Below are positions 1-64,000 of a stretch of 64,000 nt of DNA, piece by piece (positions within the stretch are counted from its first letter, which is position 1; each line of letters opens with the position of its first letter). The stretch lies in the IMG/VR virus record IMGVR_UViG_3300045988_136773. The stretch is one strand, 5' to 3'. The notes beneath the pieces were generated by a model. That model did not search any database, had not been told where the DNA came from, and was given only the letters and a program-made list of their open reading frames with translations. The position numbers and the translations under genes are program-made. This DNA comes from a virus.

Positions 1-18
1 CATTGGAGATAGATTTTA

Positions 19-198
19 ATGAAAGTGAATGAGCTGATTAAGTATTTACAAGAATATAAGGCTTTTAATGAAACTGATGTTCGTATCATGTCCAAATCAA
101 ATGATACATTAAAGGACGGAAGTCATGAAATTAAAGATGTTTGTTTGAACGTGAGTGCAGTTAACATGGAGAATGTTGTCTACATTTCAGATTACTAA
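19..198 (+). CDS. small hypothetical protein (59 aa)
   Basis: Hand-read ORF: ATG 19, TAA 196-198 (MKVNELIKYLQEYKAF...). Below ORF-track cutoff. No motif recognised. Confidence 0.35.
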   Translation: MKVNELIKYLQEYKAFNETDVRIMSKSNDTLKDGSHEIKDVCLNVSAVNMENVVYISDY

Positions 199-217
199 TA
201 CTAAAGAGGTGAGATAA

Positions 218-445
218 ATGTTTGAGTATTCAACTACATTAAAATGTGATCAGTGTGGTTATGGTTGTTCATCTGATGGATTTCGGATAGCTGACTGCAT
301 GAGCAGAGAAGATCTTGAATCTATGGTCGCCGAAGAAGGATGGATAAAACTATATGGTAGATATAATATCTGCGATAGATGCGTAGAACACTATGGAGAA
401 AAGTATCTGCGTGATAAATTCAATGGTGATAATAATGAGGATTGA
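218..445 (+). CDS. small Cys-rich zinc-ribbon-like protein
   Basis: ORF track; RBS-like aagaggtgag upstream; Cys pairs CDQCGYGC ... CDRC. Confidence 0.6.
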   Translation: MFEYSTTLKCDQCGYGCSSDGFRIADCMSREDLESMVAEEGWIKLYGRYNICDRCVEHYGEKYLRDKFNGDNNED

Positions 446-1013
446 AGTAGGTCAAAAGTATCAAGTGACTAGCGGCATAGACAAGGGCAGTGTGATTGAG
501 GTTACAGATAAATATGAAGTATGTGGTAGAATGCGTTATATTTACGAAGTAATGCCTGGTGGATGTGATAATGAGTACTGGTTTGACACTTTTAGTAGTA
601 GTGATGCTGATTCTATTTTTGCTGAATGCCTAAGTCTATCGCCTTGTGATCAATTTAAGCAGGATACACAGATGGAATTTGAAGTAGGCGCAAGATATAA
701 AGTAATAGATGGTGTAGACACACTGATTTCACTATACAAGCAAAAGAGACTTCGATGCTATATATCTGGTGATGCATGCTATAAAATAGATGATACTAAC
801 CAGAAAGCAATACCATGGTCAAACCAATCAGAACTATATGAAAGTGAAGGTGTGTTAAACATGAAAACAGATATTATGAAATGGATGGAACAGGCTATTC
901 AAACAATCCAAAGTGGGATTGCTGATAAGCTTACAAAGGATAATATCACAATTTACCGAGTAAAAGACATTATTCGTATTGACATCAAAGGTGAAGTACA
1001 AATTGTAAAGTAA
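435..1013 (+). CDS. hypothetical protein with internal duplication
   Basis: ORF-track frame with start moved to ATG 435. Two similar segments: IEVGQKYQVTSGIDKGS / FEVGARYKVIDGVDTLI. Confidence 0.55.
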   Translation: MRIEVGQKYQVTSGIDKGSVIEVTDKYEVCGRMRYIYEVMPGGCDNEYWFDTFSSSDADSIFAECLSLSPCDQFKQDTQMEFEVGARYKVIDGVDTLISLYKQKRLRCYISGDACYKIDDTNQKAIPWSNQSELYESEGVLNMKTDIMKWMEQAIQTIQSGIADKLTKDNITIYRVKDIIRIDIKGEVQIVK

Positions 1014-1031
1014 AACAAAGGAGTGACAATT

Positions 1032-1388
1032 ATGACATTTGAAGAAAGAATCGTAGAAGCAGTGGAGAATGCTGTTATCCATGATATCGGACGGTATAAC
1101 ACTGTGCAGTTCAAAAAGTTTATGCTGCCTGACGAGGTTATCGAAGACGTTTACAAGCACGTTGATATGGAAAAAATCAAGCGGTATCTGACTGAAAATA
1201 TCGAACAGCTGATTGCAAAGAAAATCGTGGACAGCATGATGACTGAGGTTGCATCAGACGTAAAACAAATCGTTGCAACAAAGGCAATCAGAGAAGATAT
1301 GCGATATTATCTGCGTCAGAAGATGGAGCAGGCAATGCAGGGCGTGTCTGACACAGAACCGCCTGTTGATGCAGAGCCAAACGGCTGA
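1032..1388 (+). CDS. hypothetical protein
   Basis: ORF-track frame; ATG 1032 follows an aaaggag RBS; ends at TGA 1386-1388. Confidence 0.6.
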   Translation: MTFEERIVEAVENAVIHDIGRYNTVQFKKFMLPDEVIEDVYKHVDMEKIKRYLTENIEQLIAKKIVDSMMTEVASDVKQIVATKAIREDMRYYLRQKMEQAMQGVSDTEPPVDAEPNG

Positions 1389-1559
1389 CTAGAAATACCA
1401 AACGGGAATCATGGTAACTGTACAGGACGTAATTACATATGCAGCAATTGCAGTTATGAATTTACTTGTTTTGACGGCACACCATTTGAGTATGCTATAT
1501 TCCAGTGCAGACGATGTAAAGCGAAAATGATTGATATAAAGAGGAGTGACTTAAAATAG
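1389..1559 (+). other. start-less zinc-ribbon reading frame, in frame after the TGA of the upstream gene
   Basis: Same frame stays open 56 codons to TAG 1557-1559. Encodes ...YICSNCSYEFTCFDGTPFEYAIFQCRRCKAKM... (CxxC-x18-CxxC). No in-frame ATG/GTG/TTG before 1527. Confidence 0.4.
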
Positions 1560-1579
1560 AAGAACTATTAGATCAAGAT

Positions 1580-2635
1580 TTGTCTGAGCTAGACAAACAC
1601 ATATCAGATGCAATGCATAGGATTGAACGCTTGTATTATGAAACTGACGGGAAATGCTATTTATCATTCAGCGGTGGCAAAGATAGTACGATCGTGCTTG
1701 CTGTTATAAACCTGTGTGAGGAAATCGGAACGATTCCGAAGAATGCAATTCCGGCGGTATTTTGTGACACGAAGATAGAACTAACCGCTACAGTTGATTT
1801 TGTACATTGGGTGAAGGATAATTGGTATAACAACGTGGAACTTATAAAAACTGAGAAATCGTTTGCACAGGTTCTTAAAGAGTATGGAAAGCCTTTTCGG
1901 AGTAAGATGAAATCACATAACATTTCGGCATATCAAAAGAACCCCGATTCAAAAACGGCAAAATACTTATATGATGATACTGTATGTAAAAGTACCAAGA
2001 TACGTCTATCAAACAAAGATTTTCATATATTACATAGCAGTTTTCCTATAAAAATATCCAATAAATGTTGCGACATAATGAAGAAAAAACCATTTGCTAA
2101 GTATGCAAAAGATAATGAAATAACCGGGTATTTTTCTGGCATGCGAATGCTTGAAGGAGGACAACGCCAGTTGGTTTTTGAAAAACGATTGGACTCCGGC
2201 GATAAAAGACCATGTACGCACATCTCTGGTGGTATAGCATCGGTATCTCCGATTTTTGACTGGACGGATGGCATCTGTGAAGACTTTATTCAGAAGTACA
2301 GCATCCCACTATCTAGAGCGTATACAGAGTACGGAGAAGAACGGACTGGGTGCTTTTTATGCCCATATGGTTTGGACGTAGATAAACGACTTGAAGTGCT
2401 GCATACATATGAGCCAAATCACTATAAGGCTGCACTATACTTTCTAAAAGACGTATATATCGCACAAGGTGTGAAACTGTCATTTGATGAAGATTACATG
2501 AGAGAGTACAAAGAGCAGTGGATTGAGTACGAACCGATGCGATATGAAATGTTGAAGAAATACCGTCCAGATTGCATGATTTGTAAGAAGTATGAGAAAG
2601 AGCATGGACAACCTGCTCAGAAGAAACTATTTTAG
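1580..2635 (+). CDS. PP-loop / PAPS-reductase-family protein
   Basis: 351-aa ORF with the PP-loop motif FSGGKDS near the N-terminus. TTG start from the ORF track is uncertain. Confidence 0.75.
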   Translation: MSELDKHISDAMHRIERLYYETDGKCYLSFSGGKDSTIVLAVINLCEEIGTIPKNAIPAVFCDTKIELTATVDFVHWVKDNWYNNVELIKTEKSFAQVLKEYGKPFRSKMKSHNISAYQKNPDSKTAKYLYDDTVCKSTKIRLSNKDFHILHSSFPIKISNKCCDIMKKKPFAKYAKDNEITGYFSGMRMLEGGQRQLVFEKRLDSGDKRPCTHISGGIASVSPIFDWTDGICEDFIQKYSIPLSRAYTEYGEERTGCFLCPYGLDVDKRLEVLHTYEPNHYKAALYFLKDVYIAQGVKLSFDEDYMREYKEQWIEYEPMRYEMLKKYRPDCMICKKYEKEHGQPAQKKLF

Positions 2636-2649
2636 GAGTGATATGAATT

Positions 2650-3087
2650 ATGAATCAAGCACTGCTATCATCTAAGAATAATAACTGGTGTACGCCACAA
2701 GATTTCTTTGATGGCCTCAATTCTGAGTTTCGTTTTGTACTGGATGTAGCAGCAACTAAGAAATCTGCAAAGTGCGAAGATTACTTTACACCGGAACAAG
2801 ACGGATTGCTGCAAAGCTGGGAACACAGTGACGGTGCTGTCTTTTGTAATCCTCCCTATGGAAGAGAAATTGGGAAGTGGGTTAAGAAAGCTTTTGAAGA
2901 AAGTCAAAAGCACAGTACGAAAATTGTGCTTTTAATCCCAGCACGAACAGACACAAAATATTTTCACGAGTATATATATGGACGTGCAGAAATTAGGTTT
3001 ATAAAAGGTCGCTTAAAATTTACAGATGAGTCTGGACAGATTTATGATCCTGCTCCGTTCCCATCAATGGTTGTAATATATAACTAA
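2650..3087 (+). CDS. phage Dam-type DNA N6-adenine methyltransferase
   Basis: 145 aa; RBS aggagtga; catalytic NPPYG motif. Size and layout are typical of the small phage N6A-methylase family. Confidence 0.8.
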   Translation: MNQALLSSKNNNWCTPQDFFDGLNSEFRFVLDVAATKKSAKCEDYFTPEQDGLLQSWEHSDGAVFCNPPYGREIGKWVKKAFEESQKHSTKIVLLIPARTDTKYFHEYIYGRAEIRFIKGRLKFTDESGQIYDPAPFPSMVVIYN

Positions 3088-3122
3088 GTTTCAGCACAAT
3101 ATCTGATTAGGAGTGATAAACA

Positions 3123-3830
3123 ATGTTAGTTCCAGCAGTCCTGTATAAGGACGAAATCAAAAGGAAGATGTTAGAGTATAAATACACAAATGATATGATG
3201 TACTACTCTGGATGGCTAGGAGATTCTATTCCAAATATCGATGATGACAGCGAAGATAATTGTACAGTACAATATGCAATTGTGGACGGTGATAATCTGA
3301 TCGGTTATTTTACATATATGATGGACTGGTACACATCATGTGCAAGCTGTTTTGGTTTATTTTCGTTTGATAGAGGGAATAAGATCATCGGATTAGATGT
3401 CCGTAGGGAAATGAAGAAGATTATTAAAGAGTACAAAGTTCATAGAATTTCCTGGAGAATGGTAAGCGGTAATCCAGTCGAACGTCACTATGACAGATTC
3501 TGTGACAAGTATGGCGGTAAGAAATTTGTGCTTACAGATGCTATCCGAGATAGAGCAGGTAACTATCATGATGATATTATCTATGAGATTATTTTTCAGA
3601 AATCCAGCATCTTTTTCACATCAAAAATCAATTTGTGTGAGTGTCCATATTGTGGACACGGTCCAAGTATTAAATATGATTTTGTTGATTCAGGTGTTGC
3701 ATGCGAGTTAAGTTGTATGCATTTCTATGTACAGAGTGTTGGTGAAATACATAGTGATGCATATAAAAAAGCGTATCGAGAGTGGAATGAATTGATTTCC
3801 GATTTCAATCTTCGCAATAGGGGTAAGTGA
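3123..3830 (+). CDS. two-domain protein: weak GNAT-like N-terminus plus Lar-like zinc-ribbon C-terminus
   Basis: C-terminus CECPYCGHG...ACELSC...AYKKAYREWNE matches the remembered Lar restriction-alleviation pattern (CPxCG...C..C...A..WN). The N-terminal assignment is weak. Confidence 0.45.
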   Translation: MLVPAVLYKDEIKRKMLEYKYTNDMMYYSGWLGDSIPNIDDDSEDNCTVQYAIVDGDNLIGYFTYMMDWYTSCASCFGLFSFDRGNKIIGLDVRREMKKIIKEYKVHRISWRMVSGNPVERHYDRFCDKYGGKKFVLTDAIRDRAGNYHDDIIYEIIFQKSSIFFTSKINLCECPYCGHGPSIKYDFVDSGVACELSCMHFYVQSVGEIHSDAYKKAYREWNELISDFNLRNRGK

Positions 3831-3831
3831 C

Positions 3832-4287
3832 ATGATAAGAAACATTGAAGATTGGGTAGAAACAACAGATGGAATTTACAAGTATGAAATAGCAGATACA
3901 TTGTACTATGAGTTGCACATATATTCTAGATACATGAAAGATGACATTCAAGATGCACTTGCATCGTTATACTTAGTATCGAAGCAGTTTTCTGGTTCTG
4001 TAGACAATATCAAAAAGTTCGAACGAATTGGTTTAAATTTTAACCATTCAGTTCAGGATTGCCTAAATCAAATTAGAATGCCTTTTAGAGAATTTGCTGA
4101 AATCGTATATGAAAACAGATATAGCCACTACAATGACAGTACGCTAGTACCAAAATCTGAAACAATTATTGTCGCATTCGCAAGAATGCCTGATGATATA
4201 CGTGAAAATAAATGGGAAGAGCGAGTAGAACCACTTGCATATGCTTTCGCATACGAATTGAGAAACAAAAGAGTATCAAAATTTTAG
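3832..4287 (+). CDS. hypothetical protein
   Basis: ORF track; ATG overlaps the upstream TGA (gtgacATG). Confidence 0.6.
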   Translation: MIRNIEDWVETTDGIYKYEIADTLYYELHIYSRYMKDDIQDALASLYLVSKQFSGSVDNIKKFERIGLNFNHSVQDCLNQIRMPFREFAEIVYENRYSHYNDSTLVPKSETIIVAFARMPDDIRENKWEERVEPLAYAFAYELRNKRVSKF

Positions 4288-4301
4288 GGAGGTAGATTAA
4301 T

Positions 4302-4994
4302 ATGACAATTCGGCCATACAGAGGGAAATCACTAAATGGTTTCTGGGTAGAAGGAATGTTAGTTTTGAAAGATGAGTATGCACCAAATATACATGCCATA
4401 ATTAGTCAAAAATCATCTTTTGCATATCCAGTTCATGAAGAATCGATAGGGCAATATATAGGATTAACCGATGTAAATGGTACTAATATATATGAAGGTG
4501 ACATTGTAGACATCCTTACTGAAAACGATGAATATGGTGTCGTAGCATATGAGGATGGTGGCTTTGTCGTGAAGGCATCTACATTCGTGGTTGACTTCAT
4601 GTCAAACATCAATGGAAAAGATGTAGAGATTATTGGCAATGTATTTGATAATCCTCAGCTTGTACCATCCGCAGTAGATGAATCTTTATTACGCACTCAA
4701 ATGCCTGAACCACAAAATGGCTGGTTCGGTAAAACGAGTGATAATCAATGGTTTGTTATTATTCGACAGCCAAATTCAGATGAATACCTAATGGTATATG
4801 AGGATGGTGGATATGATGCAGGAACGGTATCTGAGGTATTCGATGAGTCAAAACACGACTTTAATAGATATGGTGAATGCATAGATGGTAATAAGATTGT
4901 TCGACTTATAAATGCTATCAGCTTTGAGCATGCAAAGCATATATACAAAGAGTGCCCAAGTAATTACAAAGATGTTATCTGGCAAAGGAGGTAG
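4302..4994 (+). CDS. YopX-family protein with extra C-terminal domain
   Basis: IGQYIGLTDVNGTNIYEGDIV ... IIGNVFDNPQL, the YopX signature; strong RBS gggagg. Confidence 0.75.
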   Translation: MTIRPYRGKSLNGFWVEGMLVLKDEYAPNIHAIISQKSSFAYPVHEESIGQYIGLTDVNGTNIYEGDIVDILTENDEYGVVAYEDGGFVVKASTFVVDFMSNINGKDVEIIGNVFDNPQLVPSAVDESLLRTQMPEPQNGWFGKTSDNQWFVIIRQPNSDEYLMVYEDGGYDAGTVSEVFDESKHDFNRYGECIDGNKIVRLINAISFEHAKHIYKECPSNYKDVIWQRR

Positions 4995-5002
4995 TATATA
5001 CT

Positions 5003-5911
5003 ATGGGAAAACTAAAGTTTGACACACCAAAATTCAATATAACTAAGGATTCAGTTATTTGCTTGCTACGTTTTAAAAATATCTATACAGAGCAGGTAAA
5101 AGAAATGCGGAAAATTCTAAGTATGTCATTTTCGATGGGAGGAATTCAGCCAAAATCTTTAGAGAACCGCCTTAAATGTTTTCTTATACTGAACGAGTCA
5201 TATATTGGAGAGGCACACTTAAAACCTGGAGATTTAAGCGACATTGCGTCCGCAAAAAGAATTGCATTTGAAAAAGCAAAACGTCTTGCATACAAAAGAC
5301 TATATAGACTATACTCTGAACTATTCCTTCATGTAAATCGCATCAAAAAAGGTATACTTAATAACGCTTTTACTTTAGATTACAAAATTGCTGAAAGCTC
5401 AGAAACAATTATAGACATTGCTGAAAATCAGAAACAGTGTCTTGATACTTCACATATATACAATCCAATGGATCACGAAATCCTATTTAGAGGAAAACGG
5501 ATTGATAATGGACAATGGGTTGTAGGATTCCCACTAAGAAAAGAAACGCCCGATCTTCATTGCTATATTATCAGTACGTTTGAGACTGAAAGATGTGCTG
5601 AGACCATAGGTATTTCAGGCTCAGAAATGTATGAAGTTTATCCAGAATCAATTGGTCAGTATACAAATGTCTTAGATGGTAATCATACTAGAATCTTTGA
5701 AGGAGATATTATCGAGGCTACACAGAATAAGAATTTCCTACATACGTCTTATATTAAATTTGATAACGGTACATATTGGTGTGAGCTGATTTCTGGTAGT
5801 GATATAGATGATACGGAAAGCTTAAATGATCAGTGTCTTGATTTTGGACTGACAGTCATCGGCAATATTTACGATAATCCAGAACTTTTGGAATGCAGCA
5901 TCAATGATTAA
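5003..5911 (+). CDS. protein with C-terminal YopX domain
   Basis: EILFRGKRIDNGQWV ... IGQYTNVLDGNHTRIFEGDII ... VIGNIYDNPELLE; RBS aaaggagg. Confidence 0.75.
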   Translation: MGKLKFDTPKFNITKDSVICLLRFKNIYTEQVKEMRKILSMSFSMGGIQPKSLENRLKCFLILNESYIGEAHLKPGDLSDIASAKRIAFEKAKRLAYKRLYRLYSELFLHVNRIKKGILNNAFTLDYKIAESSETIIDIAENQKQCLDTSHIYNPMDHEILFRGKRIDNGQWVVGFPLRKETPDLHCYIISTFETERCAETIGISGSEMYEVYPESIGQYTNVLDGNHTRIFEGDIIEATQNKNFLHTSYIKFDNGTYWCELISGSDIDDTESLNDQCLDFGLTVIGNIYDNPELLECSIND

Positions 5912-5945
5912 AACTAAACTTAAAAAAGAGGATAGTGTCTGATAT

Positions 5946-6170
5946 ATGAGTACAAATGATCATAATTCTAAGAATCACAAAGGAATTGGATTGCTTACTG
6001 TGATTGGAATAGTGTTTGTCATACTAAAACTCTGTGGTGTAGTAAAATGGAGTTGGATTTGGTTACTTTATCCACTCGTGGTAGGTGTGATAGGAACTAT
6101 TCTTCCACTGATTATTGTGTTTGTTATAAAAGCAATGATAGAAAAGAGTAATAAGCATAATAAGTTGTAA
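5946..6170 (+). CDS. small membrane protein (2 predicted TM helices)
   Basis: Hydrophobic stretches GLLTVIGIVFVILKLCGVV and WLLYPLVVGVIGTILPLIIVFVI. Confidence 0.6.
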   Translation: MSTNDHNSKNHKGIGLLTVIGIVFVILKLCGVVKWSWIWLLYPLVVGVIGTILPLIIVFVIKAMIEKSNKHNKL

Positions 6171-6185
6171 TACTGGAGGATTATC

Positions 6186-6599
6186 ATGAGAGAAATTTTA
6201 TTTAGAGGTAAGAGTTATAGGACAAAGGAATGGATTGAGGGATACTATTGTAACCATCCTCACCTGTTTAGTGGGGTTTTACAGTCTTATATTTTTATAC
6301 CATCATATGATGCAGAAACAGGAAAGGGAAACTGTATGATCTATTCTGTTATTCCTGAAACAGTTGGACAGTTTACAGGATTGTTTGACAGAAACAGTAA
6401 AAAGATTTTTGAGGGGGACATTATAGAAAATATAACTGATCATAGCACGGCTGTAGTTCGCTGGTATGAGGAGCATTCTACATTTATGCTGTACAGTGAA
6501 ATGAAAAATAAAGTATATTTTCTGTATGATAATGATTTTAAATATATAGACGTTATCGGCAACGTCTATGACAATCCTGAATTATTAAGGTGTGTGTAA
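6186..6599 (+). CDS. YopX-family protein
   Basis: MREILFRGKS ... VGQFTGLFDRNSKKIFEGDII ... VIGNVYDNPELL. Confidence 0.8.
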   Translation: MREILFRGKSYRTKEWIEGYYCNHPHLFSGVLQSYIFIPSYDAETGKGNCMIYSVIPETVGQFTGLFDRNSKKIFEGDIIENITDHSTAVVRWYEEHSTFMLYSEMKNKVYFLYDNDFKYIDVIGNVYDNPELLRCV

Positions 6600-6601
6600 A
6601 C

Positions 6602-7072
6602 ATGAGAGATCTATTATTCAGAGCAAAACGAACAGACAATGATGAATTGATTGAAGGCAATGATGAATGGATTGAAGGTTCATATGTACATCTCAATCTA
6701 GGTCGTCACTATATTTTTACTGGGAAACTCGATCTCACTCAGCATAATTACAAGGGTCGTATAGGATTTGAGTGTTTTGAAGTTAACCCTGAAACTGTAG
6801 GGCAGTATACAGACGTTAATGACTCTAATGGCACTAAAATCTTCGAGGGTGATATTATTCAGTATACATATGCAACTAATTCAGATTTAACACATATAGG
6901 CTATGTAGCATATAGTTCCGGGGAATTTTACATAGAAGATATCATATCTGGTGAGGAGACATTCATGAGTTCGCTTACAGACGATGACTATACATATAAA
7001 GTCATTGGGAACATTTACGATATAGATGGTTCGGCATATTGGGACTGGCTTAATAGTTGTATGTTCAAATGA
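6602..7072 (+). CDS. YopX-family protein
   Basis: Start moved to ATG 6602 (MRDLLFRAKR) after aaggtg. VGQYTDVNDSNGTKIFEGDII ... VIGNIYD. Ends TGA 7070-7072. Confidence 0.75.
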   Translation: MRDLLFRAKRTDNDELIEGNDEWIEGSYVHLNLGRHYIFTGKLDLTQHNYKGRIGFECFEVNPETVGQYTDVNDSNGTKIFEGDIIQYTYATNSDLTHIGYVAYSSGEFYIEDIISGEETFMSSLTDDDYTYKVIGNIYDIDGSAYWDWLNSCMFK

Positions 7073-7162
7073 TCAAATTGTTGGAAAGTAGGACATTCAA
7101 TTTCCGATCGATTTTGCTCAAATTGCGGAGCGTCAATACAGAATTATATATCTGAACTATAA
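7073..7162 (+). other. start-less, degenerate zinc-ribbon frame, in frame after the TGA of the fourth YopX gene
   Basis: 29 open codons SNCWKVGHSISDRFCSNCGASIQNYISEL, then TAA. Resembles C..CG.......FC..CG with the second Cys lost. Confidence 0.3.
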
Positions 7163-7185
7163 TTTCTGCGAAAGGATGATGTGAT

Positions 7186-7392
7186 ATGTGGTGGAATGAT
7201 TATCGAGCTTTTGAAATGAGTAAGTTCATCAAAGCAGAAGGCTATATGCCTGAAGAGGAAGAGGCGTGGCTAAAACGTCGTCATTCAGGTAATGCTGCGG
7301 AAAATCAAAACTGTATAGTAACTGGAAATTATGTAGATCCTCAAAAATTTCCATCGTTATATAATATAGACGGAGGTGATTCCAGTGACTGA
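7186..7392 (+). CDS. hypothetical protein
   Basis: ORF track; RBS gaaaggatg upstream. Confidence 0.55.
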   Translation: MWWNDYRAFEMSKFIKAEGYMPEEEEAWLKRRHSGNAAENQNCIVTGNYVDPQKFPSLYNIDGGDSSD

Positions 7393-7630
7393 ACAGGAAT
7401 CTATAGAACTGATTGTAACAGCTTTACGCAGATTTAAAGCCTTGGAGAAAACAATGGCTCCATACAATGGTATTCAATCTGAAGTTTTAGAACTACATAA
7501 GCTATCAGTTAATTCCTTAAACAAAATGGCTGAATTCGCATCTTGCATGCTTGCTAATTGTAATTCTGCCAAAAGCATCTTAGATAAAAACATTGGAGGT
7601 TATAAAAATGGAGCAAATCGACACATTTAA
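7376..7630 (+). CDS. hypothetical protein (start uncertain; GTG 7376 or 7385)
   Basis: ORF track; a ggaggtg RBS overlaps the candidate starts. Confidence 0.5.
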   Translation: MIPVTEQESIELIVTALRRFKALEKTMAPYNGIQSEVLELHKLSVNSLNKMAEFASCMLANCNSAKSILDKNIGGYKNGANRHI

Positions 7631-7955
7631 GATTTATCAGGAGCGAGCTATGAGAACCTGCAGCATCCCATATAATCTGAGGAATGACATGCTGTGCAAT
7701 GCAGTATTTGGTCTTACAAGTGAGGCTGGAGAGGTTGCAGGTATCCTGCAAAAGTCATATCAAGGTCATGAATTCGATGTGAATCATATCAAGAAGGAAC
7801 TTGGAGACTGTCTGTGGATGATTGCAGAGGCTTGCGAAGCGTTACATCTTGACATGGCAGATGTTGCCACTACAAATATTGAAAAGCTAAAAGCTCGATA
7901 CCCAGATGGATTTGACCCGTACAAGTCTTTGCATAGAAAGGAAGGCGATATCTAA
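7608..7955 (+). CDS. MazG-like nucleotide pyrophosphohydrolase
   Basis: LTSEAGEVAGILQK ... ELGDCLWMIAEACEAL, MazG helical-pair motifs. ATG 7608 follows ggagg. Confidence 0.75.
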   Translation: MEQIDTFKIYQERAMRTCSIPYNLRNDMLCNAVFGLTSEAGEVAGILQKSYQGHEFDVNHIKKELGDCLWMIAEACEALHLDMADVATTNIEKLKARYPDGFDPYKSLHRKEGDI

Positions 7956-8116
7956 TGGGCACATATGTACCATGTAAAGGCTGCACAGATCGACATGTTG
8001 GATGTCATAGTGTATGCGGAAAATACAGTATCTACAAGCAACAGATTGCATCAAATCGTAAAAAGGAAGCACAGCAGAAACTCGCTGCACAAGTCGATAT
8101 GAGGTTTCGCGGATGA
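7955..8116 (+). CDS. small Cys/His-rich protein (53 aa)
   Basis: Hand-read: MGTYVPCKGCTDRHVGCHSVCGKYSIYKQQ... TAATG overlap upstream and ATGA overlap downstream. Confidence 0.55.
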   Translation: MGTYVPCKGCTDRHVGCHSVCGKYSIYKQQIASNRKKEAQQKLAAQVDMRFRG

Positions 8117-8640
8117 TTGGTAAGTACATAAATGAAAAATCATTAAATCGAGAAGACGCTTGTAGATTCATCGCCAATCGATGTAAAGACTGTGAACTAT
8201 CCACATATTGCTCAGATAAGTACAGTTGTATTGAAAAGGAAAAATATCTCATAGACAAGTATGATCTGGATTCCCAACTTCCAAAAATGCATATGCGATT
8301 TCCGGAAACACTGGAAGTTCTTCTAGCGTATAAACACACAAGTGTACGTAAATTTTCGGAGGATTCTGGTATATCTGAAACATCGATTCGTGGCTGGCTG
8401 GCAGGTAAAAATTCTCCGACATGTACACAGATATATCGTATATGCGATTATTTTCAAATCACCCCAAATTTTCTCCTTGGATATGACGGAGCTTGCGATA
8501 GCATTGTAATTAATACATCAGTATCATCTATACAGGCGGAACTAGATGATATTGTGAATGGGTTAGATATTCTATGCGAAAGTATCACATATACACAAAA
8601 GAAATTAAATCAGTTGAGATTTGGAGGTGATAATACTTGA
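8113..8640 (+). CDS. protein with C-proximal XRE-type HTH
   Basis: SVRKFSEDSGISETSIRGWLAGKNSPTCTQIYRICDYFQITPNFLLG. Confidence 0.65.
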   Translation: MIGKYINEKSLNREDACRFIANRCKDCELSTYCSDKYSCIEKEKYLIDKYDLDSQLPKMHMRFPETLEVLLAYKHTSVRKFSEDSGISETSIRGWLAGKNSPTCTQIYRICDYFQITPNFLLGYDGACDSIVINTSVSSIQAELDDIVNGLDILCESITYTQKKLNQLRFGGDNT

Positions 8641-9998
8641 CTTACGAAGAATTTATTGAATCTAAACAGCTTTCCGTAAAAAGCACTGGATTTGATTTAG
8701 ATACATCTGAACTAAATCCAAATCTATTTGACTATCAAAAAGATATTGTCCGGTGGGCTTTGTGTAAGGGCAAAGCTGCTATTTTTGCAGATTGCGGACT
8801 CGGAAAATCATTCATTCAGCTTGAATGGGCACATCAGGTGGCAAAACATACTGGCGGTAAGGTCCTTATACTTGCACCTCTAGCCGTAGCATCACAGACA
8901 TCTCGTGAGGGTGAAAAGTTTGGGATTGATGTAACAGTTGTAAATGAACAATCTCAAACAACTGCTATCAGCATTACAAACTACGAAAAGCTGGATCATT
9001 TTGTTTCCAATGAATTTACCGGGATTGTACTGGATGAATCCAGTATACTGAAATCATTTACTGGAAAAATCAGAAATGACATCATATCTAGATTTCTGCA
9101 TACACCATATAAGCTTGCATGCACAGCTACTCCGTCACCGAATGACTATATGGAACTTGGAAATCATTCCGAATTCTTAGGAGTTATGACAAGATCTGAA
9201 ATGCTATCCATGTTCTTTGTTCATGACGGTGGAGAAACTTCAAAGTGGAGATTGAAAGGTCATGCTGAATCACTATTCTGGAAATGGATGGCATCATGGT
9301 GTGTGTTTATATCAAATCCAGCAGATCTCGGATATACAGAACAGGGATTTGATTTACCTGCTCTGCGAGTACATCAAATCATTGCAGATGGGGTAAGACC
9401 AACAAACAAGTCACTTACACTGTCAGAACGCAGACAAGCTAGACGAGATAGTCTAGATGTAAGATGCAGTGCTGCGGCAGATCTCGTGAATAACTCAGAT
9501 GATACTTGGATAGTATGGTGTGATCTTAATGATGAAAGCACTAAGCTAGAATCGCTCATTTACGATGCAGTGGAAGTAAAGGGTTCAGATGCCGCTGAAT
9601 ATAAAACAAAGTCAATGCTAGATTTTGCGAACGGTGATCTGAAATGTCTTATTACAAAGCCTAGCATTGGTGGCATGGGGTTGAATTGGCAAGTATGCCA
9701 TAAGGTTATTTTCGTCGGGCTTTCGGATAGCTATGAGGCATACTATCAGGCAGTAAGACGCTGCTGGAGATTTGGACAAACATATCCAGTAGACGTATAC
9801 ATCATCATTTCTGAAAAAGAAGGGTGTGTGTTGGAAAACATCACTGCAAAACAGAAAAAAGATGAGATTATGAAAGCCAATATGATTACACTCACAAAAG
9901 AAATTACAAAGAACGAATTGCAGAAAACATGCAGAATTTCTACGCCGTACCAACCTGGTATTGAAATGGTTCTACCAAATTGGGAGGAAATGCGATGA
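8637..9998 (+). CDS. SNF2/DEAD-like helicase
   Basis: ADCGLGKS (motif I), VLDESS (motif II), CTATPSPN (motif III), C-terminal helicase domain ...RCWRFGQT. Confidence 0.8.
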   Translation: MTYEEFIESKQLSVKSTGFDLDTSELNPNLFDYQKDIVRWALCKGKAAIFADCGLGKSFIQLEWAHQVAKHTGGKVLILAPLAVASQTSREGEKFGIDVTVVNEQSQTTAISITNYEKLDHFVSNEFTGIVLDESSILKSFTGKIRNDIISRFLHTPYKLACTATPSPNDYMELGNHSEFLGVMTRSEMLSMFFVHDGGETSKWRLKGHAESLFWKWMASWCVFISNPADLGYTEQGFDLPALRVHQIIADGVRPTNKSLTLSERRQARRDSLDVRCSAAADLVNNSDDTWIVWCDLNDESTKLESLIYDAVEVKGSDAAEYKTKSMLDFANGDLKCLITKPSIGGMGLNWQVCHKVIFVGLSDSYEAYYQAVRRCWRFGQTYPVDVYIIISEKEGCVLENITAKQKKDEIMKANMITLTKEITKNELQKTCRISTPYQPGIEMVLPNWEEMR

Positions 9999-10891
9999 AT
10001 GTCAATAATCAAGTAATTACCGACAAATATGCTTTATATCATGGAGATAGCTGTGAAATCATCAAGGGCATTCCGGATAACAGCATTCATTATACAATCT
10101 TTTCGCCGCCGTTCTCCAGCTTGTATACTTACTCAAACAGCGACAGAGATATGGGTAACAGCCATTCTGACGAAGAGTTCTATGAGCACTTCAAATACCT
10201 AGCAGCTGATTTATATCGCGTTACAATGCCTGGTAGACTACTTTCATTTCATTGTATGGATATTCCTATGATGAAAGAACGTGATGGTGTTATTGGATTA
10301 AAGGACTTTCCGTCTTTGGTTCGTAAAATTTTTGAAGATTGCGGATTCATCTATCATAGCAAGGTGACTATCTGGAAAAATCCCGTTACAGAAATGCAAA
10401 GAACAAAAGCAATCGGTTTATTGTGGAAACAGATCAAGAAAGATAGCACTATGAACCGGCAGGGGCTGCCTGACTACATTATCACGATGCGTAAACCAGG
10501 TGACAATCCAGAGGCAGTTACGCACACAGATAGAACATTTCCATGCGATGTATGGCAACAGTATGCGTCACCTGTATGGATGGATATTAACCAGTCTGAC
10601 ACATTGCAGCGTGAATCTGCACGTGATGAAAAAGATGAACGACATATCGCACCTCTACAGTTGGAGGTTATCAGACGTTGCATTGAACTGTGGACAAATC
10701 CAAATGATATCGTATATGATCCATTTGGAGGTATTGGATCTACTCCATATGTTGCAATGAAACTGCGTAGACGTGCAATTGCATCTGAATTAAAAGATTC
10801 TTACTATACACAAATGGTGCAGAATGTCCAAGGCGTGAAAATTCCGAAATTGGACCTGCTCCAGGTTGGATCGAAAACAATCAAATTATAA
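9995..10891 (+). CDS. DNA methyltransferase, N4/N6 (ParB-less phage type)
   Basis: IFSPPF catalytic motif; C-terminal DPFGGIGST AdoMet motif. ATG 9995 follows gggagga. Confidence 0.8.
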   Translation: MNVNNQVITDKYALYHGDSCEIIKGIPDNSIHYTIFSPPFSSLYTYSNSDRDMGNSHSDEEFYEHFKYLAADLYRVTMPGRLLSFHCMDIPMMKERDGVIGLKDFPSLVRKIFEDCGFIYHSKVTIWKNPVTEMQRTKAIGLLWKQIKKDSTMNRQGLPDYIITMRKPGDNPEAVTHTDRTFPCDVWQQYASPVWMDINQSDTLQRESARDEKDERHIAPLQLEVIRRCIELWTNPNDIVYDPFGGIGSTPYVAMKLRRRAIASELKDSYYTQMVQNVQGVKIPKLDLLQVGSKTIKL

Positions 10892-10912
10892 TCATACCAT
10901 GGAGGTATAAAT

Positions 10913-11551
10913 ATGAGTCATAAATATATAGATGACATCAAGGTACCTATAGAAGAGGAGGAAATCCAAGGTGCAGGAATTATGTATTTTGCAGCTGGTA
11001 CAACCGGTCCAAGAGGCGGAGATTCTGGACATGGGTGCAGAACTGTAATAGAGTTGGAGGATGATGGAAGTACAGATATGCGAATCGTACCAACACTGTA
11101 TCCTGCTAAACTATCACAGCTGATTAAAGCTTCAGGAGTGTTTGATAAAGATCTAGGGGAGTATGTGCTATCTGAAACTAACGTAATTAACTTACTTCGA
11201 GTTTGTCAAGATAATTATACTGGTGTATCCATTCAGTTTGGTGGAGATTCTGAACTGTATGATTTAATCGAAGGATTACAATTTATGATTGATACACTAA
11301 AACGTATGGCTCGAAAAGTATGCTCAGGTCAGACATGGAGACACTTCAAAGGCGGTCTTGTTAAGATTATCACTGTAGCAAATCATTCTGAATCATCAGA
11401 ACCGCTCGTTATATATAACTGTGAGAGCGGTACATATGCAAGACCTCTTGATATGTTTCTGTCAGAGGTGGATCACGATAGGTACCCAGATATAAAACAG
11501 CGATATCGGTTTGAATTGGTTACAGATCAGGAGGTAAATGATGAGGATTAA
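10913..11551 (+). CDS. protein with C-terminal DUF1653-like domain
   Basis: GQTWRHFKGGLVKIITVANHSESSEPLVIYNCESGTYARPLDMFLSEV matches the remembered DUF1653 pattern. Confidence 0.6.
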   Translation: MSHKYIDDIKVPIEEEEIQGAGIMYFAAGTTGPRGGDSGHGCRTVIELEDDGSTDMRIVPTLYPAKLSQLIKASGVFDKDLGEYVLSETNVINLLRVCQDNYTGVSIQFGGDSELYDLIEGLQFMIDTLKRMARKVCSGQTWRHFKGGLVKIITVANHSESSEPLVIYNCESGTYARPLDMFLSEVDHDRYPDIKQRYRFELVTDQEVNDED

Positions 11552-13382
11552 GTCAGTTCATATTCATGGTATGCACAATGTAGAAGATAAGACATATCAG
11601 CTATCAAATGCTACATACTTCTATGGAGAAAACGGAGCAGGTAAGTCAACTGTATTGCAAGCAATTCAGCTTGCATTGCTTGGATATATTCCGGGTTATA
11701 ATAAGACCAAAGAGGGTATATTCCGTCATGCAAATTGCTCTAAAATAGTTGTAGAATTGACACTGGACGATGATACAACAATTATGAGATCCTGGCAGCG
11801 TAAAGGCAGAGATATTGTGACAGAATCGTCAGTAGATGATACGTCAGATCTGCTTGGTAGCATTGAATTACCGATTTTGAATTTCTCAGAATTTGCAGGT
11901 ATGACTGCAAATAAACTAAAAGACTGGTTTATTAATTTCCTACCTGATGCAGATACAGCTATCGATTGGTACGAGCGTCTGCATAATGCTGTTGTAGGTA
12001 TGGAACTTACTACAGAATCTAATAGCTATCTGGATGAAATTGAAGCATACGCAAATACGCTTTCTGGAGCAAGCATTCAGATGGTTCGTGATCTGAATGT
12101 ATACCTGAAAGAACAGGCATCATTCAAAAAAGGTGAACTTTCCAGAATTCAGAGTACAATTCAAAGCATGGTTATGTACTCAGACTGTGATAACTCTATT
12201 TCAATTGAAGATCTGAAACAGCGAAATTTTGAGTTGCAAAAGCAGCGTGACGCTCTTATGCGGTCTGTGACAGAAATAAAATCAAAGTCTAAGCTGATTG
12301 CTGAACTGAAATCCGTAGATGTAAAAATTAATCAGATTCTAGATGGCAGATCAAAAGAAGATATGAGTTCTGACATTGATGATATGACTAATAAGATCAA
12401 AGATTATGATAATCAGCTAACCAGGTTAACTCTGGATCGCATGAACTTAATCGAAAAACAAAATGCAATGAATGAATTTGTATCTGGCAATGGTACATGC
12501 CCATACACAAAAACTATATGTGATGCTATTCAGCAGCAAGTTGGTAGCTATAAATCACAGTTGAATGACATTGCAGATCAGATCAGTAACTTGGATAATG
12601 TGATTCCAAAGATTCAGGCTGTGCGAAACTCTACTGCAAGCACTTGTAGAAAATTGAGTGCTGAACTGACAGATGCAGATAAGCTATCTAATACACATGA
12701 TATGCTTGTCGCACAAATTGGCGATATACATACATCAGAAGCTGCGGTTGGTGTGCTTGGTACGATTGAATCTACAATTGATGAGTTGAACAACCAAATG
12801 AGGCATAATTCTGATTTGATTGCAAAGCTTACAGCAAATCGGCTGTATGATTCTACAATTGATAAGATCACCACAGAAAAATATCAAACTGAGCAGGAAA
12901 TTGACATTCTGAAGAAACTTGTAAAATTAACAGATGTCAATGGAATGCAATCTGAACTAGCTACTGTACCATTTACAGCATTCGCAGAATGCATCACAAA
13001 ACACCTGCAAGGGCTGTACCATGATACTGATACTAGTGCCGCATTTTATATCACGGAGAAAGCAAACAGCTTTAGCTTTGGTGTTATCCGCTCTGGTACA
13101 TATGTACAGTATGATTTACTGTCTAGCGGTGAGAAGTGCTTATTTACATTTGCGATGCTAATGGGTATTATAGAGCAGTCAAATACAAAACTGCATATGC
13201 TTATGATTGATGATATGTTAGATCATCTTGATGATTCAAAGGTAGCAAATGTATTCGATTATATCTACAGTCAAAATGCTGTACAGATCATCCTTGCAGG
13301 TGTAAAACCTTGTATATCTAAGCATCACGATAACATTGTGATCACTGTAATTCCGGAGGGATTGAATAAATGCTTAAATTAG
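11538..13382 (+). CDS. Rad50/SbcC-like SMC-family ATPase
   Basis: Walker A GENGAGKST, long coiled-coil middle, signature LSSGEK, Walker B MLMIDD. Confidence 0.75.
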   Translation: MMRIKSVHIHGMHNVEDKTYQLSNATYFYGENGAGKSTVLQAIQLALLGYIPGYNKTKEGIFRHANCSKIVVELTLDDDTTIMRSWQRKGRDIVTESSVDDTSDLLGSIELPILNFSEFAGMTANKLKDWFINFLPDADTAIDWYERLHNAVVGMELTTESNSYLDEIEAYANTLSGASIQMVRDLNVYLKEQASFKKGELSRIQSTIQSMVMYSDCDNSISIEDLKQRNFELQKQRDALMRSVTEIKSKSKLIAELKSVDVKINQILDGRSKEDMSSDIDDMTNKIKDYDNQLTRLTLDRMNLIEKQNAMNEFVSGNGTCPYTKTICDAIQQQVGSYKSQLNDIADQISNLDNVIPKIQAVRNSTASTCRKLSAELTDADKLSNTHDMLVAQIGDIHTSEAAVGVLGTIESTIDELNNQMRHNSDLIAKLTANRLYDSTIDKITTEKYQTEQEIDILKKLVKLTDVNGMQSELATVPFTAFAECITKHLQGLYHDTDTSAAFYITEKANSFSFGVIRSGTYVQYDLLSSGEKCLFTFAMLMGIIEQSNTKLHMLMIDDMLDHLDDSKVANVFDYIYSQNAVQIILAGVKPCISKHHDNIVITVIPEGLNKCLN

Positions 13383-13738
13383 GAAACTGCTACAATGTAA
13401 CAGTTGCAAAAATCATGGATAAGGGTGCAATTGTATCCGTAGAAGGAGAGAATGAAACACAGTTTATCCATATTTCAAAATTGTCCAGCGGATATGTTCG
13501 AGCAGTTGAAGATGTGGTTTCAATCGGAACGACATATAAAGCTAAATGTGTGATGAATACAAAGCTAAATAAACTGGAACTTATGATAATGCCGAAAACT
13601 ATAAATCCGATGCCATCACGTCAGAAGTCACAGTCAAAATCAATGTCAGACTTAGACAAAATGATAAAAGCAGCTCAAAACGCATTTTCAGATAAACAGA
13701 AAAGTGCCGATTCAAGAATGAAACGTCGCAGACGATGA
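13370..13738 (+). CDS. S1 RNA-binding domain protein with basic tail
   Basis: GNCYNVTVAKIMDKGAIVSVEGENETQFIHISKLSSGYV... S1/OB pattern; C-terminus KRRRR. Confidence 0.7.
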   Translation: MLKLGNCYNVTVAKIMDKGAIVSVEGENETQFIHISKLSSGYVRAVEDVVSIGTTYKAKCVMNTKLNKLELMIMPKTINPMPSRQKSQSKSMSDLDKMIKAAQNAFSDKQKSADSRMKRRRR

Positions 13739-13756
13739 CAGAAAGTAGGTATAATA

Positions 13757-14062
13757 ATGATTAAAGAAGTTCGACTTTGGAAATCTGATAATATCATTGA
13801 TAAATTCTTTGAAACAAGAGAAGAAGCAGAACTGGCAGATGCTGCTGCTAACAAAGAGTACGAAAAAGATTTGCTAGCACTTATAGATAGAATTGAAACT
13901 CAATACGATGAAAAGCTGGATGCTCTCAAAGTACAGTTTCAGCCAACACTAGATGCTCTGTATCGGGAATTACATGAAATTCGTAGTATAATTTCAGAAG
14001 AGCAGGATTCCAGATCTTATAGTAATGCAGTCAAGGTAAAAATCAGACGTGTGTCAAACTAA
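13757..14062 (+). CDS. hypothetical coiled-coil protein
   Basis: ORF track. Confidence 0.5.
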   Translation: MIKEVRLWKSDNIIDKFFETREEAELADAAANKEYEKDLLALIDRIETQYDEKLDALKVQFQPTLDALYRELHEIRSIISEEQDSRSYSNAVKVKIRRVSN

Positions 14063-14074
14063 ACTTGACAATCA

Positions 14075-14090
14075 TCGTTATATATAATAG
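14075..14090 (+). promoter_or_regulatory. phage promoter-like motif, copy 1 (tcgttatatataatag)
   Basis: One of 11 copies of TCGTTA(T/G)(A/T)(T/G)..., all upstream of transcription units. Confidence 0.55.
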
Positions 14091-14198
14091 AGGATGAAAA
14101 CGACACTGATTCATCCAACATCGTAATTTCGATGTTAAATGTGTGTAGGGAATCTCCAATGAGGAGAGTACTACCGTCTGTGGGTTGGCGGTAGACCA

Positions 14199-14269
14199 GT
14201 CGAAATAGCTTAACTGGATAAAGCACCCGTAATGGGATGTTGTTGGTTCAAATCCAGCTTTCGGCACCA
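14199..14269 (+). tRNA. tRNA-like element with truncated anticodon arm
   Basis: Acceptor gtcgaaa/tttcggc, D arm gctt/aagc, T arm gttgg-ttcaaat-ccagc, encoded CCA. Only 17 nt lie between the D and T arms (ccc-gtaat-ggg hairpin). Confidence 0.45.
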
Positions 14270-14295
14270 AGTCTGATACGTAAGGATGTGCTTAT

Positions 14296-14886
14296 ATGAC
14301 ACCAAATCAACTATTTCAAGATAATCAGAATCTCGTAAAATTCTGCTATAATAAGTACATAAAGCACCGTAGCATATCAGATACAGAAGATATCATGCAG
14401 CAAGGAATGCTGGCACTTTGGAAAGCCGCTCTACAATATGATGAATCCAAGGGAATTGCGTTTTCTACGTATGCTACACATTACATAAGTGGATATATGC
14501 GTCAGTATGTAAGAGATAAATGTAACTTAATACGAATACCAAGAACAGTATTTTTGTCGAACAATGAAAAGCTAATTAACCTAATATCAAATGTAGACTC
14601 ACTTGATAGGACAATCGGCGGTACATCTGATTCAATTACACTTATTGAAAAGATTGAATCAGATCCAGATGACTACAGGAAATTAACTAAGGATCTCATC
14701 GATACGTTTCTACGTACTATTAGAAATAGACGAGATAGAGAAATCATGAGAGTTTATTATTATGCAGTTGCAAACGGAGACAAGGTGACACAGAAACAGA
14801 TTTCAACAAAGTTTCAGGTATGCCGATCTACTGTAGCACGCATAATTGATAAGTACAATTCAGAATTTAGAGAGTTCATTGAATGA
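14296..14886 (+). CDS. sigma-70 family sigma factor (group 3/sporulation-like size)
   Basis: Region 2: LALWKAALQYDESKGIAFSTYATHYISGYMRQYVRD. Region 4: TQKQISTKFQVCRSTVARII. Confidence 0.8.
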   Translation: MTPNQLFQDNQNLVKFCYNKYIKHRSISDTEDIMQQGMLALWKAALQYDESKGIAFSTYATHYISGYMRQYVRDKCNLIRIPRTVFLSNNEKLINLISNVDSLDRTIGGTSDSITLIEKIESDPDDYRKLTKDLIDTFLRTIRNRRDREIMRVYYYAVANGDKVTQKQISTKFQVCRSTVARIIDKYNSEFREFIE

Positions 14887-14923
14887 ACTTCTGAATCATC
14901 AAGTGCAATTTAAGTTTTTCCAC

Positions 14924-14939
14924 TCGTTATATATAGTAG
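14924..14939 (+). promoter_or_regulatory. phage promoter-like motif, copy 2 (tcgttatatatagtag)
   Basis: Lies 25 nt upstream of the first canonical tRNA. Confidence 0.55.
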
Positions 14940-14963
14940 AGCAGAAAATAAGAAATTGCAAAT

Positions 14964-15049
14964 GCTACTATGGCGAAATAGGCAGCACGCTTCGGTCTTA
15001 AAAACCGATGGGGCAACCCGTGCCAGTTCGAGTCTGGCTAGTAGCACCA
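14964..15049 (+). tRNA. tRNA-Leu(TAA), type II
   Basis: Acceptor gctacta/tagtagc, anticodon stem tcggt/accga, loop cttaaaa, long variable arm, A73, CCA encoded. Confidence 0.85.
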
Positions 15050-15052
15050 AAT

Positions 15053-15140
15053 GGGTGAATGTGACCAGTTGGCGAAGTCGGCAGACTGTAAATCTGTTAC
15101 ATTAGAAACATCGTAGGTTCGATTCCTACTTCACCCACCA
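15053..15140 (+). tRNA. tRNA-Tyr(GTA), type II
   Basis: Acceptor gggtgaa/ttcaccc, stem gcaga/tctgt, loop ctgtaaa, long variable arm, CCA. Confidence 0.85.
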
Positions 15141-15365
15141 TTAATAAATTCTTTTAGAAATTAAGGAGCCAATAAAATTTCTTTAACGAGTTTATTGTGA
15201 AATCTGTAGAAAGGAATGAATTAGTAAATGTATATTGAATTTGAATTTCGATTAAGACCTGAGTTACCAAGTTCATCTCGCCCAAGAAAACTTGGCTCTA
15301 GATAAGATTGATAATCGAATCTATGCTGCAGAATAGATTTTGTAGATCTTATCTAGTGAATATAA

Positions 15366-15440
15366 GCACCATTCGTATAATGGATAATACACAAGACTTC
15401 CAATCTTGGAATGAGAGTTCGATTCTCTTATGGTGCTCCA
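15366..15440 (+). tRNA. tRNA-Gly(TCC)
   Basis: Acceptor gcaccat/atggtgc, stem caaga/tcttg, loop cttccaa (anticodon TCC), discriminator T, CCA. Confidence 0.8.
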
Positions 15441-15547
15441 AAACCTTGATGCAGATTAATCAGTTACTTCTTCTGTAAGAAATTCTCTGTTTTATGATTA
15501 ATGAAGGCAAGTCTTTTAGACTGATTAAAATATACTCAAGGTAGTAT

Positions 15548-15634
15548 GGAGAGTTGTGATAATTGGTAGTCAGATGGTCTTGAAAACCATTGTTCAGAAA
15601 TGAATTCAGGGTTCGAGTCCCTGGCTCTCCGCCA
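15548..15634 (+). tRNA. tRNA-Ser(TGA), type II, copy 1
   Basis: Acceptor ggagagt/gctctcc, stem atggt/accat, loop cttgaaa, long variable arm, G73, CCA. Confidence 0.8.
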
Positions 15635-15773
15635 GCCATTGATGGCATCCTTTCAAACTATTTGTTATTGGTTGAAATTCCTATCATTGTTTATTAATTT
15701 AATCAATGATAAAATGGCTATATGAGAATACGTTCATGTCGTTTAGCTGTTTTAACTAAATTCTCAAATATAA

Positions 15774-15849
15774 TCTTCCATAGCTCAGTCGGTAGAGCAT
15801 GCGGCTGTTAACCGCACGGTCATTGGTTCGAGTCCAATTGGAAGAGCCA
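15774..15849 (+). tRNA. tRNA-Asn(GTT)
   Basis: Acceptor tcttcca/tggaaga, D arm gctc-agtcggta-gagc, stem tgcgg/ccgca, loop ctgttaa, CCA. Confidence 0.85.
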
Positions 15850-15895
15850 TTAAAGATAAGAAATTCTTAGTTCATAAGTCTTATCTTTATTATAT

Positions 15896-15971
15896 TGAGG
15901 TATCGGCAAGTGGTAAGCCAGCAGGTTTTGATCCTGCCATTCCGTTGGTTCGAATCCAGCTACCTCAACCA
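15896..15971 (+). tRNA. tRNA-Gln(TTG), copy 1
   Basis: Acceptor tgaggta/tacctca, stem gcagg/cctgc, loop ttttgat, CCA. Confidence 0.8.
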
Positions 15972-16051
15972 TTTGGGAAGTTATAGAAATTTAGAAGTAT
16001 GGTTTATATGGGCTATAACTAGTAATAAAAGTGGTTAGTTATTACTTAAAT

Positions 16052-16129
16052 CCGGATGTAATTCAGTTTGGTTAGAATGCTTGTTTTGGGAACAAGATGC
16101 CGCAGGTTCGAGTCCTGTCATCCGGACCA
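16052..16129 (+). tRNA. tRNA-Pro(TGG), copy 1
   Basis: Acceptor ccggatg/catccgg, stem cttgt/acaag, loop tttggga, CCA. Confidence 0.85.
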
Positions 16130-16176
16130 TTAGATACTTAATGTATCTATTATTATTCATTTAATATGAATAATTT

Positions 16177-16252
16177 GTGGCTTTAACTCAGTTGGTAGAG
16201 TATCACACTTTTAATGTGAGAGTCATGGGTTCAAGTCCCATAAGTCACACCA
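16177..16252 (+). tRNA. tRNA-Lys(TTT)
   Basis: Acceptor gtggctt/aagtcac, stem tcaca/tgtga, loop cttttaa, CCA. Confidence 0.85.
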
Positions 16253-16719
16253 AGAGCGTAGGTTTGAGATCATGCTCTATTGCCGAAGTCTGGGTACCTT
16301 GTAGTAAGCCTACACAATACAGGGCAGCATGGATGCTATATATGCCATATAAATTGAAACAAATGACAGAAGAAACGAATGAAATGATGTATGCCGTGAT
16401 GTTTTAATTAAGTATGTAGTATCTAAATAGCGGCTAAAATCCAAGCGGTTAGAACAAAGTTCTAATGGGTAATTGGGAATCAGTAGTGGTGCAATGGACT
16501 CTGATAGGTAAGGTAGAGGTTAGGGTGAGACCTTACACAATTGCGTATACGTAATCTATCAACTAATATCTTGGTTTGGGTGATCTATATATCGGGATCA
16601 TTACGAATCGGATAGACACTGGATTGTACAGATCCATCCATGAAAGTTGGACGTTTGAAGAAAACCATATTGTACTAGATGGTATACTCCATAGCATGCC
16701 ACGATAAAGGCATGCATAA
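16253..16719 (+). ncRNA. candidate large structured RNA A (unclassified)
   Basis: 467 nt with no credible ORF, inside the tRNA operon. At least 7 clean helices seen by eye, e.g. 16449-55/16459-65, 16508-14/16530-36, 16550-55/16600-05, 16694-700/16709-15. Confidence 0.35.
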
Positions 16720-16796
16720 GGGATATTAGCTCAATTGGTCAGAGCTCCCGGCTCATAACCGGATGGTTATAGGTTCAAGTCCTATATATCCCACCA
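16720..16796 (+). tRNA. tRNA with CAT anticodon (Met or Ile2; undetermined)
   Basis: Acceptor gggatat/atatccc, D arm gctc-aattggtc-agagc, loop ctcataa, CCA. Confidence 0.8.
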
Positions 16797-16919
16797 GCAG
16801 GCCTTGCACACCTGCAAATAACTTGTGTGATTGTGCTTGATTGTACAATTTCATGGTGACATCCTTTCGTATATTGAGAATTACAACTATAGCCGTCTTG
16901 CTTGACATACAACGGTTAT

Positions 16920-16967
16920 ACTCTGAGCAGGTTAGCAGTCAATTCAGTTCGATTCTGAATCAGAGTT
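16920..16967 (+). other. acceptor/T-arm minihelix (tRNA remnant or tRNA-like processing element)
   Basis: Perfect 7-bp actctga/tcagagt closes a T arm ttcag-ttcgatt-ctgaa. Only 16 unstructured nt lie in between. Confidence 0.4.
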
Positions 16968-16975
16968 CTAAATAC

Positions 16976-17062
16976 GCAAGGTTGTGATAATTGGTAGTCG
17001 AGCGGTCTTGAAAATCGCTGTCCGGTAACGGATTCAGGGTTCGAGTCCCTGACCTTGCGCCA
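16976..17062 (+). tRNA. tRNA-Ser(TGA), type II, copy 2
   Basis: Acceptor gcaaggt/accttgc, stem gcggt/atcgc, loop cttgaaa, G73, CCA. Clear paralog of 15548..15634. Confidence 0.8.
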
Positions 17063-17688
17063 CGTAGTATCTTGACAATCGAATATTGTATTGTGTGTAT
17101 GCAGCAACTCAGTGCAGATAGTTTAACCAACTTGCTGAGAATTTGTCTGTAAATCAAGTAGATAGCATATTAACTGATAAGCTCGTTGCTATAATCGGCA
17201 GTATTGGTAACATATTGTTGAGGATTGAAAACAGTCTCTTGGTGACAAATGTGCTGACATTACTGTACACAAAATCACGGAATCTTGTCGCTGTGGAAAT
17301 AGATACTTGTAAAATACTACAAGTGGAATCCTAGTTAGGTGTAAGCTGATTACTTATGCAAACCTAGGAAATATCAAAACACAGTCTTACTTGCACTGAA
17401 CCTAGGAAACTAGGGTATAAGATGAGATTCTGGTTCGAGTAGCCCAATGTGCAAGGAGAAATTATATGAATGGATATAATTATAAAATTCTGAATGGTTC
17501 GGGTGAAAGTTGCAAGTAACCAATCTTGTGTAGGATTTGACGTATGCTGGGACAAGAAGCTAAGGGTCGCTCCCAAACGCTCAGACTTGTTTCCCTAGTG
17601 GATGAATATATGTGCGGTAAAACAGTTGGTACGGCGAAGGTCGGTTGCATATTCACAATACAGTATTTGATTGTTGAGATATTGAGAT
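17063..17688 (+). ncRNA. candidate large structured RNA B (unclassified)
   Basis: 626 nt between tRNA-Ser and tRNA-Gln; only short spurious ORFs. Helices include 17305-10/17319-24 and 17549-56/17586-95. aacctaggaaa is repeated at about 17361 and 17399. Confidence 0.35.
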
Positions 17689-17764
17689 TGGACTATAGTC
17701 AAGTGGTAAGACAACGGACTTTGACTCCGTCATTCCGCTGGTTCAAATCCAGCTAGTCCAACCA
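17689..17764 (+). tRNA. tRNA-Gln(TTG), copy 2
   Basis: Acceptor tggacta/tagtcca, stem acgga/tccgt, loop ctttgac, CCA. Confidence 0.8.
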
Positions 17765-18114
17765 GCAGGATAAGTGGTTTTTCTCAATTTTTAACGAACC
17801 TGCACAAAATCGGAAAAACAATTGATGACATTCGGAAAGACGAACGCTGGTTTTAGAGCAAATGTGGTTCCAACGTAAACAAATAAACAGGGATATGCAG
17901 CGAGGCGGACTTAAACGTCAACCAAGTAGTGTCAGCGTAGCGAGATGATATGCATTCACTTCACAGGGTATAGGTCGTTTAACCTGTGAAGAACGGCCAG
18001 CAGGGGCAGGACCTGCACACTACACCAGCTGTAAATGGTGCTTTTCTCAATTTCTAATTACCAGCCGATAAAGTAGGAGAAAATTGATGACATTCTGGAA
18101 AGACAGATATTAAT
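17765..18114 (+). ncRNA. candidate structured RNA C, flanked by about 63-nt imperfect direct repeats
   Basis: Repeats 17778-17842 and 18042-18104 share ttttctcaattt and aattgatgacattc(g/t)ggaaagac. The core has a 9-bp hairpin cttcacagg/cctgtgaag. Confidence 0.3.
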
Positions 18115-18190
18115 GCTTCGATAGCTCAGTAGGTAGAGCAGGGGACTGAAAATCCCCGTGTCATTGGTTCGATTCCAGTTCGGAGCACCA
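18115..18190 (+). tRNA. tRNA-Phe(GAA)
   Basis: Acceptor gcttcga/tcggagc, stem gggga/tcccc, loop ctgaaaa, CCA. Confidence 0.85.
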
Positions 18191-18199
18191 AAACCAAAT

Positions 18200-18276
18200 C
18201 CGGATGTAACTCAGTTTGGTAGAGTGCTTGCTTTGGGAGCAAGATGCCACAGGTTCGATCCCTGCCATTCGGACCA
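18200..18276 (+). tRNA. tRNA-Pro(TGG), copy 2
   Basis: Acceptor ccggatg/cattcgg, stem cttgc/gcaag, loop tttggga, CCA. Confidence 0.85.
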
Positions 18277-18360
18277 TCATGCTGATTCTTTTCAGTTCTA
18301 TCAGCTAAGCCAAAAACTGAAAATGTATTATGGTATCCAAATCACATAAGAGCTGAATAT

Positions 18361-18446
18361 GTCGCTGTGGTGGAATGGTAGACACGATGAATTCAAAATT
18401 CATTGGCTTAAATGTCGTATCGGTTCGAGTCCGGTCAGCGGCACCA
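18361..18446 (+). tRNA. tRNA-Leu(CAA), type II
   Basis: Acceptor gtcgctg/cagcggc, stem atgaa/ttcat, loop ttcaaaa, long variable arm, A73, CCA. Confidence 0.85.
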
Positions 18447-18640
18447 GTGCTGATAAATTTAATGAGGGCATAAGTTCAAGTTAAACCCTGTGAATGAGGT
18501 TAGGACTTGTGCACCAATAGTCTGTGGAAACAAATTTCCGTGAGGTTGTATCAGTTATATCTGATATGTAAAACTAGGTCGTGAGCAGCGGGATTGCTAT
18601 CAAACCAGCAAGCAGGGTGGATAAGCCTTGCAACTCAGCA
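18447..18640 (+). ncRNA. candidate structured RNA D, closed by a long-range helix
   Basis: gtgctga (18447-53) pairs with tcagcac (18633-39), followed by an A-run. No ORF. Confidence 0.3.
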
Positions 18641-18984
18641 CAAAAAAATGTCAGTTCCTTCAGAATTATTGACATTGGTGTTACCTCCAGTAACCTATAA
18701 AAAATGATCAGGAGCTGACATTATAAGGTGAATATATCTAGTGAGATATGCGTAGGTTGCAAACTACAATTATCAACAACATAGTGACATAGATACAACA
18801 CATGATAAAATATGATAGTTGTTATGTCGGAGTTGCAACGATGGTGTATCAGCATCATATGGTTCATGTAAAGGATGAATCAGATCGAAGGATGATAGAA
18901 GATATTCTGCATACCTGGCTGTTAATCTGTTGGAAGGTGCAAGTCCTTTATTCATCTCCAATATTATTTTCTAAGGAGAACGAT

Positions 18985-19440
18985 ATGAATCCATTTATGG
19001 AATTGGCAGTGTTAGAAGCACTTGAAGGTATCGAATTAGGCCATGGTGGACCATTCGGAGCTGTTATCGTCAAAGACGGTAAAGTTATAAGCAGAGCTCA
19101 TAACATGGTGATTGTTAACAATGATCCAACTGCTCATGGTGAAATTCAAGCAATTAGATCTGCATGTAAGAAACTCAATAGATTTGATCTAACAGGTTGT
19201 GAAATTTACACTACTGGATATCCTTGTCCAATGTGTTTTTGTGCTATTCTTTGGTCAAACATTGATAAGGTGTATTATGGTTGTAATACATCTGATGCAG
19301 AAATAATCGGATTTCGTGAAAAACAGTTTTATGATTCTATTCCTGCTAAGATGCAAGAGATCTGTCATGAAATAGATAGACAAGAATGTTTATCTATTTA
19401 CAACACTTACAACAATATGTCAGATGCTACTAATTACTAG
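18985..19440 (+). CDS. guaD: GuaD-type (CDA-fold) guanine/nucleobase deaminase
   Basis: GGPFGAVIVKDGKVI...NDPTAHGEIQAIRSAC...GYPCPMCFCAILW closely follows remembered B. subtilis GuaD. ATG 18985 follows aaggag. Confidence 0.7.
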   Translation: MNPFMELAVLEALEGIELGHGGPFGAVIVKDGKVISRAHNMVIVNNDPTAHGEIQAIRSACKKLNRFDLTGCEIYTTGYPCPMCFCAILWSNIDKVYYGCNTSDAEIIGFREKQFYDSIPAKMQEICHEIDRQECLSIYNTYNNMSDATNY

Positions 19441-19471
19441 TGTATTCAAGCTGATTTAACAATCAGCATAT

Positions 19472-19553
19472 GCAGATGTGGTGAAAGCGGCAGCCACATA
19501 GATTGAGTTCTAGCCTTTGTAGGATGCAGGTTCAAATCCTGCCATCTGCACCA
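19472..19553 (+). tRNA. Leu-like type II tRNA with a 6-nt anticodon loop
   Basis: Acceptor gcagatg/catctgc, A73, CCA, long variable arm. Anticodon arm (a)taga-ttgagt-tcta(g): 4 bp plus an A.G mismatch, 6-nt loop (possible GAG). Confidence 0.5.
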
Positions 19554-19560
19554 TTAAATT

Positions 19561-19649
19561 GCTGATATGTCCGAGAGGTTTATGGAGCTGGTCATGAAAA
19601 TCAGTGATATCGCAAGATACCGTAGGTTCGAATCCTACTATCAGCACCA
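19561..19649 (+). tRNA. type II Ser-like tRNA, TGA anticodon, A at position 33
   Basis: Acceptor gctgata/tatcagc, Ser-like D arm tgtccgagaggtt, stem ctggt/atcag, loop catgaaa (A33 instead of U33), A73, CCA. Confidence 0.55.
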
Positions 19650-19738
19650 AATGTGACGAAGGAAGAAACGCAACTTATTTCCTGATGCTAATATACCATT
19701 AGGAAATCTGGGGATTTGCTGACGGTCGTCACATTATC
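19650..19738 (+). ncRNA. candidate small structured RNA E1
   Basis: 10-bp closing helix aatgtgacga/tcgtcacatt encloses alternative tttcct/aggaaa hairpins. Confidence 0.3.
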
Positions 19739-19833
19739 AGATAGGCTGTATTCTCAGTCCTCCGGTTTAGTCCGGCGTTGTCTTTAGGTTTGGATAACTT
19801 ATTGGCATAAACCTCTACGATAAAGAGGCACTT

Positions 19834-19937
19834 GCGAGGTTGGTGGAATAGGAAGACGCACCGTGAAGAACGGCGAGAAGAGATAATCACGTGATAATGC
19901 TTCTCACATCATGGTTCGAGTCCAGGACCTCGCTCCA
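19834..19937 (+). tRNA. tRNA-like RNA with about 31-nt variable arm and aberrant anticodon loop
   Basis: Acceptor gcgaggt/acctcgc, T arm catgg-ttcgagt-ccagg, T73, CCA. Anticodon arm ccgt-gaaga-acgg (5-nt loop) or tgaagaa without U33. Variable arm gagaag...cttctc contains the palindrome atcacgtgat. Confidence 0.4.
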
Positions 19938-20245
19938 GAGACACAAAGTAAAGTGAAAGTACTCGTGCAAAGATTACAAACACTGAGGTAAAATCACGGA
20001 GCTACTTGACATTAAATTAAGTAGTGAAGAAGTGAGTGTATTAGTAGCTTTATCACCATAGTATGGTTAGAATGGCTGTTGCTAGGACGATATATTAAGC
20101 AACATATTCAGACTTGCAGTGAATATTGTCCCAGCTATTCCTAGTGTTTAGAGGTATTGTAAAAAGTACCTTGCTTATGCTATTGAAAGACTATAGCAAA
20201 ACAGCAGAAAGCTTTTCGTCCGGCTATTACGAAAAATAGTCATAT
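19938..20245 (+). ncRNA. ORF-free spacer E2 (possible structured RNA)
   Basis: 308 nt without an ORF, between the tRNA-like RNA and tRNA-Leu(TAG). Structure not resolved by eye. Confidence 0.2.
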
Positions 20246-20330
20246 GCGGATATGGTGAAATTGGCAGACACGTTAGATTTAGGTTCTAATGCCGTAAGGT
20301 GTGCAGGTTCAAATCCTGTTATCCGCACCA
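20246..20330 (+). tRNA. tRNA-Leu(TAG), type II
   Basis: Acceptor gcggata/tatccgc, stem ttaga/tctaa, loop tttaggt, long variable arm, A73, CCA. Confidence 0.85.
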
Positions 20331-20377
20331 TCAGACCGATTCTGTTTCCATGCAGGTCTGAGTTTACCTCCTATTTG

Positions 20378-20427
20378 AAATAACACCGAACAGGCAGCCG
20401 ATAGCTTGTTCGGTGTTATTTTTTTTG
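20378..20427 (+). terminator. intrinsic terminator closing the tRNA operon
   Basis: 14-bp stem aataacaccgaaca/tgttcggtgttatt followed by T8. Confidence 0.8.
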
Positions 20428-20579
20428 TGTTAATCCATATAGAATAACTTAACTTACAGTTTGAGGTCTTTGTGATCACTAGTGGTGCGTTGTATAGATA
20501 TAAAGATGAATCTAATGTATATGATTACTCAGTTATATGCAAAAACTGCGTAATGTAATAATTTTCCATGTCAAACCAA

Positions 20580-20595
20580 TCGTTATACATAGTAG
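20580..20595 (+). promoter_or_regulatory. phage promoter-like motif, copy 3 (tcgttatacatagtag)
   Basis: 48 nt upstream of ATG 20643. Confidence 0.5.
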
Positions 20596-20642
20596 ATTAT
20601 AGTAGCATAATCTTATTATAGAATCTACTGGAGGTATTTAAG

Positions 20643-20873
20643 ATGACATTGATGGAGTTACAAGATATTCTTGGACAAAGAATTCAGATTGCGAATGATA
20701 CATCAATTACAACTGATGTAAAGCAGAAAGAAAACGAGGTATCTCAAACAATCGTAGCATTAGCAAAACAGATGATTAATAACGCAGATGTAGTTCTGAG
20801 AGCTGAGAAGCTATGCTGTGAATGTGATTTGAAACAATCCAATATTGAAAGGATGATAGGTCATGAGCGGTAA
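20643..20873 (+). CDS. hypothetical protein
   Basis: ORF track; RBS ctggagg. Confidence 0.6.
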   Translation: MTLMELQDILGQRIQIANDTSITTDVKQKENEVSQTIVALAKQMINNADVVLRAEKLCCECDLKQSNIERMIGHER

Positions 20874-21690
20874 ACCTTATACTGACCAGCAGGTTGAATT
20901 CATAAAATCACATTGTTCTAAGATGACAGCTGCACAGCTCGTAGATGCACTTAATCAAAAATTTAATGATACTCGCACTAAAAAGGGATTACTATCATTT
21001 ATGCAATCACATGGATTACATACAGTTGTACCTAAACCTGTAAGGCTTGAAATTTTTACAGATATTCAGAAATCTTATATGCAGGAGCATGGACCTTATA
21101 TGAGTCGTAAGGATCTTACAGAAAAATTAAATACACAGTTTAATATCAATGTTTCTGTACGACAAGTTAAAAGCTGGTGTTACACCAACAAAATTAAATC
21201 ACCAAACGGAAACGGAAGATTTACCACTGAAACATCACCACGATGGGCAAAAGGACTATCGAACTCTGAATTTAGATCGCATTATACAGATAAGTCATTT
21301 TCAAATCTGATATCGCCTATGATTGAGTCGAATAAAAAGTATAAAATGGGAGATGAAATTATACGTCATGACATTCCGTACATTGTTATAAACAACGATT
21401 TTGGGCATGGTATTGATGCACGAATTAAAAGAAAATCTATATATGTATGGGAGCGTCAATATGGAGAGATTTCATCAAAATCCATGATAATACATTTAGA
21501 CAATGATAAAATGAACTGTAATATTGAAAATCTCATGTGCATTCCAACAAAGTACAGACCATGGTTTATGCATAATTCCTGGTGGGATGCCCCAAAAGAA
21601 ATAAAAGAAGTAGCGGTAAAATGGTGTGAACTTTATTACGCTTTAAACGAGAATAATCTTGATAGAAAGGGTGCTGATTTTAATGCATAA
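20863..21690 (+). CDS. HNH homing-type endonuclease with duplicated N-terminal helical DNA-binding modules
   Basis: IIHLDNDKMNCNIENLMCI (HNH_3-like). N-terminal repeats YTDQQVEFIKSH... / FTDIQKSYMQEH... Confidence 0.7.
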   Translation: MSGKPYTDQQVEFIKSHCSKMTAAQLVDALNQKFNDTRTKKGLLSFMQSHGLHTVVPKPVRLEIFTDIQKSYMQEHGPYMSRKDLTEKLNTQFNINVSVRQVKSWCYTNKIKSPNGNGRFTTETSPRWAKGLSNSEFRSHYTDKSFSNLISPMIESNKKYKMGDEIIRHDIPYIVINNDFGHGIDARIKRKSIYVWERQYGEISSKSMIIHLDNDKMNCNIENLMCIPTKYRPWFMHNSWWDAPKEIKEVAVKWCELYYALNENNLDRKGADFNA

Positions 21691-21928
21691 TTTAATGTGT
21701 AGAAATCAAATAATTAAGATGAAAGATGGAAAGTTGGTAACTATTGATCGCAGCGACATAAATCAGGTAAAAGATTGTATAGAACAGTATTGTGGGGCAG
21801 AGTTTTCAGAGTTAGCCAATTGTATACTGGATGATTTTATAGTTCGTCTCAAAGAATGTGGTTACGATCTTGAAGATTTTGGATACCGCCGTACAGATGT
21901 TCGCGATGTTCGTAAAAATTGGTGGTGA
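21683..21928 (+). CDS. hypothetical protein (start uncertain)
   Basis: ORF-track frame; first ATG at 21683. Confidence 0.45.
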   Translation: MHNLMCRNQIIKMKDGKLVTIDRSDINQVKDCIEQYCGAEFSELANCILDDFIVRLKECGYDLEDFGYRRTDVRDVRKNWW

Positions 21929-21988
21929 TCAACCGTTTGAAATTCGCAAGTTTGTGCAATTTTATATCAATATAATTGCTATTTACAC

Positions 21989-22017
21989 TTGACAATTAGC
22001 AATATCTATGCTATAAT
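21989..22017 (+). promoter_or_regulatory. consensus sigma-A type promoter
   Basis: TTGACA (21989-94), 17-nt spacer, TATAAT (22012-17). Confidence 0.7.
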
Positions 22018-22085
22018 GTATTTAGAGAAAGTGCAGAGAGTGTGCTTCATAACAAGAATATCAATATTGCATGGAGGTAATCACT

Positions 22086-22442
22086 ATGACAGATGCAAAT
22101 AAGATTAGAATGAATATTGCTGAGGAAATCAAAATGCTTCAGATGATTCAGAAATTGGATGACACTGAAATTCAAAACTGGGATGAAGCTAACAGTTTGC
22201 CGAGTTTTCACAGTTTAGCAAATGCTGATGCAGAGCAGGATGACTGTGAAGAGAGCGACTGCTGTAATCAGACAATGTTGAAACGATTCATCATTGGAGA
22301 TGATATTGTAGAGTTCGGAACAATTTTTGATGATATGTACTACGCATACTTCAAGTTAAATGATTATTCAGTATCTGGGACACTGGATGATGTCTTTGAT
22401 GAAATTAAAGATTTCATCAAATGTAACATCTTGAAAATCTAA
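22086..22442 (+). CDS. acidic hypothetical protein
   Basis: ATG 22086 follows ggaggt. Confidence 0.6.
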   Translation: MTDANKIRMNIAEEIKMLQMIQKLDDTEIQNWDEANSLPSFHSLANADAEQDDCEESDCCNQTMLKRFIIGDDIVEFGTIFDDMYYAYFKLNDYSVSGTLDDVFDEIKDFIKCNILKI

Positions 22443-22515
22443 CAGCTATCAAACAGTGCAGTTGAACTTGATTTTTCTGCACTGTTCTGGTATAATACGG
22501 ATAGAGGGTGATTTT

Positions 22516-22950
22516 ATGAAAATCTACAAATCAAAAAGATATATTGAGGAAGACACCATAAGTGGTGCAACATCTATCTATGGTATGGCGAATTTAAAGC
22601 CACGAGAAACAGGACAACCGTTTGAATTGTGGGTTGATGAAATTGGAAGCGATCGTAATGTAGGTCATAATCTCCCAAGATTTAAGCCAAAAGCAAATGG
22701 CATTCAGCTAGATATCATGCTAAACCGAGATGGTAGCGCAGAGATTATAAACTCAGATCCGCGTAAGATTCAAAAATTTAAGTATGCTAAGGAAGCAATA
22801 CACTTTATAGAGAAATTTAGCAAACCGCTGCTGATGCATTGGAACGGTGAAATTAGCAGTAGTGAACTTGCAAACATAATCAGGTTGGTAGAAAGAAAAA
22901 ATTATACGCTTGACAGTGCAATTGACACAATTTTAAACGATGAGTATTGA
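22516..22950 (+). CDS. hypothetical protein (MKIYK paralog 1)
   Basis: ATG 22516 follows agagggtga. Shares N-terminal MKIYK and pattern NL(K/R)...H..(P)R.KP with the next gene. Confidence 0.6.
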   Translation: MKIYKSKRYIEEDTISGATSIYGMANLKPRETGQPFELWVDEIGSDRNVGHNLPRFKPKANGIQLDIMLNRDGSAEIINSDPRKIQKFKYAKEAIHFIEKFSKPLLMHWNGEISSSELANIIRLVERKNYTLDSAIDTILNDEY

Positions 22951-22968
22951 CACGATAGGAGTGATCTT

Positions 22969-23475
22969 ATGAAGATCTACAAAACTGGTGAACTTGTGCA
23001 GAGTATGAATGATCAAGACATATTCTGCATGTCAAATTTAAGAGGTAAAAACGTATGTGTACCGCATAAACTGTCATTCTCATTCTACTTTTCTCAAAGA
23101 GAATCAAGTCATGCAATACGAGTAAAACCTGTATTTAACCCAAATAAAATAAGCCTATCAAGACTTGGATCATTAGAACTTCATGGTGATTGGAAATACA
23201 CGCCAGGACCAGATGATATAAATGTTTCTAACAAACAGATTTCAGAGATGAAAAATTTTTTCAAAACCTATAAAGTGCTGTTTGCAACTGTATGGGAAAA
23301 TGAACTTCCAGAAGACGTTGTATATGATTATTTTAGAGGGATTATACCACTTTCCGAGCTTATCAAAGAATTTTATTTTTATGCGAATTATGCCGCTAAC
23401 TTAGATAAAATCAAAACTATTGATAGCTTAGAACAATACATCAGGAATTATAAGATATTTAACATGTGGGATTAA
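22969..23475 (+). CDS. hypothetical protein (MKIYK paralog 2)
   Basis: RBS taggagtga; pattern similarity to 22516..22950. Confidence 0.6.
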   Translation: MKIYKTGELVQSMNDQDIFCMSNLRGKNVCVPHKLSFSFYFSQRESSHAIRVKPVFNPNKISLSRLGSLELHGDWKYTPGPDDINVSNKQISEMKNFFKTYKVLFATVWENELPEDVVYDYFRGIIPLSELIKEFYFYANYAANLDKIKTIDSLEQYIRNYKIFNMWD

Positions 23476-23511
23476 CCAGTCTTGATATGTAAAACCTGAT
23501 AACATAACAGT

Positions 23512-23566
23512 AAAGCGAACAGTTACTCAAAACTATAGATGAGTAGCTGTTCGCTTTTCTAGTACA
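23512..23566. terminator. long imperfect palindrome between convergent genes (bidirectional terminator and/or attP candidate)
   Basis: aaagcgaacagttactc ... gagtagctgttcgcttt: about 17-bp arms with one mismatch. Confidence 0.5.
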
Positions 23567-23583
23567 TTGATTACTGTGGCTAA

Positions 23584-25341
23584 TCAAAATCCCACGCATA
23601 CAATATATACAAGATATAAAGACATGCCATTTTTTATGCCTGATCTTACAAATTGATATTGTTGTTCTGGACTAATCTTTTTAGTGATGTGTCCAGAACA
23701 ACAATTGCATCTGCCACTTCTGTGTGAACTAACATCGACAGATTTCAGTTCTGAAGACTTTAATTTGATTTCAAGTTTCATAGTTTGACGATCCATTGGA
23801 ATGACATTAATGAAGTCTAGCACAACTCGTGATATATCATTGAGTTCATCAATTGTCATATCGCGGGATTCCGGACCACATATTTCTTGAATATAAGTTT
23901 TTATACGCTTAGCAGGATCTATAATGTCCTCCCCGTTATCAGGATTTTTAAGTGATTCTAATTCTGACTTTGCATCATCAAGCTTTGCATTTAACTCTGA
24001 TGCTTTGTTCGAATACTCAGACTTTGTAATAGCCTCGTCCATATACAAATCTAGAAGTCTGTCCTGCTTTACTTTTAGTTTTTGAATGTTAGATTCCAAT
24101 ACGGCTATTTTTGATTTTCCGGATTCTGTAGTAGTCACAGACTCATAAATTTTCAGGAACTCAGATACCCACTCATCAATATCAGAAATGATACTCTTAT
24201 ACACATCATTTAAAATCTTGTAGATTTCTGATTCCATAAGTGCAAAAGACTTACAGCACGAAGCTGTTTGTCTTTTCTTTTCTCTACAAATCCATTGATA
24301 TATAGGCTTACCTTGACTAACACTATTAGAGTAGCTTGTTCTCCAGTATGTTCCATGCTCACTGCATTTAATTTTACCAGAAAGCGGACTCTGACTTTTT
24401 ATGGATCTGGTTCTAGCTTTAATTGCGGAACTTCGCTCTTTAAATATTACATTACATGCATTCCACTGATCTTCTGACACAATAGCCGGTACGGTTTCAC
24501 CAGTTTCATCCTTATACATGATCCACTCTTCTTCAGGATTAAACCGCTGTGCTTTAGTTCTATAGTCTGTAATAGTCACTTTATTTGCACAATAATAACC
24601 TTTATACTTAGGATTTTGTATAATCCCAGATACTGTATTGTGATGGATCGGGGTTCCATTTCTTCCTAAGTAACCGCGTTTTTCAAGCTCAGTAGCAATG
24701 GATCTTGTACTCCAAGATCCAGTTTCATATAAATTAAAAATCAAGCGAACCATTTCAGCTTCTTTTTCATCAATAATAAGCTTGCAGTTTACTTTTGTAT
24801 ATCCGAAGATACGACTGTTGCCTAACAATCTTCCAGATTCTGCGGCACGTTTATGACCAAATTTAATTCTCTCAGATAGTTTTCGCACCTCATCGGCAGC
24901 AATGCTACTCATAATTGTAAGTCGCAGTTCACTATCTGGATCAATTGTACAGATGTTATCATTTTGAAAAAACACCCCTACACCACATTGGAGCAAATCT
25001 CGTGTATATGTAAGACTATCTATTGTATTTCTTGCAAATCTACTAACCTCTTTAGTAAGTACTAAATCAAACGCTCCGGCTTTTGCATCATCAACCATCT
25101 TTTGAAATTCTACTCTATTTGCAGCAGATTCACCACGGATTCTATCTGCATATCCAGAAACATATGTCCAATTTTTATTTTCTTTAATCATATTTTCAAA
25201 ATGTATAATCTGATTTTCAATAGAATTTTCCTGTTCATCACGTGTTGTCGAAACTCTAGCATAAAATGTTACTCGCAAATTTAAATCAAATATATTTTTC
25301 CTTTGTGTTTGCATTGTGCGTCTAGCTTCATAAATATCCAT
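23584..25341 (-). CDS. large serine recombinase (integrase)
   Basis: N-terminal resolvase motif FYARVSTTRDEQENSIENQ, recombinase domain, Cys-rich zinc-beta-ribbon, coiled coil. Confidence 0.85.
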   Translation of the reverse strand: MDIYEARRTMQTQRKNIFDLNLRVTFYARVSTTRDEQENSIENQIIHFENMIKENKNWTYVSGYADRIRGESAANRVEFQKMVDDAKAGAFDLVLTKEVSRFARNTIDSLTYTRDLLQCGVGVFFQNDNICTIDPDSELRLTIMSSIAADEVRKLSERIKFGHKRAAESGRLLGNSRIFGYTKVNCKLIIDEKEAEMVRLIFNLYETGSWSTRSIATELEKRGYLGRNGTPIHHNTVSGIIQNPKYKGYYCANKVTITDYRTKAQRFNPEEEWIMYKDETGETVPAIVSEDQWNACNVIFKERSSAIKARTRSIKSQSPLSGKIKCSEHGTYWRTSYSNSVSQGKPIYQWICREKKRQTASCCKSFALMESEIYKILNDVYKSIISDIDEWVSEFLKIYESVTTTESGKSKIAVLESNIQKLKVKQDRLLDLYMDEAITKSEYSNKASELNAKLDDAKSELESLKNPDNGEDIIDPAKRIKTYIQEICGPESRDMTIDELNDISRVVLDFINVIPMDRQTMKLEIKLKSSELKSVDVSSHRSGRCNCCSGHITKKISPEQQYQFVRSGIKNGMSLYLVYIVCVGF

Positions 25342-25475
25342 TATTTAAACCTCCAGATTTACTTGCAAGGCATCATTACCTATTGATTATACCATGACAA
25401 TAGTCCTAAGTCAATAGCAAAATCAGCAAACTTTTGACGCTTAAAAATGAAATTGTGTATCCAAATGCTGAAAAC

Positions 25476-25511
25476 AAAGCACCTACAACCAAATATGGCT
25501 GTAGGTGCTTT
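25476..25511 (-). terminator. intrinsic terminator after the small minus-strand gene
   Basis: Stem aaagcacctaca.cc/gg.tgtaggtgcttt; T-rich run on the minus strand. Confidence 0.55.
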
Positions 25512-25513
25512 AA

Positions 25514-25660
25514 TTATAATGTTCTACACTCTAATTTTCGAACAAGTGCATTGTATTGATCTTGCGAAATAGTATTTTTACCAAGAAGAAGCTTTGCCCA
25601 CGCTAAGAACATTAACTTTTTTGCAGCAGACTTTGTATCGTGTTCCAGTTGCTTACTCAT
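25514..25660 (-). CDS. small hypothetical protein (48 aa)
   Basis: Hand-read MSKQLEHDTKSAAKKLMFLAWAKLLLGKNTISQDQYNALVRKLECRTL; strong RBS aggaggtt. Confidence 0.55.
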   Translation of the reverse strand: MSKQLEHDTKSAAKKLMFLAWAKLLLGKNTISQDQYNALVRKLECRTL

Positions 25661-25746
25661 AAGTTATTAAACCTCCTGTTGATACTCAAAATGTAATTTT
25701 AGTATTGACTAGATACAAGGTAATATTCGGTAAATATCATGCATAC

Positions 25747-28584
25747 TTACATTGATTGCTTCAATAGAACATCAGCAATACCGCTCATGACATAGTTTAC
25801 ACAAGGTAGTGCAACACTATTTCCCAAAGCCTTATATCTTGCACAGTCAGATTCTTCAGCAGTCCAGTTATCTGGGAATCCTTGTAGGCGTTCACACTCT
25901 AATGGAGTTAGTCTACGGACAACCGATTTATAGTCACATGGATCAGCTACTAATGATTCACTTCCGTCACCATAAAATCCACCTTGGCATGTTAATGTTG
26001 CAAACGTATCACTAGCATCATTAAAATCTGCAAATCCTGACTGTGAAAATACCTCTTTCGATTCCAATATATAAGGTGTATTACCGCCGCCTGTTCCCAT
26101 TTTTGCATTCAATGTCTGACATACATTATCTTTAGATATAGTCAATCTAGAATCCTGTGGGTGATTGTCAATCAGAACTGCGATATTCTGATATGCTGTA
26201 AGTGTAGATGACATATCTTCATCATATGGAAGAGTAGCCATTTTTGCACCCTGTTGGAACTTAAATGCCGCTACATACGGGTGTTTACTGTACTGTAAAA
26301 CAGCTTGGTACCCTTGTCCAGGCTTTCCTCTGCTACACTGTAAAGCACCAGTATGATCTCCAAGCCATACAGCACCATCTTGATTTTCTTTTATGCTATA
26401 TGCAACAGCAGGTCTGTCTATAGTATTTAATGTGTAGCAATAATCTTCTTTCCAACCTTTTCCGTTGCATCCAGCTGTATCTGCACGATCTATACCATTT
26501 CCCTGCAAACAATAGACAGTATCAACTACAACATTTCCACCTTGATTACATGTTGGGTTTGTACCAGATGTATCAATCGTTTTTGCAATATCTGTTTTAT
26601 ATATTCCGCTATCAGGATTATCTGATTTCATTGCATTTGATGTAAAACTACAAATTCCGTAGACAGATTTATCTGAATTTAACTCTTGTCCTGCTGGTTC
26701 AAACTGGTTTGAATCTGATACTCTAGTGCTATTTTCAACTTCTCTGGAAGAATTTTCCCACGGCGTTTGGCTCTGCGGATGATTCCCTCGCAAGCTTTCT
26801 GACTTAAATAATATTTCGCTTGCACATTGTCCTCTAAGATCAACGACAAGGAAGATTCTACGTCTGCGTTGGGGGACTCCCCAATATTGAGCGTCGAGAG
26901 TTCTCCAGGCGATGGAATCGGATTTACCCAGAATTTCTCCTGACTTTGTCCATTTCTCAGGTCTAGCCGCAGGAAGTTTTTCCGAAATGAGTCCACAGAA
27001 TTCTTCGAGGACACATTGGAAGTCGTCTCCGTTGTTGCTACTGATTGCGGCTGAGACGTTTTCCCAAACAATGATTTTTGGATACTCATGATTAGTTACC
27101 TCCAACATTTCTTTAATAACTCGAATCTGTTCCATAAATAATCCGCTTCGAGTAAGTTCAAGATCTATACCGCATTTAGGGCATACCTTTACATCACCAT
27201 TTGCACTAAATGATTCTCCACATTCTGGGCAGTATAGTTTGATGCCACCCTGATTTCCGGCCACGGATAAATCTTGGCAGTTATGAACGACAATACTGTC
27301 TGCAATATAACTCTCATCTTCTTCAACTGAGATATTATATACAGTTTTGATTTCACCAGTTTTTATAACATTTCTGCACTTATACCATTTATGCCCGTTA
27401 TATTCAAGTCCAGTTTTTCTGTTTTTATTATCGTGTACAGCTACGGAATATGTATCATGCTGATTAACAGTTCTTCCTTCAATAACCGTCTTTTCAGGTC
27501 TTTTATAATATGATACGGATGTACTATATCCAAGAGATTCCGCAAGCATTCTGATACCAAGTATAAGCCGTTTACTTATTGATGTCACTTTCATTGATGT
27601 ATCCGACTTTCTCCAGCCGTCTGAGTCCATAATGCCATCAAACAAAATTTCCCTGTATTTATGCGACATAGATAGAGCCCAGCCAGGTATGGTCTTATTG
27701 ATAGCACCTTTACCAAAATTATCAACAAGCCATTTACACAAAACCTGAGATGTAAATTTAACTTTTATAACTGTCCTATCTCGTTCTACGCTGTAATTAT
27801 CGCTCATCTTGGATACTATGTTTATGAGTTCATTTTCTTTATCAGATGAATCACATAAATAGATTGTCCCATAACCTTTACCACTCGGTTTTTCTTTTCT
27901 GAATCCATCTCTTACCCAACCATCACCTATCCAACGTCCAACAAAATACCAAAAATCTTCATTTAGTTCAGGCATAGGTTTTTGATTTAAATTAGAGCTA
28001 TAACCTATTGGAATAATGACAGGTTCAGCAGTAATTGGTGTAGCCCACTGCTTGCTTTCCATATCTATAGCAGATGTCCATTGACCAATATTAACTAGAT
28101 GCTTTTTATATCCTTTGCTGTCTGATATGTTATCCCAAATCCTCTTAATATCAGCACTATAAATAGGATGGTTCGCTGTTGTTTCAATAGTAATATTACC
28201 TTTAAGTAAGTATGTTTCAGCTTGTCTACTACCAGTGGCTGTAACTGGTTTCCATCTTCCTTTATGTGTCAGCACAAGATCTCCAACTTTAATATCTGCG
28301 ATTGGAATATACCCAGCTGCGGTTAAAACCATTGTTTCAGCTGGAAAACAGGGACTACCACCAGTGATGACATCAACAGGCTCTAATTTGTGTCCATCAA
28401 GCTTTGTAATATCACCAACATGTTCCATTTTCGGAAAATGACGTTTTGTAATCCGCATTGGAGCAGGTTCAATCTCTGATGCCCATACAGGATCAAAATT
28501 ATACCAACTGCCAACTAGCTCGAATCCACCTATTCCACTGAATAGCGATCCGAGTTTTATTTTTTGATCTGACAAATAAATCAC
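25747..28584 (-). CDS. DNA (cytosine-5) methyltransferase precursor interrupted by an intein
   Basis: Motif I FSGIGGF; GGSP|C...HN|CQDLSVAG (motif IV split); ENV; QRRRRIF; ...GNSVALP (motif X). Confidence 0.85.
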   Translation of the reverse strand: MIYLSDQKIKLGSLFSGIGGFELVGSWYNFDPVWASEIEPAPMRITKRHFPKMEHVGDITKLDGHKLEPVDVITGGSPCFPAETMVLTAAGYIPIADIKVGDLVLTHKGRWKPVTATGSRQAETYLLKGNITIETTANHPIYSADIKRIWDNISDSKGYKKHLVNIGQWTSAIDMESKQWATPITAEPVIIPIGYSSNLNQKPMPELNEDFWYFVGRWIGDGWVRDGFRKEKPSGKGYGTIYLCDSSDKENELINIVSKMSDNYSVERDRTVIKVKFTSQVLCKWLVDNFGKGAINKTIPGWALSMSHKYREILFDGIMDSDGWRKSDTSMKVTSISKRLILGIRMLAESLGYSTSVSYYKRPEKTVIEGRTVNQHDTYSVAVHDNKNRKTGLEYNGHKWYKCRNVIKTGEIKTVYNISVEEDESYIADSIVVHNCQDLSVAGNQGGIKLYCPECGESFSANGDVKVCPKCGIDLELTRSGLFMEQIRVIKEMLEVTNHEYPKIIVWENVSAAISSNNGDDFQCVLEEFCGLISEKLPAARPEKWTKSGEILGKSDSIAWRTLDAQYWGVPQRRRRIFLVVDLRGQCASEILFKSESLRGNHPQSQTPWENSSREVENSTRVSDSNQFEPAGQELNSDKSVYGICSFTSNAMKSDNPDSGIYKTDIAKTIDTSGTNPTCNQGGNVVVDTVYCLQGNGIDRADTAGCNGKGWKEDYCYTLNTIDRPAVAYSIKENQDGAVWLGDHTGALQCSRGKPGQGYQAVLQYSKHPYVAAFKFQQGAKMATLPYDEDMSSTLTAYQNIAVLIDNHPQDSRLTISKDNVCQTLNAKMGTGGGNTPYILESKEVFSQSGFADFNDASDTFATLTCQGGFYGDGSESLVADPCDYKSVVRRLTPLECERLQGFPDNWTAEESDCARYKALGNSVALPCVNYVMSGIADVLLKQSM
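27280..28350 (-). mobile_element. intein (357 aa) with LAGLIDADG homing-endonuclease domain
   Basis: Begins CFPAETMVLT, ends SIVVHN; +1 residue is the Cys of PCQ. LAGLIDADG-like FVGRWIGDGW and ILFDGIMDSDGW. Confidence 0.8.
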
Positions 28585-28600
28585 CTCAATTATAATAAGT

Positions 28601-28619
28601 CTACATTTACATATAACGA
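28601..28619 (-). promoter_or_regulatory. phage promoter-like motif, copy 8 (tcgttatatgtaaatgtag, minus strand)
   Basis: 17 nt upstream of the intein-MTase start. Confidence 0.5.
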
Positions 28620-28710
28620 TGGAGATTTAGCAACTTGCAATAAATTGCAAAATAGTGAGAATTTGCAAGATTTATTTTATATAAGAAAAATTTTAGATTC
28701 ATCTTTTCAC

Positions 28711-28728
28711 TCGTTAGTATTCGTATAG
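28711..28728 (+). promoter_or_regulatory. phage promoter-like motif, copy 4 (tcgttagtattcgtatag)
   Basis: 20 nt upstream of ATG 28748. Confidence 0.5.
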
Positions 28729-28747
28729 ACTAGCAGAGTAGGTGATT

Positions 28748-29746
28748 ATGATGATCGCAATCAAACAGCAATCTTTAAAAGGTATGACATTCATAGATCT
28801 ATTTGCCGGACTAGGTGGTTTCAGACTGGCATTGGAATCACTGGGGGCAAAGTGTGTTTATTCCAATGAATGGAACAAGGTTGTTCAAAAGGTATATGCC
28901 GAAAATTTTGGAGATACTCCAGAGGGGGACATTACAAAGGTAGATGAAAAAACGATTCCGGAACATGATATTCTATGTGCCGGATTTCCATGTCAGGCTT
29001 TTTCTATCAGCGGCAAACAACGAGGATTCGAAGACAGCCGTGGGACTTTATTTTTCGATGTTGCAAGAATCGTAAAAGAAAAGAAGCCAAAAATCGTTTT
29101 TATGGAAAATGTGAAAAATTTTGCTACCCATGACAAAGGACATACCTTAGAAGTAGTAAAAAGGACTATGGAAGAACTGGGGTACACTTTCTATCAAAAA
29201 GTCCTCAATGCGGTAGACTATGACATTCCGCAAAGACGGGAGAGAATCTATATGGTTTGCTTTCGAAATGATTTGTCTATTAAAAACTTCACATATCCCA
29301 AGCCAATTCCCTTGTCACATCATGTAGAGGATTTTTTATTAAACGATGAGAAACTCGTAGAATCGCTCTATATCAATCGTCCGGATACATATTTTCAAAG
29401 TATAAGCGATGACAAATATAGTAATCAGTCCATTCGACTAGGGATTGTCAACAAAGGTGGTCAAGGTGAACGCATTTACAGCACAAAAGGAATTGCAATT
29501 ACATTATCCGCATACGGCGGCGGCGTTTTTTCTAAAACCGGAGGATATCTGGTTCATGGAAAAACCAGAAAGCTGCACCCTCGTGAATGTGCAAGAATCA
29601 TGGGTTATCCTGACACTTACAAAATTTGCAAAAGTGCGAATCAGGCATATCAACAGTTCGGAAATTCCGTGGTTATTGATGTTTTGCAATTTGTAGCAAT
29701 TGAGATCGGAAAAGCATTAAAATTAACCGCACAACAAGATCAATAA
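28748..29746 (+). CDS. DNA (cytosine-5) methyltransferase
   Basis: FAGLGGF (I), GFPCQAFS (IV), ENV (VI), QRRERIY (VIII), QFGNSV (X). Confidence 0.85.
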   Translation: MMIAIKQQSLKGMTFIDLFAGLGGFRLALESLGAKCVYSNEWNKVVQKVYAENFGDTPEGDITKVDEKTIPEHDILCAGFPCQAFSISGKQRGFEDSRGTLFFDVARIVKEKKPKIVFMENVKNFATHDKGHTLEVVKRTMEELGYTFYQKVLNAVDYDIPQRRERIYMVCFRNDLSIKNFTYPKPIPLSHHVEDFLLNDEKLVESLYINRPDTYFQSISDDKYSNQSIRLGIVNKGGQGERIYSTKGIAITLSAYGGGVFSKTGGYLVHGKTRKLHPRECARIMGYPDTYKICKSANQAYQQFGNSVVIDVLQFVAIEIGKALKLTAQQDQ

Positions 29747-29752
29747 TCTTCA

Positions 29753-29770
29753 TCGTTATATACAGTGTAG
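29753..29770 (+). promoter_or_regulatory. phage promoter-like motif, copy 5 (tcgttatatacagtgtag)
   Basis: 34 nt upstream of ATG 29804. Confidence 0.5.
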
Positions 29771-29803
29771 GTAAGTCGCACCTATTACTTGGAGGTAAAT
29801 AGT

Positions 29804-30106
29804 ATGAACGAAATTGAAAAGGTAAAAGTACTGCACATTTGGGAATCGACTTTTGACATCTACCCATGGTCCGAAGTACTTCCGGAAGTCACAGGCAATC
29901 CAATTGACGTAGTGGTTAGTGGACTACAAAAGTATCAAACAGAGCAAATCCCAAAGCCTAAGTGCAGAACTGTTGGTTACACTGCGTGGGAATGGCTCAT
30001 GCATTGGAGAAAAACTTTGAAGCGGACTGTAATCAAGTCTACACCGGATGAGTCAATGACAGAGTACAGAAGGATGTTGGATTTTCGAACGCTAAATAAT
30101 AAATGA
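29804..30106 (+). CDS. hypothetical protein
   Basis: ATG 29804 follows ggaggt. Confidence 0.6.
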   Translation: MNEIEKVKVLHIWESTFDIYPWSEVLPEVTGNPIDVVVSGLQKYQTEQIPKPKCRTVGYTAWEWLMHWRKTLKRTVIKSTPDESMTEYRRMLDFRTLNNK

Positions 30107-30215
30107 ATTACAACATGGACTTATAGAAATTAAACTATGCTAAGGAGATGATTTACATTGGCCAGATGCTTTTGTGATTGCAGTGATACAGAATTGAAAG
30201 TAGAGGATTAGTATA

Positions 30216-30410
30216 ATGAAAACTTACATATGTGATTTGTGCCGTCAGAGAATAGCAGACAGACATTATAAGTTCCCCAGCATTATACTCTATCCTAGAA
30301 CTAGACTGGGATGGGTTCAATTCAATGTGTGTGAACACTGCTATGAGGAAACATTAAATCAGTACAAGCTATCACAGCATAAAACTGACAACATAGAGAT
30401 CGAATTATGA
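30216..30410 (+). CDS. small CxxC...CxxC protein, paralog 1
   Basis: MKTYICDLCRQ...VCEHCYEE. Confidence 0.6.
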   Translation: MKTYICDLCRQRIADRHYKFPSIILYPRTRLGWVQFNVCEHCYEETLNQYKLSQHKTDNIEIEL

Positions 30411-30658
30411 AACAGATGTTCTGCGGTATTTGTAGATATCACATCAGGCATGGTAAAAATCTTATGCTTTTACGAATCGATGGTGCTGTTAAACAGATAC
30501 CTGTTTGTAAGAGATGTTGTCAGAACACTATTGAACTAATATCAAAAAAACATAGCATACATAAAATAGAAGTTACGATACCTGGATGTGAGTTTGATAG
30601 TATCAATAAGATACTGGAGGGATATGTATATGACGACATTAGAATGGGCTCAAAATGA
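30407..30658 (+). CDS. small CxxC...CxxCC protein, paralog 2
   Basis: FCGICRY...VCKRCCQN; ATGA overlap with the previous gene. Confidence 0.6.
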   Translation: MKQMFCGICRYHIRHGKNLMLLRIDGAVKQIPVCKRCCQNTIELISKKHSIHKIEVTIPGCEFDSINKILEGYVYDDIRMGSK

Positions 30659-31313
30659 AATTAGACTTACAAAGGCGGCATCTAGTAATGATAATTACTT
30701 TGCATTATGCTGCGACAGTGCTATTAAAGCATTTCAATCACTGATGGATGATGGTCACAGCGGATGTTCCATATCTATAACAATGGATATACTGAATCGT
30801 TTAGCATCAAATAAACCTCTAACACCAATTACAGAAAATGATACATTTAGCAAAACATGCGGATGTCCATATGAGGGTGCAGTGGATTATCAGTGCGACA
30901 GGATGAGCAGTTTGTTCAAAACAGTTCAGTCAGATGGAACTATAAAATATACAGACACTGATAGAATTATTGTATACGATGTTAGTAGTGTAAATCCGAA
31001 CATTGGATTTCATAATGGATTTGTCTCTAGCACCATTCATGAAATGTTTCCGATTGCTCTACCATATACACCTGAGAAATTAAAAGTATACGTTACAGAA
31101 TATCTTACAGATCCGAAAAATGGTGATTTTGATACAATTGGTATGCTCAAAGTTGTGAAGTCGGATGGTATAGAAATTCAAATCAATCGATATTTCAAAG
31201 AAGCTAAGGAAGCCGAATTTACTGAAATCAGTAAAGAAGAGTACGATATACGACGTGACATGGATTACAGACGTATAGTCAAGTGTGCTTATAATGTGCG
31301 TGGTGACAAATGA
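30630..31313 (+). CDS. hypothetical protein
   Basis: ORF-track frame; ATG 30630 lies 8 nt after ggaggg. Confidence 0.55.
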   Translation: MTTLEWAQNEIRLTKAASSNDNYFALCCDSAIKAFQSLMDDGHSGCSISITMDILNRLASNKPLTPITENDTFSKTCGCPYEGAVDYQCDRMSSLFKTVQSDGTIKYTDTDRIIVYDVSSVNPNIGFHNGFVSSTIHEMFPIALPYTPEKLKVYVTEYLTDPKNGDFDTIGMLKVVKSDGIEIQINRYFKEAKEAEFTEISKEEYDIRRDMDYRRIVKCAYNVRGDK

Positions 31314-31585
31314 CAAAATATGTTTTAGAATCTGATGGTACTCATGTATTGCATGAATATTGTGATATATGCGGAGCAGACGTTCAGTATCATGCCCGTG
31401 AATTACACATGTGGAGACCTAGTTACATAGGAAGTAATACAGAGATAATCATGCTATGCAAGAAATGCTGTTCTGATGTAATCAAAACGCTTCAAAGAAA
31501 TAATAAAATAAGCGATGGTCTATTTGACACGGACAAATTAAACGAAATTATGGGTGTTGAAACCGGAGATGATAATTATGAGTGA
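31310..31585 (+). CDS. small CxxC...CxxCC protein, paralog 3
   Basis: YCDICGA...LCKKCCSD. Confidence 0.6.
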   Translation: MTKYVLESDGTHVLHEYCDICGADVQYHARELHMWRPSYIGSNTEIIMLCKKCCSDVIKTLQRNNKISDGLFDTDKLNEIMGVETGDDNYE

Positions 31586-31904
31586 AATTTTTAATGAATC
31601 CATCGAGTATAGTCATAAGGTTGACGAACTGCGAATCAATCGTGTTAAGACATCATTTTATAAGTATGGTTCGGCCAAAGTAAATTTTGGGGACAAGCTA
31701 GTCAATGCTATCGAATCACATGATTTGTGTATTGAGAAATATCAGAAAACTGGTAACACAGAGTATCTGTTGGATGCTATGAACTATCTGATGTTCGAGT
31801 TCATGTACCCTCAGAAGAAAGACGCATATTTCAGAGCGACATCTTCAAGTGAGTCTGCTGGGATTTCTGGCATCAGTCATACTGAGCTAAAAGAAAAGTA
31901 TTGA
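31578..31904 (+). CDS. hypothetical protein
   Basis: ATG 31578 follows ggagatga. Confidence 0.55.
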   Translation: MSEIFNESIEYSHKVDELRINRVKTSFYKYGSAKVNFGDKLVNAIESHDLCIEKYQKTGNTEYLLDAMNYLMFEFMYPQKKDAYFRATSSSESAGISGISHTELKEKY

Positions 31905-31919
31905 TTGGAGTGATGACAC

Positions 31920-32171
31920 ATGAGTATTCAAAAACAAGAAGTTAAAACATATATTTGCGATTTCTGTAATAAACAAATTGACGCACCTATCATGTCAAGA
32001 GTCACATTTGATGCATTCGATGGAACAGCAGGTATTACAATTGGTGGTGAACCGCCTATGCACATGTGTAAGCACTGTGCTACATTAGTACATAGATTGA
32101 TCGATTCATTCTCTAGAGCATACAAAGCAGATGACACAGAAACAAGGTGTGACAATGGGCATTTGGACTAA
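31920..32171 (+). CDS. small CxxC...CxxC protein, paralog 4
   Basis: KTYICDFCNK...MCKHCATL. N-terminus resembles paralog 1. Confidence 0.6.
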   Translation: MSIQKQEVKTYICDFCNKQIDAPIMSRVTFDAFDGTAGITIGGEPPMHMCKHCATLVHRLIDSFSRAYKADDTETRCDNGHLD

Positions 32172-32670
32172 CATACGAGGTACGATATACTGTAGTCCAG
32201 CAGGTGCTACTCCAGAGGAACAAGAGTACATACTAAAAACTGTATTGCGACATCTTCCAAAAGTGAATCCTTATAAAACTCGAAGAGATAATATGTTTGA
32301 AACCTACATTAATCGAATTAATCAACCACAAGGATTTAGACCTTGGGATGAATTTGGAAATGATTCAAATCTAACAGATTACGACGATTACTGCTATAAG
32401 GCATTCAGCTGCGACTACTCATTTGTTATTACGTTGTATGGTATGTTTCGATCGGATAATCAATCTGATGTTCTAAAGCGTTTTGAAAAATGGCTTTGCA
32501 GATTTTCAAAGAGAATACTAGTCGATTATCTGAATATTGATATATGGGAATCTTGGGGAGAATCCAATAACAAAATTAGTATATCAAAATGGGAAGCATA
32601 TCATGATATGTATGATTTTGAAACCAATTGGATAGATAAAATCCGTCCAGCTTACAGCTTTAACAGATAG
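32155..32670 (+). CDS. hypothetical protein
   Basis: ATG 32155 follows aaggtg. Confidence 0.55.
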   Translation: MGIWTNIRGTIYCSPAGATPEEQEYILKTVLRHLPKVNPYKTRRDNMFETYINRINQPQGFRPWDEFGNDSNLTDYDDYCYKAFSCDYSFVITLYGMFRSDNQSDVLKRFEKWLCRFSKRILVDYLNIDIWESWGESNNKISISKWEAYHDMYDFETNWIDKIRPAYSFNR

Positions 32671-32684
32671 GATGTGATGATCGG

Positions 32685-32843
32685 ATGCTTGGTTTTTCAA
32701 TAGGATTTTTAATAACTGGTATACTATTTAATGCACAATCACTTGATGAAAGAAGCCCAACAAAATGTATAGTATATACTGTGGCTGGCATACTCTGCAT
32801 GCTACTGAGTGTAGCAATGTTTATTATACGAAATTATATTTAA
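32685..32843 (+). CDS. small membrane protein (52 aa, 2 TM)
   Basis: Hand-read MLGFSIGFLITGILFN...VAGILCMLLSVAMFIIRNYI. Confidence 0.45.
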   Translation: MLGFSIGFLITGILFNAQSLDERSPTKCIVYTVAGILCMLLSVAMFIIRNYI

Positions 32844-32859
32844 TAAAGGGTGATTTTCG

Positions 32860-33027
32860 ATGATTTCAATCGTACAAGCACTTGCAATTTTAGGTGTTAT
32901 GATTTTCTACGGTGGAATGCTTGCAAAATCAGAAAAGAAATCCATGATAGGTTTCTTTTTCGGAGCATTACTGCTAGGTCTGTCGATAATCATGATTTCA
33001 TTCCATATTGGAGGGTGTAATGTATAA
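32860..33027 (+). CDS. small membrane protein (55 aa, 2 TM)
   Basis: Hand-read MISIVQALAILGVMIFYGGML...GFFFGALLLGLSIIMISFHIGG. Confidence 0.45.
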   Translation: MISIVQALAILGVMIFYGGMLAKSEKKSMIGFFFGALLLGLSIIMISFHIGGCNV

Positions 33028-33214
33028 CAATGGAAAAAGATTGTGTATTCGATGTGGTGACATATCACATAATTTTAGGATACCAATACAACTATTGAAA
33101 ACTGTGATATCAGCACCAATCTGCGATAAATGTTATAATGCACTTAGTCATGATTTAGTTGCATATCTTAATTTTACAAATCAAATAGACTTAGTTTTAT
33201 TTGATAAAAATTGA
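33020..33214 (+). CDS. small CxxC...CxxC protein, paralog 5
   Basis: LCIRCGD...ICDKCYNA; ATG 33020 follows ggaggg. Confidence 0.55.
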   Translation: MYNNGKRLCIRCGDISHNFRIPIQLLKTVISAPICDKCYNALSHDLVAYLNFTNQIDLVLFDKN

Positions 33215-33234
33215 TAAATAAAGGAGATAAAACT

Positions 33235-33531
33235 ATGAGAAAATTCAAATCCGCATATGTAAAACTTGCTGCTACATTATTAGCAATCCCTATGTTATTT
33301 ACAGGTTGCACAGCATCGTGTAGCCGAGAATGGACAGATATGAAATCTGATTTTTGTGGTGGTCTTAATCGTACTATCACAGTATACACTGCTGATGGGG
33401 AAGTGATTGCTACATACAGCGGTAAAATCGATATTGATACCAATGATGGTGGTTATGTAAAATTTGATTTAGACGGAAAGCGATACATCTACTACAACTG
33501 TTTTGTAGAATCTATTGCAGACATTGACTAA
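33235..33531 (+). CDS. lipoprotein
   Basis: Signal peptide with lipobox: MRKFKSAYVKLAATLLAIPMLFTGC; RBS aaaggag. Confidence 0.7.
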   Translation: MRKFKSAYVKLAATLLAIPMLFTGCTASCSREWTDMKSDFCGGLNRTITVYTADGEVIATYSGKIDIDTNDGGYVKFDLDGKRYIYYNCFVESIADID

Positions 33532-33547
33532 CAAGAGGAGTATTGAA

Positions 33548-34318
33548 ATGAAAGTAGTGTTATTAGCACATACCCCCACGCCGGAACAGACCGTTGCCGC
33601 TGCGGCACGGCTATGTTATTCTGACACCGATGTAGAGGCTCTGCGGGAGTCCATTTCGCAGGAGCGTGCAGAACAGTTTGTGGAAATGCTGGCGGGATTT
33701 GGTCACGAAAGCCCCGTGGAACATGTGACATTTACATTTGGGATCGAGGGCGTTTCCCGTTCGTTTCTGGCACAGGTGACCCGTCACCGCATTGCTTCGT
33801 TCTCTGTGCAGAGCCAGCGGTATGTGCGGCAGGATCACTTTGTCTTTGTAACACCGCCGGCAATTGCTGCCGAGCCGGAACTGCTGCGGGAATACGAAAA
33901 TGCCATGCAGCAGTCCATTGACAGCTACAACCGGCTGGCGGACGCGTTGGCGGCGAAATATGTGCCGGAATTTCTGGCACAGGGCTGCACCGAAAAGGCA
34001 GCCAGCACCAAGGCGGAGAAAAAGGCGATCGAGGACGCACGGTATGTGCTGCCCAACGCCTGTGAAACCAAAATGATCCTGACCATGAATGTCCGCAGTC
34101 TGCGGAACTTTTTCCGGCTGCGGTGCTGCAATCGGGCACAGTGGGAGATTCGGGAAGTGGCAACGGAAATGCTCCGGCTCTGCTGTGAGGTTTCTCCTGC
34201 CATGTTCCGCACCGCCGGTCCGTCCTGCTACTGCGGCGGCTGTACCGAGGGCAAGATGAGCTGCGGCAAGGCGAAGGAAGTGCGGAAAAAGTTTGAAACT
34301 ATACACAATACTAAATAA
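33548..34318 (+). CDS. thyX: flavin-dependent thymidylate synthase ThyX
   Basis: ThyX signature RHRIASFSVQSQRY. ATG 33548 follows aagaggag. The interior is strikingly GC-rich. Confidence 0.9.
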   Translation: MKVVLLAHTPTPEQTVAAAARLCYSDTDVEALRESISQERAEQFVEMLAGFGHESPVEHVTFTFGIEGVSRSFLAQVTRHRIASFSVQSQRYVRQDHFVFVTPPAIAAEPELLREYENAMQQSIDSYNRLADALAAKYVPEFLAQGCTEKAASTKAEKKAIEDARYVLPNACETKMILTMNVRSLRNFFRLRCCNRAQWEIREVATEMLRLCCEVSPAMFRTAGPSCYCGGCTEGKMSCGKAKEVRKKFETIHNTK

Positions 34319-34339
34319 GAAAATTCAATACTAAGAGTA

Positions 34340-34378
34340 AATAACCTACTAGACGGAAAATCTAGTAGGTTATTTTTT
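34340..34378 (+). terminator. intrinsic terminator after thyX
   Basis: 14-bp stem aataacctactaga/tctagtaggttatt followed by a T-run. Confidence 0.8.
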
Positions 34379-34379
34379 G

Positions 34380-34395
34380 TAACCTTGTATACAAT
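34380..34395 (+). promoter_or_regulatory. TAACCTTGTATACAAT motif, copy 1
   Basis: Identical 16-mer at 42205..42220. Contains the 10-bp palindrome ttgtatacaa. Confidence 0.45.
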
Positions 34396-34423
34396 TGATG
34401 TATTTGTTTGGTGGTGGTTTGAA

Positions 34424-34684
34424 GTGTGTTCATGTGATACTTGCAATTGTTCTGAGAAGTGTATGTGTGTTGAAATCCCAAATGCAGATACTTGTATTCA
34501 TCCAGAAGATATTGTAAAGCTTGGTAGATTTTCTCATGAAAAGTGGATTGTTAAGTATGGATGGTATACCTGGGGAGGAAACAGACCAGTTATTGGGTGG
34601 TATCTTACTGGATTTGATGATACATCCAGATTGAAACCTCTTCAAAAAACGGATATAGATGATATCTACATTATCGAAAGATAG
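34424..34684 (+). CDS. hypothetical Cys-rich protein (start uncertain)
   Basis: ORF-track frame. The ORF-track start lies inside the conserved motif, so GTG 34424 after ggtggtgg is preferred. Confidence 0.45.
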   Translation: MCSCDTCNCSEKCMCVEIPNADTCIHPEDIVKLGRFSHEKWIVKYGWYTWGGNRPVIGWYLTGFDDTSRLKPLQKTDIDDIYIIER

Positions 34685-34696
34685 GTGTGATTGTGA

Positions 34697-35476
34697 TTGG
34701 AATATATTGTAATCCCTGAAAGTGGTGAAAAAATCACAGTAGGGGCAGTTGTACAAATATCTGAGGAGTCAGATACAAAATATGTCCTGCTAAATGGGAT
34801 ATACATATATGACGGTACACAGGCTACAGGTCTATTTTTCTCGTCTATTCCAGATCGTATAACTGTACCAATAGATAATGTAGATCTATCAAAACTTATT
34901 GTAATATCCGATGGGACAGGTGGATGTTCATGCCCATGTGAACCACATCCGAATCCACCGCCACCACATAGAGCATATAACTGTGTAGAAGAATATGTGG
35001 AGAATATTGCGTATCATACTGGACAACTTATATGGTTAAATCATGGAGAAATATATCAAGCGACATGTGATTTTGTTTCGTCAAAATCAGAATCTACAGT
35101 AGAAGCAAATTTTAGTGCTGACGTTGAATCTAGTTATCTGGTTCCAATTTCAGAAAAAATATCTAGTTCAGTTGGATTAGCGTATGCACTTGATTTTGAA
35201 CAAGAATTTCAAACTTCTGAACCGACAAAAGCACAAGCAGATGTATTTTTATCAAAACTAAATCCGCCGATACCTCCTGCACCTGGTATTACGCTTGTGA
35301 ATATAAATCCAGTGTCTGCTACGTTTACAATATCATTTATGTATTGTAAATCTGGAGATGAACTTATATTTGTTCAAATCGATGATAGCATACGGGAAAC
35401 TATTTCTGATATTGAAAATAGGATAGTTGATATTCAACCTATATCTAATATCGAGTTAGAGCAAATGCTAACATGA
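34697..35476 (+). CDS. hypothetical structural-module protein
   Basis: ORF track (TTG start). Its N-terminal domain resembles the C-terminal part of 34424..34684. Pro-rich CPCEPHPNPPPPH linker. Confidence 0.5.
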   Translation: MEYIVIPESGEKITVGAVVQISEESDTKYVLLNGIYIYDGTQATGLFFSSIPDRITVPIDNVDLSKLIVISDGTGGCSCPCEPHPNPPPPHRAYNCVEEYVENIAYHTGQLIWLNHGEIYQATCDFVSSKSESTVEANFSADVESSYLVPISEKISSSVGLAYALDFEQEFQTSEPTKAQADVFLSKLNPPIPPAPGITLVNINPVSATFTISFMYCKSGDELIFVQIDDSIRETISDIENRIVDIQPISNIELEQMLT

Positions 35477-35486
35477 GGTGATTTTA

Positions 35487-36134
35487 GTGGGTAAATTTTT
35501 AGATGATAACGGTGTCCTGTACTTATGGAACAAGATCAAATCGATGTTTGTGCAAAAAGAAGATGGAAAGGGACTATCTTCAAATGATTTTACAGATGCA
35601 GAGAAAACAAAACTATTTGGAATTGAAGCTGGAGCAAATAAATATGTGCATCCTACAACCGACGGAAACAAGCATATTCCTACAGGTGGTTCCGATGGAC
35701 AAGTACTAAAATATGGTGGTTCATCCGGTACAGCTGCATGGGCGAACCCAGAAGTGATTGCTGTAGATGATGCACTTTCTAGTACATCAACAAATCCAGT
35801 TCAAAATAAGGTTGTTAATACTGCACTAGGTAATAAGATAGGCACGTCTGCCAGAGGTGCGAAGAATGGTGTTGCTTCCCTCGATGCAAATGGACTTGTC
35901 CCCAGCTCTCAGTTGCCGTCCTATGTAGATGATGTCATTGAAGGCTATTATTCTAATGGAGCATTTTATAAAGAAGCAACGCATAAAACTGTGATTACTG
36001 GTGAAACTGGTAAGATTTATGTAGATTTAACAACAAATATGTCTTATCGATATGGCGGCACAGAATATGTAAAAATCACATCATCTGATATGGTCGCTAT
36101 TACAAATGCAGAACTGGATACGATTTGCGTATAA
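35487..36134 (+). CDS. tail fibre protein (short)
   Basis: N-terminus GKFLDDNGVLYLWNKIK and LSSNDFTDAEKTKL repeat motif typical of Firmicute phage fibres. GTG 35487 follows gaggtga. Confidence 0.65.
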   Translation: MGKFLDDNGVLYLWNKIKSMFVQKEDGKGLSSNDFTDAEKTKLFGIEAGANKYVHPTTDGNKHIPTGGSDGQVLKYGGSSGTAAWANPEVIAVDDALSSTSTNPVQNKVVNTALGNKIGTSARGAKNGVASLDANGLVPSSQLPSYVDDVIEGYYSNGAFYKEATHKTVITGETGKIYVDLTTNMSYRYGGTEYVKITSSDMVAITNAELDTICV

Positions 36135-36149
36135 GGCAGGTGACTATAG

Positions 36150-38126
36150 GTGGGTATATATTTAAGCAAAGACGGAATCTCATATCTATGGTCTAAAATC
36201 AAGAATAAGTTTTATATCAAGCCCTCTACAGGCATTCCGAAATCTGACCTAGCTTCATCTGTACAGACAAGTCTGGGAAAAGCAGATACAGCACTGCAAA
36301 AGCATCAAGATATTTCCGGAAAGGTTGATAATACTGCAGCAGGGGCAGATTCACTGCTATCAAAAATAACAAGTAGCTGGACTGCAGCTCCTACGGATAA
36401 TACATATTTCATTAGACAAGATACGTCAAGTAAAAATGAATTCGGTCGAGTCAAATTTTCTACTTTATGGAGCTATATAAAGTCAAAAGTTGAATCACTA
36501 GGCTATACTAAAAATACTGGTACTATCACAGGCATAAAAATGAACGGTGCAAGCAAGGGTACTAGCGGCGTAGTTGATCTGGGTACGGTTATTACAGCAC
36601 ATCAAGACATCTCCGGTAAACAAGACAAGTCTACGGCTGTAACACATAGTGCAAACACAGCGGTTGGTTCTTCTACGAAACCTGTTTATATTGCTAAGAA
36701 TGGTGTCGCCACGGCTATATCTCATTCTATTAATGCTGATGTCCCTGCAAATGCGAAGTTCACTGATACCACCTACAGCGATGCCACACAGTCTGCACAC
36801 GGTCTGATGACTGCGGCGGATAAGAAGAAACTGGACGGAATGGATTTGTCGAAGTACCTTCCAAAGTCCGGCGGGGTGATGACTGGTGACATCGATATGC
36901 AGACCAATAAACGGGATATATTGGTAGGGACGCATAAAGCGAATACATCTAACGGAACGGCGGTTGCTGGCGGGATAATTGAAAAACGTGCAAATATGAC
37001 GAGTACTCTTCCTGAGATGCGATCATTTGTTGGTATGTTTCATAACACGGATATCGATAGATTTTATAATTTAATATCAGTTAGACACCGAAATGGTTAT
37101 AGCGATGGAAATTTATATGGTATGTACATTTTTAGCGAATCGACAACGGCTTCCGCTGACTTGAAATGGGGAAAGCAAACTAAAGCCTCTGGATGGACAA
37201 ACGATTTTACATTATTAGACAGTAGAAACTATACAAACTACGCCCTAGCCAAAGACGGAACGGCGGTTAAGGCTAATGCTCTGAGTGCTGGGCATATGAA
37301 ATTTGGGTATATAACCAATGCTGACGCTACCGCAAACGATGGCTATTTATGGGCGAGGGCAGGGTATTGTGTGAGTGGCACTGGTTACGATACTATAACA
37401 TTAACATTACTGGTAATGAACGGTTATGCTGGTGCCGGGTTGTTCTCATTATTTTTCCGAAACAGTTCCGACGGCAAATCATGTGATAATATAGGTGTAG
37501 AACAGATATGTACGAACAAGCCTAGTTATATTAGCAACGATCAAATCAAATTCATTGCCGTGTACACTGGTACCGAAGTTAGATATGAATTGTGGTACAA
37601 AATAACATCCAGATGGTCAGCGTTACAATTCATTTGCGTTGGCGAACAGCGTTATGCTGGAGCTAACAGTAACTCTTGGGTATTTGAGAAACGTACCGGA
37701 TCAACATTTCAGAAAGGGCCGGCATCTGGAAATAAAGAGGCTACATATTCGAACAATGGCGTAGTAGCTACTGCCACCACTCTCACTGATTCTGGGTGGT
37801 CGAGTGTTACTACTTATGTTGTTGATAAGAGCAAGTTTAATAATATAAGCACAGAGTTCCGAAGGATCGGTCAGATTGCGTGGGTTAAATGCAGTTTTAC
37901 ACCGAACGTTGCCATGACCAGAATTACAATTTGTGACGTGACTAAAGTTGATCCGTTTGTTGTTGTTACTCCGGCTAATACTGCATACGGAGTCGGAAGT
38001 AATGGCGATGGAACTGAAAACTTTATAGCGCATATATCTTATAGCCCAGACAGTAAATTGTATTTAAGAGGTAATTTTAAGCCGTCCACCAGTTACAGAC
38101 TAATGTTTTCGTATCCGGTAACCTAA
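36150..38126 (+). CDS. tail fibre / receptor-binding protein
   Basis: N-terminus GIYLSKDGISYLWSKIK parallels the previous gene; HGLMTAADKKKLDG motif; 658 aa. Confidence 0.65.
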   Translation: MGIYLSKDGISYLWSKIKNKFYIKPSTGIPKSDLASSVQTSLGKADTALQKHQDISGKVDNTAAGADSLLSKITSSWTAAPTDNTYFIRQDTSSKNEFGRVKFSTLWSYIKSKVESLGYTKNTGTITGIKMNGASKGTSGVVDLGTVITAHQDISGKQDKSTAVTHSANTAVGSSTKPVYIAKNGVATAISHSINADVPANAKFTDTTYSDATQSAHGLMTAADKKKLDGMDLSKYLPKSGGVMTGDIDMQTNKRDILVGTHKANTSNGTAVAGGIIEKRANMTSTLPEMRSFVGMFHNTDIDRFYNLISVRHRNGYSDGNLYGMYIFSESTTASADLKWGKQTKASGWTNDFTLLDSRNYTNYALAKDGTAVKANALSAGHMKFGYITNADATANDGYLWARAGYCVSGTGYDTITLTLLVMNGYAGAGLFSLFFRNSSDGKSCDNIGVEQICTNKPSYISNDQIKFIAVYTGTEVRYELWYKITSRWSALQFICVGEQRYAGANSNSWVFEKRTGSTFQKGPASGNKEATYSNNGVVATATTLTDSGWSSVTTYVVDKSKFNNISTEFRRIGQIAWVKCSFTPNVAMTRITICDVTKVDPFVVVTPANTAYGVGSNGDGTENFIAHISYSPDSKLYLRGNFKPSTSYRLMFSYPVT

Positions 38127-38140
38127 GGAGGTAATTAAAA

Positions 38141-41100
38141 ATGGCAAAGACACTTTGGAATGAAGGACGAGTTGTTGGATATTCAGCATATGAGCTATAT
38201 GTAAGACATGCAATCGCGACAGATCCGGAGCATCCACCAGTAGATGAAAAAACATGGCTTTCATCTATGCTTGGAATGGGAAACTCTATGGTGTTACATA
38301 TAGGGACAGATGAAGTTCAAGGTATGCACTATCGAGATTTCTCATTACCAGAATCATCTAGACTATGTGCAGCATCTACAATCATAGCCTCAGTATTTTT
38401 AGGGGCTGGAAGAAATGGTGATACAGATTTCAAAAGTGCAGAATCCGGATGGGCCACGTCTATTTCAGATTACGGAATTCTAATCAACAATACTAGTTCA
38501 AGTTCTCCTACTGGAACTGTAGATTCTAGCAGTGCTATACCACCAAGTACAATTTCAAATGTATCAGAATCAGAATATACTACATATGTATCAGAATACT
38601 CAAAAATCGTAGATGGCATAGTGATTCAGCCAGGAGCATGGTCAGATAATACAGAAAAACCACCAGAAAAGGCACTTGCTCCTAATATGACAGTTGTACC
38701 AACTTTGAGGATTGCATTTGCTGATCAAATCACACACCCATTTTATATTATATTGACAGGTTTTTTAAATCGATCTATTATAAGCACATTATCGAAAAGT
38801 ACATCGAATAATTCTGAAGATGGTGACTTTTTAGGTCCAGCAGAATTCCCATGGTCTTCTAAAATCGTATTTCAAACGCCAGCAGCATATGCATCTTTGT
38901 ATGCAAGTACGGATTATATCCGATCGCTTCCAAAACAAAATGACGCAGTCCATGTGACAACTGACAGTGTTATTGACACAGAAACCACGAATCCGATTGA
39001 TTTTTATGCACAAAATAGCCCAGTGTCTACGATCGATATAAATGTACAGAAACTAAAGACTGTAAAAGACGGTGCTTCTGTACTTGCAACATATTCAGCT
39101 TCAGATGATCTCCCACCTGCACTATATGGCATGCGACTAAAATCCGCAGTATCTAACTCAAATAATCCATATATCACATCTGTTGAATCACCGGTTTATG
39201 GATTATTTCACGGAGATGAATCTGACGCGTCGAAACTGGATTACACTATGTCAGATTCTGACTGGAATACATTATCACTGGTATCAAAAAATAAAAAAGA
39301 CGCTGGGTACACAATATCTAAGACCGTATTGAAGTCGATATGGAATGAACTGTGTCAAGATAGCTATAAGTATTCATATGCTAAAAACTTGTTTTATATA
39401 AACATGCAAGATGATTGTGCATTTAGTTTATTTCCTGCATCTGAAATTCAAACGCTAACCCAATATATTCGGCTGCTGAAAACTCCAGATTCAACATTTG
39501 CAACATATAAATTTCATTTTGATACCCCAGTATCAATCAAAAACAAATTGTACTATAACTTTACAATTGGTTGCCACCCAAGCATAGATTCTGTATTTTG
39601 GCTAACCCTCGGTGTATCATCAGATGATATTGCATTGCCAAACGCAATGTGTCCAATAGATACAACAGCACCAGGCACAGTAAAGCTATACACAGATCAA
39701 GATACTGCAAAAACATTAGAAGATAGCTATCCAAGTAATACCGCACTTATTCGTGATTCTGACTATGTAATACATCAGCTGAATCAGTATCAAGATATTG
39801 TGCCTGTATCTAAAGTAGAAACATCTTCAATTTTGAATGATTTATATGTATACAATCTAAGCATGATTAATCCATACTTAGTAGTTGACGGAAATTCTCC
39901 CAGAAACGGTGTTACTGTAAATGCACTATCTGGATATGATGCAAGTAAATCTGTTTGGGATAATGAACCGAATACATATACAATTACTTACAATGAAGAA
40001 ACATTGTCTGGTACATACCTGCAATCACACCCAGAAGAAAAACTAAAATACAATGAACCCGTTGTTATAGTAAAAAAGCGTATTGTTGGCTATCTGTCAG
40101 ATAAAATCAAAAATCTCTGTGGATATGAGTACGATCCAGATACTAAGAAATTAAAATCTGGAGGATACTGGGATAATGCGGTCCTCATATTATCGACTAT
40201 TCCAGAATCCAGAAGAACTGATTACTACTATATTGTACCGTCTACACGCTCAGACACTACAAGAACTCAGGATACGTTTGCTTGGCCAGTTCGTAAATCG
40301 GACAATTATGTAGATGTTACAGTACAGTATAGAATACGCATATTTGTTACAAAAACCACAAACTCTGGTGTAATTTCCTCTGAATACAAAATTCCGTCCA
40401 TGTCAAATACAGTACAGCTGTCTGATGGAACAGCAACACAAAGTGGTTTACTTGGAAGCATGTGGAATAATGGATCTAGTTCAGATGGTCTAACATACAA
40501 TCACGGATGGGCATATATTCACACAGATGATCAAGTGCACACCATATTAAAAGATGCAATGACACCTCTGAATGGTCAAAACAGCTGTATCTACGAAGGT
40601 GATACTCTGTTGCCGATGTATAATCTGTATCACACTAATATGACAGCAAGCGATGTGTTCGGGGTACAGTCCATGACAAACGCAGGGATTTTATCAAAAT
40701 TTCGAAGTATGTCCTTGCACGACTTCTTAGTAACTGCAATCACTACAGACATGGGTACAGGCCAAACCTTAAATAATAACATATCCGCGCATCGTGAAAA
40801 CCTGATACAGTCTGTATCATTTTATACAAATGGAAAGCACGAATCAGGTGCATTTACAAGTGCTGGTGATTTGCTGTTTACGTTGCAAAATAAAGTATCT
40901 ACTGATACCGTGGAAAAAACCATGTTATTATCAGTACCAAGCATGTATCAAGATAGTGCAGGAAATGCACCGCAATGTGCTATGATACAGACAGGTAATT
41001 TAAAATCTAGGGTTTTATCGCTTTCAGATCATGAAAATTCCCCTTATGGACTATATGGTGCATCTGGAACTATACAAAGTAACTCTGTTGGTAAGCTAAC

Positions 41101-41248
41101 GTGGATGCAACTTTTGAACGCCTTAGCTGGTGATAAAACACTAGACTTGCTAACAGACCAGATTCGGCAGCTTATTTCTGCACTATCTACTTGTGGAGAC
41201 GGTGAGTGGAAAATAAAAATCGAAAATGGAAAAATAGCACTCGTTTGA
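38141..41248 (+). CDS. large tail/baseplate-associated structural protein (1035 aa)
   Basis: RBS aaggagg. N-terminal GRVVGYSAYELYVRH motif resembles the fibre-associated SAYE(I/L) motif. Confidence 0.55.
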   Translation: MAKTLWNEGRVVGYSAYELYVRHAIATDPEHPPVDEKTWLSSMLGMGNSMVLHIGTDEVQGMHYRDFSLPESSRLCAASTIIASVFLGAGRNGDTDFKSAESGWATSISDYGILINNTSSSSPTGTVDSSSAIPPSTISNVSESEYTTYVSEYSKIVDGIVIQPGAWSDNTEKPPEKALAPNMTVVPTLRIAFADQITHPFYIILTGFLNRSIISTLSKSTSNNSEDGDFLGPAEFPWSSKIVFQTPAAYASLYASTDYIRSLPKQNDAVHVTTDSVIDTETTNPIDFYAQNSPVSTIDINVQKLKTVKDGASVLATYSASDDLPPALYGMRLKSAVSNSNNPYITSVESPVYGLFHGDESDASKLDYTMSDSDWNTLSLVSKNKKDAGYTISKTVLKSIWNELCQDSYKYSYAKNLFYINMQDDCAFSLFPASEIQTLTQYIRLLKTPDSTFATYKFHFDTPVSIKNKLYYNFTIGCHPSIDSVFWLTLGVSSDDIALPNAMCPIDTTAPGTVKLYTDQDTAKTLEDSYPSNTALIRDSDYVIHQLNQYQDIVPVSKVETSSILNDLYVYNLSMINPYLVVDGNSPRNGVTVNALSGYDASKSVWDNEPNTYTITYNEETLSGTYLQSHPEEKLKYNEPVVIVKKRIVGYLSDKIKNLCGYEYDPDTKKLKSGGYWDNAVLILSTIPESRRTDYYYIVPSTRSDTTRTQDTFAWPVRKSDNYVDVTVQYRIRIFVTKTTNSGVISSEYKIPSMSNTVQLSDGTATQSGLLGSMWNNGSSSDGLTYNHGWAYIHTDDQVHTILKDAMTPLNGQNSCIYEGDTLLPMYNLYHTNMTASDVFGVQSMTNAGILSKFRSMSLHDFLVTAITTDMGTGQTLNNNISAHRENLIQSVSFYTNGKHESGAFTSAGDLLFTLQNKVSTDTVEKTMLLSVPSMYQDSAGNAPQCAMIQTGNLKSRVLSLSDHENSPYGLYGASGTIQSNSVGKLTWMQLLNALAGDKTLDLLTDQIRQLISALSTCGDGEWKIKIENGKIALV

Positions 41249-41261
41249 TAGGTGGTGTCTA

Positions 41262-41675
41262 ATGCTATTGTATAAAGTATACTCAGCGTCAAACAAAAAT
41301 CAATCAAAGATATCAGCAAGCCAAATAGTAAATAGACTTGGAAAGTATTTATATAACCATCTGGACGGTGCATTTCAGTATAAAAAATCCGGTAATACTT
41401 TTGATGTGTACACAACTTTGCTGTACGAATTAAAAGAAGAATTTGGTGGAATCAAAAATGACGTTCAAGAGATGACACTAAATATAAGTATAACTACATA
41501 TCAAAATAAGATTCGAGTAAATACAATTGAAGTATCCCCAGATGAAAGAACACTTGGGTATGATTTACTAAAGCCTGAGCTGTTAAATGATCTAGATACC
41601 GCAAAATCTGTGATTATGCAAAAAGTTCACAAACGGATTGATAAGGCATATGATCACCATATCACATTATATTGA
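41262..41675 (+). CDS. hypothetical protein
   Basis: ORF track; RBS aggtggtg. Confidence 0.55.
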   Translation: MLLYKVYSASNKNQSKISASQIVNRLGKYLYNHLDGAFQYKKSGNTFDVYTTLLYELKEEFGGIKNDVQEMTLNISITTYQNKIRVNTIEVSPDERTLGYDLLKPELLNDLDTAKSVIMQKVHKRIDKAYDHHITLY

Positions 41676-41711
41676 CATCTTCAAAATTTCTTTCATTTTA
41701 TACCTCCAAAA

Positions 41712-41748
41712 CAAGAGCGTCGTATTAAGCCAAAATACGACGCTCTTG
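41712..41748. terminator. 15-bp hairpin, probable terminator
   Basis: caagagcgtcgtatt / aatacgacgctcttg. The T-run is better on the minus strand. Confidence 0.5.
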
Positions 41749-41766
41749 CATGTTCTGATCCGACGC

Positions 41767-41784
41767 TCGTTAGTATAATTGTAG
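41767..41784 (+). promoter_or_regulatory. phage promoter-like motif, copy 6 (tcgttagtataattgtag)
   Basis: 49 nt upstream of ATG 41833. Confidence 0.5.
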
Positions 41785-41832
41785 GAAACACTAAAACTCT
41801 ACAAATTACAAATAAATTGTGAGGTACTTATC

Positions 41833-42204
41833 ATGCAGAATGAAAATCAAACAACCAAGGAAATCAATGTATATGATGTTGTTTATACAATCCAGAAGCT
41901 TGGTATTTCATCAAACCTTTTCGGATTTAACTACATTCGATACGCAATCGAACTCATTGCAAAAGATGAATCCTATATGCATTCCATCACAAAACGCCTT
42001 TATCCGGAGATTGCAAGAGCATTTAATTCCACTAGTCAGCGAGTAGAGCGTGCAATTCGTCATGCAATCGATGTGAGTATGTATCGTGTGAATCATGAGT
42101 ATTGGGATATGATATTTGATGGAATTTGTACACTTGATGATGTACGTCCTACAAATTCAGAATTCCTTGCTACACTATACATATACTTAAAGTACAGATG
42201 CTGA
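41833..42204 (+). CDS. receiver-less Spo0A C-terminal (effector/DNA-binding) domain protein
   Basis: [28 protein letters not shown] and [11 protein letters not shown] closely follow B. subtilis Spo0A [28 protein letters not shown] / KPTNSEFIAMV. Confidence 0.85.
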   Translation: [123 protein letters not shown]

Positions 42205-42220
42205 TAACCTTGTATACAAT
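42205..42220 (+). promoter_or_regulatory. TAACCTTGTATACAAT motif, copy 2
   Basis: Identical to 34380..34395. Confidence 0.45.
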
Positions 42221-42223
42221 CGG

Positions 42224-42784
42224 GTGATAATTTTGACATTTCGAAAACACCGCGTTTTTGGTACAACTGTGTACTATAGTGATTGCTATGAAAACTATCG
42301 AATCGTTTGCAAATCTGACAGATATTATGTCCAAAAAGACGATCACTATGTTACTGACAATCTACTAGAAAAAGGATTTCATACAGTTCAATCCGCAGAA
42401 AACTGGATTAAGCTAGATACTATGCCAGATATACTGTGTGCTACATTCATTTCAAGTTCAGCAAGACAAAAAGTATATGCTGCCTTAAACACCTCTAACT
42501 TTTCAAACAACCTAAGCAGAGTGAAATCTTCAAATATTTGGTCAATCGGGCTGAATATCAAAAATCGAAAAGATAAAACAGGAGATTTGCTTGTGCAGTT
42601 TAAATCAAAAAATGGTGGCCCTGGTGATGTATACATGTTCTACGATGTTCCACCTACATTATATCGAAAATGGCAATCAGCACCTAGTAAAGGTCACTTT
42701 TTCTGGAAATATATCAGAAACTACTACAAATACTCTAAGCTAACTGGGGATAAGCATGGAAAGCTACCAAATGCAGTTAGCTAG
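42224..42784 (+). CDS. protein with C-terminal KTSC domain (start uncertain)
   Basis: IWSIGLN...GDVYMFYDVPPTLYRKWQSAPSKGHFFWKYIRNYYKY matches the remembered KTSC pattern. Confidence 0.6.
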   Translation: MIILTFRKHRVFGTTVYYSDCYENYRIVCKSDRYYVQKDDHYVTDNLLEKGFHTVQSAENWIKLDTMPDILCATFISSSARQKVYAALNTSNFSNNLSRVKSSNIWSIGLNIKNRKDKTGDLLVQFKSKNGGPGDVYMFYDVPPTLYRKWQSAPSKGHFFWKYIRNYYKYSKLTGDKHGKLPNAVS

Positions 42785-43508
42785 TGTAATCATTTGATTT
42801 TAGTCTTCTATACAGCACTTCCATAGCTTTTGGAAGTGCTGTTTTTAGTGTCATATAATCAATAGTATATAGATCTGCCAACTCAATTAATTTGGCATCA
42901 GATAGTTTAGATTCAGTTTCAATCATTTCCTGAATCAATAGTTCTTCTACACTGTCATAATTATCAGTCTGGTAATAATCGATTCCATGTTTGTGTTCTG
43001 GGGCTTCTAAGAATAGCTCGTATTCAGATAAGTCTGCTGGATACGGTGCACCCAAAACGGCTTTCAGTGCAATCATATCGTTTGCAGGCAGATTTACTTT
43101 TTCAAGATCATCATATGTAACAGCACTCCATTCTTTTCCCAACTGTTTTGCAGCTTTTAAGCACAAACTACGACGTGTAGAGTATCCTACTGGGCTTAGA
43201 TAGCGTCTGATTTCTTCAGAAATTCTAGGCTTAAAGAATACACCAAATGATAGATCCGCACGATATTTTGGTGTCCACTTGTACTTCCACCACATCCCTA
43301 AGAATGAACACAGTGCTGTTTGAAATTTATCCTCATATGTGGTGTTATCTACATAAGTGCTAGAAGCAATGTATCCAAAAAACGTATAGTTTAATTGTAT
43401 GATTTCATCTCGAATATCTGTACATGCTTTTCTGGATTCCAAATCGTGTGGCAGAGAATCATACAATTCTTGTGTTCTCTGCTTTATATACTCGTGGTTC
43501 TTAGACAT
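42777..43508 (-). CDS. divergent sigma-70-family-like protein
   Basis: RDEIIQLNYTFFGYIA ... FQTALCSFLGMWWKYKW...FGVFFKPRISEEIRRYL (region-2-like); C-terminal HTH-like LSDAKLIELADLY. ATG 43508 follows aaggagg. Confidence 0.55.
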   Translation of the reverse strand: MSKNHEYIKQRTQELYDSLPHDLESRKACTDIRDEIIQLNYTFFGYIASSTYVDNTTYEDKFQTALCSFLGMWWKYKWTPKYRADLSFGVFFKPRISEEIRRYLSPVGYSTRRSLCLKAAKQLGKEWSAVTYDDLEKVNLPANDMIALKAVLGAPYPADLSEYELFLEAPEHKHGIDYYQTDNYDSVEELLIQEMIETESKLSDAKLIELADLYTIDYMTLKTALPKAMEVLYRRLKSNDYTS

Positions 43509-43563
43509 TATCGCATCCTCCTTCAAACAAATGCGTCATGATTCGTCAATATTCTATAAAAGG

Positions 43564-43601
43564 TTTTACCCCATGCAGATATATTTCTACATGGGGTAAA
43601 A
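43564..43601 (-). terminator. terminator after the Bro/KilAC gene
   Basis: 12-bp stem ttttaccccatg/catggggtaaaa. Confidence 0.6.
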
Positions 43602-43710
43602 CTTTATTTTATGTCGAAAAGACTTACTTACAAACAAATCCGCAGACTTCCCAGCCAATCCACATCATGAATACCGCCAGTGCTGCCAACATAATAATGT
43701 ACTTTCTCAA

Positions 43711-44499
43711 TCAAAACTCTCTTTCCATAATCGGCAGAATGCCATCTTCCTTCAACAAATCGTAAATGAACAACCGCCCTTTCTGTGTCCAGTGGGTATG
43801 CGGAACAACATGACCATGACCGTTTGCATCATCATAGTAATATGTCTTAGTTGAAGTCAATCCCATTTCCGCATACTTCTGGTATAACAACCAGATCTTA
43901 CCACCCTGCTTGTACTGCACACCTTTTTCACGAAGTACTTGATTCATGTGGTTTGCAGACCAGCCATAGTCCTTAGCAATTATGGAGATAGGAACCAGAT
44001 CATTGCATTCCAGAACCTTATCGTAGTAGCTTGCCTTGGGCTGCAGTTCTGCAATCTGCTGTGTTTGTACTGCAACTGTCTGTTCCAGCGTATTTGTCTT
44101 TGCACGTTCTTCCTTCAATTCGAGCAGAGCGTTGATCAGCATGTCCGGATCGTTCAGCACATCGTCAATTGCATACATACCGTGCTTACGAATAGCGGGG
44201 AGTACTTCGGATGTTACCCACTTCTTAAACTTCTTGGCATTTGGCATCTTACTTGACAAAACGAGGCTATAAAGACCAGACTCATTGATGATTGTCAAAT
44301 CCTGCATGCCGCCAGGGGTGTCACATTTTGTTACACCCTTGTCATCATCATCGACATGGTCAGAAATTGCCTTTCGTGTGTTGCTATACCCAAGCACTTC
44401 AGCAATATCCTTTGCAATGAACCACGGTTCACCATTCATCTGAACTGTACGAACAGTCGAACCCTCGAATACCCATACTTCTACATTTTCGTTTGTCAT
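43711..44499 (-). CDS. Bro-N / KilAC-domain antirepressor
   Basis: N-terminus FEGSTVRTVQMNGEPWFIAKDIAEVLGY (Bro-N); C-terminal KilAC-like ISIIAKDYGWSANHMNQVLREKGVQY. Confidence 0.8.
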   Translation of the reverse strand: MTNENVEVWVFEGSTVRTVQMNGEPWFIAKDIAEVLGYSNTRKAISDHVDDDDKGVTKCDTPGGMQDLTIINESGLYSLVLSSKMPNAKKFKKWVTSEVLPAIRKHGMYAIDDVLNDPDMLINALLELKEERAKTNTLEQTVAVQTQQIAELQPKASYYDKVLECNDLVPISIIAKDYGWSANHMNQVLREKGVQYKQGGKIWLLYQKYAEMGLTSTKTYYYDDANGHGHVVPHTHWTQKGRLFIYDLLKEDGILPIMEREF

Positions 44500-44564
44500 T
44501 TTGAAATTCCTCCAATTTTAGAATTATTTTATGAAAACGTGCGGAAATACGTTTTTAACTTAGA

Positions 44565-45401
44565 TTAGTACAACTGCACGTCCATAACCTTTAGGTCGAT
44601 AGCCGCATCGAACGGAACAAAATAATCCCGCTTTGCACCAAAGAACTTATAATATGTAACGCCGTGCAGTTCCTCATTTTCTCCATAGTAAACAGTGAGA
44701 TCACCATTTGCCATTTCTACGACAGCAGATTCTACATAATCCCCAGCGTTGATTACGGAATAGAACCGCATAGTGTTATCATCACAATACTGTGGTCTGA
44801 ACTTGATAAATGTTCTACGCAGTTGCTTGATAATTTCAATCTTCTGCTTCTTTTTGATGTACTTGGGCAGCTTTGTACGTCCGAGCAAGCTGTAGATCAC
44901 CTCACGCACTTCCGGTGTGGCATTCTGAATAATGCTCCAGAATTCCTTATCAGCGATTGCGTCCGCAATGTCAGAGGATTCAGAGTCTACACATGTATCA
45001 AACCGATCCAGCTGTTCGCCGTCAGATGTAACACAGTACTGTGGAACTTCCACAGCAAAACGCTTCTGCGGTACAACGTTTCTACGCGGTGCTGCCATGC
45101 AGTTATAGGCAATGCGATAGATGTAAGCACCATTGTACTTTTTGATAGTCATCTTATCTACGTTCTTCTGGAGATACTGGAGCAGGAAAGACAGCAAATC
45201 CTCATCAGGGATATACTCAGATGTGGACTTTACCAGTGCAGTCATAATCTCCGGATAAAACTGCACATACAGTGCAGCAGCCTTCAAGGATTCGGGGATA
45301 GTCAGCCAGATTGCGTAGCTGATTTCCTCGCCGGGTGCTACATAGTAGCTGAGTGCGTCTGCGAAACGGATTCTTGCATCTGTAAATACCTTTGTGTTCA
45401 T
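44565..45401 (-). CDS. ECF-sigma-like protein, paralog A
   Basis: DLLSFLLQYLQKNVDKM...YIYRIAYNCMAAPRR resembles ECF region 2 (..LQETFLK.W...F...WLYRIARN...D..RR). Paralog of 45501..46148. Confidence 0.5.
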   Translation of the reverse strand: MNTKVFTDARIRFADALSYYVAPGEEISYAIWLTIPESLKAAALYVQFYPEIMTALVKSTSEYIPDEDLLSFLLQYLQKNVDKMTIKKYNGAYIYRIAYNCMAAPRRNVVPQKRFAVEVPQYCVTSDGEQLDRFDTCVDSESSDIADAIADKEFWSIIQNATPEVREVIYSLLGRTKLPKYIKKKQKIEIIKQLRRTFIKFRPQYCDDNTMRFYSVINAGDYVESAVVEMANGDLTVYYGENEELHGVTYYKFFGAKRDYFVPFDAAIDLKVMDVQLY

Positions 45402-45453
45402 AAGTATACTTCCTTTCAAAATTAACAGTTTATTTTTATTTAGCCTTGTATGT

Positions 45454-45472
45454 CTTACGCTTTATATAACGA
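45454..45472 (-). promoter_or_regulatory. phage promoter-like motif, copy 9 (tcgttatataaagcgtaag, minus strand)
   Basis: 53 nt upstream of start 45401. Confidence 0.5.
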
Positions 45473-45500
45473 TGGAACGCCATGTAGACGAAATGTATTT

Positions 45501-46148
45501 TTATACCAGCGTCGAGATAAAAATTTTTATAGAAGCAATCACTTCCTCGACACGCTTACGCTCATACATCTTTCTGGGTTTCTTGCCGCTGAGCAGAATA
45601 TCTCGCACAGTTTCGTATACCGGATCACGCTTTGCCATAGCATCAACATAATCCCAAACCTGCTTAGCGGCTACAAAATCTTCCACAGATCTGGTATCAA
45701 TCAGCCGTTCGATATAACGTGGCTTGTTGTCAGAGCACTCCATGATGTCGTCAATGGATTCATCATCGCGAATCTTTTCGAGCGTACTAGCACGGTTCTG
45801 ATACCATCTCCGAACGTCGTTCACATGTCCGAGTGAGTACATGCACTTATATGCCACTGTGTAGATGTACTGCGGCTTGAATCGCTGAGGGTGTTCCTTG
45901 ATGATGTTGACGTTCTTCATCAGATACTGCAACAGTGTAGATACTGCTGTGCACTCATCTACCCACGGATACATGCTGTAGATCTTGTTCCAAGCCATTG
46001 CGATTTCCGGATAGAATGCTACGTACAGTGCAGTTGCTTTCAGTTCGTCAGAAAGCTGTAACCAACCACGAACCTCTGTGTAATCTGTGTCAGTAGCAGA
46101 ATCCAGAGCAGACTTGAACAGCTTGTATGTTTCCTTAAATTCTCTCAT
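45501..46148 (-). CDS. ECF-sigma-like protein, paralog B
   Basis: ALYVAFYPEIAMAW...STLLQYLMKNVNII...YIYTVAYKCMYSLGHVNDVRR aligns with paralog A. Confidence 0.5.
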   Translation of the reverse strand: MREFKETYKLFKSALDSATDTDYTEVRGWLQLSDELKATALYVAFYPEIAMAWNKIYSMYPWVDECTAVSTLLQYLMKNVNIIKEHPQRFKPQYIYTVAYKCMYSLGHVNDVRRWYQNRASTLEKIRDDESIDDIMECSDNKPRYIERLIDTRSVEDFVAAKQVWDYVDAMAKRDPVYETVRDILLSGKKPRKMYERKRVEEVIASIKIFISTLV

Positions 46149-46420
46149 AGTAAATTACCTCCATTTGATTATACTAGTAAATTTTACCAGTTACATTTGA
46201 AAAAAGAAAATGTAGCGGTACTCCCACGGATTTTCTTTTTATAAAATTTTTAACTAATGTTTATCATCTCCAATCGAAGAAAATGTGATTTTGGAATCTG
46301 TTATGCTGGATACATAGTGGAATCAGCTCACTTTCTGAAACTGCAATTTGTTATTGAATATGTATTTCATAAACACTGTTGCTTATACACAGTTTATTGT
46401 GTATATACGCAATACGCTTT

Positions 46421-46559
46421 GTTCACTATCGTGAACTGTATATAGTATACACGATAGTGAACAAAAATGCAATTGACAATATGACCAAAATTTGCGATAT
46501 ATTTTTGTACAGTATCGTGTACTATTTTGTATTGACTTTTATGTCACTATCGTGTATAA
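46421..46559 (+). promoter_or_regulatory. operator array plus promoter for the XRE gene
   Basis: Four copies of GT(T/A)CA(C/G)TATCGTG(A/T)AC-type sites: 46421-36, 46448-62 (inverted), 46507-22, 46543-57. TTGACT-17-TATAAT lies at 46532-59. Confidence 0.6.
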
Positions 46560-46583
46560 TAGAACTTATTGGAGGCGATTAAA

Positions 46584-46811
46584 ATGTCAATTTTGTATGG
46601 GAAACTATTTGAAATCATGCAGCAAAAGGGCGTTAGAAAAACAGATCTACGATCTAACGGGATACATCCAGCAGTAATTAAAAAGATTATGGACGGTGGA
46701 ACTATTACAACTGAAACCATTGATAGACTGTGTGCATTGCTAGATTGTCAGCCAGGGGACATCATTGAATTTGAGAGATCAGATGATTCTAAAGAATCCA
46801 TTGTAAATTGA
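46584..46811 (+). CDS. XRE-family HTH regulator
   Basis: GVRKTDLRSNGIHPAVIKKIMDGGTITTETIDRLCALLDCQPGDIIEF; ATG follows ggagg. Confidence 0.75.
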   Translation: MSILYGKLFEIMQQKGVRKTDLRSNGIHPAVIKKIMDGGTITTETIDRLCALLDCQPGDIIEFERSDDSKESIVN

Positions 46812-46964
46812 CAACTCTATAACTGATACCTCAACATCAACCTAAGTCATATCTGAAATATTTGTCTTGTAAAATCAATAACGAACAAATTTACGAAAAT
46901 ATATGTCATATTTTGTTGAAATACGCTTCTATTTATGGTATACTATAATGTAGGAGTGATAATT

Positions 46965-47834
46965 ATGACAAAACGAAAATCCAGTTTAGTGCCAGATTAC
47001 ATTGATTTAATCAATCCGACATTTACTGTAATCAAAAATTTAGGCGGAACTGCAACAAACAATCAAATTCATGATGGTGTTGTTGAGCTTTTACGTTTAT
47101 CAAAAGCTGCTGTATCAGAAAAGCATATAAATAAAAATGAAACCGAACTGATCTACAGATTGAGATGGGTAAGAACCGCAATGAAGAAGTCTGGTGTTCT
47201 AATTAATCAAGAGAGATCAATCTGGACCATACTTCCTGGATATAGGATGCTAGATGCTTTTGATCAGGAACAGCTAGATTTCATCATGAAACAGAAACAA
47301 GTAGTAAGTTCTGTTCCTGTCGCAGTTGAACTTAGCAACGTTACAATTAGTGATGTTATCAACAATGACCCAGATGAAACACCATGGGTAACACAGCTGA
47401 GAGATGTTTTAATGGCTATGAATCCATATAGCTTTGAAACGCTCTGCAAGCTTATTTTAGAAAAATGCGGTATCACTGATGTGTCAACAACAAAGAAATC
47501 AAAAGATGGTGGTATTGACGGATACGGCAGATTGAAACTGAATACAATATTTTCGGTAAATATTGCGTTTCAATGCAAACACTATGGTGGAAAAATTAGT
47601 GCACCTGCTATCCGAAATTTTCGTGGAGCAATGTCACCAAATATTGAAATGGGATTATTCATAACAACCTCTGAATTTACACAAGCGGCAATAGATGAAG
47701 CAAATCGAGTAGATCAGAAAATGATACACATCATGGATGGTGAACAAATTATACAGTATCTACTCGACTGCCAAATTGGATGTACGAAACAGGAAGTCTA
47801 TATCATAGACGAAGACTTCTTCAAAAACTTATGA
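46965..47834 (+). CDS. Mrr-like (type IV) restriction endonuclease
   Basis: N-terminal Mrr_N-like winged helix. C-terminal PD-(D/E)xK core DGGIDGYG...AFQCKHY and GLFITTSEFT. Confidence 0.7.
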   Translation: MTKRKSSLVPDYIDLINPTFTVIKNLGGTATNNQIHDGVVELLRLSKAAVSEKHINKNETELIYRLRWVRTAMKKSGVLINQERSIWTILPGYRMLDAFDQEQLDFIMKQKQVVSSVPVAVELSNVTISDVINNDPDETPWVTQLRDVLMAMNPYSFETLCKLILEKCGITDVSTTKKSKDGGIDGYGRLKLNTIFSVNIAFQCKHYGGKISAPAIRNFRGAMSPNIEMGLFITTSEFTQAAIDEANRVDQKMIHIMDGEQIIQYLLDCQIGCTKQEVYIIDEDFFKNL

Positions 47835-48185
47835 TTAGTCATCTATAAACTGTCTCCAGGTAGATGGTGCAATGTTGTTTTTGCAAATATGATTGATTCT
47901 TTCCTCAAGCTCATATGCTACATCCACAACATCATCTGCCTCCCAGATGTCGTAATCCACATCTTCGAGAAGATCACAAGCACAATCGATGATCATTACA
48001 TCCTTTGCACGGCTGTTGCGAAATTCTGACTTTGTGTAGATGAAAGAACGCCACATACTATTGATGTTTCTCAGCTGATTGAGAAGCTGATTGATTCTCT
48101 CTACATTTCTGTGAAACTCAGATCTTGTAACCTGATTTTTCACAATTCGCATTCCGTCCGGTCTTCTGTTTTCATTGAATTTCAT
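47835..48185 (-). CDS. hypothetical acidic protein
   Basis: ORF track. Abuts the Mrr-like gene stop-to-stop. Divergent from XRE-1 across the operator region. Confidence 0.55.
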   Translation of the reverse strand: MKFNENRRPDGMRIVKNQVTRSEFHRNVERINQLLNQLRNINSMWRSFIYTKSEFRNSRAKDVMIIDCACDLLEDVDYDIWEADDVVDVAYELEERINHICKNNIAPSTWRQFIDD

Positions 48186-48272
48186 AAGATCATATCCTTT
48201 CGATATTTTTAGTATTGAAAACGCTCTGTTTTCAAGAATGGTTCTGTTCAGGGGTTTTGAGTTTTAGCATTT

Positions 48273-48452
48273 ACGCATCTTTGCGTTTGCTATAATTATA
48301 TTATACGCTCGTTTGCGTGTGATGTCAACTGATTTCACACTAAATTATACACAAACTTGCGTAGCCACTTCTATGCAATCTGCACAAATGCGGATATTAA
48401 AAAGATTTTATGCCAATTTACTATTGACAGTGTACGCAAAAGTGCGTATAAT
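48273..48452 (+). promoter_or_regulatory. operator/promoter region of XRE module 1
   Basis: ACGCA-n4-TGCGT palindromes at 48273-86 and 48434-47, plus half sites. TTGACA(48424)-17-TATAAT(48447), with a palindrome in the spacer. Confidence 0.6.
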
Positions 48453-48476
48453 GATATTTGGAAAGAGGTGATTCAC

Positions 48477-48827
48477 TTGTTACAAGACAACTTAAAGAAA
48501 CTAAGGGAAGAACGTGGCTTGACAAAGCGAGAACTGTGTGAAAAAGCAGGCATCTCTGAACGTGCTTACCTTACATATGAATTCGGAGAGCGTGAACCTA
48601 AAATTGGCGTGATTCAAAAGCTCGCTGACTTCTATAATATTTCTACGGACTGCATGCTTGGCAGACAAACAGCAGATGCCCCAACAAGCCCATTACAGCA
48701 ACTCATAGATAAATTTCAACTTACTAAAGATCAAGCCGCTTTACTCGTAGCATACTTAAACATGAATGAATCAGATCGAGAAAATTTGATTAGATGTATT
48801 AAGGTGCTCGCCCGTGGAATACAGTAA
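48477..48827 (+). CDS. XRE-family HTH regulator, module 1
   Basis: TTG 48477 follows agaggtga. LREERGLTKRELCEKAGISERAYLTYEFGEREPKIGVIQKLADFYNISTDCMLGR. Confidence 0.7.
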   Translation: MLQDNLKKLREERGLTKRELCEKAGISERAYLTYEFGEREPKIGVIQKLADFYNISTDCMLGRQTADAPTSPLQQLIDKFQLTKDQAALLVAYLNMNESDRENLIRCIKVLARGIQ

Positions 48828-48883
48828 TACTTCGAGTTTCGATAGATTTCATAATAATAACTTCCTTTCATGGTTTTAATTTA

Positions 48884-49061
48884 AGGACGTATCGTCCTTT
48901 GCAATATGATTATAGCACATATCGTCCTATGATGTCAACCGATTTCTAACAAAATCATACACAAAATGTCCTAATGCAATTTATGCAAATCTATGAATCG
49001 TCCTATTTCATGCTTGAATTTTAAAAATGCTATTGACACATAGGACAAAACGTGCTATCCT
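48884..49061 (+). promoter_or_regulatory. operator/promoter region of XRE module 2
   Basis: AGGAC-n5-GTCCT palindrome at 48884-98; further GTCCT/AGGAC half sites; TTGACA(49033)-17-TATCCT. Backbone is homologous to 48273..48452. Confidence 0.55.
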
Positions 49062-49079
49062 TTATAAGGTGGTGATTAG

Positions 49080-49352
49080 ATGAATACAGATAATTTGAAA
49101 GCTATCCGGAAAAAGTCCGGAAAGACTCAAAAAGAGGTTGCAGAAGGAATTGGTATTGGTCAAGGCACATACAAAAATTATGAAACTGGTGCAAGAGAAC
49201 CTAATAATGCTACCCTAGTCGCAATCGCAAATTATTTTGATGTAACAACAGACTACTTACTAGGACGAGAACAAACAGCATCTACTGAATCATTAAGGTT
49301 AAGCAAAATCAAGGAACATATCGATGCTATCAATGATATTCTGAATGACTGA
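49080..49352 (+). CDS. XRE-family HTH regulator, module 2
   Basis: IRKKSGKTQKEVAEGIGIGQGTYKNYETGAREPNNATLVAIANYFDVTTDYLLGR. Confidence 0.75.
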   Translation: MNTDNLKAIRKKSGKTQKEVAEGIGIGQGTYKNYETGAREPNNATLVAIANYFDVTTDYLLGREQTASTESLRLSKIKEHIDAINDILND

Positions 49353-49365
49353 GGAGTTGATTCTT

Positions 49366-49818
49366 GTGAAAATTTACATTAGAGGCTTTGCAGAAATGCA
49401 AAGAGAAGTCGAAAGAACACTATCTGCACACACCGGAGAAGTTATAGAGCATATGTTAAAATGCTATCTAATGCCAGATCATCCAGCTGTGAATCACTGG
49501 AAATCTGAAATTGCAAATCAAATTTGTAGTGTTAATAAGTTGAAAAATACTAAAAAGTATCCTACTGCAAATAAGATTTATGCGTGGACATACGAACAAA
49601 ATTGTGCAATACTAACAAATTATACTAAATTTTCTAATTTCGTCCGTGAAATTTGCAATGACTATAGTATTGAGACAATTGAACCAGTAAAGGACATTAT
49701 GGATGACTTCAACAAAATTTGTAAAGAGTATTTTAGCTGGCTTGCTAATATGCTAAGCACATCTGGAAAAGCCGCTAGCACTGATATATACGATAAATTA
49801 GATGAATTATTTCGATAG
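49366..49818 (+). CDS. DUF29-like helical protein, paralog 1
   Basis: GTG 49366 follows gaggag. ...VIEHMLKCYLMPDHPAVNHWKSEIANQI... resembles the DUF29 pattern HLLK..y.p....W..eI. Confidence 0.45.
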   Translation: MKIYIRGFAEMQREVERTLSAHTGEVIEHMLKCYLMPDHPAVNHWKSEIANQICSVNKLKNTKKYPTANKIYAWTYEQNCAILTNYTKFSNFVREICNDYSIETIEPVKDIMDDFNKICKEYFSWLANMLSTSGKAASTDIYDKLDELFR

Positions 49819-49841
49819 TACGAATTAGAGGTGAAACAGAA

Positions 49842-50312
49842 ATGAGGATATTTGTAACAGAACGTGCAGATTTGCTACGTGATCTGGAAAGAGAATTATC
49901 GCCTCGTACAGATAAGATAATTGATACAATTATACAGCTATACTTGTTTCCGGAGAATGCTGACGCAAAGAAATGGAAATTTGAAATTGCTCGTAATCTA
50001 AATTCTGTATCTGTGATTAAAAAGAAGTTGCCTACAGCAAAACAACTTTATAAATGGACATATTATAAAAAGTGGGATCTTGTAACAGACATAGCATGGA
50101 TGAGTGTTACCATGCGTGACATAAAATATAAATGTCATGCAAAGGTTACTGAACCAGTTGAAACTGTCTGTAAAGACGTAGATGATATTTGTTGTAAATA
50201 TTTTCACTGGCTTACTCATGAGCTAAGTACCTACGGGTGTGTTGCAAACGCTCAAATTGATGAAAAATTGGATGAGCTTCTTAGAGATAAAGGACGGTTT
50301 AGTAATATGTGA
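49842..50312 (+). CDS. DUF29-like helical protein, paralog 2
   Basis: Aligns along its full length with 49366..49818 (MRIFVTERADLLRDLERELS / KIYIRGFAEMQREVERTLS; ...KLDELLR / KLDELFR). Confidence 0.45.
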   Translation: MRIFVTERADLLRDLERELSPRTDKIIDTIIQLYLFPENADAKKWKFEIARNLNSVSVIKKKLPTAKQLYKWTYYKKWDLVTDIAWMSVTMRDIKYKCHAKVTEPVETVCKDVDDICCKYFHWLTHELSTYGCVANAQIDEKLDELLRDKGRFSNM

Positions 50313-50317
50313 GATTT

Positions 50318-50842
50318 TTACAGGGTGTTGACTATCATGAAAATCCGTAAAAGAAAACGATATATCAAAAGCAGTAGTAACGTAAACACATTGGAGTTTG
50401 AGATTGTTGTACTTGCAGATGTACTCGTAGACGTTTCTACAGATAATTCGTCATCTACTTTGTGATTGATGGAACTTACAATTATAAGCGATACAAGAAT
50501 ACTGATTACAACTATGACAGCTGTTATGGTAATTCCGAGAATCAGTTTTTTGTTATGTATATGATTTGAATGACATTCTGGTGAATCTAGCTTTGCACTT
50601 GATACTACATCTGCGTTTGTATGTTCACTCTCTAGGTTTTGTTGCGGTTCTTGCACTTTTGTTCCACAAACAGGACAAATACCTGTTTGCATATCAATAG
50701 GGTTCCCACAATTCCAGCACAGCCTGCTGTCATTCGATTTTACGTCTGTTGAATGTACTGCATCTTGATCTATACAAAATCCACATAGATAACAATCTTT
50801 TGCATTATCATCAAGTTCTGTACCACAATTCGGGCATAGCAT
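50318..50842 (-). CDS. double-zinc-ribbon membrane protein
   Basis: CPNCG...CYLCG and CWNCG...CPVCG, then TM helix LILGITITAVIVVISILVSLIIV and a Ser/Thr-rich tail. Confidence 0.65.
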   Translation of the reverse strand: MLCPNCGTELDDNAKDCYLCGFCIDQDAVHSTDVKSNDSRLCWNCGNPIDMQTGICPVCGTKVQEPQQNLESEHTNADVVSSAKLDSPECHSNHIHNKKLILGITITAVIVVISILVSLIIVSSINHKVDDELSVETSTSTSASTTISNSNVFTLLLLLIYRFLLRIFMIVNTL

Positions 50843-50857
50843 AGTAATTCACCTCTG

Positions 50858-52108
50858 TCAGTTTTTCGTTTTTGGTAGCTTTACATTATGATATATTATA
50901 AGTCCTACTATTGCAGTTAAACAGAATGATGCTAATATTAAGAAAAATCCAATTCCGAGTATAGATTTCAATTTCACACCATCTTCAATGATGAATGTTT
51001 GAAATAGATGTTTTAAATCTATAAACGTGACAACTTCTCCGATGATGCCTATTATAGGAGCTCCTACAGCAATGTACTTTTTGTATTTACCTAATGGTTT
51101 TATATAATTCATGATGATGATTAGTATTGGAACTAAAAATATGAGTATGCTGAAAATCGACTTGTTATCCCCTAATTTAAGTTCTTTTATTCCAACTAAA
51201 GTACTAAATACACTTGCAGTAATTCTATTTCCAGTATCTTCTGCGGACTTAGCATAAAAACTTGCAAACGGAAAAAATGTAAATACTAGAGTTATTATTG
51301 AACATATCGTCATAATGTGATTTCTGACAAATTTGTTTTTTATCGGGATATTTTCAAAATTTTCATCATGTGGTTGTGCGGCAGCAGCAGATTTTAATGT
51401 ATTAACTGCTTTTGATGCTATGTGACTTATGGATTGTGACGCTTCAGATCCTGATACTACATACTGATTTGAATTTGATTCCGCAGGCTTAGATACTGGA
51501 TTTGATGCAACTTGTATATGATTAGATTTATTTTGCATCTTTGCAATTTCCGTATCACGATATAACACATCAACGCTATTTGGGCAGCTGTCGATTAACA
51601 ATTGCATAAATTCAAGGTTTCCAATGAAATATACTTCGTAAATATCTGTACCAATGTAATCTGTAAGCTCTTGAAAAATTCCCTTCCACTGCAAATCCCT
51701 GATTTGAATTGAGTTTATCCATTCGTCAATTGATCGATTTTGAATTCTAGTCGTATCGAATGCATGTCCATTTATAGTAATTTTAGTTACAAATGGATTT
51801 TCGCTATACAGAATTGTTACTGTGTTATTTGAACTTATAAGATTTACAGGTGAATCTTTCAGTGCATATTTCACCATTTCAAATGATGCGGCATCACTTT
51901 CAAACAACAGTGTATAATCAGGTTTTCCGGTAAATGACCTTAATTCTTCATATAGGCCTTTCCATTTTACTCCCTTTGAACTCAATGGAAATAGCCATTG
52001 TTCTATCGGGAAATCTCTGATACATTTTGTATCAAGTGTTTTATCATCATAAGATATTTTCAGTGTATCTTTTTCTCTATCGTACACTATCTTTACAATA
52101 GGTTTCAT
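50858..52108 (-). CDS. membrane protein with a tandem-duplicated cytoplasmic domain and about 4 C-terminal TM helices
   Basis: Two roughly 95-aa repeats (...IEQWLFPLSSKGVKWKGLYEELRSFTG... / ...IDEWINSIQIRDLQWKGIFQELTDYIG...). Hydrophobic C-terminal third. Confidence 0.6.
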   Translation of the reverse strand: MKPIVKIVYDREKDTLKISYDDKTLDTKCIRDFPIEQWLFPLSSKGVKWKGLYEELRSFTGKPDYTLLFESDAASFEMVKYALKDSPVNLISSNNTVTILYSENPFVTKITINGHAFDTTRIQNRSIDEWINSIQIRDLQWKGIFQELTDYIGTDIYEVYFIGNLEFMQLLIDSCPNSVDVLYRDTEIAKMQNKSNHIQVASNPVSKPAESNSNQYVVSGSEASQSISHIASKAVNTLKSAAAAQPHDENFENIPIKNKFVRNHIMTICSIITLVFTFFPFASFYAKSAEDTGNRITASVFSTLVGIKELKLGDNKSIFSILIFLVPILIIIMNYIKPLGKYKKYIAVGAPIIGIIGEVVTFIDLKHLFQTFIIEDGVKLKSILGIGFFLILASFCLTAIVGLIIYHNVKLPKTKN

Positions 52109-52121
52109 AGTTTTGTCACCT

Positions 52122-53117
52122 CTATACAGTAAATGTCTTTGCGATTTTATTCTGAATATCCATAGAAAACATAGGAATCTGTATATTCAACAGTTCGTCT
52201 AAATCAAGTTTTGCAATAGTTACTCCAGATTTGCAATTGTTCAGTTCATACTGTCCACATTCGCTTTCTAAAAATGCCTTTACATAATATGGATTTACCT
52301 TGTCTGCGTCTAGTTCTAAAACATACATTCTTCCAACAGCGATTACATTTGCATCTTCAAAGTCGGCAATCTGCGTTTTTGATGTATCTCCGAATTTGGG
52401 AATAATCAAACTCTTATTCGGAATTTTATGATTTAGATAAGAATCTGATTCTTTTAGATATTTGAGTGCAGATGTTTTAGCGTTCGAATTGAGATCATTA
52501 GTGCTAAACGCATACATACTTGTTTCAGATTTAGATATTGCATTTTTCAAGTCTGTTGGATTCATCTCAATTCCACAAATCACTTTCTTTGTAATGCTTT
52601 TGAGTGTCACAGGATTTTCAAAGTTCAAGTTGTGATCGAAATAGCGTACAGGATATAACTGATAGTTTAATGATATGATTTCATCTTTGGATACACAGCG
52701 GCTTATATCTGTATTCGATTTGCATGCTGTTGCAATCTTAGAAATATCGTCATCAGACAGAATCTTATGATTTTCGTTTGTATGATAAGCATCTGTAGCA
52801 TCAACCATATACACGCTACCATCAGATTTACCAAGTACGAGCATAGCAATTTGTGCATTTGTTGTATGCAACAAGCCAGGTTTAAGCGATACGACAGCCT
52901 TTAGTCGATTGTTTTCAATCAGATCTTTTCGGACTGTCTGATATGCTTTTCGATCATCAAATACTCCACCGTTCAAAATGAATACAACTGAATTAGTATC
53001 AGCTGTGTTTACTAAATCCGAAATTGTCATGACATCAGTTTGCGTTGATGGCTTTTTAGAAATTGATTCTTCCAATTCCTTCAAAGAATCCGTTAATTTC
53101 AACTTGATTTGTTTCAT
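52122..53117 (-). CDS. catalytic-motif-less N6-MTase C-terminal region fused to one type I S-like target-recognition domain
   Basis: NNRLKAVVSLKPGLLHTTNAQIAMLVLGK...VYMVDATD resembles the post-NPPY part of gamma-class MTases; no AdoMet or NPPY motif seen. C-terminus GVTIAKLDLDELLNIQIPMFSMDIQNKIA resembles the end of an HsdS TRD. Confidence 0.45.
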   Translation of the reverse strand: MKQIKLKLTDSLKELEESISKKPSTQTDVMTISDLVNTADTNSVVFILNGGVFDDRKAYQTVRKDLIENNRLKAVVSLKPGLLHTTNAQIAMLVLGKSDGSVYMVDATDAYHTNENHKILSDDDISKIATACKSNTDISRCVSKDEIISLNYQLYPVRYFDHNLNFENPVTLKSITKKVICGIEMNPTDLKNAISKSETSMYAFSTNDLNSNAKTSALKYLKESDSYLNHKIPNKSLIIPKFGDTSKTQIADFEDANVIAVGRMYVLELDADKVNPYYVKAFLESECGQYELNNCKSGVTIAKLDLDELLNIQIPMFSMDIQNKIAKTFTV

Positions 53118-53260
53118 TTTACGCCCCCCAAATTGGAATAAATAATTTTTACAAATACATTATATCACATTTCACGACATTGTTCTATTTGCAAATTGTA
53201 CAAATTTTAAAGTGTGTACTGTGTGCAATTTGACGAAAATCATATTGATATACGCATCTG

Positions 53261-53773
53261 TCATTTGTTTATTTTACCAAAGATATAGTTTTGAAACTGC
53301 GTATACAAACGAATATCATCATGCTGGACACCGTTCCGCTTATAATTTTGTATACACACTATCTGCTTCTTTGCTGCGGATAATGGAATACTGCATAGTT
53401 TTACAAGCTGATACACATCATCTACGTTGATAGCCGACAAGACTGGAATCGGGGCTAATAGATTTAATCCAAATCGGTATGCTTCTTCATCAGATAGTTG
53501 GATTCCAGTGAATACACGACCTATTTCGCATGCTATTAAAAGCCTTTGATTTTCGATTGAAGTAGAATCATCTATTAATATACACATCTGTCCGTCAATT
53601 TTAATCAACCCACCAATGATATTTATACGATCTTGTCGTTTTGTTATATCACTCAGTTTTATAATCTTCACTTGAAACACTTTGCAAATTTTTCGAAGTT
53701 TAACAGGCAATGCTGTAATATTGCATTGAATTAAGCATGCTGTACTTTGTTCTATCATATTATAAGATTTCAT
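53261..53773 (-). CDS. ImmA/IrrE-like protein with degenerate metal site
   Basis: QRLLIACEIGRVF occupies the position of the family ..AHELGH.. motif (His to Cys, His to Arg). Paired with the upstream XRE gene. Confidence 0.5.
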   Translation of the reverse strand: MKSYNMIEQSTACLIQCNITALPVKLRKICKVFQVKIIKLSDITKRQDRINIIGGLIKIDGQMCILIDDSTSIENQRLLIACEIGRVFTGIQLSDEEAYRFGLNLLAPIPVLSAINVDDVYQLVKLCSIPLSAAKKQIVCIQNYKRNGVQHDDIRLYTQFQNYIFGKINK

Positions 53774-53809
53774 AAGACCACCTCATGAGTATTATGCTGT
53801 AATTCCGCA

Positions 53810-54268
53810 TCAATATTCATCTGATGAATCTTTTGCATTTTTCAAAGCATTTATGTCAATCCCAGACTGCTCAGATTCGCCTGTATTGGCTTTTGTTGCG
53901 GTGTGACTATAGTTTTCCTCTTGGTTTCGTAGCATCGATTCTAGGGAATCCTGACGCTTGTTCTCATACATCTGCTCTAGCCTGCCAATTATTTTTATCT
54001 GATCTCGATCTGAGAATTTTCGATATATGTGCAACACTTCAATTTCATTCTCAGATAGATTATTTTCAGATTCTTTTCCGGTCAGAATATATTCTGGAGA
54101 TGTACCTAGAAACTCTGCGATTGCAACAATTTTATCCGAAGATGGATTTGTTCCGTGTGTTTTCCAGTCAGATATAGCGGCAGTTGAGATTCCTGTGTAC
54201 GCAGCTAGTTCTTTCTGCATCTTCCCTTTCGATTTTAGCAGCTGAAAAATTCTTTGTGAAATTGTCAT
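53810..54268 (-). CDS. XRE-family HTH regulator (ImmR-like)
   Basis: LKSKGKMQKELAAYTGISTAAISDWKTHGTNPSSDKIVAIAEFLGTSPEYILTG. Confidence 0.75.
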   Translation of the reverse strand: MTISQRIFQLLKSKGKMQKELAAYTGISTAAISDWKTHGTNPSSDKIVAIAEFLGTSPEYILTGKESENNLSENEIEVLHIYRKFSDRDQIKIIGRLEQMYENKRQDSLESMLRNQEENYSHTATKANTGESEQSGIDINALKNAKDSSDEY

Positions 54269-54316
54269 AATTCTGTCTCCTCTCTTTTAGATATATTCAC
54301 AAATAATTCAGTAATC

Positions 54317-54340
54317 CGTATTTATGTATTGACAAATACG
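54317..54340. promoter_or_regulatory. inverted repeat operator candidate
   Basis: cgtattt-n10-aaatacg, just upstream of the minus-strand XRE gene. Confidence 0.45.
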
Positions 54341-54507
54341 TATATACGAATTACAATATGAATATAGCAAGTGCTATCAGTAAATATGGCTGATACATAT
54401 AGGGGATTTTTACAGTCGAGTTTTGCAGTATTTCTTATAGTATAATTTTTTCTTGATGATTTGTCAATAGTATCATTCTGTGAAACCGATTTCATATAGT
54501 AAAAATA

Positions 54508-54548
54508 TAGCCTGTACTATTCAGAATCAGCTGACTAGTACAGGCTAT
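54508..54548 (-). terminator. terminator after minus-strand gene 54566..54958
   Basis: Perfect 13-bp stem atagcctgtacta/tagtacaggctat; T-rich run on the minus strand. Confidence 0.65.
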
Positions 54549-54565
54549 GTTTAGTTTATGATGAT

Positions 54566-54958
54566 TTAGCTTCGGAAAGCAGATTTCACTCGATTGACAA
54601 TATAGCTTAACGCTTGACGATATGTCTGGAATTTGTGTCCGCTCACAATGATTTCAAGACTATCGTATTGTAGGTCATCTGGGTTCTTTTCATTCAAATC
54701 ACGGTAATTTTCAAGTTCCCTAGCATAGTATTCATTTCTAGCATCAAATCTATCCCAATTTTTATTATTGCCCTTATGCTTTGTCAGACGATGATCTGAA
54801 ATTCTAAGATTTAGAATGATTTTCACATTCAGTGCCTCATACTCATCCTCTTTGCAGAGTACAAAATAACATGACTTACTATTATTTCGGTTACTGAAAT
54901 TCGAACCTTCTAATGTTTCAAAGCCAATAGCTTTTAGATTAATTGCAACAGAATTCAT
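54566..54958 (-). CDS. hypothetical protein (start uncertain)
   Basis: ORF-track frame. The Val-rich N-terminus of the 204-aa ORF is antisense to the Thr-rich linker of the plus-strand gene, so the first internal ATG (54958) is preferred. Confidence 0.45.
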   Translation of the reverse strand: MNSVAINLKAIGFETLEGSNFSNRNNSKSCYFVLCKEDEYEALNVKIILNLRISDHRLTKHKGNNKNWDRFDARNEYYARELENYRDLNEKNPDDLQYDSLEIIVSGHKFQTYRQALSYIVNRVKSAFRS

Positions 54959-55028
54959 GAATGCGTAGTAATGCTCTTCTGCGGTTTCTTCTATTACATC
55001 GTCTAATTCAGAATCTGTCAAATTTGGA

Positions 55029-55865
55029 TTGAATGCTGCCGTAATGCCATCGTTGAATGAGTATATGAGAACAGTTGTGGCAGCTGAATTGACTACCACA
55101 CAGGTAACTACTACAGAAACAACCAGTATGACTACTACAACCGCAGAAACTACTACAACAAATCTCATTGACTTAAACAATTATATTGGTTTTTGGCATA
55201 GCTCTGATTTTGGAAACGCTAGAGAATTAACAATATCAAACGTATCTGACAAAACACTAGTGTTTACTCTATGGTACTATCGTTTAAGCTCAATTGATGA
55301 TGTTTCAGCATTGATAGAAGGTAATATTGCTAAGTTTGATACTGGAGATGTGAGTGGATATTTAAAATTTGATGAATCTGCTATAACTGTTGTAATTGAA
55401 AGATCATCATTGGCTTACATGAATGCAGAACAAGTGAAATTTGATGGTAAACATAATCAATCATGGGAAAATGGATCGCCTGATGATACAACTACTGAGG
55501 CTGACACATTTATGCCGTATGAAATCCAAATCAAAAATCCAAAATTAAACATATATGATAAACCAAGCTATAGTGGCAATATCGTAGGAACAATTACAGA
55601 TCAACAATACTACACCATTGTCGAAGAGTACATGGAACCAGGTCATACTTCAAATTTAGATGTTTGGGGAAAATTGAAATCTGGAATGGGCTGGATAAAC
55701 CTATATGATGCTGAACTAGAGGAAGATTCTAGTTACATGGATGAATCTGCAAATGTTTATTGCCCAAGCTGCGGTTATGGATGGTTTACAACTGGCGTTG
55801 GCGATGATGGGTTCACTTGTCCTAGTTGTGGATTTAAATGGAATCCATATGTATATGGATTTTGA
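55029..55865 (+). CDS. Thr-rich-linker protein with SH3b-like domain and C-terminal zinc ribbon (start uncertain)
   Basis: TTTQVTTTETTSMTTTTAETTTT linker; SH3_3-like YDKPSYSGNIVGTITDQQYYTIVEE...WGKLKSGMGWINLYD; CPSCG...CPSCG. Confidence 0.55.
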   Translation: MNAAVMPSLNEYMRTVVAAELTTTQVTTTETTSMTTTTAETTTTNLIDLNNYIGFWHSSDFGNARELTISNVSDKTLVFTLWYYRLSSIDDVSALIEGNIAKFDTGDVSGYLKFDESAITVVIERSSLAYMNAEQVKFDGKHNQSWENGSPDDTTTEADTFMPYEIQIKNPKLNIYDKPSYSGNIVGTITDQQYYTIVEEYMEPGHTSNLDVWGKLKSGMGWINLYDAELEEDSSYMDESANVYCPSCGYGWFTTGVGDDGFTCPSCGFKWNPYVYGF

Positions 55866-55884
55866 TTAATTTAATACTTGAAGT

Positions 55885-55928
55885 AAAAGCCACATATATC
55901 ATGCATTTGTATGATATATGTGGCTTTT
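55885..55928. terminator. bidirectional terminator between convergent genes
   Basis: 18-bp stem aaaagccacatatatcat/atgatatatgtggctttt. Confidence 0.7.
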
Positions 55929-55929
55929 C

Positions 55930-56307
55930 TTATTTCAGTGCAGGCGTTAATGAGAAATCACGTCTATATAATTCGTAATCCCCAGGTTGCAGTGCATCTG
56001 GATCAACTCTGGCTTTGTAATAGTCACAACAGTCGATAGCAACCTTGCTGTTCATAGCGTAAAAATTGTAGAACTGGGCATCTGTGTAAATGTGCTGTAT
56101 ACCAGCCCATGTCACGACTGATTTGTATCTCAATTCCCGTCGTAGAGGTGGACCATCAAGATAGCATTCACGGTATGTGACTATGCCGTAATCTTGGTAA
56201 TGATCTTCTTTGTAAGTGTATTCAGATGCAGGTGTGCTAACACAGCCACCACATAGCAATATAGTGCTGGTTGTGAGCGTATAAACAAAATACCTGAAGA
56301 ATTTCAT
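55930..56307 (-). CDS. lipoprotein
   Basis: MKFFRYFVYTLTTSTILLCGGC signal peptide with lipobox. Confidence 0.65.
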   Translation of the reverse strand: MKFFRYFVYTLTTSTILLCGGCVSTPASEYTYKEDHYQDYGIVTYRECYLDGPPLRRELRYKSVVTWAGIQHIYTDAQFYNFYAMNSKVAIDCCDYYKARVDPDALQPGDYELYRRDFSLTPALK

Positions 56308-56443
56308 AATATCGCATCCTAACAAGACTATCCTCATCTAGAGGGTGGTCTTTTTTTTGTTTTAATATTAACTCCTGCCATGTTTTAGTGCCTACTAATA
56401 GACTGGAAATCTATTAGCATGAAAAATAGCTTTTTGCAATCAT

Positions 56444-56479
56444 TATAGTAAGTAGGGGTAATATAGTAAGTAGGGGTAA
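56444..56479. repeat. perfect tandem duplication, 2 x 18 bp (tatagtaagtaggggtaa)
   Basis: Read directly: 56444-61 is identical to 56462-79. Confidence 0.9.
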
Positions 56480-56498
56480 TTATCAATGATTCAACAAG

Positions 56499-57275
56499 TC
56501 ATGCATCAATGTCTACCCCAAGTTCTTGTAAGAGTCGTTTTTCACCAAATGGAGTAATCAGTGTCTGCGTGTACAGCAAATAGCCGGTTTCTGAAAGCCG
56601 ACGCTTTACGACAAACCACCCTGCATTTGCATACTTCTCGGTAGGGTAATTTCTGTGATCTCTGTCACTGTACAGAAATCCGTTTTCTCTCAACCATGCA
56701 AACATGCCCTTACGCCCAAATGTTACGCCGTAGTAATCCCTCAGCTTTCTGGTAAATGTGTAAACGTCAATTCCAATTGGTTCAAACGATTTAGAATTAT
56801 CAGATTTAGCATCATACGTTTTGGCATCTGACTTGAACGTCTTGCACGTTTCCAATTGTCTGGTCATGCTCTGAATCGTATCTGATTGTGATTTGATGAT
56901 GTCGTACAAGTATTTTACATCTGGTGCTGTAGATTCATTTAGGATACGACTTCGAATGTCTGGAAGTACTTCTGACGTAATCCAACGCTTGAATAGAAGT
57001 CTGCTGTACAAGTCACTGAAGTTGACAAGACTGTAGAAGCCACCCTCATTGATGACTGGCACGGGTTGAATCTCGCCACCAATATTACAATTCACCATGC
57101 ACTTATCCCCACAATCTACATGCTTGACCATGGCTTCTCTTGGGTTGCTGTATCCGAGTGCAGTTGCAATATCTTTTGTGAAGAAGTATGGTGTGCTATT
57201 GATGATCAATGTGCGAACTTCTCCGAAATGCTCGTTAGAGTAATGTGTGACTGCATATGTAGTTTCTTTCATCAT
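56499..57275 (-). CDS. Bro-N domain protein with C-terminal antirepressor-like domain
   Basis: FGEVRTLIINSTPYFFTKDIATALGY (Bro-N). Start moved to ATG 57275, after gaaagga. Confidence 0.7.
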   Translation of the reverse strand: MMKETTYAVTHYSNEHFGEVRTLIINSTPYFFTKDIATALGYSNPREAMVKHVDCGDKCMVNCNIGGEIQPVPVINEGGFYSLVNFSDLYSRLLFKRWITSEVLPDIRSRILNESTAPDVKYLYDIIKSQSDTIQSMTRQLETCKTFKSDAKTYDAKSDNSKSFEPIGIDVYTFTRKLRDYYGVTFGRKGMFAWLRENGFLYSDRDHRNYPTEKYANAGWFVVKRRLSETGYLLYTQTLITPFGEKRLLQELGVDIDA

Positions 57276-57330
57276 AATTTTCCTTTCAGATTTTTGACTA
57301 TCAACTTTTGTTTCGCAGTGTGCGTTTTTG

Positions 57331-57349
57331 CTTCTAAAACATATAACGA
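57331..57349 (-). promoter_or_regulatory. phage promoter-like motif, copy 10 (tcgttatatgttttagaag, minus strand)
   Basis: 56 nt upstream of start 57275. Confidence 0.5.
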
Positions 57350-57545
57350 GGGACACCGCAAGAAGTGAAAATATGGTGATGGATTTTCAAGTGTTCAGTA
57401 CAGTTTGCATGATGATTCAAGCATTACGAACACGGGGCATGGAATCTGTTTATGACTTAAACATGATTTAAAATCCATATTATAGTCACAGCGAATATGA
57501 GAATATGCTACTCAAACTATGCAAATTAGACGTTTAGCTAGTCAT

Positions 57546-57703
57546 AAATTTGCAATTTAGCGAGTTTTTCAAGATTTTTGAAAAGTCAAATTGCAAATTT
57601 TCACACCGTTAAATTGAAAATATCGTGCAGAGATTCAGGTATATACTATATTATATAATAATAAAATATAATAAAATATAATAAAACCTCTCTAATAAAA
57701 CCT
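57546..57703. repeat. putative replication origin: 13-bp inverted repeat pair plus AT-rich iterons
   Basis: aaatttgcaattt (57546-58) and aaattgcaaattt (57588-600). About 3 tandem 10-nt units tataataaaa (57656-86). taataaaacc occurs twice. Confidence 0.45.
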
Positions 57704-57791
57704 AATGAAATTTAAGGGAGATTAGAATTGGGGGCAATTTCCTTAAACAATGAACAAAATAGATTTTTTATGAAAGCCGATTTTGAGTTCA

Positions 57792-57811
57792 TCGTTAGGG
57801 TTTAATGTCAG
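57792..57811 (+). promoter_or_regulatory. phage promoter-like motif, copy 11, weaker (tcgttagggtttaatgtcag)
   Basis: 45 nt upstream of ATG 57856. Confidence 0.35.
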
Positions 57812-57855
57812 GGTGATGCCCTACAAATCCACAAAACAGATATGGAGGAATATCT

Positions 57856-58653
57856 ATGAGACGAATTGAAAGTGCAGTTGCAAGTGCAGATCGAGTACTA
57901 GCTTATGCCAAAGAGCAAGCAAATAAAAAATCGACAACCATGTATGACAACACAATGGATCAAACTGCACACATCATCAAAGCCTGTGATGAAGCAATTA
58001 AAATCCTAACCAGACGGATGACTTCTGCTATACCGAGAAACTATGTACCTGATACACAGGATAAACCGTCCTTTTCTAGAATCAATCACTTGTATGCAAA
58101 AACACTCGACGCATTTCAGTATTACCCGATACCAATTCCAGCAATTTCTCAGTGTGCTTATTATCTTTCCAGATGGTTTCATATCCGGATTTTGACTAAG
58201 TATACAGGTAAAGATTTAAAACTCCACTGCAAGTATTATCGGAATTTAATCCCATCATTAGTAATTTCTTATGGATATTATCTAGAGCATGGGCAACTTA
58301 ATGCGTTTCATGATGCATTTCAGAAATTTGAATCTGATTTGAAATCTGGGGATTGCAGATATGCACTTCCGTTTAATGCATTTCAGATTGCCAAGTCCAA
58401 CGCAGGACTATACGGTAATTTTGCTTCTCAGCTGATTTTTGACTACCTGTGGGACTATGGTTTGGATCGCCTTTCATTTTGTGAACCTAAGTATGATTCA
58501 AACTTTCGGGCGTGCGGATTGCGAAAAAATATCATAACTGAGAAACTTATGGATTCAAATATCCCTGAACTAGATGCATACGATGGTGATTATGAGTCAA
58601 ATCTTTCGTATCTTAGTCAGTTTTCAGTTGTTGGAGGAGAGTTGAGTGAGTAA
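57856..58653 (+). CDS. hypothetical protein (replication-module neighbour)
   Basis: ORF track; RBS tggagga. Confidence 0.6.
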   Translation: MRRIESAVASADRVLAYAKEQANKKSTTMYDNTMDQTAHIIKACDEAIKILTRRMTSAIPRNYVPDTQDKPSFSRINHLYAKTLDAFQYYPIPIPAISQCAYYLSRWFHIRILTKYTGKDLKLHCKYYRNLIPSLVISYGYYLEHGQLNAFHDAFQKFESDLKSGDCRYALPFNAFQIAKSNAGLYGNFASQLIFDYLWDYGLDRLSFCEPKYDSNFRACGLRKNIITEKLMDSNIPELDAYDGDYESNLSYLSQFSVVGGELSE

Positions 58654-59773
58654 GATTAAGTTTACACAGATTCCAGATAAGTTCAAGTATCCGGCAAAGT
58701 GTAAAGGTGCTTTATCTACAAAGCATTCTGAGATTGTGACCTATGTTGTTGACCACTTTCGGAATTCTATAAAATACAAAAACCAAGTTATAACTGCTCT
58801 GAACACAGCGAGTTATTATGCAGTTTCTGATGACACCTGGCCAGAATCATGGAATTTGAATGATCCCTTTCAGTCTATGCCAGTTGTTCCAGACGACTCC
58901 ATATTCGACGTGTTGGGTAGCTTGTATTTAAATCTTGCAGATATCGAATGGGATGTTGTAGAATCCAATTCTTCAATTGATTTCCAGGAAACAATAGAAT
59001 CGACATCATCAATGGTGACTTGTAAATCTAGCACCATGCGTCAAGCAACACCGACACCGAAAGAAGATCTGTATATTCGACCACCAATGATTCCACAATT
59101 CGACGTAACAAAACCGTGGTTGCAGGAAGTTGTAAATGGTCAGGAGTATGTGATTTATACATCCCTTCCAGTTATTCCAGAAAATCAAAGTCAGATCTCA
59201 GTGACTACAGATATCTCGAAAATGAAATCATCCGATTTGCTTAATCTGTTTCCAAACCGCTGTATACATACTAGAGCCGCTGTTATGTATGAGCCATATG
59301 GTGATCTTGCTTTTGATGAGAACCTTGGGGTTATATTTCCAATCGAAGGATTTACACATGATGAAGTGAGAGATAACATTATCCGATATCCCCACCTGTA
59401 CAAGCTAATGCGTGTTGTTGATGGAAAATTTGTAAGCTTCTACCAAAATATAGAACTAAACGGAGAGCTGCATGACGTTTTGCAGGTGTGGAATGAGCTT
59501 CCAGACAGCAAGTACATCCCAAAGTCCACGGAATACATCAAGGAATATGTTGTACGGCGTTTCCTACTTGAACGTGACAAATTACATACCCAAACTAAAT
59601 GGGCGTTATACGGGACGCTAGAGCCATTTCTGACGCTTTTCATGGAATCCGAAAAATATGCCACTTATGGCTATGCAGATTCTTTAGCTCTTGCATCTCA
59701 ATGTGTAAAATCTCGTGTTTCATATAAACAATCTAGAAATCCAATTTTGAGGGCGGTGAACTACGCTAAATGA
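58646..59773 (+). CDS. hypothetical protein (replication-module neighbour)
   Basis: ORF track; GTG start follows ggaggag. Confidence 0.6.
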   Translation: MSKIKFTQIPDKFKYPAKCKGALSTKHSEIVTYVVDHFRNSIKYKNQVITALNTASYYAVSDDTWPESWNLNDPFQSMPVVPDDSIFDVLGSLYLNLADIEWDVVESNSSIDFQETIESTSSMVTCKSSTMRQATPTPKEDLYIRPPMIPQFDVTKPWLQEVVNGQEYVIYTSLPVIPENQSQISVTTDISKMKSSDLLNLFPNRCIHTRAAVMYEPYGDLAFDENLGVIFPIEGFTHDEVRDNIIRYPHLYKLMRVVDGKFVSFYQNIELNGELHDVLQVWNELPDSKYIPKSTEYIKEYVVRRFLLERDKLHTQTKWALYGTLEPFLTLFMESEKYATYGYADSLALASQCVKSRVSYKQSRNPILRAVNYAK

Positions 59774-60360
59774 GATCTTGTATTTTCAGTGCTCATTGCA
59801 CTGAACCAGTTTGTGACTTAGCATGCCCGTCACTAGTAGAAACAACATACTTGCTAGAGCGAAATCACATTGACATGCAAAATTCGGTTTATAACACATC
59901 TCGAAAAATACTGGATCGAGTATGCGATATACTAGATCATGCTGAAAATAAGCTTTGTACTGTTGAGACAAATGACACTATAGCGTCGTCTAACTTGCTT
60001 ACATACTGTGCTATATGCAAACATTGGAAAGGTAATAGATTACACTGTAACGTGTATCATTTGAGCTTTTCATCATATCTGGATGATATTCAAAAAAGCT
60101 GGTCCGCAAAAGATACTCCAGAAGATTTGGAATACGCACAGATATGGTCTAGCACTGCAAAAGTTTTGGTCATCTCAAATATTGACTATGTGCAGTTTAA
60201 GGATTTTCAAGCACAGACTTTGTTGAACTTAATTCATAACCGACAGGCTAGCAATTTGACAACTATCATTGTATCCCCAAAAGTGAGCAGTTTGATTGGT
60301 AGTGGTCTATTTTTCAACAAACTTCAATCTGTACTTAGAGGGGCGGTGATGTCAGCGTGA
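59770..60360 (+). CDS. hypothetical Cys-rich protein in the helicase-loader position
   Basis: ATGA overlap upstream; sits immediately 5' of the DnaB-like gene. No Walker A motif seen. Confidence 0.5.
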   Translation: MRSCIFSAHCTEPVCDLACPSLVETTYLLERNHIDMQNSVYNTSRKILDRVCDILDHAENKLCTVETNDTIASSNLLTYCAICKHWKGNRLHCNVYHLSFSSYLDDIQKSWSAKDTPEDLEYAQIWSSTAKVLVISNIDYVQFKDFQAQTLLNLIHNRQASNLTTIIVSPKVSSLIGSGLFFNKLQSVLRGAVMSA

Positions 60361-61688
60361 ATGGTTCCATTGAATTGCAAATGATATCGAAAATTTTGAC
60401 TTGTGATTCACAATCTGACGTTGAAAAACTCTGTGAATTTGACGAAAGCTATTATTCAATCTTCAGACCACATATCCAGTTTATCATGCGGCATCGTGAT
60501 AAATATGGAGAGGTTCCGGATGTTTTCACATTTCAGTCGGAATTTGAGGATGTTGCACTAGTTCGCGTAGATGAACCGATTGAGTACTTAATTCATGAAA
60601 TAAATAAAAACAAGCAGCGCATCATGCTTGTTGAAACTTTTAACAAGCTAAAAGACTTAGGATCTGCTGATGTTACAGAAGCATGGGAGTACTTATCAAA
60701 CCAGTGCGAGAGAGTGGCTATGCTTGATTCATCTCAACCAATGGATTTGGTGAAGGATTCAGAACAGAGAAGCGATCAAGTTTTAGAATATAGTCAGCAA
60801 GAACGAATTCCTACAGGGTTTGACGAAATCGATAAGTGTATGTATGGTGGTTTGTCTACTGTAGAGGAACTTGTAATTCTAGTTGCTCGTACAAATACTG
60901 GTAAGTCATGGGTTGGCACAAGAATGATGGAATCTGCACAAGGTCATGGATTTCCAGTTTTATATTATTCACCGGAAATGCAGGCTAGTTTTCTCGGAAC
61001 TCGATTTGATACATGGCGTGGAAAATTTCAAAATAACCTGCTGTTTCAAGGTCAATATACAGAGCAATATCATGCTTATTTGAAAGATCTTGCATCACAG
61101 ACAACTAGTGCATACGTTTTGGAGGACAAAGATGCTCCAGACGAAGTTGTGAATGTACCATTTTTGAAAAAGCTTGTGAAAAAACATAAGATCAAGCTTT
61201 TAGTCATAGACGGTCTGTCATATATGTCTGATACTGAGAAATCTGATAAAGATTACACCAAGTATAAAAATCTATGTGCGGATCTGTTCCGGCTCAGTAA
61301 ACAATGTGGATGTGCTGTAGTAGTTATGATGCAGGCAAATCGTGAATCCAGAAACAACAAGGATGATAAAGGGGAAGTGTTTCCAAACATTTACAACATC
61401 GAAGGATCTGACCATCCTGCCAGAATTGCTACTCAGGTGTTTGCTATGCGACAGATATTCGATAAACATGTTCTGGACATACGCTTAGAGAAAGCAAGAA
61501 ATGCAAATAATCAGAAACCAGAGTTTTCCTATGCATGGGATATCAATACTGGCAATATGAAATATCTCCCAAGTGCTGATACTATGCCGGCTACAATTGC
61601 TCCAAAGGTTGATCTTAGCGGTACTGTAAGTGTCAATCAACCAGATACGAGCATTGTATTAGAGGATTCTGAGGATGTTGAATTTTAA
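60357..61688 (+). CDS. dnaB: DnaB-family replicative helicase
   Basis: Walker A ARTNTGKSW, Walker B LLVIDGLSYM, RecA-like C-terminal domain, helical N-terminal domain. Confidence 0.8.
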   Translation: MNGSIELQMISKILTCDSQSDVEKLCEFDESYYSIFRPHIQFIMRHRDKYGEVPDVFTFQSEFEDVALVRVDEPIEYLIHEINKNKQRIMLVETFNKLKDLGSADVTEAWEYLSNQCERVAMLDSSQPMDLVKDSEQRSDQVLEYSQQERIPTGFDEIDKCMYGGLSTVEELVILVARTNTGKSWVGTRMMESAQGHGFPVLYYSPEMQASFLGTRFDTWRGKFQNNLLFQGQYTEQYHAYLKDLASQTTSAYVLEDKDAPDEVVNVPFLKKLVKKHKIKLLVIDGLSYMSDTEKSDKDYTKYKNLCADLFRLSKQCGCAVVVMMQANRESRNNKDDKGEVFPNIYNIEGSDHPARIATQVFAMRQIFDKHVLDIRLEKARNANNQKPEFSYAWDINTGNMKYLPSADTMPATIAPKVDLSGTVSVNQPDTSIVLEDSEDVEF

Positions 61689-61705
61689 TCAGTTGAGGTG
61701 TAAGT

Positions 61706-62701
61706 ATGCTTGATATTATATCCGTTTTAGATAAGCTAGAATCCATGAAACTCATCCGGACAAGCCGTAAAGTGGGTAACTATATGCAGATATATTGCCC
61801 GTTTCATTCTGATGGTAAGGAACGTAAACCATCATGTGGTGTTCTGATTTCAGATGAGTACAGAAATGGTCATCGCTATCCAGCAGGGTTTTGTCATTGT
61901 TTTGCATGCCAGTATGCACACACTTTGGATGAGATGATTTCAGATCTTCTGAAATTACATAATATTTCAAAATCCGGATTAGACTGGCTGAAAGAAAACA
62001 TTCCTGGATTTGATGATGATTTAGCGTCATTTGACTTTTTGCTGGATGGAGATACTGTAACATCACTCGTAAACCAGTACGCTATCGATTACTTGAAAAT
62101 ACATTCAAAGACAGAACAAACTTATGTTTCAGAAGAAGAACTTTCAAAGTATCGATATACTGTTCCATATATGTATGATCGTAAACTGACTGATGCTATT
62201 ATAGAAAAGTTTGATATAGGGTATGACGGAAATTGGATTGCTCCCGGCAGAAAAAAGCCTACACCATGCATTACGTTTCCTGTTCGTGATAAATCCGGTC
62301 ATACGTTATTTTTCTGTCGTCGATCTATTGCAGGCAAATTTTTTAATTACCCAACAGGTGTTACAAAGCCTGTATATGGATTATATGAACTTCCTGCTAA
62401 TTGTAAATCTGTTATTGTCTGCGAAAGCTGTTTCAATGCACTAACATGTTGGGTGTATGAGAAACCTGCTGTTGCTTTGCTTGGAACTGGAAACTCATAT
62501 CAAATTCAACAGTTAAAGGAACTTGGTGTAAATGAGTTTGTTCTAGCATTTGATCCAGACGAGGCAGGGCGTAAGGCTACAGAAAAATTAAAACGTGCAT
62601 TGCATAGCGTTGCAATTGTATGGTCTTACGCAAATATTCCTGCTGGTAAGGATATAAATGATCTTACAAAAGATGAGTTTGATAACTTATACGTCGAGTA
62701 A
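61706..62701 (+). CDS. dnaG: DnaG-type DNA primase
   Basis: CHC2 zinc finger CPFHSDGKERKPSCGV...CFAC. Toprim VIVCESCFNAL ... AFDPDEAGRKA. Confidence 0.8.
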   Translation: MLDIISVLDKLESMKLIRTSRKVGNYMQIYCPFHSDGKERKPSCGVLISDEYRNGHRYPAGFCHCFACQYAHTLDEMISDLLKLHNISKSGLDWLKENIPGFDDDLASFDFLLDGDTVTSLVNQYAIDYLKIHSKTEQTYVSEEELSKYRYTVPYMYDRKLTDAIIEKFDIGYDGNWIAPGRKKPTPCITFPVRDKSGHTLFFCRRSIAGKFFNYPTGVTKPVYGLYELPANCKSVIVCESCFNALTCWVYEKPAVALLGTGNSYQIQQLKELGVNEFVLAFDPDEAGRKATEKLKRALHSVAIVWSYANIPAGKDINDLTKDEFDNLYVE

Positions 62702-62720
62702 AATTGCGAGGTGAAACATA

Positions 62721-63098
62721 ATGGCAAAAACTGTGAAGCATAAAAACTCTACAGATCTTGAATCTGTATTGCGTTATTTTAGAGAAACCGTTTTACAGCA
62801 TGATCACGCAAAAGAATCTGTTTCTATCCATGATAAAAAGACAAATGATTTTAATCATGCACTAGAACTCGAAGATTTGAATTATGCAGATCGAGCTAGA
62901 TTAGCCACAAAGCAGATGGAAAACTTAAAGAAAAGACGAGCAGCCAAGGATTATGTGTACGAGTGTCAAGCTCTCGTAGATGTGCTAAGCAGTCCAGAGG
63001 GCATTCGGTTTATAAATAAGTTAAATGAGGCTTTAGGTGCTATGAGAAAACAGGAAAAGCAACATGAATCTCGAGTATACAAGAAGAGATTTCAATGA
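62721..63098 (+). CDS. hypothetical protein
   Basis: ORF track; RBS gcgaggtga. Confidence 0.6.
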   Translation: MAKTVKHKNSTDLESVLRYFRETVLQHDHAKESVSIHDKKTNDFNHALELEDLNYADRARLATKQMENLKKRRAAKDYVYECQALVDVLSSPEGIRFINKLNEALGAMRKQEKQHESRVYKKRFQ

Positions 63099-63111
63099 CA
63101 TTTCAGTTCAC

Positions 63112-63127
63112 TCGTTATATATAGTAG
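63112..63127 (+). promoter_or_regulatory. phage promoter-like motif, copy 7 (tcgttatatatagtag)
   Basis: Identical 16-mer to copy 2; 55 nt upstream of ATG 63182. Confidence 0.55.
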
Positions 63128-63181
63128 CAGGAGGTCAGACTGCAAATTAAACATATCGAAATAAAACTGGAGGAATTCTAA

Positions 63182-63904
63182 ATGGGATTTAAGACAGCAA
63201 ATCAGTATGAAGAAGAAAAATATGCAGGTAAGTTTCGGCTTGCCGATGATGGAGATATGGCAGATGTGATTCCGCTGTATCAGAGTAAGAATGATGTGCT
63301 CATTGCTGATGTACACTACATCAAGAGTGCAGATTATTCAGGTTATGTGCATTGTTGCGGTACAGGATGCCCCGCATGCAGTAGAGGTATTCGTAGACAG
63401 ACAAAGTTGTTCATTCCGCTTTACAATGTAGTAGAAAATGAAATTCAGTTCTGGGATCGTACACAGAAGTTTCTGCCACAAGTTCATAAGGACTTTTTTG
63501 GAAATGATCGATATCCGAATCCGTCTGAGTTCGTGTATCGAATCACCAGAAACGGTGCAGCAGGGGATATGGCTACCCGATACATCATCATGGTTGTCGG
63601 TAAGAATACAACGTTGCCGTATGATATGATTCTGTCTAATAACAAGGCAGTTATGCCTGACTATTACGAACATATCTGCAAGGAAGTAGATGCCGGAACT
63701 CTATCTACATGGATTGACAGCGCGTCATCTGGAAATAGTTATGGAGATTCAAGTAACATTCCAGAGTATGTTCCGGTACCGAGAGCTTATGCATCATCTG
63801 GAGAGAATACAGCAACCACTCCGACTAATGAAGATTTTAGTGAGTTACCTGATTCGTCTATGGCTGATGTTATGGAACTCGATGATTCAGATGTTCCGTT
63901 TTAA
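63182..63904 (+). CDS. probable single-stranded DNA-binding protein (non-OB-recognisable, Zn-binding) with SSB-type acidic tip
   Basis: C-terminus ...MELDDSDVPF mimics the bacterial SSB tip DDDIPF. Cys cluster HCCGTGCPACS. Sits in the replication module. Confidence 0.5.
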   Translation: MGFKTANQYEEEKYAGKFRLADDGDMADVIPLYQSKNDVLIADVHYIKSADYSGYVHCCGTGCPACSRGIRRQTKLFIPLYNVVENEIQFWDRTQKFLPQVHKDFFGNDRYPNPSEFVYRITRNGAAGDMATRYIIMVVGKNTTLPYDMILSNNKAVMPDYYEHICKEVDAGTLSTWIDSASSGNSYGDSSNIPEYVPVPRAYASSGENTATTPTNEDFSELPDSSMADVMELDDSDVPF

Positions 63905-63935
63905 TTTAATCCGATTCAATCCGTATAAATGACAA

Positions 63936-63965
63936 ATGCCCTCTTTGAGAATTCATAGAGGGCAT
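63936..63965 (+). terminator. hairpin after the SSB-like gene
   Basis: 9-bp stem atgccctct/agagggcat; weak T-run. Confidence 0.4.
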
Positions 63966-63986
63966 CTTGATAGAGGTGATAATCTC

Positions 63987-64000
63987 ATGGGACTATTTAA
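63987..64000 (+). CDS. 5' end of a further gene (truncated by the window)
   Basis: ATG 63987 follows agaggtga. Confidence 0.3.

Follow-up and report, generated by a model that had tools for sequence, protein, structure and literature searches.

A probable compact promoter class marked by TCGTTA and lacking a −35 element in a clade of uncultured gut phages

The window analysed here, the whole 64,000-nucleotide stretch of the IMG/VR virus record IMGVR_UViG_3300045988_136773, contains a tRNA and ROOL RNA array, two Dcm genes, a replication module, an SSB-like gene, and four proteins (g25, g69, g72, and g73) with varying resemblance to sigma factors (Table 1). Many of its transcription units are preceded by a short block, TCGTTA(T/G)A...TAG, which we call class 1. 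Each of the eleven copies listed in the initial annotation was recovered in place, and the copy at 7354+, absent from that list, brings the number of good copies to 12. The copies at 14924 and 63112 are indeed identical 16-mers, the preceding CA(C) is confirmed, with C at position −3 in 9/12 sites, and the copy at 57792 is weak as described; the relative G002, which is 96% identical, has TCGTTATGG at this place. The likely start codon lies 16–59 nt from the 3′ end of the motif at most sites (first reported as 17–56 nt to a start codon or tRNA). At the 14075 copy, 222 nt separate the motif start from the sigma gene at 14296, and the tRNA-like element at 14199 is the first real feature. An ATG near 14075 was rejected as a target because it opens merely a 10-codon frame. 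Relatives that share 80% identity in the sigma keep the block at 14075 unchanged, while the adjacent TTGACA has been lost from them. The ATG at 29804 heads a long plus-strand block that includes a Tad3-like gene and thymidylate synthase. Among the remaining copies, the one at 11406+ is kept in the related loci L058–L061 and is of uncertain function because its position is coding, and the weak copy at 46869..46884 on the minus strand points toward g73, antisense through two small plus-strand genes.

Table 1. Class-1 and class-2 motif copies, sigma-like genes, and the g73 promoter in the window
Feature	Position	Strand	Sequence	Context
Class-1 copy	7354..7369	+	TCGTTATATAATATAG	GTG at 7385, with GGAGG from motif position 19; MazG-containing operon; kept in L058–L061
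Class-1 copy	14075..14090	+	TCGTTATATATAATAG	Upstream of tRNA-like element 14199–14266 and canonical sigma gene g25
Class-1 copy	14924..14939	+	TCGTTATATATAGTAG	25 nt before first tRNA of 17-tRNA + ROOL array
Class-1 copy	20580..20595	+	TCGTTATACATAGTAG	Before ATG 20643 (76-aa gene, then HNH gene); kept in L060
Class-1 copy	28604..28619	−	TCGTTATATGTAAATG	Before intein-containing Dcm gene 25747–28584 (minus strand)
Class-1 copy, G variant	28711..28726	+	TCGTTAGTATTCGTAT	Before Dcm gene, ATG 28751
Class-1 copy	29753..29768	+	TCGTTATATACAGTGT	Before ATG 29804
Class-1 copy, G variant	41767..41782	+	TCGTTAGTATAATTGT	Before receiver-less Spo0A_C gene 41833–42204
Class-1 copy	45457..45472	−	TCGTTATATAAAGCGT	Before g72 (likely start 45401); TCGTTA also at homologous position in L065
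Class-1 copy	57334..57349	−	TCGTTATATGTTTTAG	Before Bro-N/ANT gene (likely start 57275)
Class-1 copy, weak	57792..57807	+	TCGTTAGGGTTTAATG	Before replication module, ATG 57856; DnaB-like and primase genes downstream
Class-1 copy	63112..63127	+	TCGTTATATATAGTAG	Before SSB-like gene 63182–63904
Candidate internal class-1 copy	11406..11421	+	TCGTTATATATAACTG	Inside DUF1653 gene, 132 nt before SbcC-like gene (11538)
Weak intergenic TCGTTA, status uncertain	46869..46884	−	TCGTTATTGATTTTAC	Kept in G002
Candidate TCGTTA copy, intragenic	3964	+		
g25	14296..14886	+		Canonical sigma-70 family (regions 2 and 4, SigB/F/G-like; Pfam); class-1 motif upstream
g69	42777..43526	−		249 aa, sigma-factor fold; class-2 motif upstream; rival reader or late sigma
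g72	44565..45419	−		g73 paralog with extra C-terminal domain; downstream of class-1 motif
g73	45501..46148	−		215 aa, clade-wide family; best candidate reader
Host-type promoter of g73	46168..46195	−		TGTAAC, 16 nt, TATAAT; ends 19 nt before ATG
Class-2 motif	43553..43564	−	ACCTTTTATAGA	Before g69
Further class-2 copies	13307, 34382, 42207	+		

Counting both strands, the window has 18 copies of the word TCGTTA, whereas the 120 words formed by permuting its letters average 48 and those of them containing CG average 34.6; relative to these same-letter words (~35–48) it is 2–3 fold depleted, and the depletion is seen inside genes. Of the 18 copies, 13 are intergenic, although only 13% of the window lies outside genes and RNAs, and 12 are found no more than 120 nt upstream of a gene or tRNA in the same orientation, against a permutation average of 11%; in this TCGTTA ranks highest among all 120 permutations. 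This placement is well past chance, and in position and orientation the motif is promoter-like, with one class-1 copy per transcription unit. The depletion in coding DNA could also be that of a restriction target, and among the phage's own products are several methyltransferases and DNA-binding proteins, which raises the prospect that the motif is a restriction/modification target, a repressor or activator operator (CI-like or Spo0A_C-like), or a packaging or replication signal. Depletion inside genes is, however, the expected outcome of selection against internal promoters, while the strict co-orientation with the downstream gene, the short and fixed distance to the ribosome-binding site, the asymmetric, non-palindromic block, and its single occurrence per unit, including before the tRNA array, all speak for a promoter; nor does the motif match the Spo0A box, TGTCGAA. 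We thus give very little weight to a non-promoter role.

The conserved block extends from −4 to +19 and reads tC[C/A][A/C]-TCGTTATATATAGTAG-A.G; across 24 aligned sites the information content is limited to this interval, with no conserved −35 element. At 7354, and at 25508 in the relative G001, the ribosome-binding site begins at motif position 17–19, which confines the start point to the block or the nucleotides immediately behind it and would make the block the whole promoter rather than a −35 box. We infer that transcription starts at the block itself, which would then sit at about −15 to +1, with TCGTTA probably a −10-type specificity element, the following A/T-rich stretch a melting region, and the conserved TAG the start point.

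The motif is kept in relatives while its flanks diverge. G001, a provirus 70–80% identical to the window, has 26 TCGTTA copies against a permutation mean of 95, 38% of them intergenic versus 6%, and its SSB homolog is preceded by the identical 16-mer TCGTTATATATAGTAG. The core AATCGTTAT is concentrated at promoter positions throughout a clade of uncultured gut phages of 120–180 kb: in 32 non-redundant loci (475 kb), 120/302 copies (40%) are in promoter position versus 7% for permuted words and 12/122 (10%) in 31 unrelated gut-phage loci, which formed the sole negative set, and the association is partly by construction because the clade loci were picked through the g72/g73 family. A −35 of the AAC type is unconserved both in the 24 local sites and in 119 clade-wide sites. 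The proposal that these are phage-specific promoters lacking a host-type −35 is thus supported by placement, by depletion within genes, by conservation amid diverged flanks, and by recurrence across the clade, and it is backed by every comparative test run; judged from sequence, the TCGTTA block is very probably such a class. A literature search found no published description of a TCGTTA promoter motif.

The block might instead be read by the host sigma-A holoenzyme as an unusual extended −10 (CGn-TATATA for TGn-TATAAT), perhaps once a phage protein prevents recognition of the −35 in the manner of Thermus phage P23-45 gp39 or T4 AsiA. With T5–A10 as the −10 hexamer, G3 would occupy −14, matching the TGn extension, and the conserved A17 would be at +1; several copies also contain TATAAT or TATAGT, as sigma-A reading would have it. 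By the established rules of sigma-70, though, the conserved C at −15 and the A (not T) at −7 are both unfavourable, and clade-wide conservation covers only AATCGTTAT and not the TATATA part. The same phage, moreover, has perfect TTGACA-17-TGnTATAAT where host recognition is expected, for example at 21989+, which the initial annotation had called host-type, and at the integrase gene (25414−), and unrelated gut-phage loci show no excess of TCGTTA in promoter position. Reading by host sigma-A is accordingly improbable in our estimation.

The phage genome is partitioned between class 1 and a second motif, AACCTT(A/T)TATA (class 2), which is carried by the virion-gene block; the cores of the two phage-specific classes differ at two positions (AATCGTTAT vs AAACCTTAT). 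Class-1 sites are absent from the ~50-kb block of G002 that holds the genes for portal and tail sheath, and from 34–84 kb of G001. In the virion block, 10/23 copies of AACCTT.TATA are in promoter position, compared with 0/27 for the reversed control. Class 1 would drive early-to-middle genes, namely those for replication, nucleotide metabolism, methylases, tRNAs and ROOL RNA, regulators, and anti-defence. TCGTTA sites are spread over almost the whole genome of the complete relative G003, and the label of a middle class may apply to the subclade of this window alone.

Across ~130 kb of this phage there was no sign of a phage RNA polymerase, and the likely reader of class 1 is host core RNA polymerase with a phage-encoded, highly divergent sigma-like subunit. 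The window had been credited with four sigma-like proteins; this holds for the canonical g25 and for g69, which has a sigma fold, while the paralogs g72 and g73 are only suggestively sigma-like. As the window's sole Pfam-recognisable sigma, with a motif copy upstream, g25 could be the reader and autoregulate through the 14075 copy, in keeping with the earlier proposal that one of the sigma-like proteins recognises the motif. Complete relatives with TCGTTA promoters nevertheless lack any Sigma70_r2 protein (G006, 144 kb with terminal repeats and 100% complete, and also G007), as do 122 kb of G001, though that contig is without the corresponding block. Homologs of g25 above 35% identity are confined to very close relatives, as against a clade-wide motif, and without a host-type promoter of its own g25 could not start the class; it is a very unlikely reader.

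A larger claim can be made for g69, with g73 and g72 acting, for instance, as co-factors or as readers of the AACCT class. No other protein here, the canonical g25 aside, has a clear sigma fold over its full length: the AF2 model of g69 (pLDDT 83) has sigma factors as all of its top 50 PDB fold matches (~260 columns aligned, probability up to 0.99), and the hhalign alignment of g69 with sigma region 2 has E=0.004. Its family is large (381 homologs, no Pfam domain) and core in the clade, and group-3 sigmas use composite extended −10 elements. More distant relatives have a TATAAT-type promoter before g69, which could thus be made early. In this subclade, on the other hand, the AACCT motif, which is also that of the virion genes, stands before g69 in every case, and in L065, L066, L080, and L110 a TCGTTA copy follows AACCT before g69, an arrangement consistent with a late sigma that reinforces its own expression after a middle promoter has turned it on. 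No host-type promoter of g69 was found in the window, which leaves its early supply unexplained, whereas g73 has one. The two families co-occur in 5/5 complete relatives tested, so presence or absence cannot separate them as readers. Overall, we regard g69 as an unlikely reader of class 1, though the main rival.

Our leading candidate is the early protein g73 or its paralog g72, a tentative choice from sequence to which we give slightly less than an even chance. The g73 family was found in 53 IMG/VR loci, and TTGAC(A/T)-17-TATAAT precedes its gene in most relatives. Both proteins contain an ECF-like segment, IYRIAYNC, judged by the generally known ECF consensus, and g72 matches a sigma model of NCBIfam at E about 0.01, with none for g73. 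For the pair, a PDB sequence search returned no match, Foldseek against PDB gave E of 0.27 or worse, a BFVD fold search gave scattered weak sigma matches only, and hhalign to sigma was not significant; the sigma resemblance of their predicted fold is only suggestive.

Several known promoter systems come close to class 1. ECF sigma promoters combine a −35 of GGAAC type with a −10 of CGT type (TGAAAC-N16-CGTA for B. subtilis SigW), and class 1 shares the CGT core within its putative −10 element but has no conserved AAC-type −35, and in profile searches neither g72 nor g73 falls within the ECF family. The late promoters of T4 (TATAAATA), which gp55 reads together with gp33 and the gp45 clamp, are −35-less with a single −10-type element and depend on a truncated or divergent phage sigma on host core polymerase. 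Class 1 resembles them in both respects if our proposal of a divergent phage sigma holds; it differs in its word and in driving replication, tRNA, and regulator genes rather than virion genes, and we saw no sign that it is linked to a sliding clamp. In the E. coli podophage phiEco32, early genes use the host primary sigma, and gp36, a distant sigma homolog acting with host core polymerase, reads the single element AATGTA centred at −11.5 (PMC12276001). The promoters here are alike in having one conserved element near −10 and no −35 consensus, but the word is AATCGTTAT, the hosts are Gram-positive Clostridia, the genomes are temperate and myovirus-like (120–180 kb), there are two phage-specific classes, and no gp79-like partner was identified. 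The candidate readers are without detectable sequence similarity to known sigmas, and gp36 is not among their top fold matches. In the Bacillus phage SPO1, gp28 serves middle promoters and gp33/gp34 the late ones, CGTTAGA-N17-19-GATATT, whose −35 box has the letters CGTTA in common with our motif (PMC3601020). The initial annotation suspected that this likeness is coincidental, and we agree, because the block cannot be a −35 box in the manner of the two-block SPO1 promoters but is a single block that runs up to the start point, GATATT is absent 17–19 nt downstream, and g25 resembles gp2.21 of the SPO1 group and not gp34 or gp28. What the two phages would share is the proposed order of host sigma-A, early phage sigma, middle class, and late sigma.

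On balance we think it probable that TCGTTA(T/G)A...TAG represents, in this window, a compact promoter class that has no −35 and is read with a member of the g73 family within a cascade. The host sigma-A polymerase would first make g73, the most likely subunit, from its canonical promoter; the TCGTTA promoters would then switch on the middle genes, among them the genes for g72, for the canonical sigma g25, and, in relatives, for g69; and the AACCTT.TATA promoters, probably read by the sigma-fold protein g69, would finally drive the virion genes and g69 itself. If this is true, these gut phages would be using a familiar phage sigma strategy in a new form.

The TCGTTA-containing promoter-like block (the AATCGTTA element, hereafter the class-1 motif) is scarce in the window and concentrated upstream of genes. 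TCGTTA was found 18 times on the two strands, against a mean of 48 for 120 permutations of its letters and of 34.6 for the permutations containing CG. Intergenic, non-RNA sequence makes up 13% of the window, yet it holds 13 of the 18 copies, and 12 of the 18 lie no more than 120 nt upstream of a co-oriented gene or tRNA, compared with 11% for the permutations; on both measures TCGTTA ranked first among the 120 permuted words. The possibility raised in the initial annotation that the word is equally frequent inside genes was not borne out in the window. The eleven sites listed there were all recovered, and the list was extended by an overlooked copy at 7354 (+) and by three weaker candidates at 11406 (+), 46884 (−), and 3964 (+). 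The 3′ end of the 16-mer lies 16–59 nt from the probable start codon, with the exception of the site at 14075, which is followed by a tRNA-like element and then by the ATG of the sigma gene g25 at 14296. Downstream of class-1 copies are the MazG block, g25, the tRNA/ROOL array, an HNH block, both Dcm genes, a long block with Tad3 and thymidylate synthase, the Spo0A_C gene, g72, a Bro gene, the replication module, and SSB.

The window (64 kb, 37% GC) belongs to the ~146-kb genome of a temperate phage; the host is an uncultured, spore-forming gut Clostridium with dockerin proteins. Encoded in the window are two Dcm methylases, of which one contains an intein, a receiver-less Spo0A_C protein, Bro/ANT antirepressors, a CI-like repressor, a Tad3-like protein, DnaB, primase, and SSB, as well as 17 tRNAs with a ROOL RNA embedded among them. 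No close or near-identical record was found in the GenBank phage collection, and querying IMG/VR with the canonical sigma returned no relatives; those reached through this protein were obtained from a protein collection. They include a human-gut contig with a 97% identical sigma, in which the prophage end adjoins genes for SASP, a dockerin protein, and glycerate kinase. Two IMG/VR contigs served as comparators: G002, which is 96% identical across 34242–64000 of the window and extends 67 kb beyond it, and G001, a 122-kb provirus of 70–80% nucleotide identity.

Coordinates of features in the window
Feature	Position	Strand	Remarks
Class-1 copy overlooked initially	7354	+	TCGTTATATAATATAG, then GGAGG, GTG 7385
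Class-2 word	13307-13318	+	
tRNA-like element	14199-14266	+	Rfam tRNA, 47 bits; not called by ARAGORN
g25	14296-14886		canonical sigma-70-family protein
Full-length ROOL RNA	17084-17662	+	Rfam RF03087, 303 bits; inside tRNA array
tRNA, anticodon CTA	19472-19553	+	ARAGORN 'Pyl'; Rfam tRNA, 39 bits
Large serine recombinase	23584-25341	-	
Dcm methylase split by intein	25747-28584	-	Hint and homing-endonuclease domains
Class-2 word	34382-34393	+	after terminator, before tail-fibre-like genes
Class-2 word	42207-42218	+	
g69	42777-43526		sigma-fold protein
Class-2 word	43553-43564	-	before g69
g72	44565-45419		paralog of g73
g73	45501-46148		paralog of g72
Inverted in G002	50405-55070		4.7 kb; CI-like repressor, methylase-remnant, membrane-protein cluster

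Several other features of the phage were observed alongside the motif. The segment carrying the CI-like repressor is in inverted orientation in G002 despite the 96% identity of the two sequences. Besides the intein-bearing Dcm methylase, the phage's DNA polymerase, encoded past the window in G002, carries a Hint-like insert. The tRNA-like element has an anticodon loop cut to ~3 nt and sits in the 5′ leader of g25, and the ROOL RNA would be co-transcribed from the putative promoter motif at 14924. The tRNA with a CTA anticodon is a potential amber suppressor; the standard code gives uninterrupted long ORFs in the virion block, so recoding is not evident.

The class-1 motif is retained in relatives at increasing distances. 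G001 carries ~13 copies of cTCGTTATATATAGT(A/G)(G/T), almost all upstream of genes, and 26 copies of TCGTTA against 95 for the permuted words, with 38% intergenic compared to 6%. In contigs with an 80% identical sigma, the copy ahead of the sigma gene is unchanged to the letter and the flank has gone from cttgacaatca to tctgaccac, by which a fortuitous TTGACA was lost. Loci reached through the g69 protein (54–67% identity) keep TCGTTAT in promoter position within differing flanks. Searching IMG/VR with a g72/g73-family profile gave 53 loci, mainly on contigs of 120–180 kb. Among 32 non-redundant loci (475 kb), 120 of 302 TCGTTA copies (40%) were in promoter position, compared to a permutation mean of 7%; the runner-up words, CGTTAT and ATCGTT, both overlap TCGTTA, and the consensus was AA-TCGTTA-t with no −35. 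In a control set of 31 unrelated viral loci carrying neither protein family, the figure was 12 of 122 (10%). In G003, a relative with a complete 166-kb genome, it was 50 of 116. Repeated (C/T)ATATCAA(A/G)A words were also seen between promoter and ribosome-binding site in the leaders of g73-family genes (L078–L124), and likewise in leaders of many TCGTTA-driven genes across the clade; they may act in translation or RNA binding as an element of the leader.

Columns were aligned for 12 sites in the window and then for 24 sites once G001 was added. In both alignments the information was limited to positions −4 to +19, reading t-C-(C/A)-(A/C)-TCGTTA-(T/G)ATATAGTAG-A-n-G. The TAG is shifted by 2–3 nt in some copies, so TCGTTA-N7-10-TAG fits the whole set. 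Information was flat from −50 to −5 in the 24 sites and in 119 clade-wide sites, and a word search for a −35-like element between −45 and −8 returned A/T-rich words only. Motif position 17–19 is where the Shine-Dalgarno sequence starts at 7354 and in G001 at 25508, which requires that the transcript start fall within or just past the block, and hence that the block be the whole promoter and TCGTTA not be a −35 element. Judged by sequence, the class-1 motif is a single conserved block without a −35 consensus, its placement near −10 bounded only by the proximity of the ribosome-binding site. The block can be read in two registers. In (i), TCGTTA is itself the −10-type element and transcription would begin at the A of TAG; in (ii), TATATA serves as the −10, TCG as its extension, and A17 as the start. 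Across the clade conservation is confined to AATCGTTAT, which favors register (i).

The promoters of the host sigma-A have a TTGACA-like −35 placed 16–18 bp upstream of a TATAAT −10 (T at −7), with an optional TGn. As the initial annotation had remarked, the motif lacks a properly spaced TTGACA: no −35 signal was detected in the 24 or the 119 sites, and the TTGACA beside 14075 is 12 bp from the closest TATAAT and is gone in relatives. When the block is set in a sigma-A −10 register, an A/T-rich TATATA follows TCGT and G3 falls at −14, but −15 is an invariant C, −7 is mostly A, and the TATATA part is poorly conserved clade-wide. That host sigma-A reads the class-1 motif, with or without a cofactor, is considered improbable. 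ECF sigma promoters combine an AAC-containing −35 with a CGT-type −10 located 16–17 bp downstream; TCAAAC-N16-CGT is present at 14075 alone, relatives have TCAAAT and another spacer, and the column statistics are blank for this arrangement, so the ECF-like −35 noticed there was discarded as an isolated instance. The SPO1 late promoter, with CGTTAGA at −35 and GATATT 17–19 bp downstream (PMC3601020), has five letters of its CGTTAGA-N17-19-GATATT consensus in common with the class-1 motif. Its geometry does not fit, as motif positions 24–30 are unconserved and, at 7354 and G001 25508, the distance from the motif start to the beginning of a ribosome-binding site or start codon is 17–32 nt. Nor is the window's sigma of the SPO1 gp34 type: within the SPO1 group it matches best, at 26% identity, the gp2.21-type protein of Goe9/SPO1L, annotated beside terminase and ParB genes. 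With both geometry and sigma homology failing, the caution of the initial annotation that the resemblance to SPO1 might be coincidental was well placed.

The closest resemblance is to promoters with one block near −10 and no −35 consensus, which is the arrangement of the class-1 motif. In T4, gp55 is a divergent phage sigma that reads a single −10-centred element on the host core polymerase. In phiEco32, promoters have one element, AATGTA, whose centre lies at −11.5 (PMC12276001), a geometry equal to that of register (i). Our working analogy is a divergent phage sigma acting on host core, as with phiEco32 gp36 (PMC12276001) and T4 gp55; membership of g69 or g72/g73 in the protein families of gp36 or gp55 was unsupported in sequence-profile and fold searches.

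A phage RNA polymerase (T7-like single-subunit, YonO, or two-barrel) was considered as the reader and set aside, as no candidate gene was found in the ~130 kb covered of the ~146-kb genome: no window ORF has a DFDGD-type motif, none of the G002 ORFs of at least 600 aa past the window's right end has a DxDxD motif, and the largest window proteins gave no polymerase match in Pfam or PHROGs. Among the sigma-like proteins, g25 is the canonical one, with a region 2 nearest SigA and SigB/F/G. Its family is nonetheless dispensable, since a Sigma70_r2 protein is absent from G006 (144 kb, terminal repeats, 100% complete) and from G007, both of which have the class-1 motif and the g69 and g72/g73 families, and it is very improbable that g25 reads the motif. 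Absence of the sigma from G001 is uninformative in this regard, as that contig is without the entire 10.9–25.7 kb block.

Neither the g73-type nor the g69-type family is recognised as sigma by Pfam, NCBIfam, or PHROGs. Searches of g69 against Pfam and PDB sequences gave no match, and profiles of both families gave no meaningful match to PDB sequences. The AF2 model of g69 (pLDDT 83) had only sigma factors, over the full length, as its best 50 PDB chains by fold; hhalign aligned residues 36–112 with sigma region 2 (E = 0.004), and 381 members of the family were detected. The paralogs g72 and g73 (28–30% identity) have only marginal sigma signals, their hhalign comparison with the sigma profile was not significant, and modeling is suggestive of a sigma fold in g73. 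On fold, then, g69 is much the stronger candidate, and it too has a TATAAT-type promoter in distant relatives; in this subclade, however, it is not obviously early, and we consider it unlikely to be the class-1 reader. The two families co-occur in all complete relatives compared, and presence or absence gives no discrimination.

Promoter context points instead to g73/g72. The g73-family gene has a canonical TTGAC(A/T)-17-TATAAT upstream in most relatives, and TGTAAC-16-TATAAT in the window, which implies that the host sigma-A polymerase makes it, a requirement for any sigma of middle genes; TCGTTA lies ahead of both g72 and g25. We tentatively infer, at a little under even confidence, that g73/g72 read the class-1 motif; what is left after g69, host sigma-A, and g25 goes to the motif not being a promoter or to another reader. 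At L065 (4180–4340) operator-like TTGTCTA/TAGACA repeats lie on either side of the g73 homolog's host-type promoter, and through them the first step of the cascade may be repressor-controlled.

A second word (class 2) partitions the genome. No promoter-position copies of TCGTTA were found in G002 between 32.4 and 88.5 kb, the block with portal and tail sheath, or in G001 between 34 and 84 kb; both blocks instead bear a recurring (a/t)AACCTT(A/T/G)TATA. The AACCTT word was in promoter position in 10 of 23 cases in G002 (0 of 27 for the reversed control) and in 13 of 34 in G001 (4 of 40). The class-1 core AATCGTTAT and the class-2 core AAACCTTAT differ at two of nine positions in this subclade. 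In G003 the second class is different, with 13 copies of AACCTGACGTAA before small genes (75–88 kb and 105–110 kb; loci L136–L138) that overlap class 2 of the window in AACCT only. In this subclade g69 is always behind the AACCT word, and in L065, L066, L080, and L110 a TCGTTA copy is also present after that word and before g69. This is the pattern expected if g69 were a late sigma that would be turned on by a middle promoter and then reinforce itself. It is conceivable, though doubtful, that the whole programme of this large clade of 120–180 kb temperate gut-Clostridia phages depends on g73-type and g69-type hidden sigmas and two single-block words, with AATCGTTAT serving the middle genes and AAACCTTAT the late ones. 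If so, two base changes would move a gene between temporal classes, and the promoter code would be minimal and re-tunable.

A literature search with the letters of the motif returned unrelated primer matches only, with no publication describing it, and the class-1 motif, a real variant of a known strategy, is apparently undescribed in print. It would account for the joint switching-on of the tRNA/ROOL array, the methylases, and the Spo0A-like and anti-defence genes. Compact orthogonal promoter–sigma pairs of this kind are putative genetic tools for Clostridia. Human-gut and rumen metagenomes commonly contain such phages, whose regulation is undescribed; the promoter word lets transcription units and temporal classes be read off the sequence across the clade, and flags which of the 'hypothetical' proteins are likely transcription factors.

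Follow-up and report, generated by a model that had tools for sequence, protein, structure and literature searches.

ROOL (Rumen-Originating, Ornate, Large) belongs to the handful of natural RNAs for which a closed cage free of protein is known. The family, with a mean length of 581 nt (PMC5737381), folds without protein into a D4 homo-octameric hollow assembly about 28 nm (280 Å) across, which is held together by kissing loops and A-minor contacts and contains a disordered variable linker pointing inward (Kretsch et al. 2025, PMC12286853). In the cryo-EM structure, a covarying pairing between loop L8 and the junction adjacent to P8, formerly drawn as a pseudoknot, is the inter-subunit bridge B4, and the highly conserved L18 loop makes a symmetric kissing contact (PMC12286853). 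Octamers still form when the 3' end of ROOL is fused to an engineered tRNA precursor, according to the summary of Ling et al. (2025) in PMC12515178. ROOL has been reported as non-essential (PMC12286853), and its co-transcription with tRNAs has already been suggested (Weinberg et al. 2017, PMC5737381).

Identification of the ROOL RNA

In the window, by which we mean the whole 64,000-nt stretch of DNA analysed here, the spacer at 17063-17688 had been singled out in an earlier note as a candidate large ornate RNA, either ROOL- or GOLLD-like or new, with cmscan against Rfam and covariation in homologues proposed as checks. Both checks point to the first alternative. The Rfam 15 scan returns an unambiguous match to ROOL (RF03087) at 17084-17662 on the plus strand, with a score of 302.7 bits, three times the gathering score of 99.1, and E = 1.3e-68. 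The alignment covers the model end to end (1-574/574), and ROOL is the sole non-tRNA Rfam match in the window. The gene is full length: it spans 579 nt, in keeping with the ~580 nt expected, and its two ends pair through helix P1. Its strand was taken from the covariance-model match and from the orientation that it has in common with the tRNAs. The structured character of the spacer, read by the note from its many local helices, is evident both from the covariance model (E = 1e-68) and from a minimum free energy z-score of -2.9.

A blastn search with the ROOL segment found no match in 50,697 GenBank phage records, a blank that is uninformative about what the segment is, given that ROOL sequences diverge too far for blastn; an ordinary Rfam scan would be enough to annotate it. 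We conclude with high confidence that 17084-17662 (+) encodes a ROOL RNA inside the tRNA array of an uncultured Bacillota phage. The RNA is a fairly divergent new member of a known, structurally solved family and not a new kind of RNA.

Fold and conserved motifs

The consensus structure was placed on the window through the cmscan alignment, and the P-numbers used here are putative, following the order of the helices and their description in PMC12286853. Bases are present on both sides of 149 of the 159 consensus pairs, and 129 of these 149 are canonical. The remaining 20, non-canonical in the covariance-model register, fall mostly in P4 and in the P17 region or 3'-domain stem; at these sites an alternative local register is possible, which is the one drawn in the earlier note.

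Closing the whole RNA is P1, in which the 5' strand (17090-17105, +) pairs with the 3' strand (17644-17659, +) through 16 pairs, 15 of them canonical. A small plus-strand hairpin (CUUG/CAAG, 17306-17309 with 17320-17323; 17306-17323 overall) is probably P7, whose loop makes the 'daisy-chain' contact of the octamer. Following it is P8 (17329-17369, +), a two-part hairpin composed of UCCUAG/CUAGGA and GUGUAAG/CUUAUGC, with loop L8 at 17346-17352 and a junction AUCA at 17373-17376, both on the plus strand. A further hairpin, CCUAG-GAAA-CUAGG (17401-17414, +), holds the second copy of the 11-mer AACCTAGGAAA, which occurs at 17361 and 17399 where about 0.05 such pairs would be expected by chance in 626 nt. 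One copy supplies the 3' strand of the P8 base and the other the 5' strand and GAAA loop of the next hairpin; the repeat is thus two helices with a common CCUAGG core and not a duplication.

Between GCCCAA (17442-17447) and the conserved UUCUGAAUG is the variable linker loop (17448-17487, +), which has low cmscan posterior probability and cannot be aligned across the 26 ROOLs of alignment A1, described below. Next to it is a block, UUCUGAAUG..GGGUGAAAG (17488-17509, +), made up of invariant columns of that alignment. UCUGA within this block is complementary to UCAGA at 17581-17585, and pairing with J17/18 corresponds to an earlier-proposed pseudoknot (quoted in PMC12286853); the two elements proposed to pair, UUCUGAAUG (17488) and CUCAGAC (17580), both equal the consensus in the window. 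The 3'-domain stems (17549-17597, +) are capped by the hairpin GGG-UCGCU-CCC (17564-17574), whose loop is identical to the family consensus in the cmscan alignment and is probably L18, the symmetric kissing loop of bridge B6. Last before the 3' strand of P1 is a terminal GNRA-type hairpin, CGGC-GAAG-GUCG (17632-17643, +), probably P19.

The invariant motifs GUGNAGA, GAUA, AAUAGA, GUAUAA, AGUAGCC, UUCUGAAUG, GGGUGAAAG, CUCAGAC and CGAAGG are all present, and the conserved L18 sequence GGGUCGCUCCC is found together with UUCUGAAUG and CUCAGAC. Alignment A1 contains 63 invariant columns, all of which include the window by construction. Both helices quoted in the earlier note proved to be real, that at 17305-17310/17319-17324 being the CUUG/CAAG hairpin and that at 17549-17556/17586-17595 the long 3'-domain stem, and the repeat it reported twice in the spacer is the 11-mer AACCTAGGAAA.

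Covariation among relatives

A degenerate pattern derived from the most conserved block, TTCTGAATG N2-8 GGGTGAAAG, found 110 loci in IMG/VR, 100 of which were confirmed as ROOL homologues by an iterated nhmmer profile. Clustering at 95% identity gave 25 ROOL lineages, and 26 representatives were aligned with MAFFT (alignment A1), onto which the Rfam structure was projected from the window row. In this alignment 68.8% of cells are paired, compared with 53.2% after column shuffling (in 500 shuffles the observed value was never attained) and no more than 47.8% when the 3' partner is slid by 1-3 columns. The covariation score is 0.453, against ~0.19-0.20 in the controls, and 119 of the 149 pairs have changed on both sides. 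Since MAFFT is blind to structure, these figures underestimate the true support and several helices are under-counted. Among the individual helices, P1 shows changes on both sides in all 16 pairs, with 85.9% of cells paired, and the terminal hairpin at 17632-17643 covaries with 100% of cells paired. Covariation in homologues supports the ROOL structure, which is the outcome that the second check proposed in the note had sought.

The window ROOL is 44-64% identical to the other lineages in the MAFFT alignment, with the exception of L083 and L061, to which it is 92-94% identical. The 42-44 differences from these two relatives are concentrated in the linker: of 25 unpaired differences, 15 lie in the linker at 17458-17487, and of ten changed canonical pairs seven still pair, one through a double change, the compensatory A-U to G-C exchange at 17552/17591 being present in both L083 and L061.

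The kissing pair

The sequences of bridges B4 and B6, the determinants of the cage that were checked, are intact in the window ROOL. In L8, UGAU (17347-17350) would provide one half of the B4 kissing interaction and is perfectly complementary to AUCA in the junction after P8 (17373-17376), the consensus pair being UGGC/GCCA. Across 26 ROOLs this L8/J8-6 tetranucleotide is paired in 96.2% of cells, compared with 76% after shuffling and at most 56% after sliding. Six complementary sets occur: UGGC/GCCA, UGGA/UCCA, UGGU/ACCA, UAGC/GCUA, UGAC/GUCA and, in the window, UGAU/AUCA. The UGAU/AUCA pair has been kept through a lineage-specific double compensatory change. A kissing 'code' peculiar to one lineage could be used to ask if co-assembly between different ROOLs is avoided.

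The tRNA array and its transcription

Immediately upstream of the ROOL spacer is tRNA-Ser(tga) (16976-17062, +), which has an encoded CCA and is detected by ARAGORN and by Rfam (tRNA, 47 bits); immediately downstream is tRNA-Gln(ttg) (17689-17764, +; ARAGORN). These flanks fix the spacer at exactly 17063-17688, as the earlier note had it, and leave a 5' spacer of 21 nt between tRNA-Ser and the start of the ROOL model (17063-17083, +) and a 3' spacer of 26 nt before tRNA-Gln (17663-17688, +). With ARAGORN, the stretch from 14964 to 20330 contains 17 tRNA genes, and Rfam adds an eighteenth at 14199-14266; all 18 are on the plus strand, so that the reported co-orientation of spacer and tRNAs is confirmed. 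Closing the tRNA/ROOL array is an intrinsic terminator (20377-20422, +) with a 19-bp stem including 7 G-C pairs and a T-run, the strong terminator that had been placed at 20378. From the start of the array to 18023, downstream of tRNA-Gln, no terminator-like site was found on the plus strand.

The promoter that the note had put at 14924 fared less well: a sigma-70 scan found nothing there, and by eye there is just a weak TTTAAG-17-TATAGT. A promoter belonging to ROOL itself is likewise not supported, as TTGACA at 17072-17077 lacks a usable -10 element and none is reported in the 5' spacer. The gene for a phage sigma factor (14296-14886) stops 78 nt short of the first tRNA in the main array, and with this gene beside the array the relevant promoter may not be of the sigma-70 type.

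A phage or prophage setting, often beside tRNA genes, is a feature of the ROOL family and is found in the window too. Close tRNA flanks on the same strand recur in other ROOL lineages with differing tRNAs. In L083 and L061, Gly lies 19 nt upstream and Gln 24 nt downstream, compared with Ser at 21 nt and Gln at 26 nt in the window; in L040 and L058, Gln lies on both sides (20 nt upstream, 19 nt downstream); in L002, Ser is ~0 nt upstream and Tyr ~4 nt downstream; and in L092, Asn is 21 nt upstream and Tyr 118 nt downstream. The tRNAs adjoining ROOLs vary by lineage and include Gln, Tyr, Asp, Ile, Pro and Ser. About 40 of the ROOLs collected, on prophage-like contigs of ~38 kb, lack a tRNA within the flanks that were fetched, which makes the link to tRNAs lineage-specific and not essential to ROOL biology.

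Two further conserved spacers in the array have no Rfam match: RNA-2 (16425-16719, 295 nt), tied to a downstream tRNA-Met, and RNA-3 (19941-20245, 305 nt), tied to a downstream tRNA-Leu(tag)-type gene. Both are candidate new RNAs. A search for RNA-2 with the 15-mer CCATGAAAGTTGGAC and the pattern AAAATCCAAGC..GGGTAAT gave nearly all chance matches, the only true homologues being those of L061 and L083, and neither RNA-2 nor the gaps at 18447-18801 and 19650-20245 had a blastn match in 50,697 GenBank phage records. Conserved spacers unmatched in Rfam suggest that phage tRNA arrays hold more structured RNAs. TAG recoding, considered as an explanation for the tRNA with a CTA anticodon, has no sign in this window: in-frame TAGs are confined to the edges of ORFs, and 12 of 55 long ORFs terminate with TAG.

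Phage and probable host

The array is surrounded by phage genes, in agreement with the phage setting given in the earlier note. They encode the sigma factor, an HNH endonuclease, an SbcC-like ATPase, a DnaB-like helicase and a protein with a PAPS-reductase domain; inspection by eye suggests that a primase and a large serine recombinase may also be encoded in the window. The G+C content of the window is ~37%. Identity of the helicase to cultured phages reaches 31% at most, with Bacillus phage Flasso and Clostridium phages as the best matches, and a search for related loci through the sigma-factor protein found no relative in IMG/VR. Related contigs come from gut metagenomes, one of which (L169) is labelled human gut. 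A scan of genome contigs with the ROOL pattern gave 120 matches, mostly chance, of which a profile filter kept 16 real ROOLs; all of the matches with a listed source record are from Bacillota, and the genome-borne ROOLs of this GTDB scan are from Streptococcus, Faecalibacillus, Erysipelotrichia, Ruminococcus and Clostridia. Owing to the helicase matches, the gut origin of the contigs and the taxa with genome-borne ROOLs, the host is probably one of the gut Bacillota, and the phage is probably an uncultured Bacillota phage of human gut origin.

ROOL and tRNA-Gln as a cassette

Homology with four contigs (L061, L083, L164 and L169) extends over 17055-17764 at 91-93% identity and ends at the 3' end of tRNA-Gln. 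The homologous span comprises the 5' spacer, ROOL, the 3' spacer and tRNA-Gln, and the tRNA upstream of it differs, being Gly(ccc) in those four contigs and Ser(tga) in the window. A comparison of the window proteins with the fetched flanks of L061 and L083 found no gene in common, and the 92-94% identity of the ROOLs, as far as these flanks reach, is therefore that of a shared cassette and not of a genome backbone. ROOL and tRNA-Gln behave as a movable cassette.

Two relatives of the array are without ROOL. One is L329, which matches a 1.2-kb part of the array (18356-19551) at 95.6% identity and carries an SbcC-like homologue upstream. The other, the 2-kb contig L163, follows 16189-17048 at 97.5% identity and then jumps to the 3' end of tRNA-Phe (18166); its junction joins the T-loop of tRNA-Ser to the tRNA-Phe 3' end, leaving a hybrid tRNA and deleting ROOL, tRNA-Gln, a 350-nt gap and most of tRNA-Phe. 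Owing to its very low coverage, L163 may be an assembly chimera. The absence of ROOL from these relatives indicates that it is accessory, exchangeable and dispensable, which fits its reported non-essentiality. With natural relatives that have and lack the cassette, a tRNA close by on both sides and a kissing pair specific to its lineage, this locus offers a clean natural test case.

A broader reading is that the array is built of 'structured RNA + tRNA' cassettes (ROOL with Gln, RNA-2 with Met, RNA-3 with the Leu(tag)-type gene), shuffled between phages by recombination at tRNA ends, and that ROOL works with its linked tRNA. We consider this unlikely. If it were true, ROOL would serve phage tRNAs as a cage or scaffold, carrying them, displaying them or timing their release, and RNA-2 and RNA-3 would each represent a new class of structured RNA linked to a tRNA.

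Proposed maturation and alternatives

With same-strand tRNAs 21 and 26 nt away and no terminator between them, the simplest reading is that ROOL is co-transcribed with the tRNAs and released by the tRNA machinery. During infection, ROOL would be transcribed within a polycistronic tRNA precursor, and would be freed by an RNase P cut at position +1 of tRNA-Gln and by maturation of the tRNA-Ser 3' end. The 16-bp P1 helix would protect the trimmed ends and so define stable ends, and the freed RNA would self-assemble into the homo-octameric cage. The spacing of about 20 nt from a tRNA on both sides thus predicts both the ends of ROOL and its maturation route. An accessory role in the takeover of translation by the phage, linked to the co-expressed tRNAs, is conceivable, and the cage could perhaps sequester or shield tRNAs, ribosomal components or other cargo; we hold both suggestions with low confidence.

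One point against a tethered ROOL is that RNase P, as a rule, cuts whatever tRNA 5' leader it can reach. Such an RNA would stay joined to tRNA-Gln and affect one or more tRNAs in cis instead of being released free, for example by forming a cage that displays eight tRNA-Gln precursors or by serving as a structured 5' leader controlling tRNA-Gln maturation. The conservation of ROOL and tRNA-Gln, which move as one unit between different upstream tRNAs, the spacer of just 26 nt between them, and the link of RNA-2 and RNA-3 each to one downstream tRNA would all suit tethering, as would the octamers formed by the engineered 3' fusion of ROOL to a tRNA precursor (PMC12515178). However, many ROOLs have no neighbouring tRNA, and where there is one its identity varies between lineages. 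We judge tethering to be distinctly improbable, and release by tRNA processing remains the preferred reading.

That the locus is a decaying, non-functional remnant of ROOL, or a structured spacer hitch-hiking in the tRNA array, is very improbable. ROOL is missing from L329 and L163, and 20 consensus pairs are non-canonical, as a remnant might show. Against this, the match is full length and scores three times the gathering threshold, no family-invariant column is missing, the quaternary kissing pair has been kept by double compensatory change, and the substitutions that separate the RNA from L083 and L061 spare or maintain the helices and cluster in the linker. All checkable sequence determinants being intact, the RNA would seem to be a functional, assembly-capable ROOL and not a remnant.

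To GOLLD, or to a large ornate RNA class new and distinct from ROOL, we give virtually no credence: the size and the phage and tRNA context of the spacer would fit GOLLD as well (PMC5737381, PMC12286853), but ROOL accounts for the segment end to end, and Rfam scans of 14000-21000 (E <= 1) and of 19650-20245 and 16253-16719 (E <= 10) give no GOLLD match. In the permissive scan of 14000-21000, matches other than ROOL and the tRNAs are at chance level only (E <= 1), so that GOLLD and any other Rfam family are rejected; the GOLLD and new-class alternatives of the earlier note were both wrong.

Equally, the spacer almost certainly does not encode a small protein, for example from the 63-aa plus-strand frame at 17143-17334. 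No frame in 17063-17688 exceeds 70 aa, and the view that its frames are short and spurious held: both minus-strand frames (58 and 70 aa) gain stop codons in L083 and L061. Two plus-strand frames, of 63 and 34 aa, stay open in these relatives with 3-4 and 7 amino-acid changes, respectively, but at 92-94% identity little can be read from an open frame, the substitutions in the 63-aa frame are few and mostly replace an amino acid, its start is TTG, and the pattern of conservation is that of RNA helices. The comparison of frames led us to reject the protein-coding reading.

Comparison with known systems

The 'species 1 and 2' RNAs of phage T4 are stable RNAs other than tRNAs, transcribed together with the phage tRNAs and set free by the enzymes of tRNA processing. 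By analogy, the window ROOL may follow the same processing logic; the T4 RNAs differ from it in being much smaller, and they are not known to oligomerise. GOLLD (Weinberg et al. 2009) is, like ROOL, a large ornate RNA of phages and prophages that lies beside tRNA islands and forms an RNA-only cage. It differs from ROOL in its unrelated sequence and fold and in its length of more than 800 nt, and its cage is a 14-mer (PMC12286853).

With the described ROOLs (RF03087), the RNA in the window shares the multi-junction fold closed by P1, the invariant motifs, the linker, the kissing complementarity and the phage and tRNA context. It differs from most of them in sequence, being 44-64% identical, with the exception of a small clade from gut metagenomes at 92-94%. 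Its kissing pair is UGAU/AUCA and not the consensus UGGC/GCCA, and the gene is unusually tightly embedded, at 21 and 26 nt from its neighbouring tRNAs.

Conserved spacers in the tRNA array

Preceding tRNA-Met in the array is a conserved spacer of ~295 nt (16425–16719, + strand), referred to here as RNA-2. It lies between tRNA-Lys(ttt) (16177–16252) and tRNA-Met (16720–16796), and has no match in Rfam at E ≤ 10. RNA-2 is present in six contigs that fall into two lineages, one comprising the window and the near-identical metagenome contig L163, and the other the related contigs L061, L083, L164 and L169; in every case tRNA-Met follows directly on its 3′ side. Identity between the two lineages is ~69%, and 12 predicted pairs remain paired despite changes on both sides. 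Its plus-strand MFE z-score is −3.6. RNA-2 is a candidate for a new structured RNA.

A second conserved spacer, RNA-3 (19941–20245, + strand, ~305 nt), is located 5′ of tRNA-Leu(tag) (20246–20330) and is 84–96% identical in L169, L329, L328 and L163. Each copy begins immediately past the 3′ end of a tRNA and precedes a homologue of tRNA-Leu(tag). Its predicted helices tolerate most of the changes, with double changes in only 2 pairs, and no match to it was found in Rfam. In the window, RNA-3 is preceded by an apparent tRNA 3′ remnant (GGTTCGAGTCC...CTCCA, ~19913–19940) that had not been called.

The MFE z-score of the ORF-free gap at 18447–18801 (+ strand, 355 nt) is −3.55, for the plus strand alone; an Rfam scan over 7 kb gave no match to the gap. 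The gap has a counterpart in L329 (95.6% identity). L328 matches the first ~190 nt at 93.8% identity, and there the homologue of this segment is joined directly to the RNA-3 homologue.

Array composition and rearrangement

The array (14964–20330) is redundant, with three copies of tRNA-Ser(tga) and two each of tRNA-Gln(ttg) and tRNA-Pro(tgg); its Leu genes have the anticodons taa, caa and tag. The same pieces occur in other orders in the related arrays of L061, L083, L164, L169, L328 and L329, which fits cassette shuffling at tRNA ends.

Missing from L163 is the segment corresponding to window positions 17049–18165, which comprises the large RNA ROOL, tRNA-Gln, a gap and tRNA-Phe. Comparison of L163:1040–1260 (− strand) with window segments 16920–17100 and 18100–18280 places the junction within the common T-loop GGTTCGA(G/T)TCC, resulting in a Ser/Phe hybrid tRNA. 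This junction reflects either natural deletion by tRNA–tRNA recombination or, at a coverage of only 1.4×, chimeric assembly.

The tRNA with a CTA anticodon (19472–19553, + strand; Rfam tRNA score of 38.7 bits), labelled ‘Pyl’ by ARAGORN, is similar to tRNA-Leu(tag) genes, with 77% identity to the L061 copy. Such a tRNA would suppress amber codons; the 64-kb window shows no sign of TAG recoding.

Another phage contig with a ROOL, L040, has a tmRNA gene in its tRNA array (L040:1911–2226, + strand; tag peptide DNDYFENYLAA).

Protein genes

Located within the array is an ORF with a CMP/dCMP-deaminase fold (18802–19440, + strand, probable start near 18982; Pfam PF00383, E = 2e-24), 95.6% conserved in L329. 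Its top NCBIfam match is the tRNA adenosine deaminase TadA, at a score well under the cut-off (67 versus 150 bits). The ORF may encode an enzyme that edits tRNAs or nucleotides and is expressed together with the phage tRNAs.

The phage sigma-factor gene (14296–14886, + strand) is flanked by tRNAs, with an extra tRNA missed by ARAGORN (14199–14266, + strand; Rfam score of 47.3 bits) just 5′ and the main array immediately 3′, and may share one transcript with them. On the minus strand, a 945-residue ORF resembling DNA cytosine methyltransferases (25747–28584) seems, as judged by eye from its translation only, to be split by an insert that resembles an intein or homing endonuclease (CFPAETMV...VVHNC).

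ROOL in other contigs

Approximately 40 ROOL loci (L004–L106), on small, prophage-like contigs of ~38 kb, form a tight cluster with mutual identity above 95%. As no same-strand tRNA was found in the fetched flanks of this cluster, the link between ROOL and tRNAs is lineage-specific. The ROOL type of this cluster is also carried by a Streptococcus parasanguinis genome (L239).

Follow-up and report, generated by a model that had tools for sequence, protein, structure and literature searches.

A core-less N6-adenine methyltransferase-TRD gene next to an envelope module in the lysogeny module of a Ruminococcus callidus prophage: a candidate exclusion cassette

The stretch of DNA analysed here (the window; 64,000 nucleotides of IMG/VR virus record IMGVR_UViG_3300045988_136773) is prophage DNA of the gut bacterium Ruminococcus callidus ATCC 27760. 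On its minus strand, a block of genes starts with a CI-type repressor (53810..54268; 152 aa; PF07022, PF01381; phrog_8, phrog_4), followed by its partner, an ImmA/M78-like protein (53261..53773; 170 aa; phrog_1914) with a degenerate HExxH motif (CEIGR). The latter protein is 35% identical to L050_M78, which itself matches the metallo-protease family phrog_87, and 23% identical to the Peptidase_M78 protein of locus L049. The block then continues with three ORFs of 331, 416 and 174 aa, located exactly where the original prediction had placed them: (i) gene 1 (52122..53117); (ii) gene 2 (RUMCAL_00399; 50858..52108); and (iii) gene 3 (50318..50842). The gaps between them measure only 13 and 15 bp, each with a ribosome binding site (RBS; AGAGGTGA), and gene 1 has its own RBS, GGGGGG, at 53124-53129 (minus strand). 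The tight packing of the three genes and their position in a lysogeny/moron region had both been predicted correctly; the transcription unit of genes 1-3 is part of the longer CI/ImmA-like/gene 1-3 block. The element carries other anti-defence cargo as well, namely a Tad3 homologue and two C5 methylases.

Gene 1 encodes a core-less remnant of an N6-adenine methyltransferase (MTase; motifs V-VIII) joined to a single target-recognition domain (TRD). Its match to the 311-position N6_Mtase profile (PF02384, E 9e-16) is confined to positions 157-305, and it contains one Methylase_S TRD (PF01420, E 4e-7): residues 23-162 are homologous to the motif V-VIII part of MTases, and residues 166-331 to the TRD, while the C-termini of HsdM structures in the PDB match gene 1 at E 1e-20. 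Motif I (the SAM-binding loop D/E-x-F-x-G-x-G), for which P0011 and P0012, both full-length relatives, have DFGLGSAAF, is absent from gene 1 and from all its homologues of ~330 aa. Motif IV, the catalytic (N/D)PP(Y/F) loop, is absent from gene 1 too; in full-length relatives, a motif IV-like NYPF lies ~27 residues ahead of the residue that corresponds to the start of gene 1, and gene 1 starts downstream of the positions of both motifs. Having lost motifs I-IV, gene 1 cannot methylate. Furthermore, the C-terminal coiled-coil helix of its 576-aa relatives is missing, and the protein ends right after the TRD (…IQNKIAKTFTV). Gene 1 is functional and under purifying selection, not a pseudogene: its dN/dS is 0.23 against both an 80% and a 52% identical homologue, and the same holds for CI, gene 2 and gene 3. 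The original prediction had described gene 1 as the post-catalytic part of an N6-adenine MTase with one TRD, devoid of AdoMet-binding and NPPY motifs, and hence as a DNA reader without chemistry. This description stands, as the motifs I and IV that would have made it an ordinary orphan MTase are both missing.

Several more familiar identities were considered for gene 1 and rejected: (i) an active gamma-class N6-adenine MTase, as motifs I and IV are both missing even though the V-VIII subdomain and the TRD are present; (ii) a split MTase, since the window contains no separate gene for an N-terminal half with these motifs and II and III (tblastn with residues 1-235 of P0011/P0012, best E >4); (iii) a type I HsdS subunit, given the single TRD, the lack of a conserved-region helix after it and the lack of hsdM or hsdR at the locus; and (iv) a stand-alone TRD protein of the half-S/Esub1 type, in view of the missing C-terminal dimerisation helix. 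Single-chain gamma-class N6-adenine MTases with one TRD (~545-600 aa, 'N-6 DNA methylase', P0011 and P0337) and HsdM (PDB 3lkd, 7bst) share the motif V-VIII part and the TRD with gene 1, whereas the N-terminal helical domain, motifs I-IV and the C-terminal helix of full-length N6 MTases are lacking in gene 1; likewise, the full-length relatives give the SAM-MTase Pfam matches PF05175 and PF13649, but gene 1 does not. Esub1 of Streptococcus pyogenes (SpyM3_0890, PDB 8VSQ) is a half-S-subunit TRD protein encoded on its own, for which a transcription factor-like mode of DNA binding has been proposed (PMC11754733). Like that of gene 1, its TRD is not part of an active methyltransferase or nuclease, and the two TRDs match at E 2.7e-12 (profile positions 175-328). 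But Esub1, of ~200 aa, lacks an MTase remnant and has a dimerisation helix at its C-terminus, gene 1 being its opposite in both respects, and it is a host gene without coupling to envelope genes.

Gene 1 belongs to a rare, small and old family of core-less MTase-TRD proteins. All six diverged lineages examined (32-41% identity) have lost the catalytic half and the C-terminal helix, whereas the family retains the V-VIII subdomain and a single TRD. Remnants of the catalytic core decay stepwise across them, a degenerate DMPF in member P0152 being the sole trace of motif IV. The TRD half is better conserved than the MTase remnant; real enzymes show the opposite. In the three lineages with identifiable upstream genes, the family gene always comes after an HTH/CI plus ImmA/M78 pair. 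A downstream partner gene follows it in all six lineages, through junctions that often overlap or measure 13-22 bp, and this partner is an envelope protein in five of them. Partner families recur across 35-40% identity (a 2TM-coiled-coil protein in loci L046, L049 and L050), and a Cys4 ectodomain is found in the partners of the window, L001 and L049; some relatives of gene 1 pair with different envelope proteins and no gene 2. As a side observation, the full-length relative P0011 adjoins a complete type I restriction-modification (R-M) system and a phage-type repressor.

The promoter of gene 1 (53159..53187, minus strand) consists of a -35 element, TAGAAC (53187-53182), a 17-nt spacer and an extended -10 element (TGATATAAT), with TG at 53167-53166, one intervening base and TATAAT at 53164-53159. 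A simple promoter scan overlooked it because its -35 element is weak. The promoter is kept in loci with protein identities of only 34-52%, and TGnTATAAT is identical in the window, L003, L024 and L001 and nearly so in L045 and L050, in agreement with the separate extended -10 promoter and RBS that had been read from the letters alone. Two overlapping palindromes at 53187..53203 (minus strand; TTGTACAA at 53196-53203 and ATTTGCAAAT at 53187-53196), at about -35 to -50, form a candidate operator; alignments A5 and A7 show a conserved TTTGTAYA box. Further upstream, at about -65 relative to the -10 element, lies a conserved box, TTGCACACAGTAC (53216..53228, minus strand), which belongs to core-less MTase-TRD genes alone. 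The box, TTGCAYACAGWAC, was seen upstream of no other genes and keeps a fixed spacing from the -10 element, the interval between the two being free of indels in five lineages. It occurs once per locus, 109-152 nt 5' of the family gene (window, L003, L024, L001, L045 and L050), and is seen in five of seven lineages, those represented by L046 and L049 being the ones where it was not found; it was never found in loci that have genes 2 and 3 but no gene 1. There is exactly one occurrence within the window, which implies autoregulation at most. The conserved TRD, together with this co-travelling and fixed box, argues for a fixed DNA target and against a sensor of foreign DNA. The region TTGCAYACAGTAC / TTGTACAA is a candidate site of contact for the gene 1 protein.

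Gene 2 encodes two copies of a ~92-aa domain (the duplication is detected by hhalign with a probability of 99.6%, E 3.5e-24), a disordered linker, four transmembrane (TM) segments and a small extracellular beta-sheet, much as predicted beforehand (tandem domains and about four TM helices). The duplicated domain is predicted, from the topology, to lie on the cytoplasmic side; it comprises two tandem beta-beta-beta-alpha-beta-alpha-beta-alpha units with a total of ~190 aa. Pfam, PADLOC, PHROGs and NCBIfam give no functional match for gene 2, and its fold matches are weak overall (E ~1e-3, TM-score 0.2-0.5), with 3hrg and AlfA as the top matches of the N-domain (TM-score 0.24-0.31). These weak matches hint that gene 2 may combine a duplicated pseudo-domain of the RNase-H-like (actin-fold-like) kind with a claudin-like base of four TM helices. 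The tandem units resemble the two RNase-H-like halves of ASKHA/actin-like proteins (BT_3980, 3hrg; AlfA), but ASKHA proteins have at least 250 aa for this part, against ~190 aa here, and no phosphate-binding DxG-type loops are seen, by inspection, among the invariant columns of gene 2, which include W49, G51, E55, Y101, E103, P105, N113, G114, R125, E129 and W130. The membrane part, with four helices and a small extracellular beta-sheet, is like that of claudin/TARP proteins, although this likeness, with its weak scores, may be convergent.

Gene 3 had been described as a double zinc ribbon with one TM helix. These domains are confirmed (PF12773 and PF13240; TM segment at residues 95-129), and both gene 2 and gene 3 have TM segments, as expected of membrane proteins, but gene 3 is not an intact gene: in this genome it is a truncated chimera, a point overlooked in the original prediction. 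Its ancestor, of 409 aa, was cut in two by an inversion of 4,669 bp relative to the ancestral order (50405..55073), whose junctions share only a 4-nt microhomology (TGTT/AACA). The native 5' part (50405..50842, minus strand; ~146 codons) encodes two zinc ribbons, predicted to be cytoplasmic from the topology, the TM helix and the start of a Thr/Ser-rich stalk, and is followed by a 28-codon, out-of-context hydrophobic tail (50318..50404, minus strand), which reads the 5' end of a 191-aa gene in antisense. The orphaned 3' part (55074..55865, plus strand; inside the ORF 55029-55865) encodes the Thr-rich stalk, a beta-rich domain, an SH3b-like domain and a C-terminal Cys4; this ectodomain matches the C-terminal part of the phage amidase family phrog_1794 (E 1.2e-9). 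The 191-aa gene was broken by the same inversion into a 5' part of 23 codons (50337-50404, plus strand; ATG at 50337) and a 3' part of 168 codons (54566..55073, minus strand); once reconstructed, it is 50% identical to the 191-aa gene of L001, and it is intact in L024. A 21-bp inverted repeat (55885..55928; 95% complementary) immediately follows the stop codon of gene 3 when the inversion is undone and is likely the bidirectional terminator of the ancestral gene 1-2-3 operon. The un-inverted state is present in L003 and L024, and in a natural un-inverted contig gene 3 is identical to the reconstruction at 408 of 409 residues; IMG/VR contig UViG_3300045988_122658 is an example of an intact cassette. 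This one-off inversion has probably left the envelope module inactive or altered in this genome. The same junction is found in many metagenomes, and this lineage, with gene 3 broken and genes 1 and 2 intact, circulates widely.

Genes 2 and 3 make up a separate two-gene envelope module of Clostridia mobile elements, far more widespread than gene 1. The pair is conserved, with tight spacing and a variable upstream gene, in Ruminococcus, Dorea, Roseburia, Lachnospiraceae and Oscillospiraceae, and is mostly found in loci that lack gene 1 (for a single homologue, the collection lists 220 blocks), the upstream slot being then occupied by X222, a Mor gene or an EndoIII-like gene. Gene 3-type proteins have large, variable ectodomains, with YARHG, SH3b-like or other surface domains on Thr-rich stalks, and some relatives have a direct fusion of a zinc ribbon with the gene 2 domain. 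Most of these loci lie on prophages or serine-recombinase elements beside repressors; some adjoin BspA-type LRR surface proteins or wall hydrolases, and one fused zinc ribbon-gene 2 homologue is found in a chromosomal, non-mobile-looking context. With regard to co-occurrence of the three genes, their combination is met again in related prophages; what holds is that core-less MTase-TRD genes have downstream partners in six lineages (envelope proteins in five), and what does not hold is an obligate three-gene unit.

The comparison with PADLOC-DB v2, which had been suggested as a check, matched no known defence system. Gene 1 gave only generic, partial type I M/S (and mad5 S-like) matches; genes 2 and 3 and all partner proteins gave nothing significant; and no nuclease, ATPase or PADLOC effector was found among genes 1-3, as previously claimed. 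Gene 3 had only generic zinc-ribbon matches in Pfam, PADLOC, PHROGs and NCBIfam.

We tentatively prefer, at a little under an even chance, to read the locus as a lysogeny-module cassette in which a domesticated, sequence-specific DNA binder accompanies an Ltp-like envelope exclusion module that is damaged in this strain; the function is inferred. The cassette would form the accessory end of the lysogeny module in a Clostridial prophage, with CI and the ImmA-like gene followed by a separate promoter for genes 1-3. The domesticated MTase/TRD protein of gene 1 would most likely bind DNA at a fixed target, in our preferred reading the conserved box in its own promoter, and would act as regulator or organiser of the cassette. 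The cytoplasmic domain of gene 2 would contact the zinc ribbons of gene 3, whose full-length form would run from cytoplasmic zinc ribbons through a TM helix and a Thr-rich stalk to an SH3b-like wall-binding ectodomain and a Cys4 knot. The envelope module would most likely keep the DNA of superinfecting phages or mobile elements out of the lysogen. In Streptococcus thermophilus phage TP-J34, the gene order is CI, metalloproteinase and ltp, and Ltp is built from a lipid anchor, a serine-rich spacer and an exclusion domain; this slot, after the repressor and metalloprotease, is the classic exclusion-gene site in Gram-positive temperate phages (PMC3952083). Gene 3 resembles Ltp by its position and build: the slot behind CI and a metalloproteinase-motif gene is matched here by the order CI, ImmA-like, (gene 1), gene 2, gene 3, and Ltp, which is expressed from the prophage, has the same succession of membrane anchor, Ser/Thr-rich spacer and ectodomain. 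But Ltp is lipid-anchored and has 142 aa, whereas gene 3 has a TM helix, cytoplasmic zinc ribbons, 409 aa and an obligate 4-TM partner, gene 2. Neither the reconstructed full-length gene 3 nor protein L001_226 has a Pfam match that would indicate Ltp-family homology, and L001_226 gives only a generic PHROGs 'lipoprotein' match (E 4e-4). Against the exclusion cassette, at sequence level none of the three proteins has homology that points to exclusion, and gene 1, with its 331 aa and a 140-aa MTase remnant maintained by selection, is bigger than one would expect of a simple regulator. The lysogeny module is, moreover, a hot spot for membrane morons, and adjacency alone may overstate the link between gene 1 and the envelope genes.

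Among the alternatives, a mechanism like that of Kiwa or Zorya is rather unlikely. The gene 3 ectodomain and gene 2 would sense the disturbance of wall or membrane at the site of phage entry and recruit or release gene 1, which would bind the incoming DNA without cutting it and block its replication or transcription. There are precedents for such a membrane sensor with a DNA-binding effector, i.e. the KwaA membrane tetramer with the DNA-binding protein KwaB, which acts without cutting (PMC11785009), and the ZorAB envelope complex with ZorC/D (PMC11946911). The genetic coupling of a membrane component to a soluble DNA-binding protein, putative in this cassette, finds some support in the partner gene of all six family lineages (envelope in five, often through overlapping or 13-22 bp junctions), in the recurrence of the same partner families across 35-40% identity and in the slot upstream of genes 2 and 3, which, where gene 1 is missing, often holds another DNA-binding fold (EndoIII/OGG-like or Mor). 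But the setting here is a Gram-positive prophage whose membrane module mostly lacks the DNA binder, any interaction of gene 1 with the membrane is putative, and the conserved TRD and fixed cis box suggest a fixed self target instead of diverse invader DNA. Neither Kiwa (KwaA, and KwaB with DUF4868) nor Zorya (the MotAB-like ZorA/ZorB, and ZorC/D) gave PADLOC or Pfam matches for genes 1-3. The only ZorA match was at noise level (E 0.027) and fell on an unrelated 157-aa ORF. Interference with a host R-M system, independent of genes 2 and 3, is very unlikely. Gene 1 would act as an orphan specificity-type subunit or dominant-negative decoy within a type I or single-chain MTase-TRD enzyme of the host and change or poison its specificity. 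It does keep exactly those MTase parts that pack against the TRD, with homology to HsdM C-termini and S-subunit TRDs, and both the neighbours of P0011 and the anti-defence cargo of the element would suit such a role. But the conserved coiled-coil helices by which S subunits bind M subunits are lacking, the TRD is conserved and not diversifying, and the consistent coupling to envelope genes and the private cis box are left unexplained.

The original prediction favoured abortive infection, with gene 1 sensing specific foreign DNA and activating genes 2 and 3 as membrane-damaging effectors. This is possible but not favoured, and we consider it improbable. The tight three-gene operon in a lysogeny module, the lack of chemistry in gene 1, the multi-TM partners and a weak, non-significant likeness to PADLOC 4TM/2TM effector models (E ~0.05) and to a holin PHROG (E 0.003) speak for it. 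But these effector-like matches are at noise level, nothing indicates killing effectors, and a pore-forming effector would have no need of the large, variable wall-binding ectodomains of gene 3-type proteins. Genes 2 and 3 are widespread without gene 1 and relatives of gene 1 exist without gene 2; the widely circulating lineage with a broken gene 3 and intact genes 1 and 2 shows no sign of a toxin in need of control; and the conserved TRD and fixed box favour a fixed target over the sensing of invaders. Lysogenic conversion, to which we assign a similarly low probability, would give genes 2 and 3 a part in remodelling or decorating the host surface (adhesion, wall homeostasis or signalling), with gene 1 as a domesticated DNA-binding regulator of this cargo or of host genes. 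The surface domains on Thr-rich stalks, the neighbouring BspA-type LRR proteins and wall hydrolases, the chromosomal fused homologue and a conserved cis box that fits a regulator are consistent with it; against it, most loci lie on prophages or serine-recombinase elements beside repressors, and the position is that of the classic exclusion genes of Gram-positive temperate phages (PMC3952083).

Three minus-strand open reading frames (ORFs) occupy exactly the coordinates of the original prediction: gene 1 (52122-53117, 331 aa), gene 2 (50858-52108, 416 aa) and gene 3 (50318-50842, 174 aa). They are separated by gaps of 13 and 15 bp, with a AGAGGTGA-type ribosome-binding site at each. Gene 2 is 100% identical to RUMCAL_00399 of Ruminococcus callidus ATCC 27760, which assigns the window to that strain, and the same genes are also present on one IMG/VR viral contig; a blastn search against deposited phages found no phage similar to the window. 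The surrounding genes identify a temperate-phage lysogeny and early region, in which the following can be differentiated: (i) a CI-type repressor (53810-54268); (ii) an ImmA-like 170-aa gene (53261-53773); (iii) Bro/ANT antirepressors; (iv) an Mrr-type nuclease; and (v) a DnaB-type replication module. One Bro-N/ANT antirepressor is located at 43711-44499(-); the Bro-N/ANT gene of the homologous locus L003 aligns in the window with a 285-aa gene (56499-57356(-)). The Mrr-type (type IV) restriction endonuclease (46935-47834(+); Mrr_N and Mrr_cat; PADLOC PDC-S02/mREase_IV) is separated from the cassette by a few kb, and an Mrr 45% identical to it (L045, 3411-4322) holds the equivalent place beside a distant gene 1 relative.

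Gene 1 is related to a very large parent family of DNA methyltransferases (MTases): an exhaustive profile search retrieved 737 representatives at E < 1e-30, nearly all of ~545-600 aa, annotated as N-6 DNA methylases and with intact SAM-MTase Pfam matches. In alignment, its 576-578-aa relatives carry motif I (DFGLGSAAF), a motif IV-like NYPF and then a C-terminal coiled-coil helix. Gene 1, like every one of its 329-336-aa homologues, begins after motif IV and stops before that helix, which bears out the claim that the AdoMet-binding and NPPY motifs are absent. Pfam matches gene 1 to positions 157-305 of the 311 of the N6_Mtase model only, plus one Methylase_S target-recognition domain (TRD), and PADLOC and NCBIfam give partial type I M/S matches only. 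The closest solved structures are the HsdM C-termini (3lkd, 7bst) and Esub1, a stand-alone half-S TRD with a proposed transcription-factor-like action (PMC11754733).

These comparisons show that gene 1 is unable to methylate, yet is maintained by selection. Measured against the 80% homologue or the 52% homologue, its dN/dS is 0.23, the same as for CI, gene 2 and gene 3. A decaying pseudogene is rejected by this value, by a length kept down to 52% identity and by the same losses being shared by ~33%-identical members. A split methyltransferase is likewise rejected, since the 64-kb window encodes no N-terminal MTase half. An in-frame 'NYLFQFG' ahead of the gene 1 ATG was considered as a motif IV relic; a tblastn alignment reached it, but it is too weak a match and is missing in L003 and in the IMG/VR contig L024.

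Both defining losses of gene 1 are found in four further short proteins from the exhaustive search (P0240, P0224, P0243 and P0152). They are 32-41% identical to gene 1 and to one another, and no closer than each is to the full-length relative P0011. In the family alignment (A6), the decay of the catalytic core is graded: P0152 keeps a degenerate beta4/motif IV stub (IFVDMPF), P0243 and P0224 retain only FIDI/FLDI, and the gene 1 clade retains nothing, while an N-terminal TPxxI-type helix is retained by all members. The TRD half is better conserved than the MTase remnant (e.g., 46% vs 25% between the window and P0152), a pattern which is reversed in real restriction-modification (R-M) enzymes and which indicates a fixed target. 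This core-less family is rare, with ~15 clusters found and 14 gene 1 homologues vs >155 for gene 2; a search of IMG/VR for further family loci matched only one R. callidus-type contig. The family, its cis box, the gene 2 family and their pairing are undescribed in Pfam, NCBIfam, PHROGs, PADLOC or the literature found. What is known already is the genomic slot and its general logic, namely that of accessory and exclusion genes in prophage lysogeny modules.

The claimed gene 1 promoter was recovered on the minus strand, with a -35 TAGAAC (53187-53182), a 17-nt spacer and TG-n-TATAAT (53167-53159); a consensus scan had passed it over because its -35 is weak. Transcription is predicted to start near 53152. 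The ~110-bp region upstream of gene 1 is more conserved than the coding sequence, and TGnTATAAT together with the boxes TTGCAYACAGTAC and TTTGTAYA is retained at indel-free spacing in loci with a protein identity of only 34-52%. Boxes TTGCACACAGTAC and TTGTACAA lie within the promoter fragment 53150-53235. The 13-mer TTGCAYACAGWAC is present in five of seven lineages, as a single copy per locus and always with a gene 1-type gene 109-152 nt downstream of it; none of the gene 2/gene 3 loci without gene 1 has it, and ~0.25 chance matches would be expected across all fetched loci by our own estimate. Two identities for this box were discarded: (i) an RNA element (no Rfam match, a consensus fold of -3.9 kcal/mol and no covariation); and (ii) a CI operator (the window has a single copy of the 13-mer, and the repeats in the CI region are different ones). 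Separately, a perfect 13-nt inverted pair, AAATTTGCAATTT / AAATTGCAAATTT, 29 nt apart, is located at 57546-57600 upstream of early/replication genes; it is similar to the ATTTGCAAAT palindrome of the gene 1 promoter (53187-53196), and the two could be a shared operator.

A downstream partner gene follows the family gene in all six lineages examined, and in five of them it encodes an envelope protein. In the window clade, the family gene is placed between CI plus the 170-aa ImmA-like gene (upstream) and genes 2 and 3 (downstream). In L001, several small HTH genes and a 191-aa gene precede it, and the gene that follows overlaps the gene 1 stop with its start and encodes a lipoprotein with an LVGC lipobox, a Thr-rich spacer and a C-terminal Cys4 motif matching the C-terminus of gene 3. 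In L049, the upstream genes are HTH genes, a Peptidase_M78, a 144-aa gene and a GIY-YIG gene; downstream are a 411-aa protein, Thr-rich and signal-anchored, which shares its C-terminal domain with gene 3 and the L001 lipoprotein, and then a protein with a zinc ribbon, two transmembrane (TM) segments and a coiled coil. Homologous 2TM-coiled-coil proteins follow the family gene in L046 (upstream, a DUF4062 gene and a 108-aa gene) and in L050 (upstream, a 152-aa CI-like gene and an M78-like gene); the M78-like genes of L049 and L050 are homologous to the 170-aa gene of the window. In L045, an HTH gene, Mrr and a 118-aa gene on the opposite strand lie upstream, and a 40-aa ORF and then a 384-aa zinc-ribbon protein without a TM segment lie downstream. 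No known family was matched by the downstream partners, Pfam, PADLOC and PHROG being uninformative for the 2TM-coiled-coil, 411-aa and 384-aa proteins. The neighbourhoods show that gene 1, its private promoter box and the partner genes downstream, which mostly encode envelope proteins, move together as one unit. As for the Cys4 motif itself (CPxCGYxWFTTGVGxxGFTCPxCG), this extracellular C-terminal motif, a predicted zinc-ribbon-like knot outside the cell, recurs in surface proteins that differ in other respects (identity of 53-76% across 37-53 aa), with sites at the window gene 3 C-terminus (55701-55865), L001 (5206-5364), L049 (7228-7338) and L011 (9299-9409).

Genes 2 and 3, in turn, are shown by their distribution to be a separate conserved membrane pair. 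A gene 3-type gene follows gene 2 in nearly every locus with enough downstream sequence (18 genome loci plus several metagenome loci), in taxa that include Ruminococcus, Porcipelethomonas, Dorea, Roseburia, Lachnospiraceae and Oscillospiraceae. The gene directly upstream of gene 2 varies, always at a distance of 2-16 bp in the loci inspected: it can be gene 1 (in the R. callidus phage clade only), an orphan 222-aa protein, Mor or an EndoIII/OGG-like protein. The orphan proteins X222 and X236 have no informative Pfam, PADLOC or PHROG assignment. On serine-recombinase elements (L011-L013, L018-L020, L026-L029, L036), the pair lies within a conserved cluster containing the orphan 222/236-aa protein, whose place is upstream or downstream depending on the locus, together with a ~195-aa small resolvase (77-96% identical between loci) and a DSP-phosphatase-like protein.

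The internal duplication proposed for gene 2 was confirmed by hhalign (probability 99.6%, E 3.5e-24), and its approximately four TM helices appear in the AlphaFold model as a 4-TM domain with a small extracellular beta-sheet. The N-domain is confidently modelled (pLDDT 90.7) as two beta-beta-beta-alpha-beta-alpha-beta-alpha units, with weak matches only, to actin-like/ASKHA and RNase-H-like folds; the 4-TM domain weakly resembles claudins and TARPs. In gene 3-type proteins, N-terminal zinc ribbon(s) precede a single TM helix, after which come a Thr-rich stalk and an ectodomain that varies. Relatives exist in which the gene 2 domain carries a directly fused zinc ribbon. By a Rosetta-stone argument, this domain and the ribbons of gene 3 would act together at the cytoplasmic face; no separate gene 3 is called downstream of P0083, the only fused relative whose context was examined. 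The ectodomain of full-length gene 3 gives a match to the C-terminal portion of the phage amidase family phrog_1794 (E 1.2e-9) and has an SH3b-like sequence pattern, which suggests that it may bind the wall; no ORF for a prophage endolysin sharing this ectodomain was found in the window.

The gene 3 ORF at 50318-50842 does exist, but it is a chimeric stump and not an intact gene. It matches only the first part of a 406-aa L003 protein, whose C-terminal motif is located in the window in the plus-strand ORF 55029-55865, and blastn shows 50405-54668 to be inverted relative to L003. In silico re-inversion of 50405-55073 gives back a gene 3 of 409 aa, and also a 191-aa gene whose L001 counterpart has the same length and 50% identity. 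The un-inverted order, with intact ORFs, occurs naturally in L024, whose gene 3 is identical to the reconstruction at 408 of 409 residues. The cassette is thus damaged in this particular genome: gene 3 consists of ~146 native codons and a hydrophobic tail of 28 foreign residues, its ectodomain has been separated from any anchor, and the ancestral operon terminator (55885-55928) is now detached from the operon. The 174-aa gene 3 call, the 278-aa ORF 55029-55865 and the 204-aa ORF 54566-55180 should be regarded as annotation artefacts of one rearrangement. An assembly artefact is rejected: precisely the 174-aa product, in an unchanged gene order, recurs in contigs of many gut metagenomes that are independent of one another (40 blocks of the collection list it), and this recurrence shows that the inversion is real, single-origin and stably inherited. 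A programmed phase-variable inversion is not supported either: the junctions have only AACA/TGTT in common (4 nt), no flanking inverted repeats were found there, the inverted order is present in six of six window-type contigs examined, and the un-inverted contig differs elsewhere from the window (CI, 86%; 170-aa gene, 57%). The inversion provides a natural knockout for comparison, namely the R. callidus ATCC 27760 lineage with a broken gene 3 vs the IMG/VR contig with an intact one. The sequence of the intact cassette is available as IMG/VR_UViG_3300045988_122658. Identity between L024/L025 and the window is mosaic (genes 2 and 3, 100%; 191-aa gene, 98%; gene 1, 91%; CI, 86%; ImmA-like gene, 57%), a pattern that indicates probable recent recombination inside the lysogeny module.

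Regarding function, the preferred reading, which is plausible though short of probable, is a joint one: gene 1 would be a sequence-specific, fixed-target DNA binder and the regulator or organiser of the cassette, and the envelope module an Ltp-type exclusion factor in the lysogen. Gene 1 would bind, most simply, its own upstream box, and the envelope module might work in the manner of Ltp, the exclusion lipoprotein of Streptococcus thermophilus phage TP-J34, which follows CI and a metalloproteinase-motif gene and is built of an anchor, a Ser-rich spacer and an exclusion domain (PMC3952083); the genomic slot is the same. The first interpretation, a sensor signalling to a membrane effector in abortive infection, is improbable; its linkage of a chemistry-less DNA reader to membrane proteins is supported, but an obligate three-gene unit is not, genes 2 and 3 forming an independent, widespread pair with a variable upstream gene. 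Surface conversion, with no part in defence, has little chance of accounting for these surface proteins; the pair, which has no annotation and is frequent on the mobile elements of Clostridia abundant in the human gut (Ruminococcus, Dorea, Roseburia), stands in the classic exclusion-gene slot, and its function, once solved, would add a missing piece to the picture of how gut prophages protect the bacteria that carry them.

It is also possible, though unlikely, that the division of labour is Kiwa/Zorya-like, the envelope part sensing and gene 1 binding invading DNA (PMC11785009, PMC11946911). Extended to the whole family, this gives a similarly doubtful proposal, in which core-less MTase-TRD proteins would be the DNA-binding arm of an undescribed class of prophage-encoded immunity in gut Clostridia: a wall/membrane-spanning module (gene 2/gene 3, 2TM-coiled-coil or Cys4-lipoprotein) would detect, or sit at, the phage entry site, and the TRD protein would bind DNA sequence-specifically and stop the invader with no methylating or cutting. 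The logic would be that of Kiwa and Zorya, with parts taken from R-M. A decoy or specificity role of gene 1 within R-M itself is the use of such parts given least credence, and seems very improbable beside the fixed target that the conserved TRD indicates. Should gene 1 proteins prove to bind DNA with no chemistry of their own, they would be a clear case of temperate phages having turned R-M parts (a TRD and half an MTase) into a pure DNA reader; the core-less family has its own cis box and is directly testable.

Other cargo was observed on the same element. A large serine recombinase (23584-25341(-); Resolvase, Recombinase and Zn_ribbon_recom) is likely its integrase. A 945-aa C5 cytosine DNA methylase (25747-28584(-)) is split by an intein (Hint_2/Intein_splicing plus a Hom_end homing endonuclease) and has an extra zinc ribbon weakly similar (tblastn E 4e-5) to the C-terminal Cys4 motif of gene 3. 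Another C5 DNA methylase, this one intact (28742-29746(+)), and a homologue (30588-31313(+); PF25185, E 2e-24) of Tad3, a type I Thoeris inhibitor, are putative anti-defence cargo. Finally, the element encodes a ThyX thymidylate synthase (33515-34318(+)), a Spo0A_C-like DNA-binding protein (41833-42204(+)) and, at 49345-49818 and 49842-50312(+), tandem paralogues of 157 and 156 aa (37% identity, weak DUF29-like match), of which related loci have one copy.
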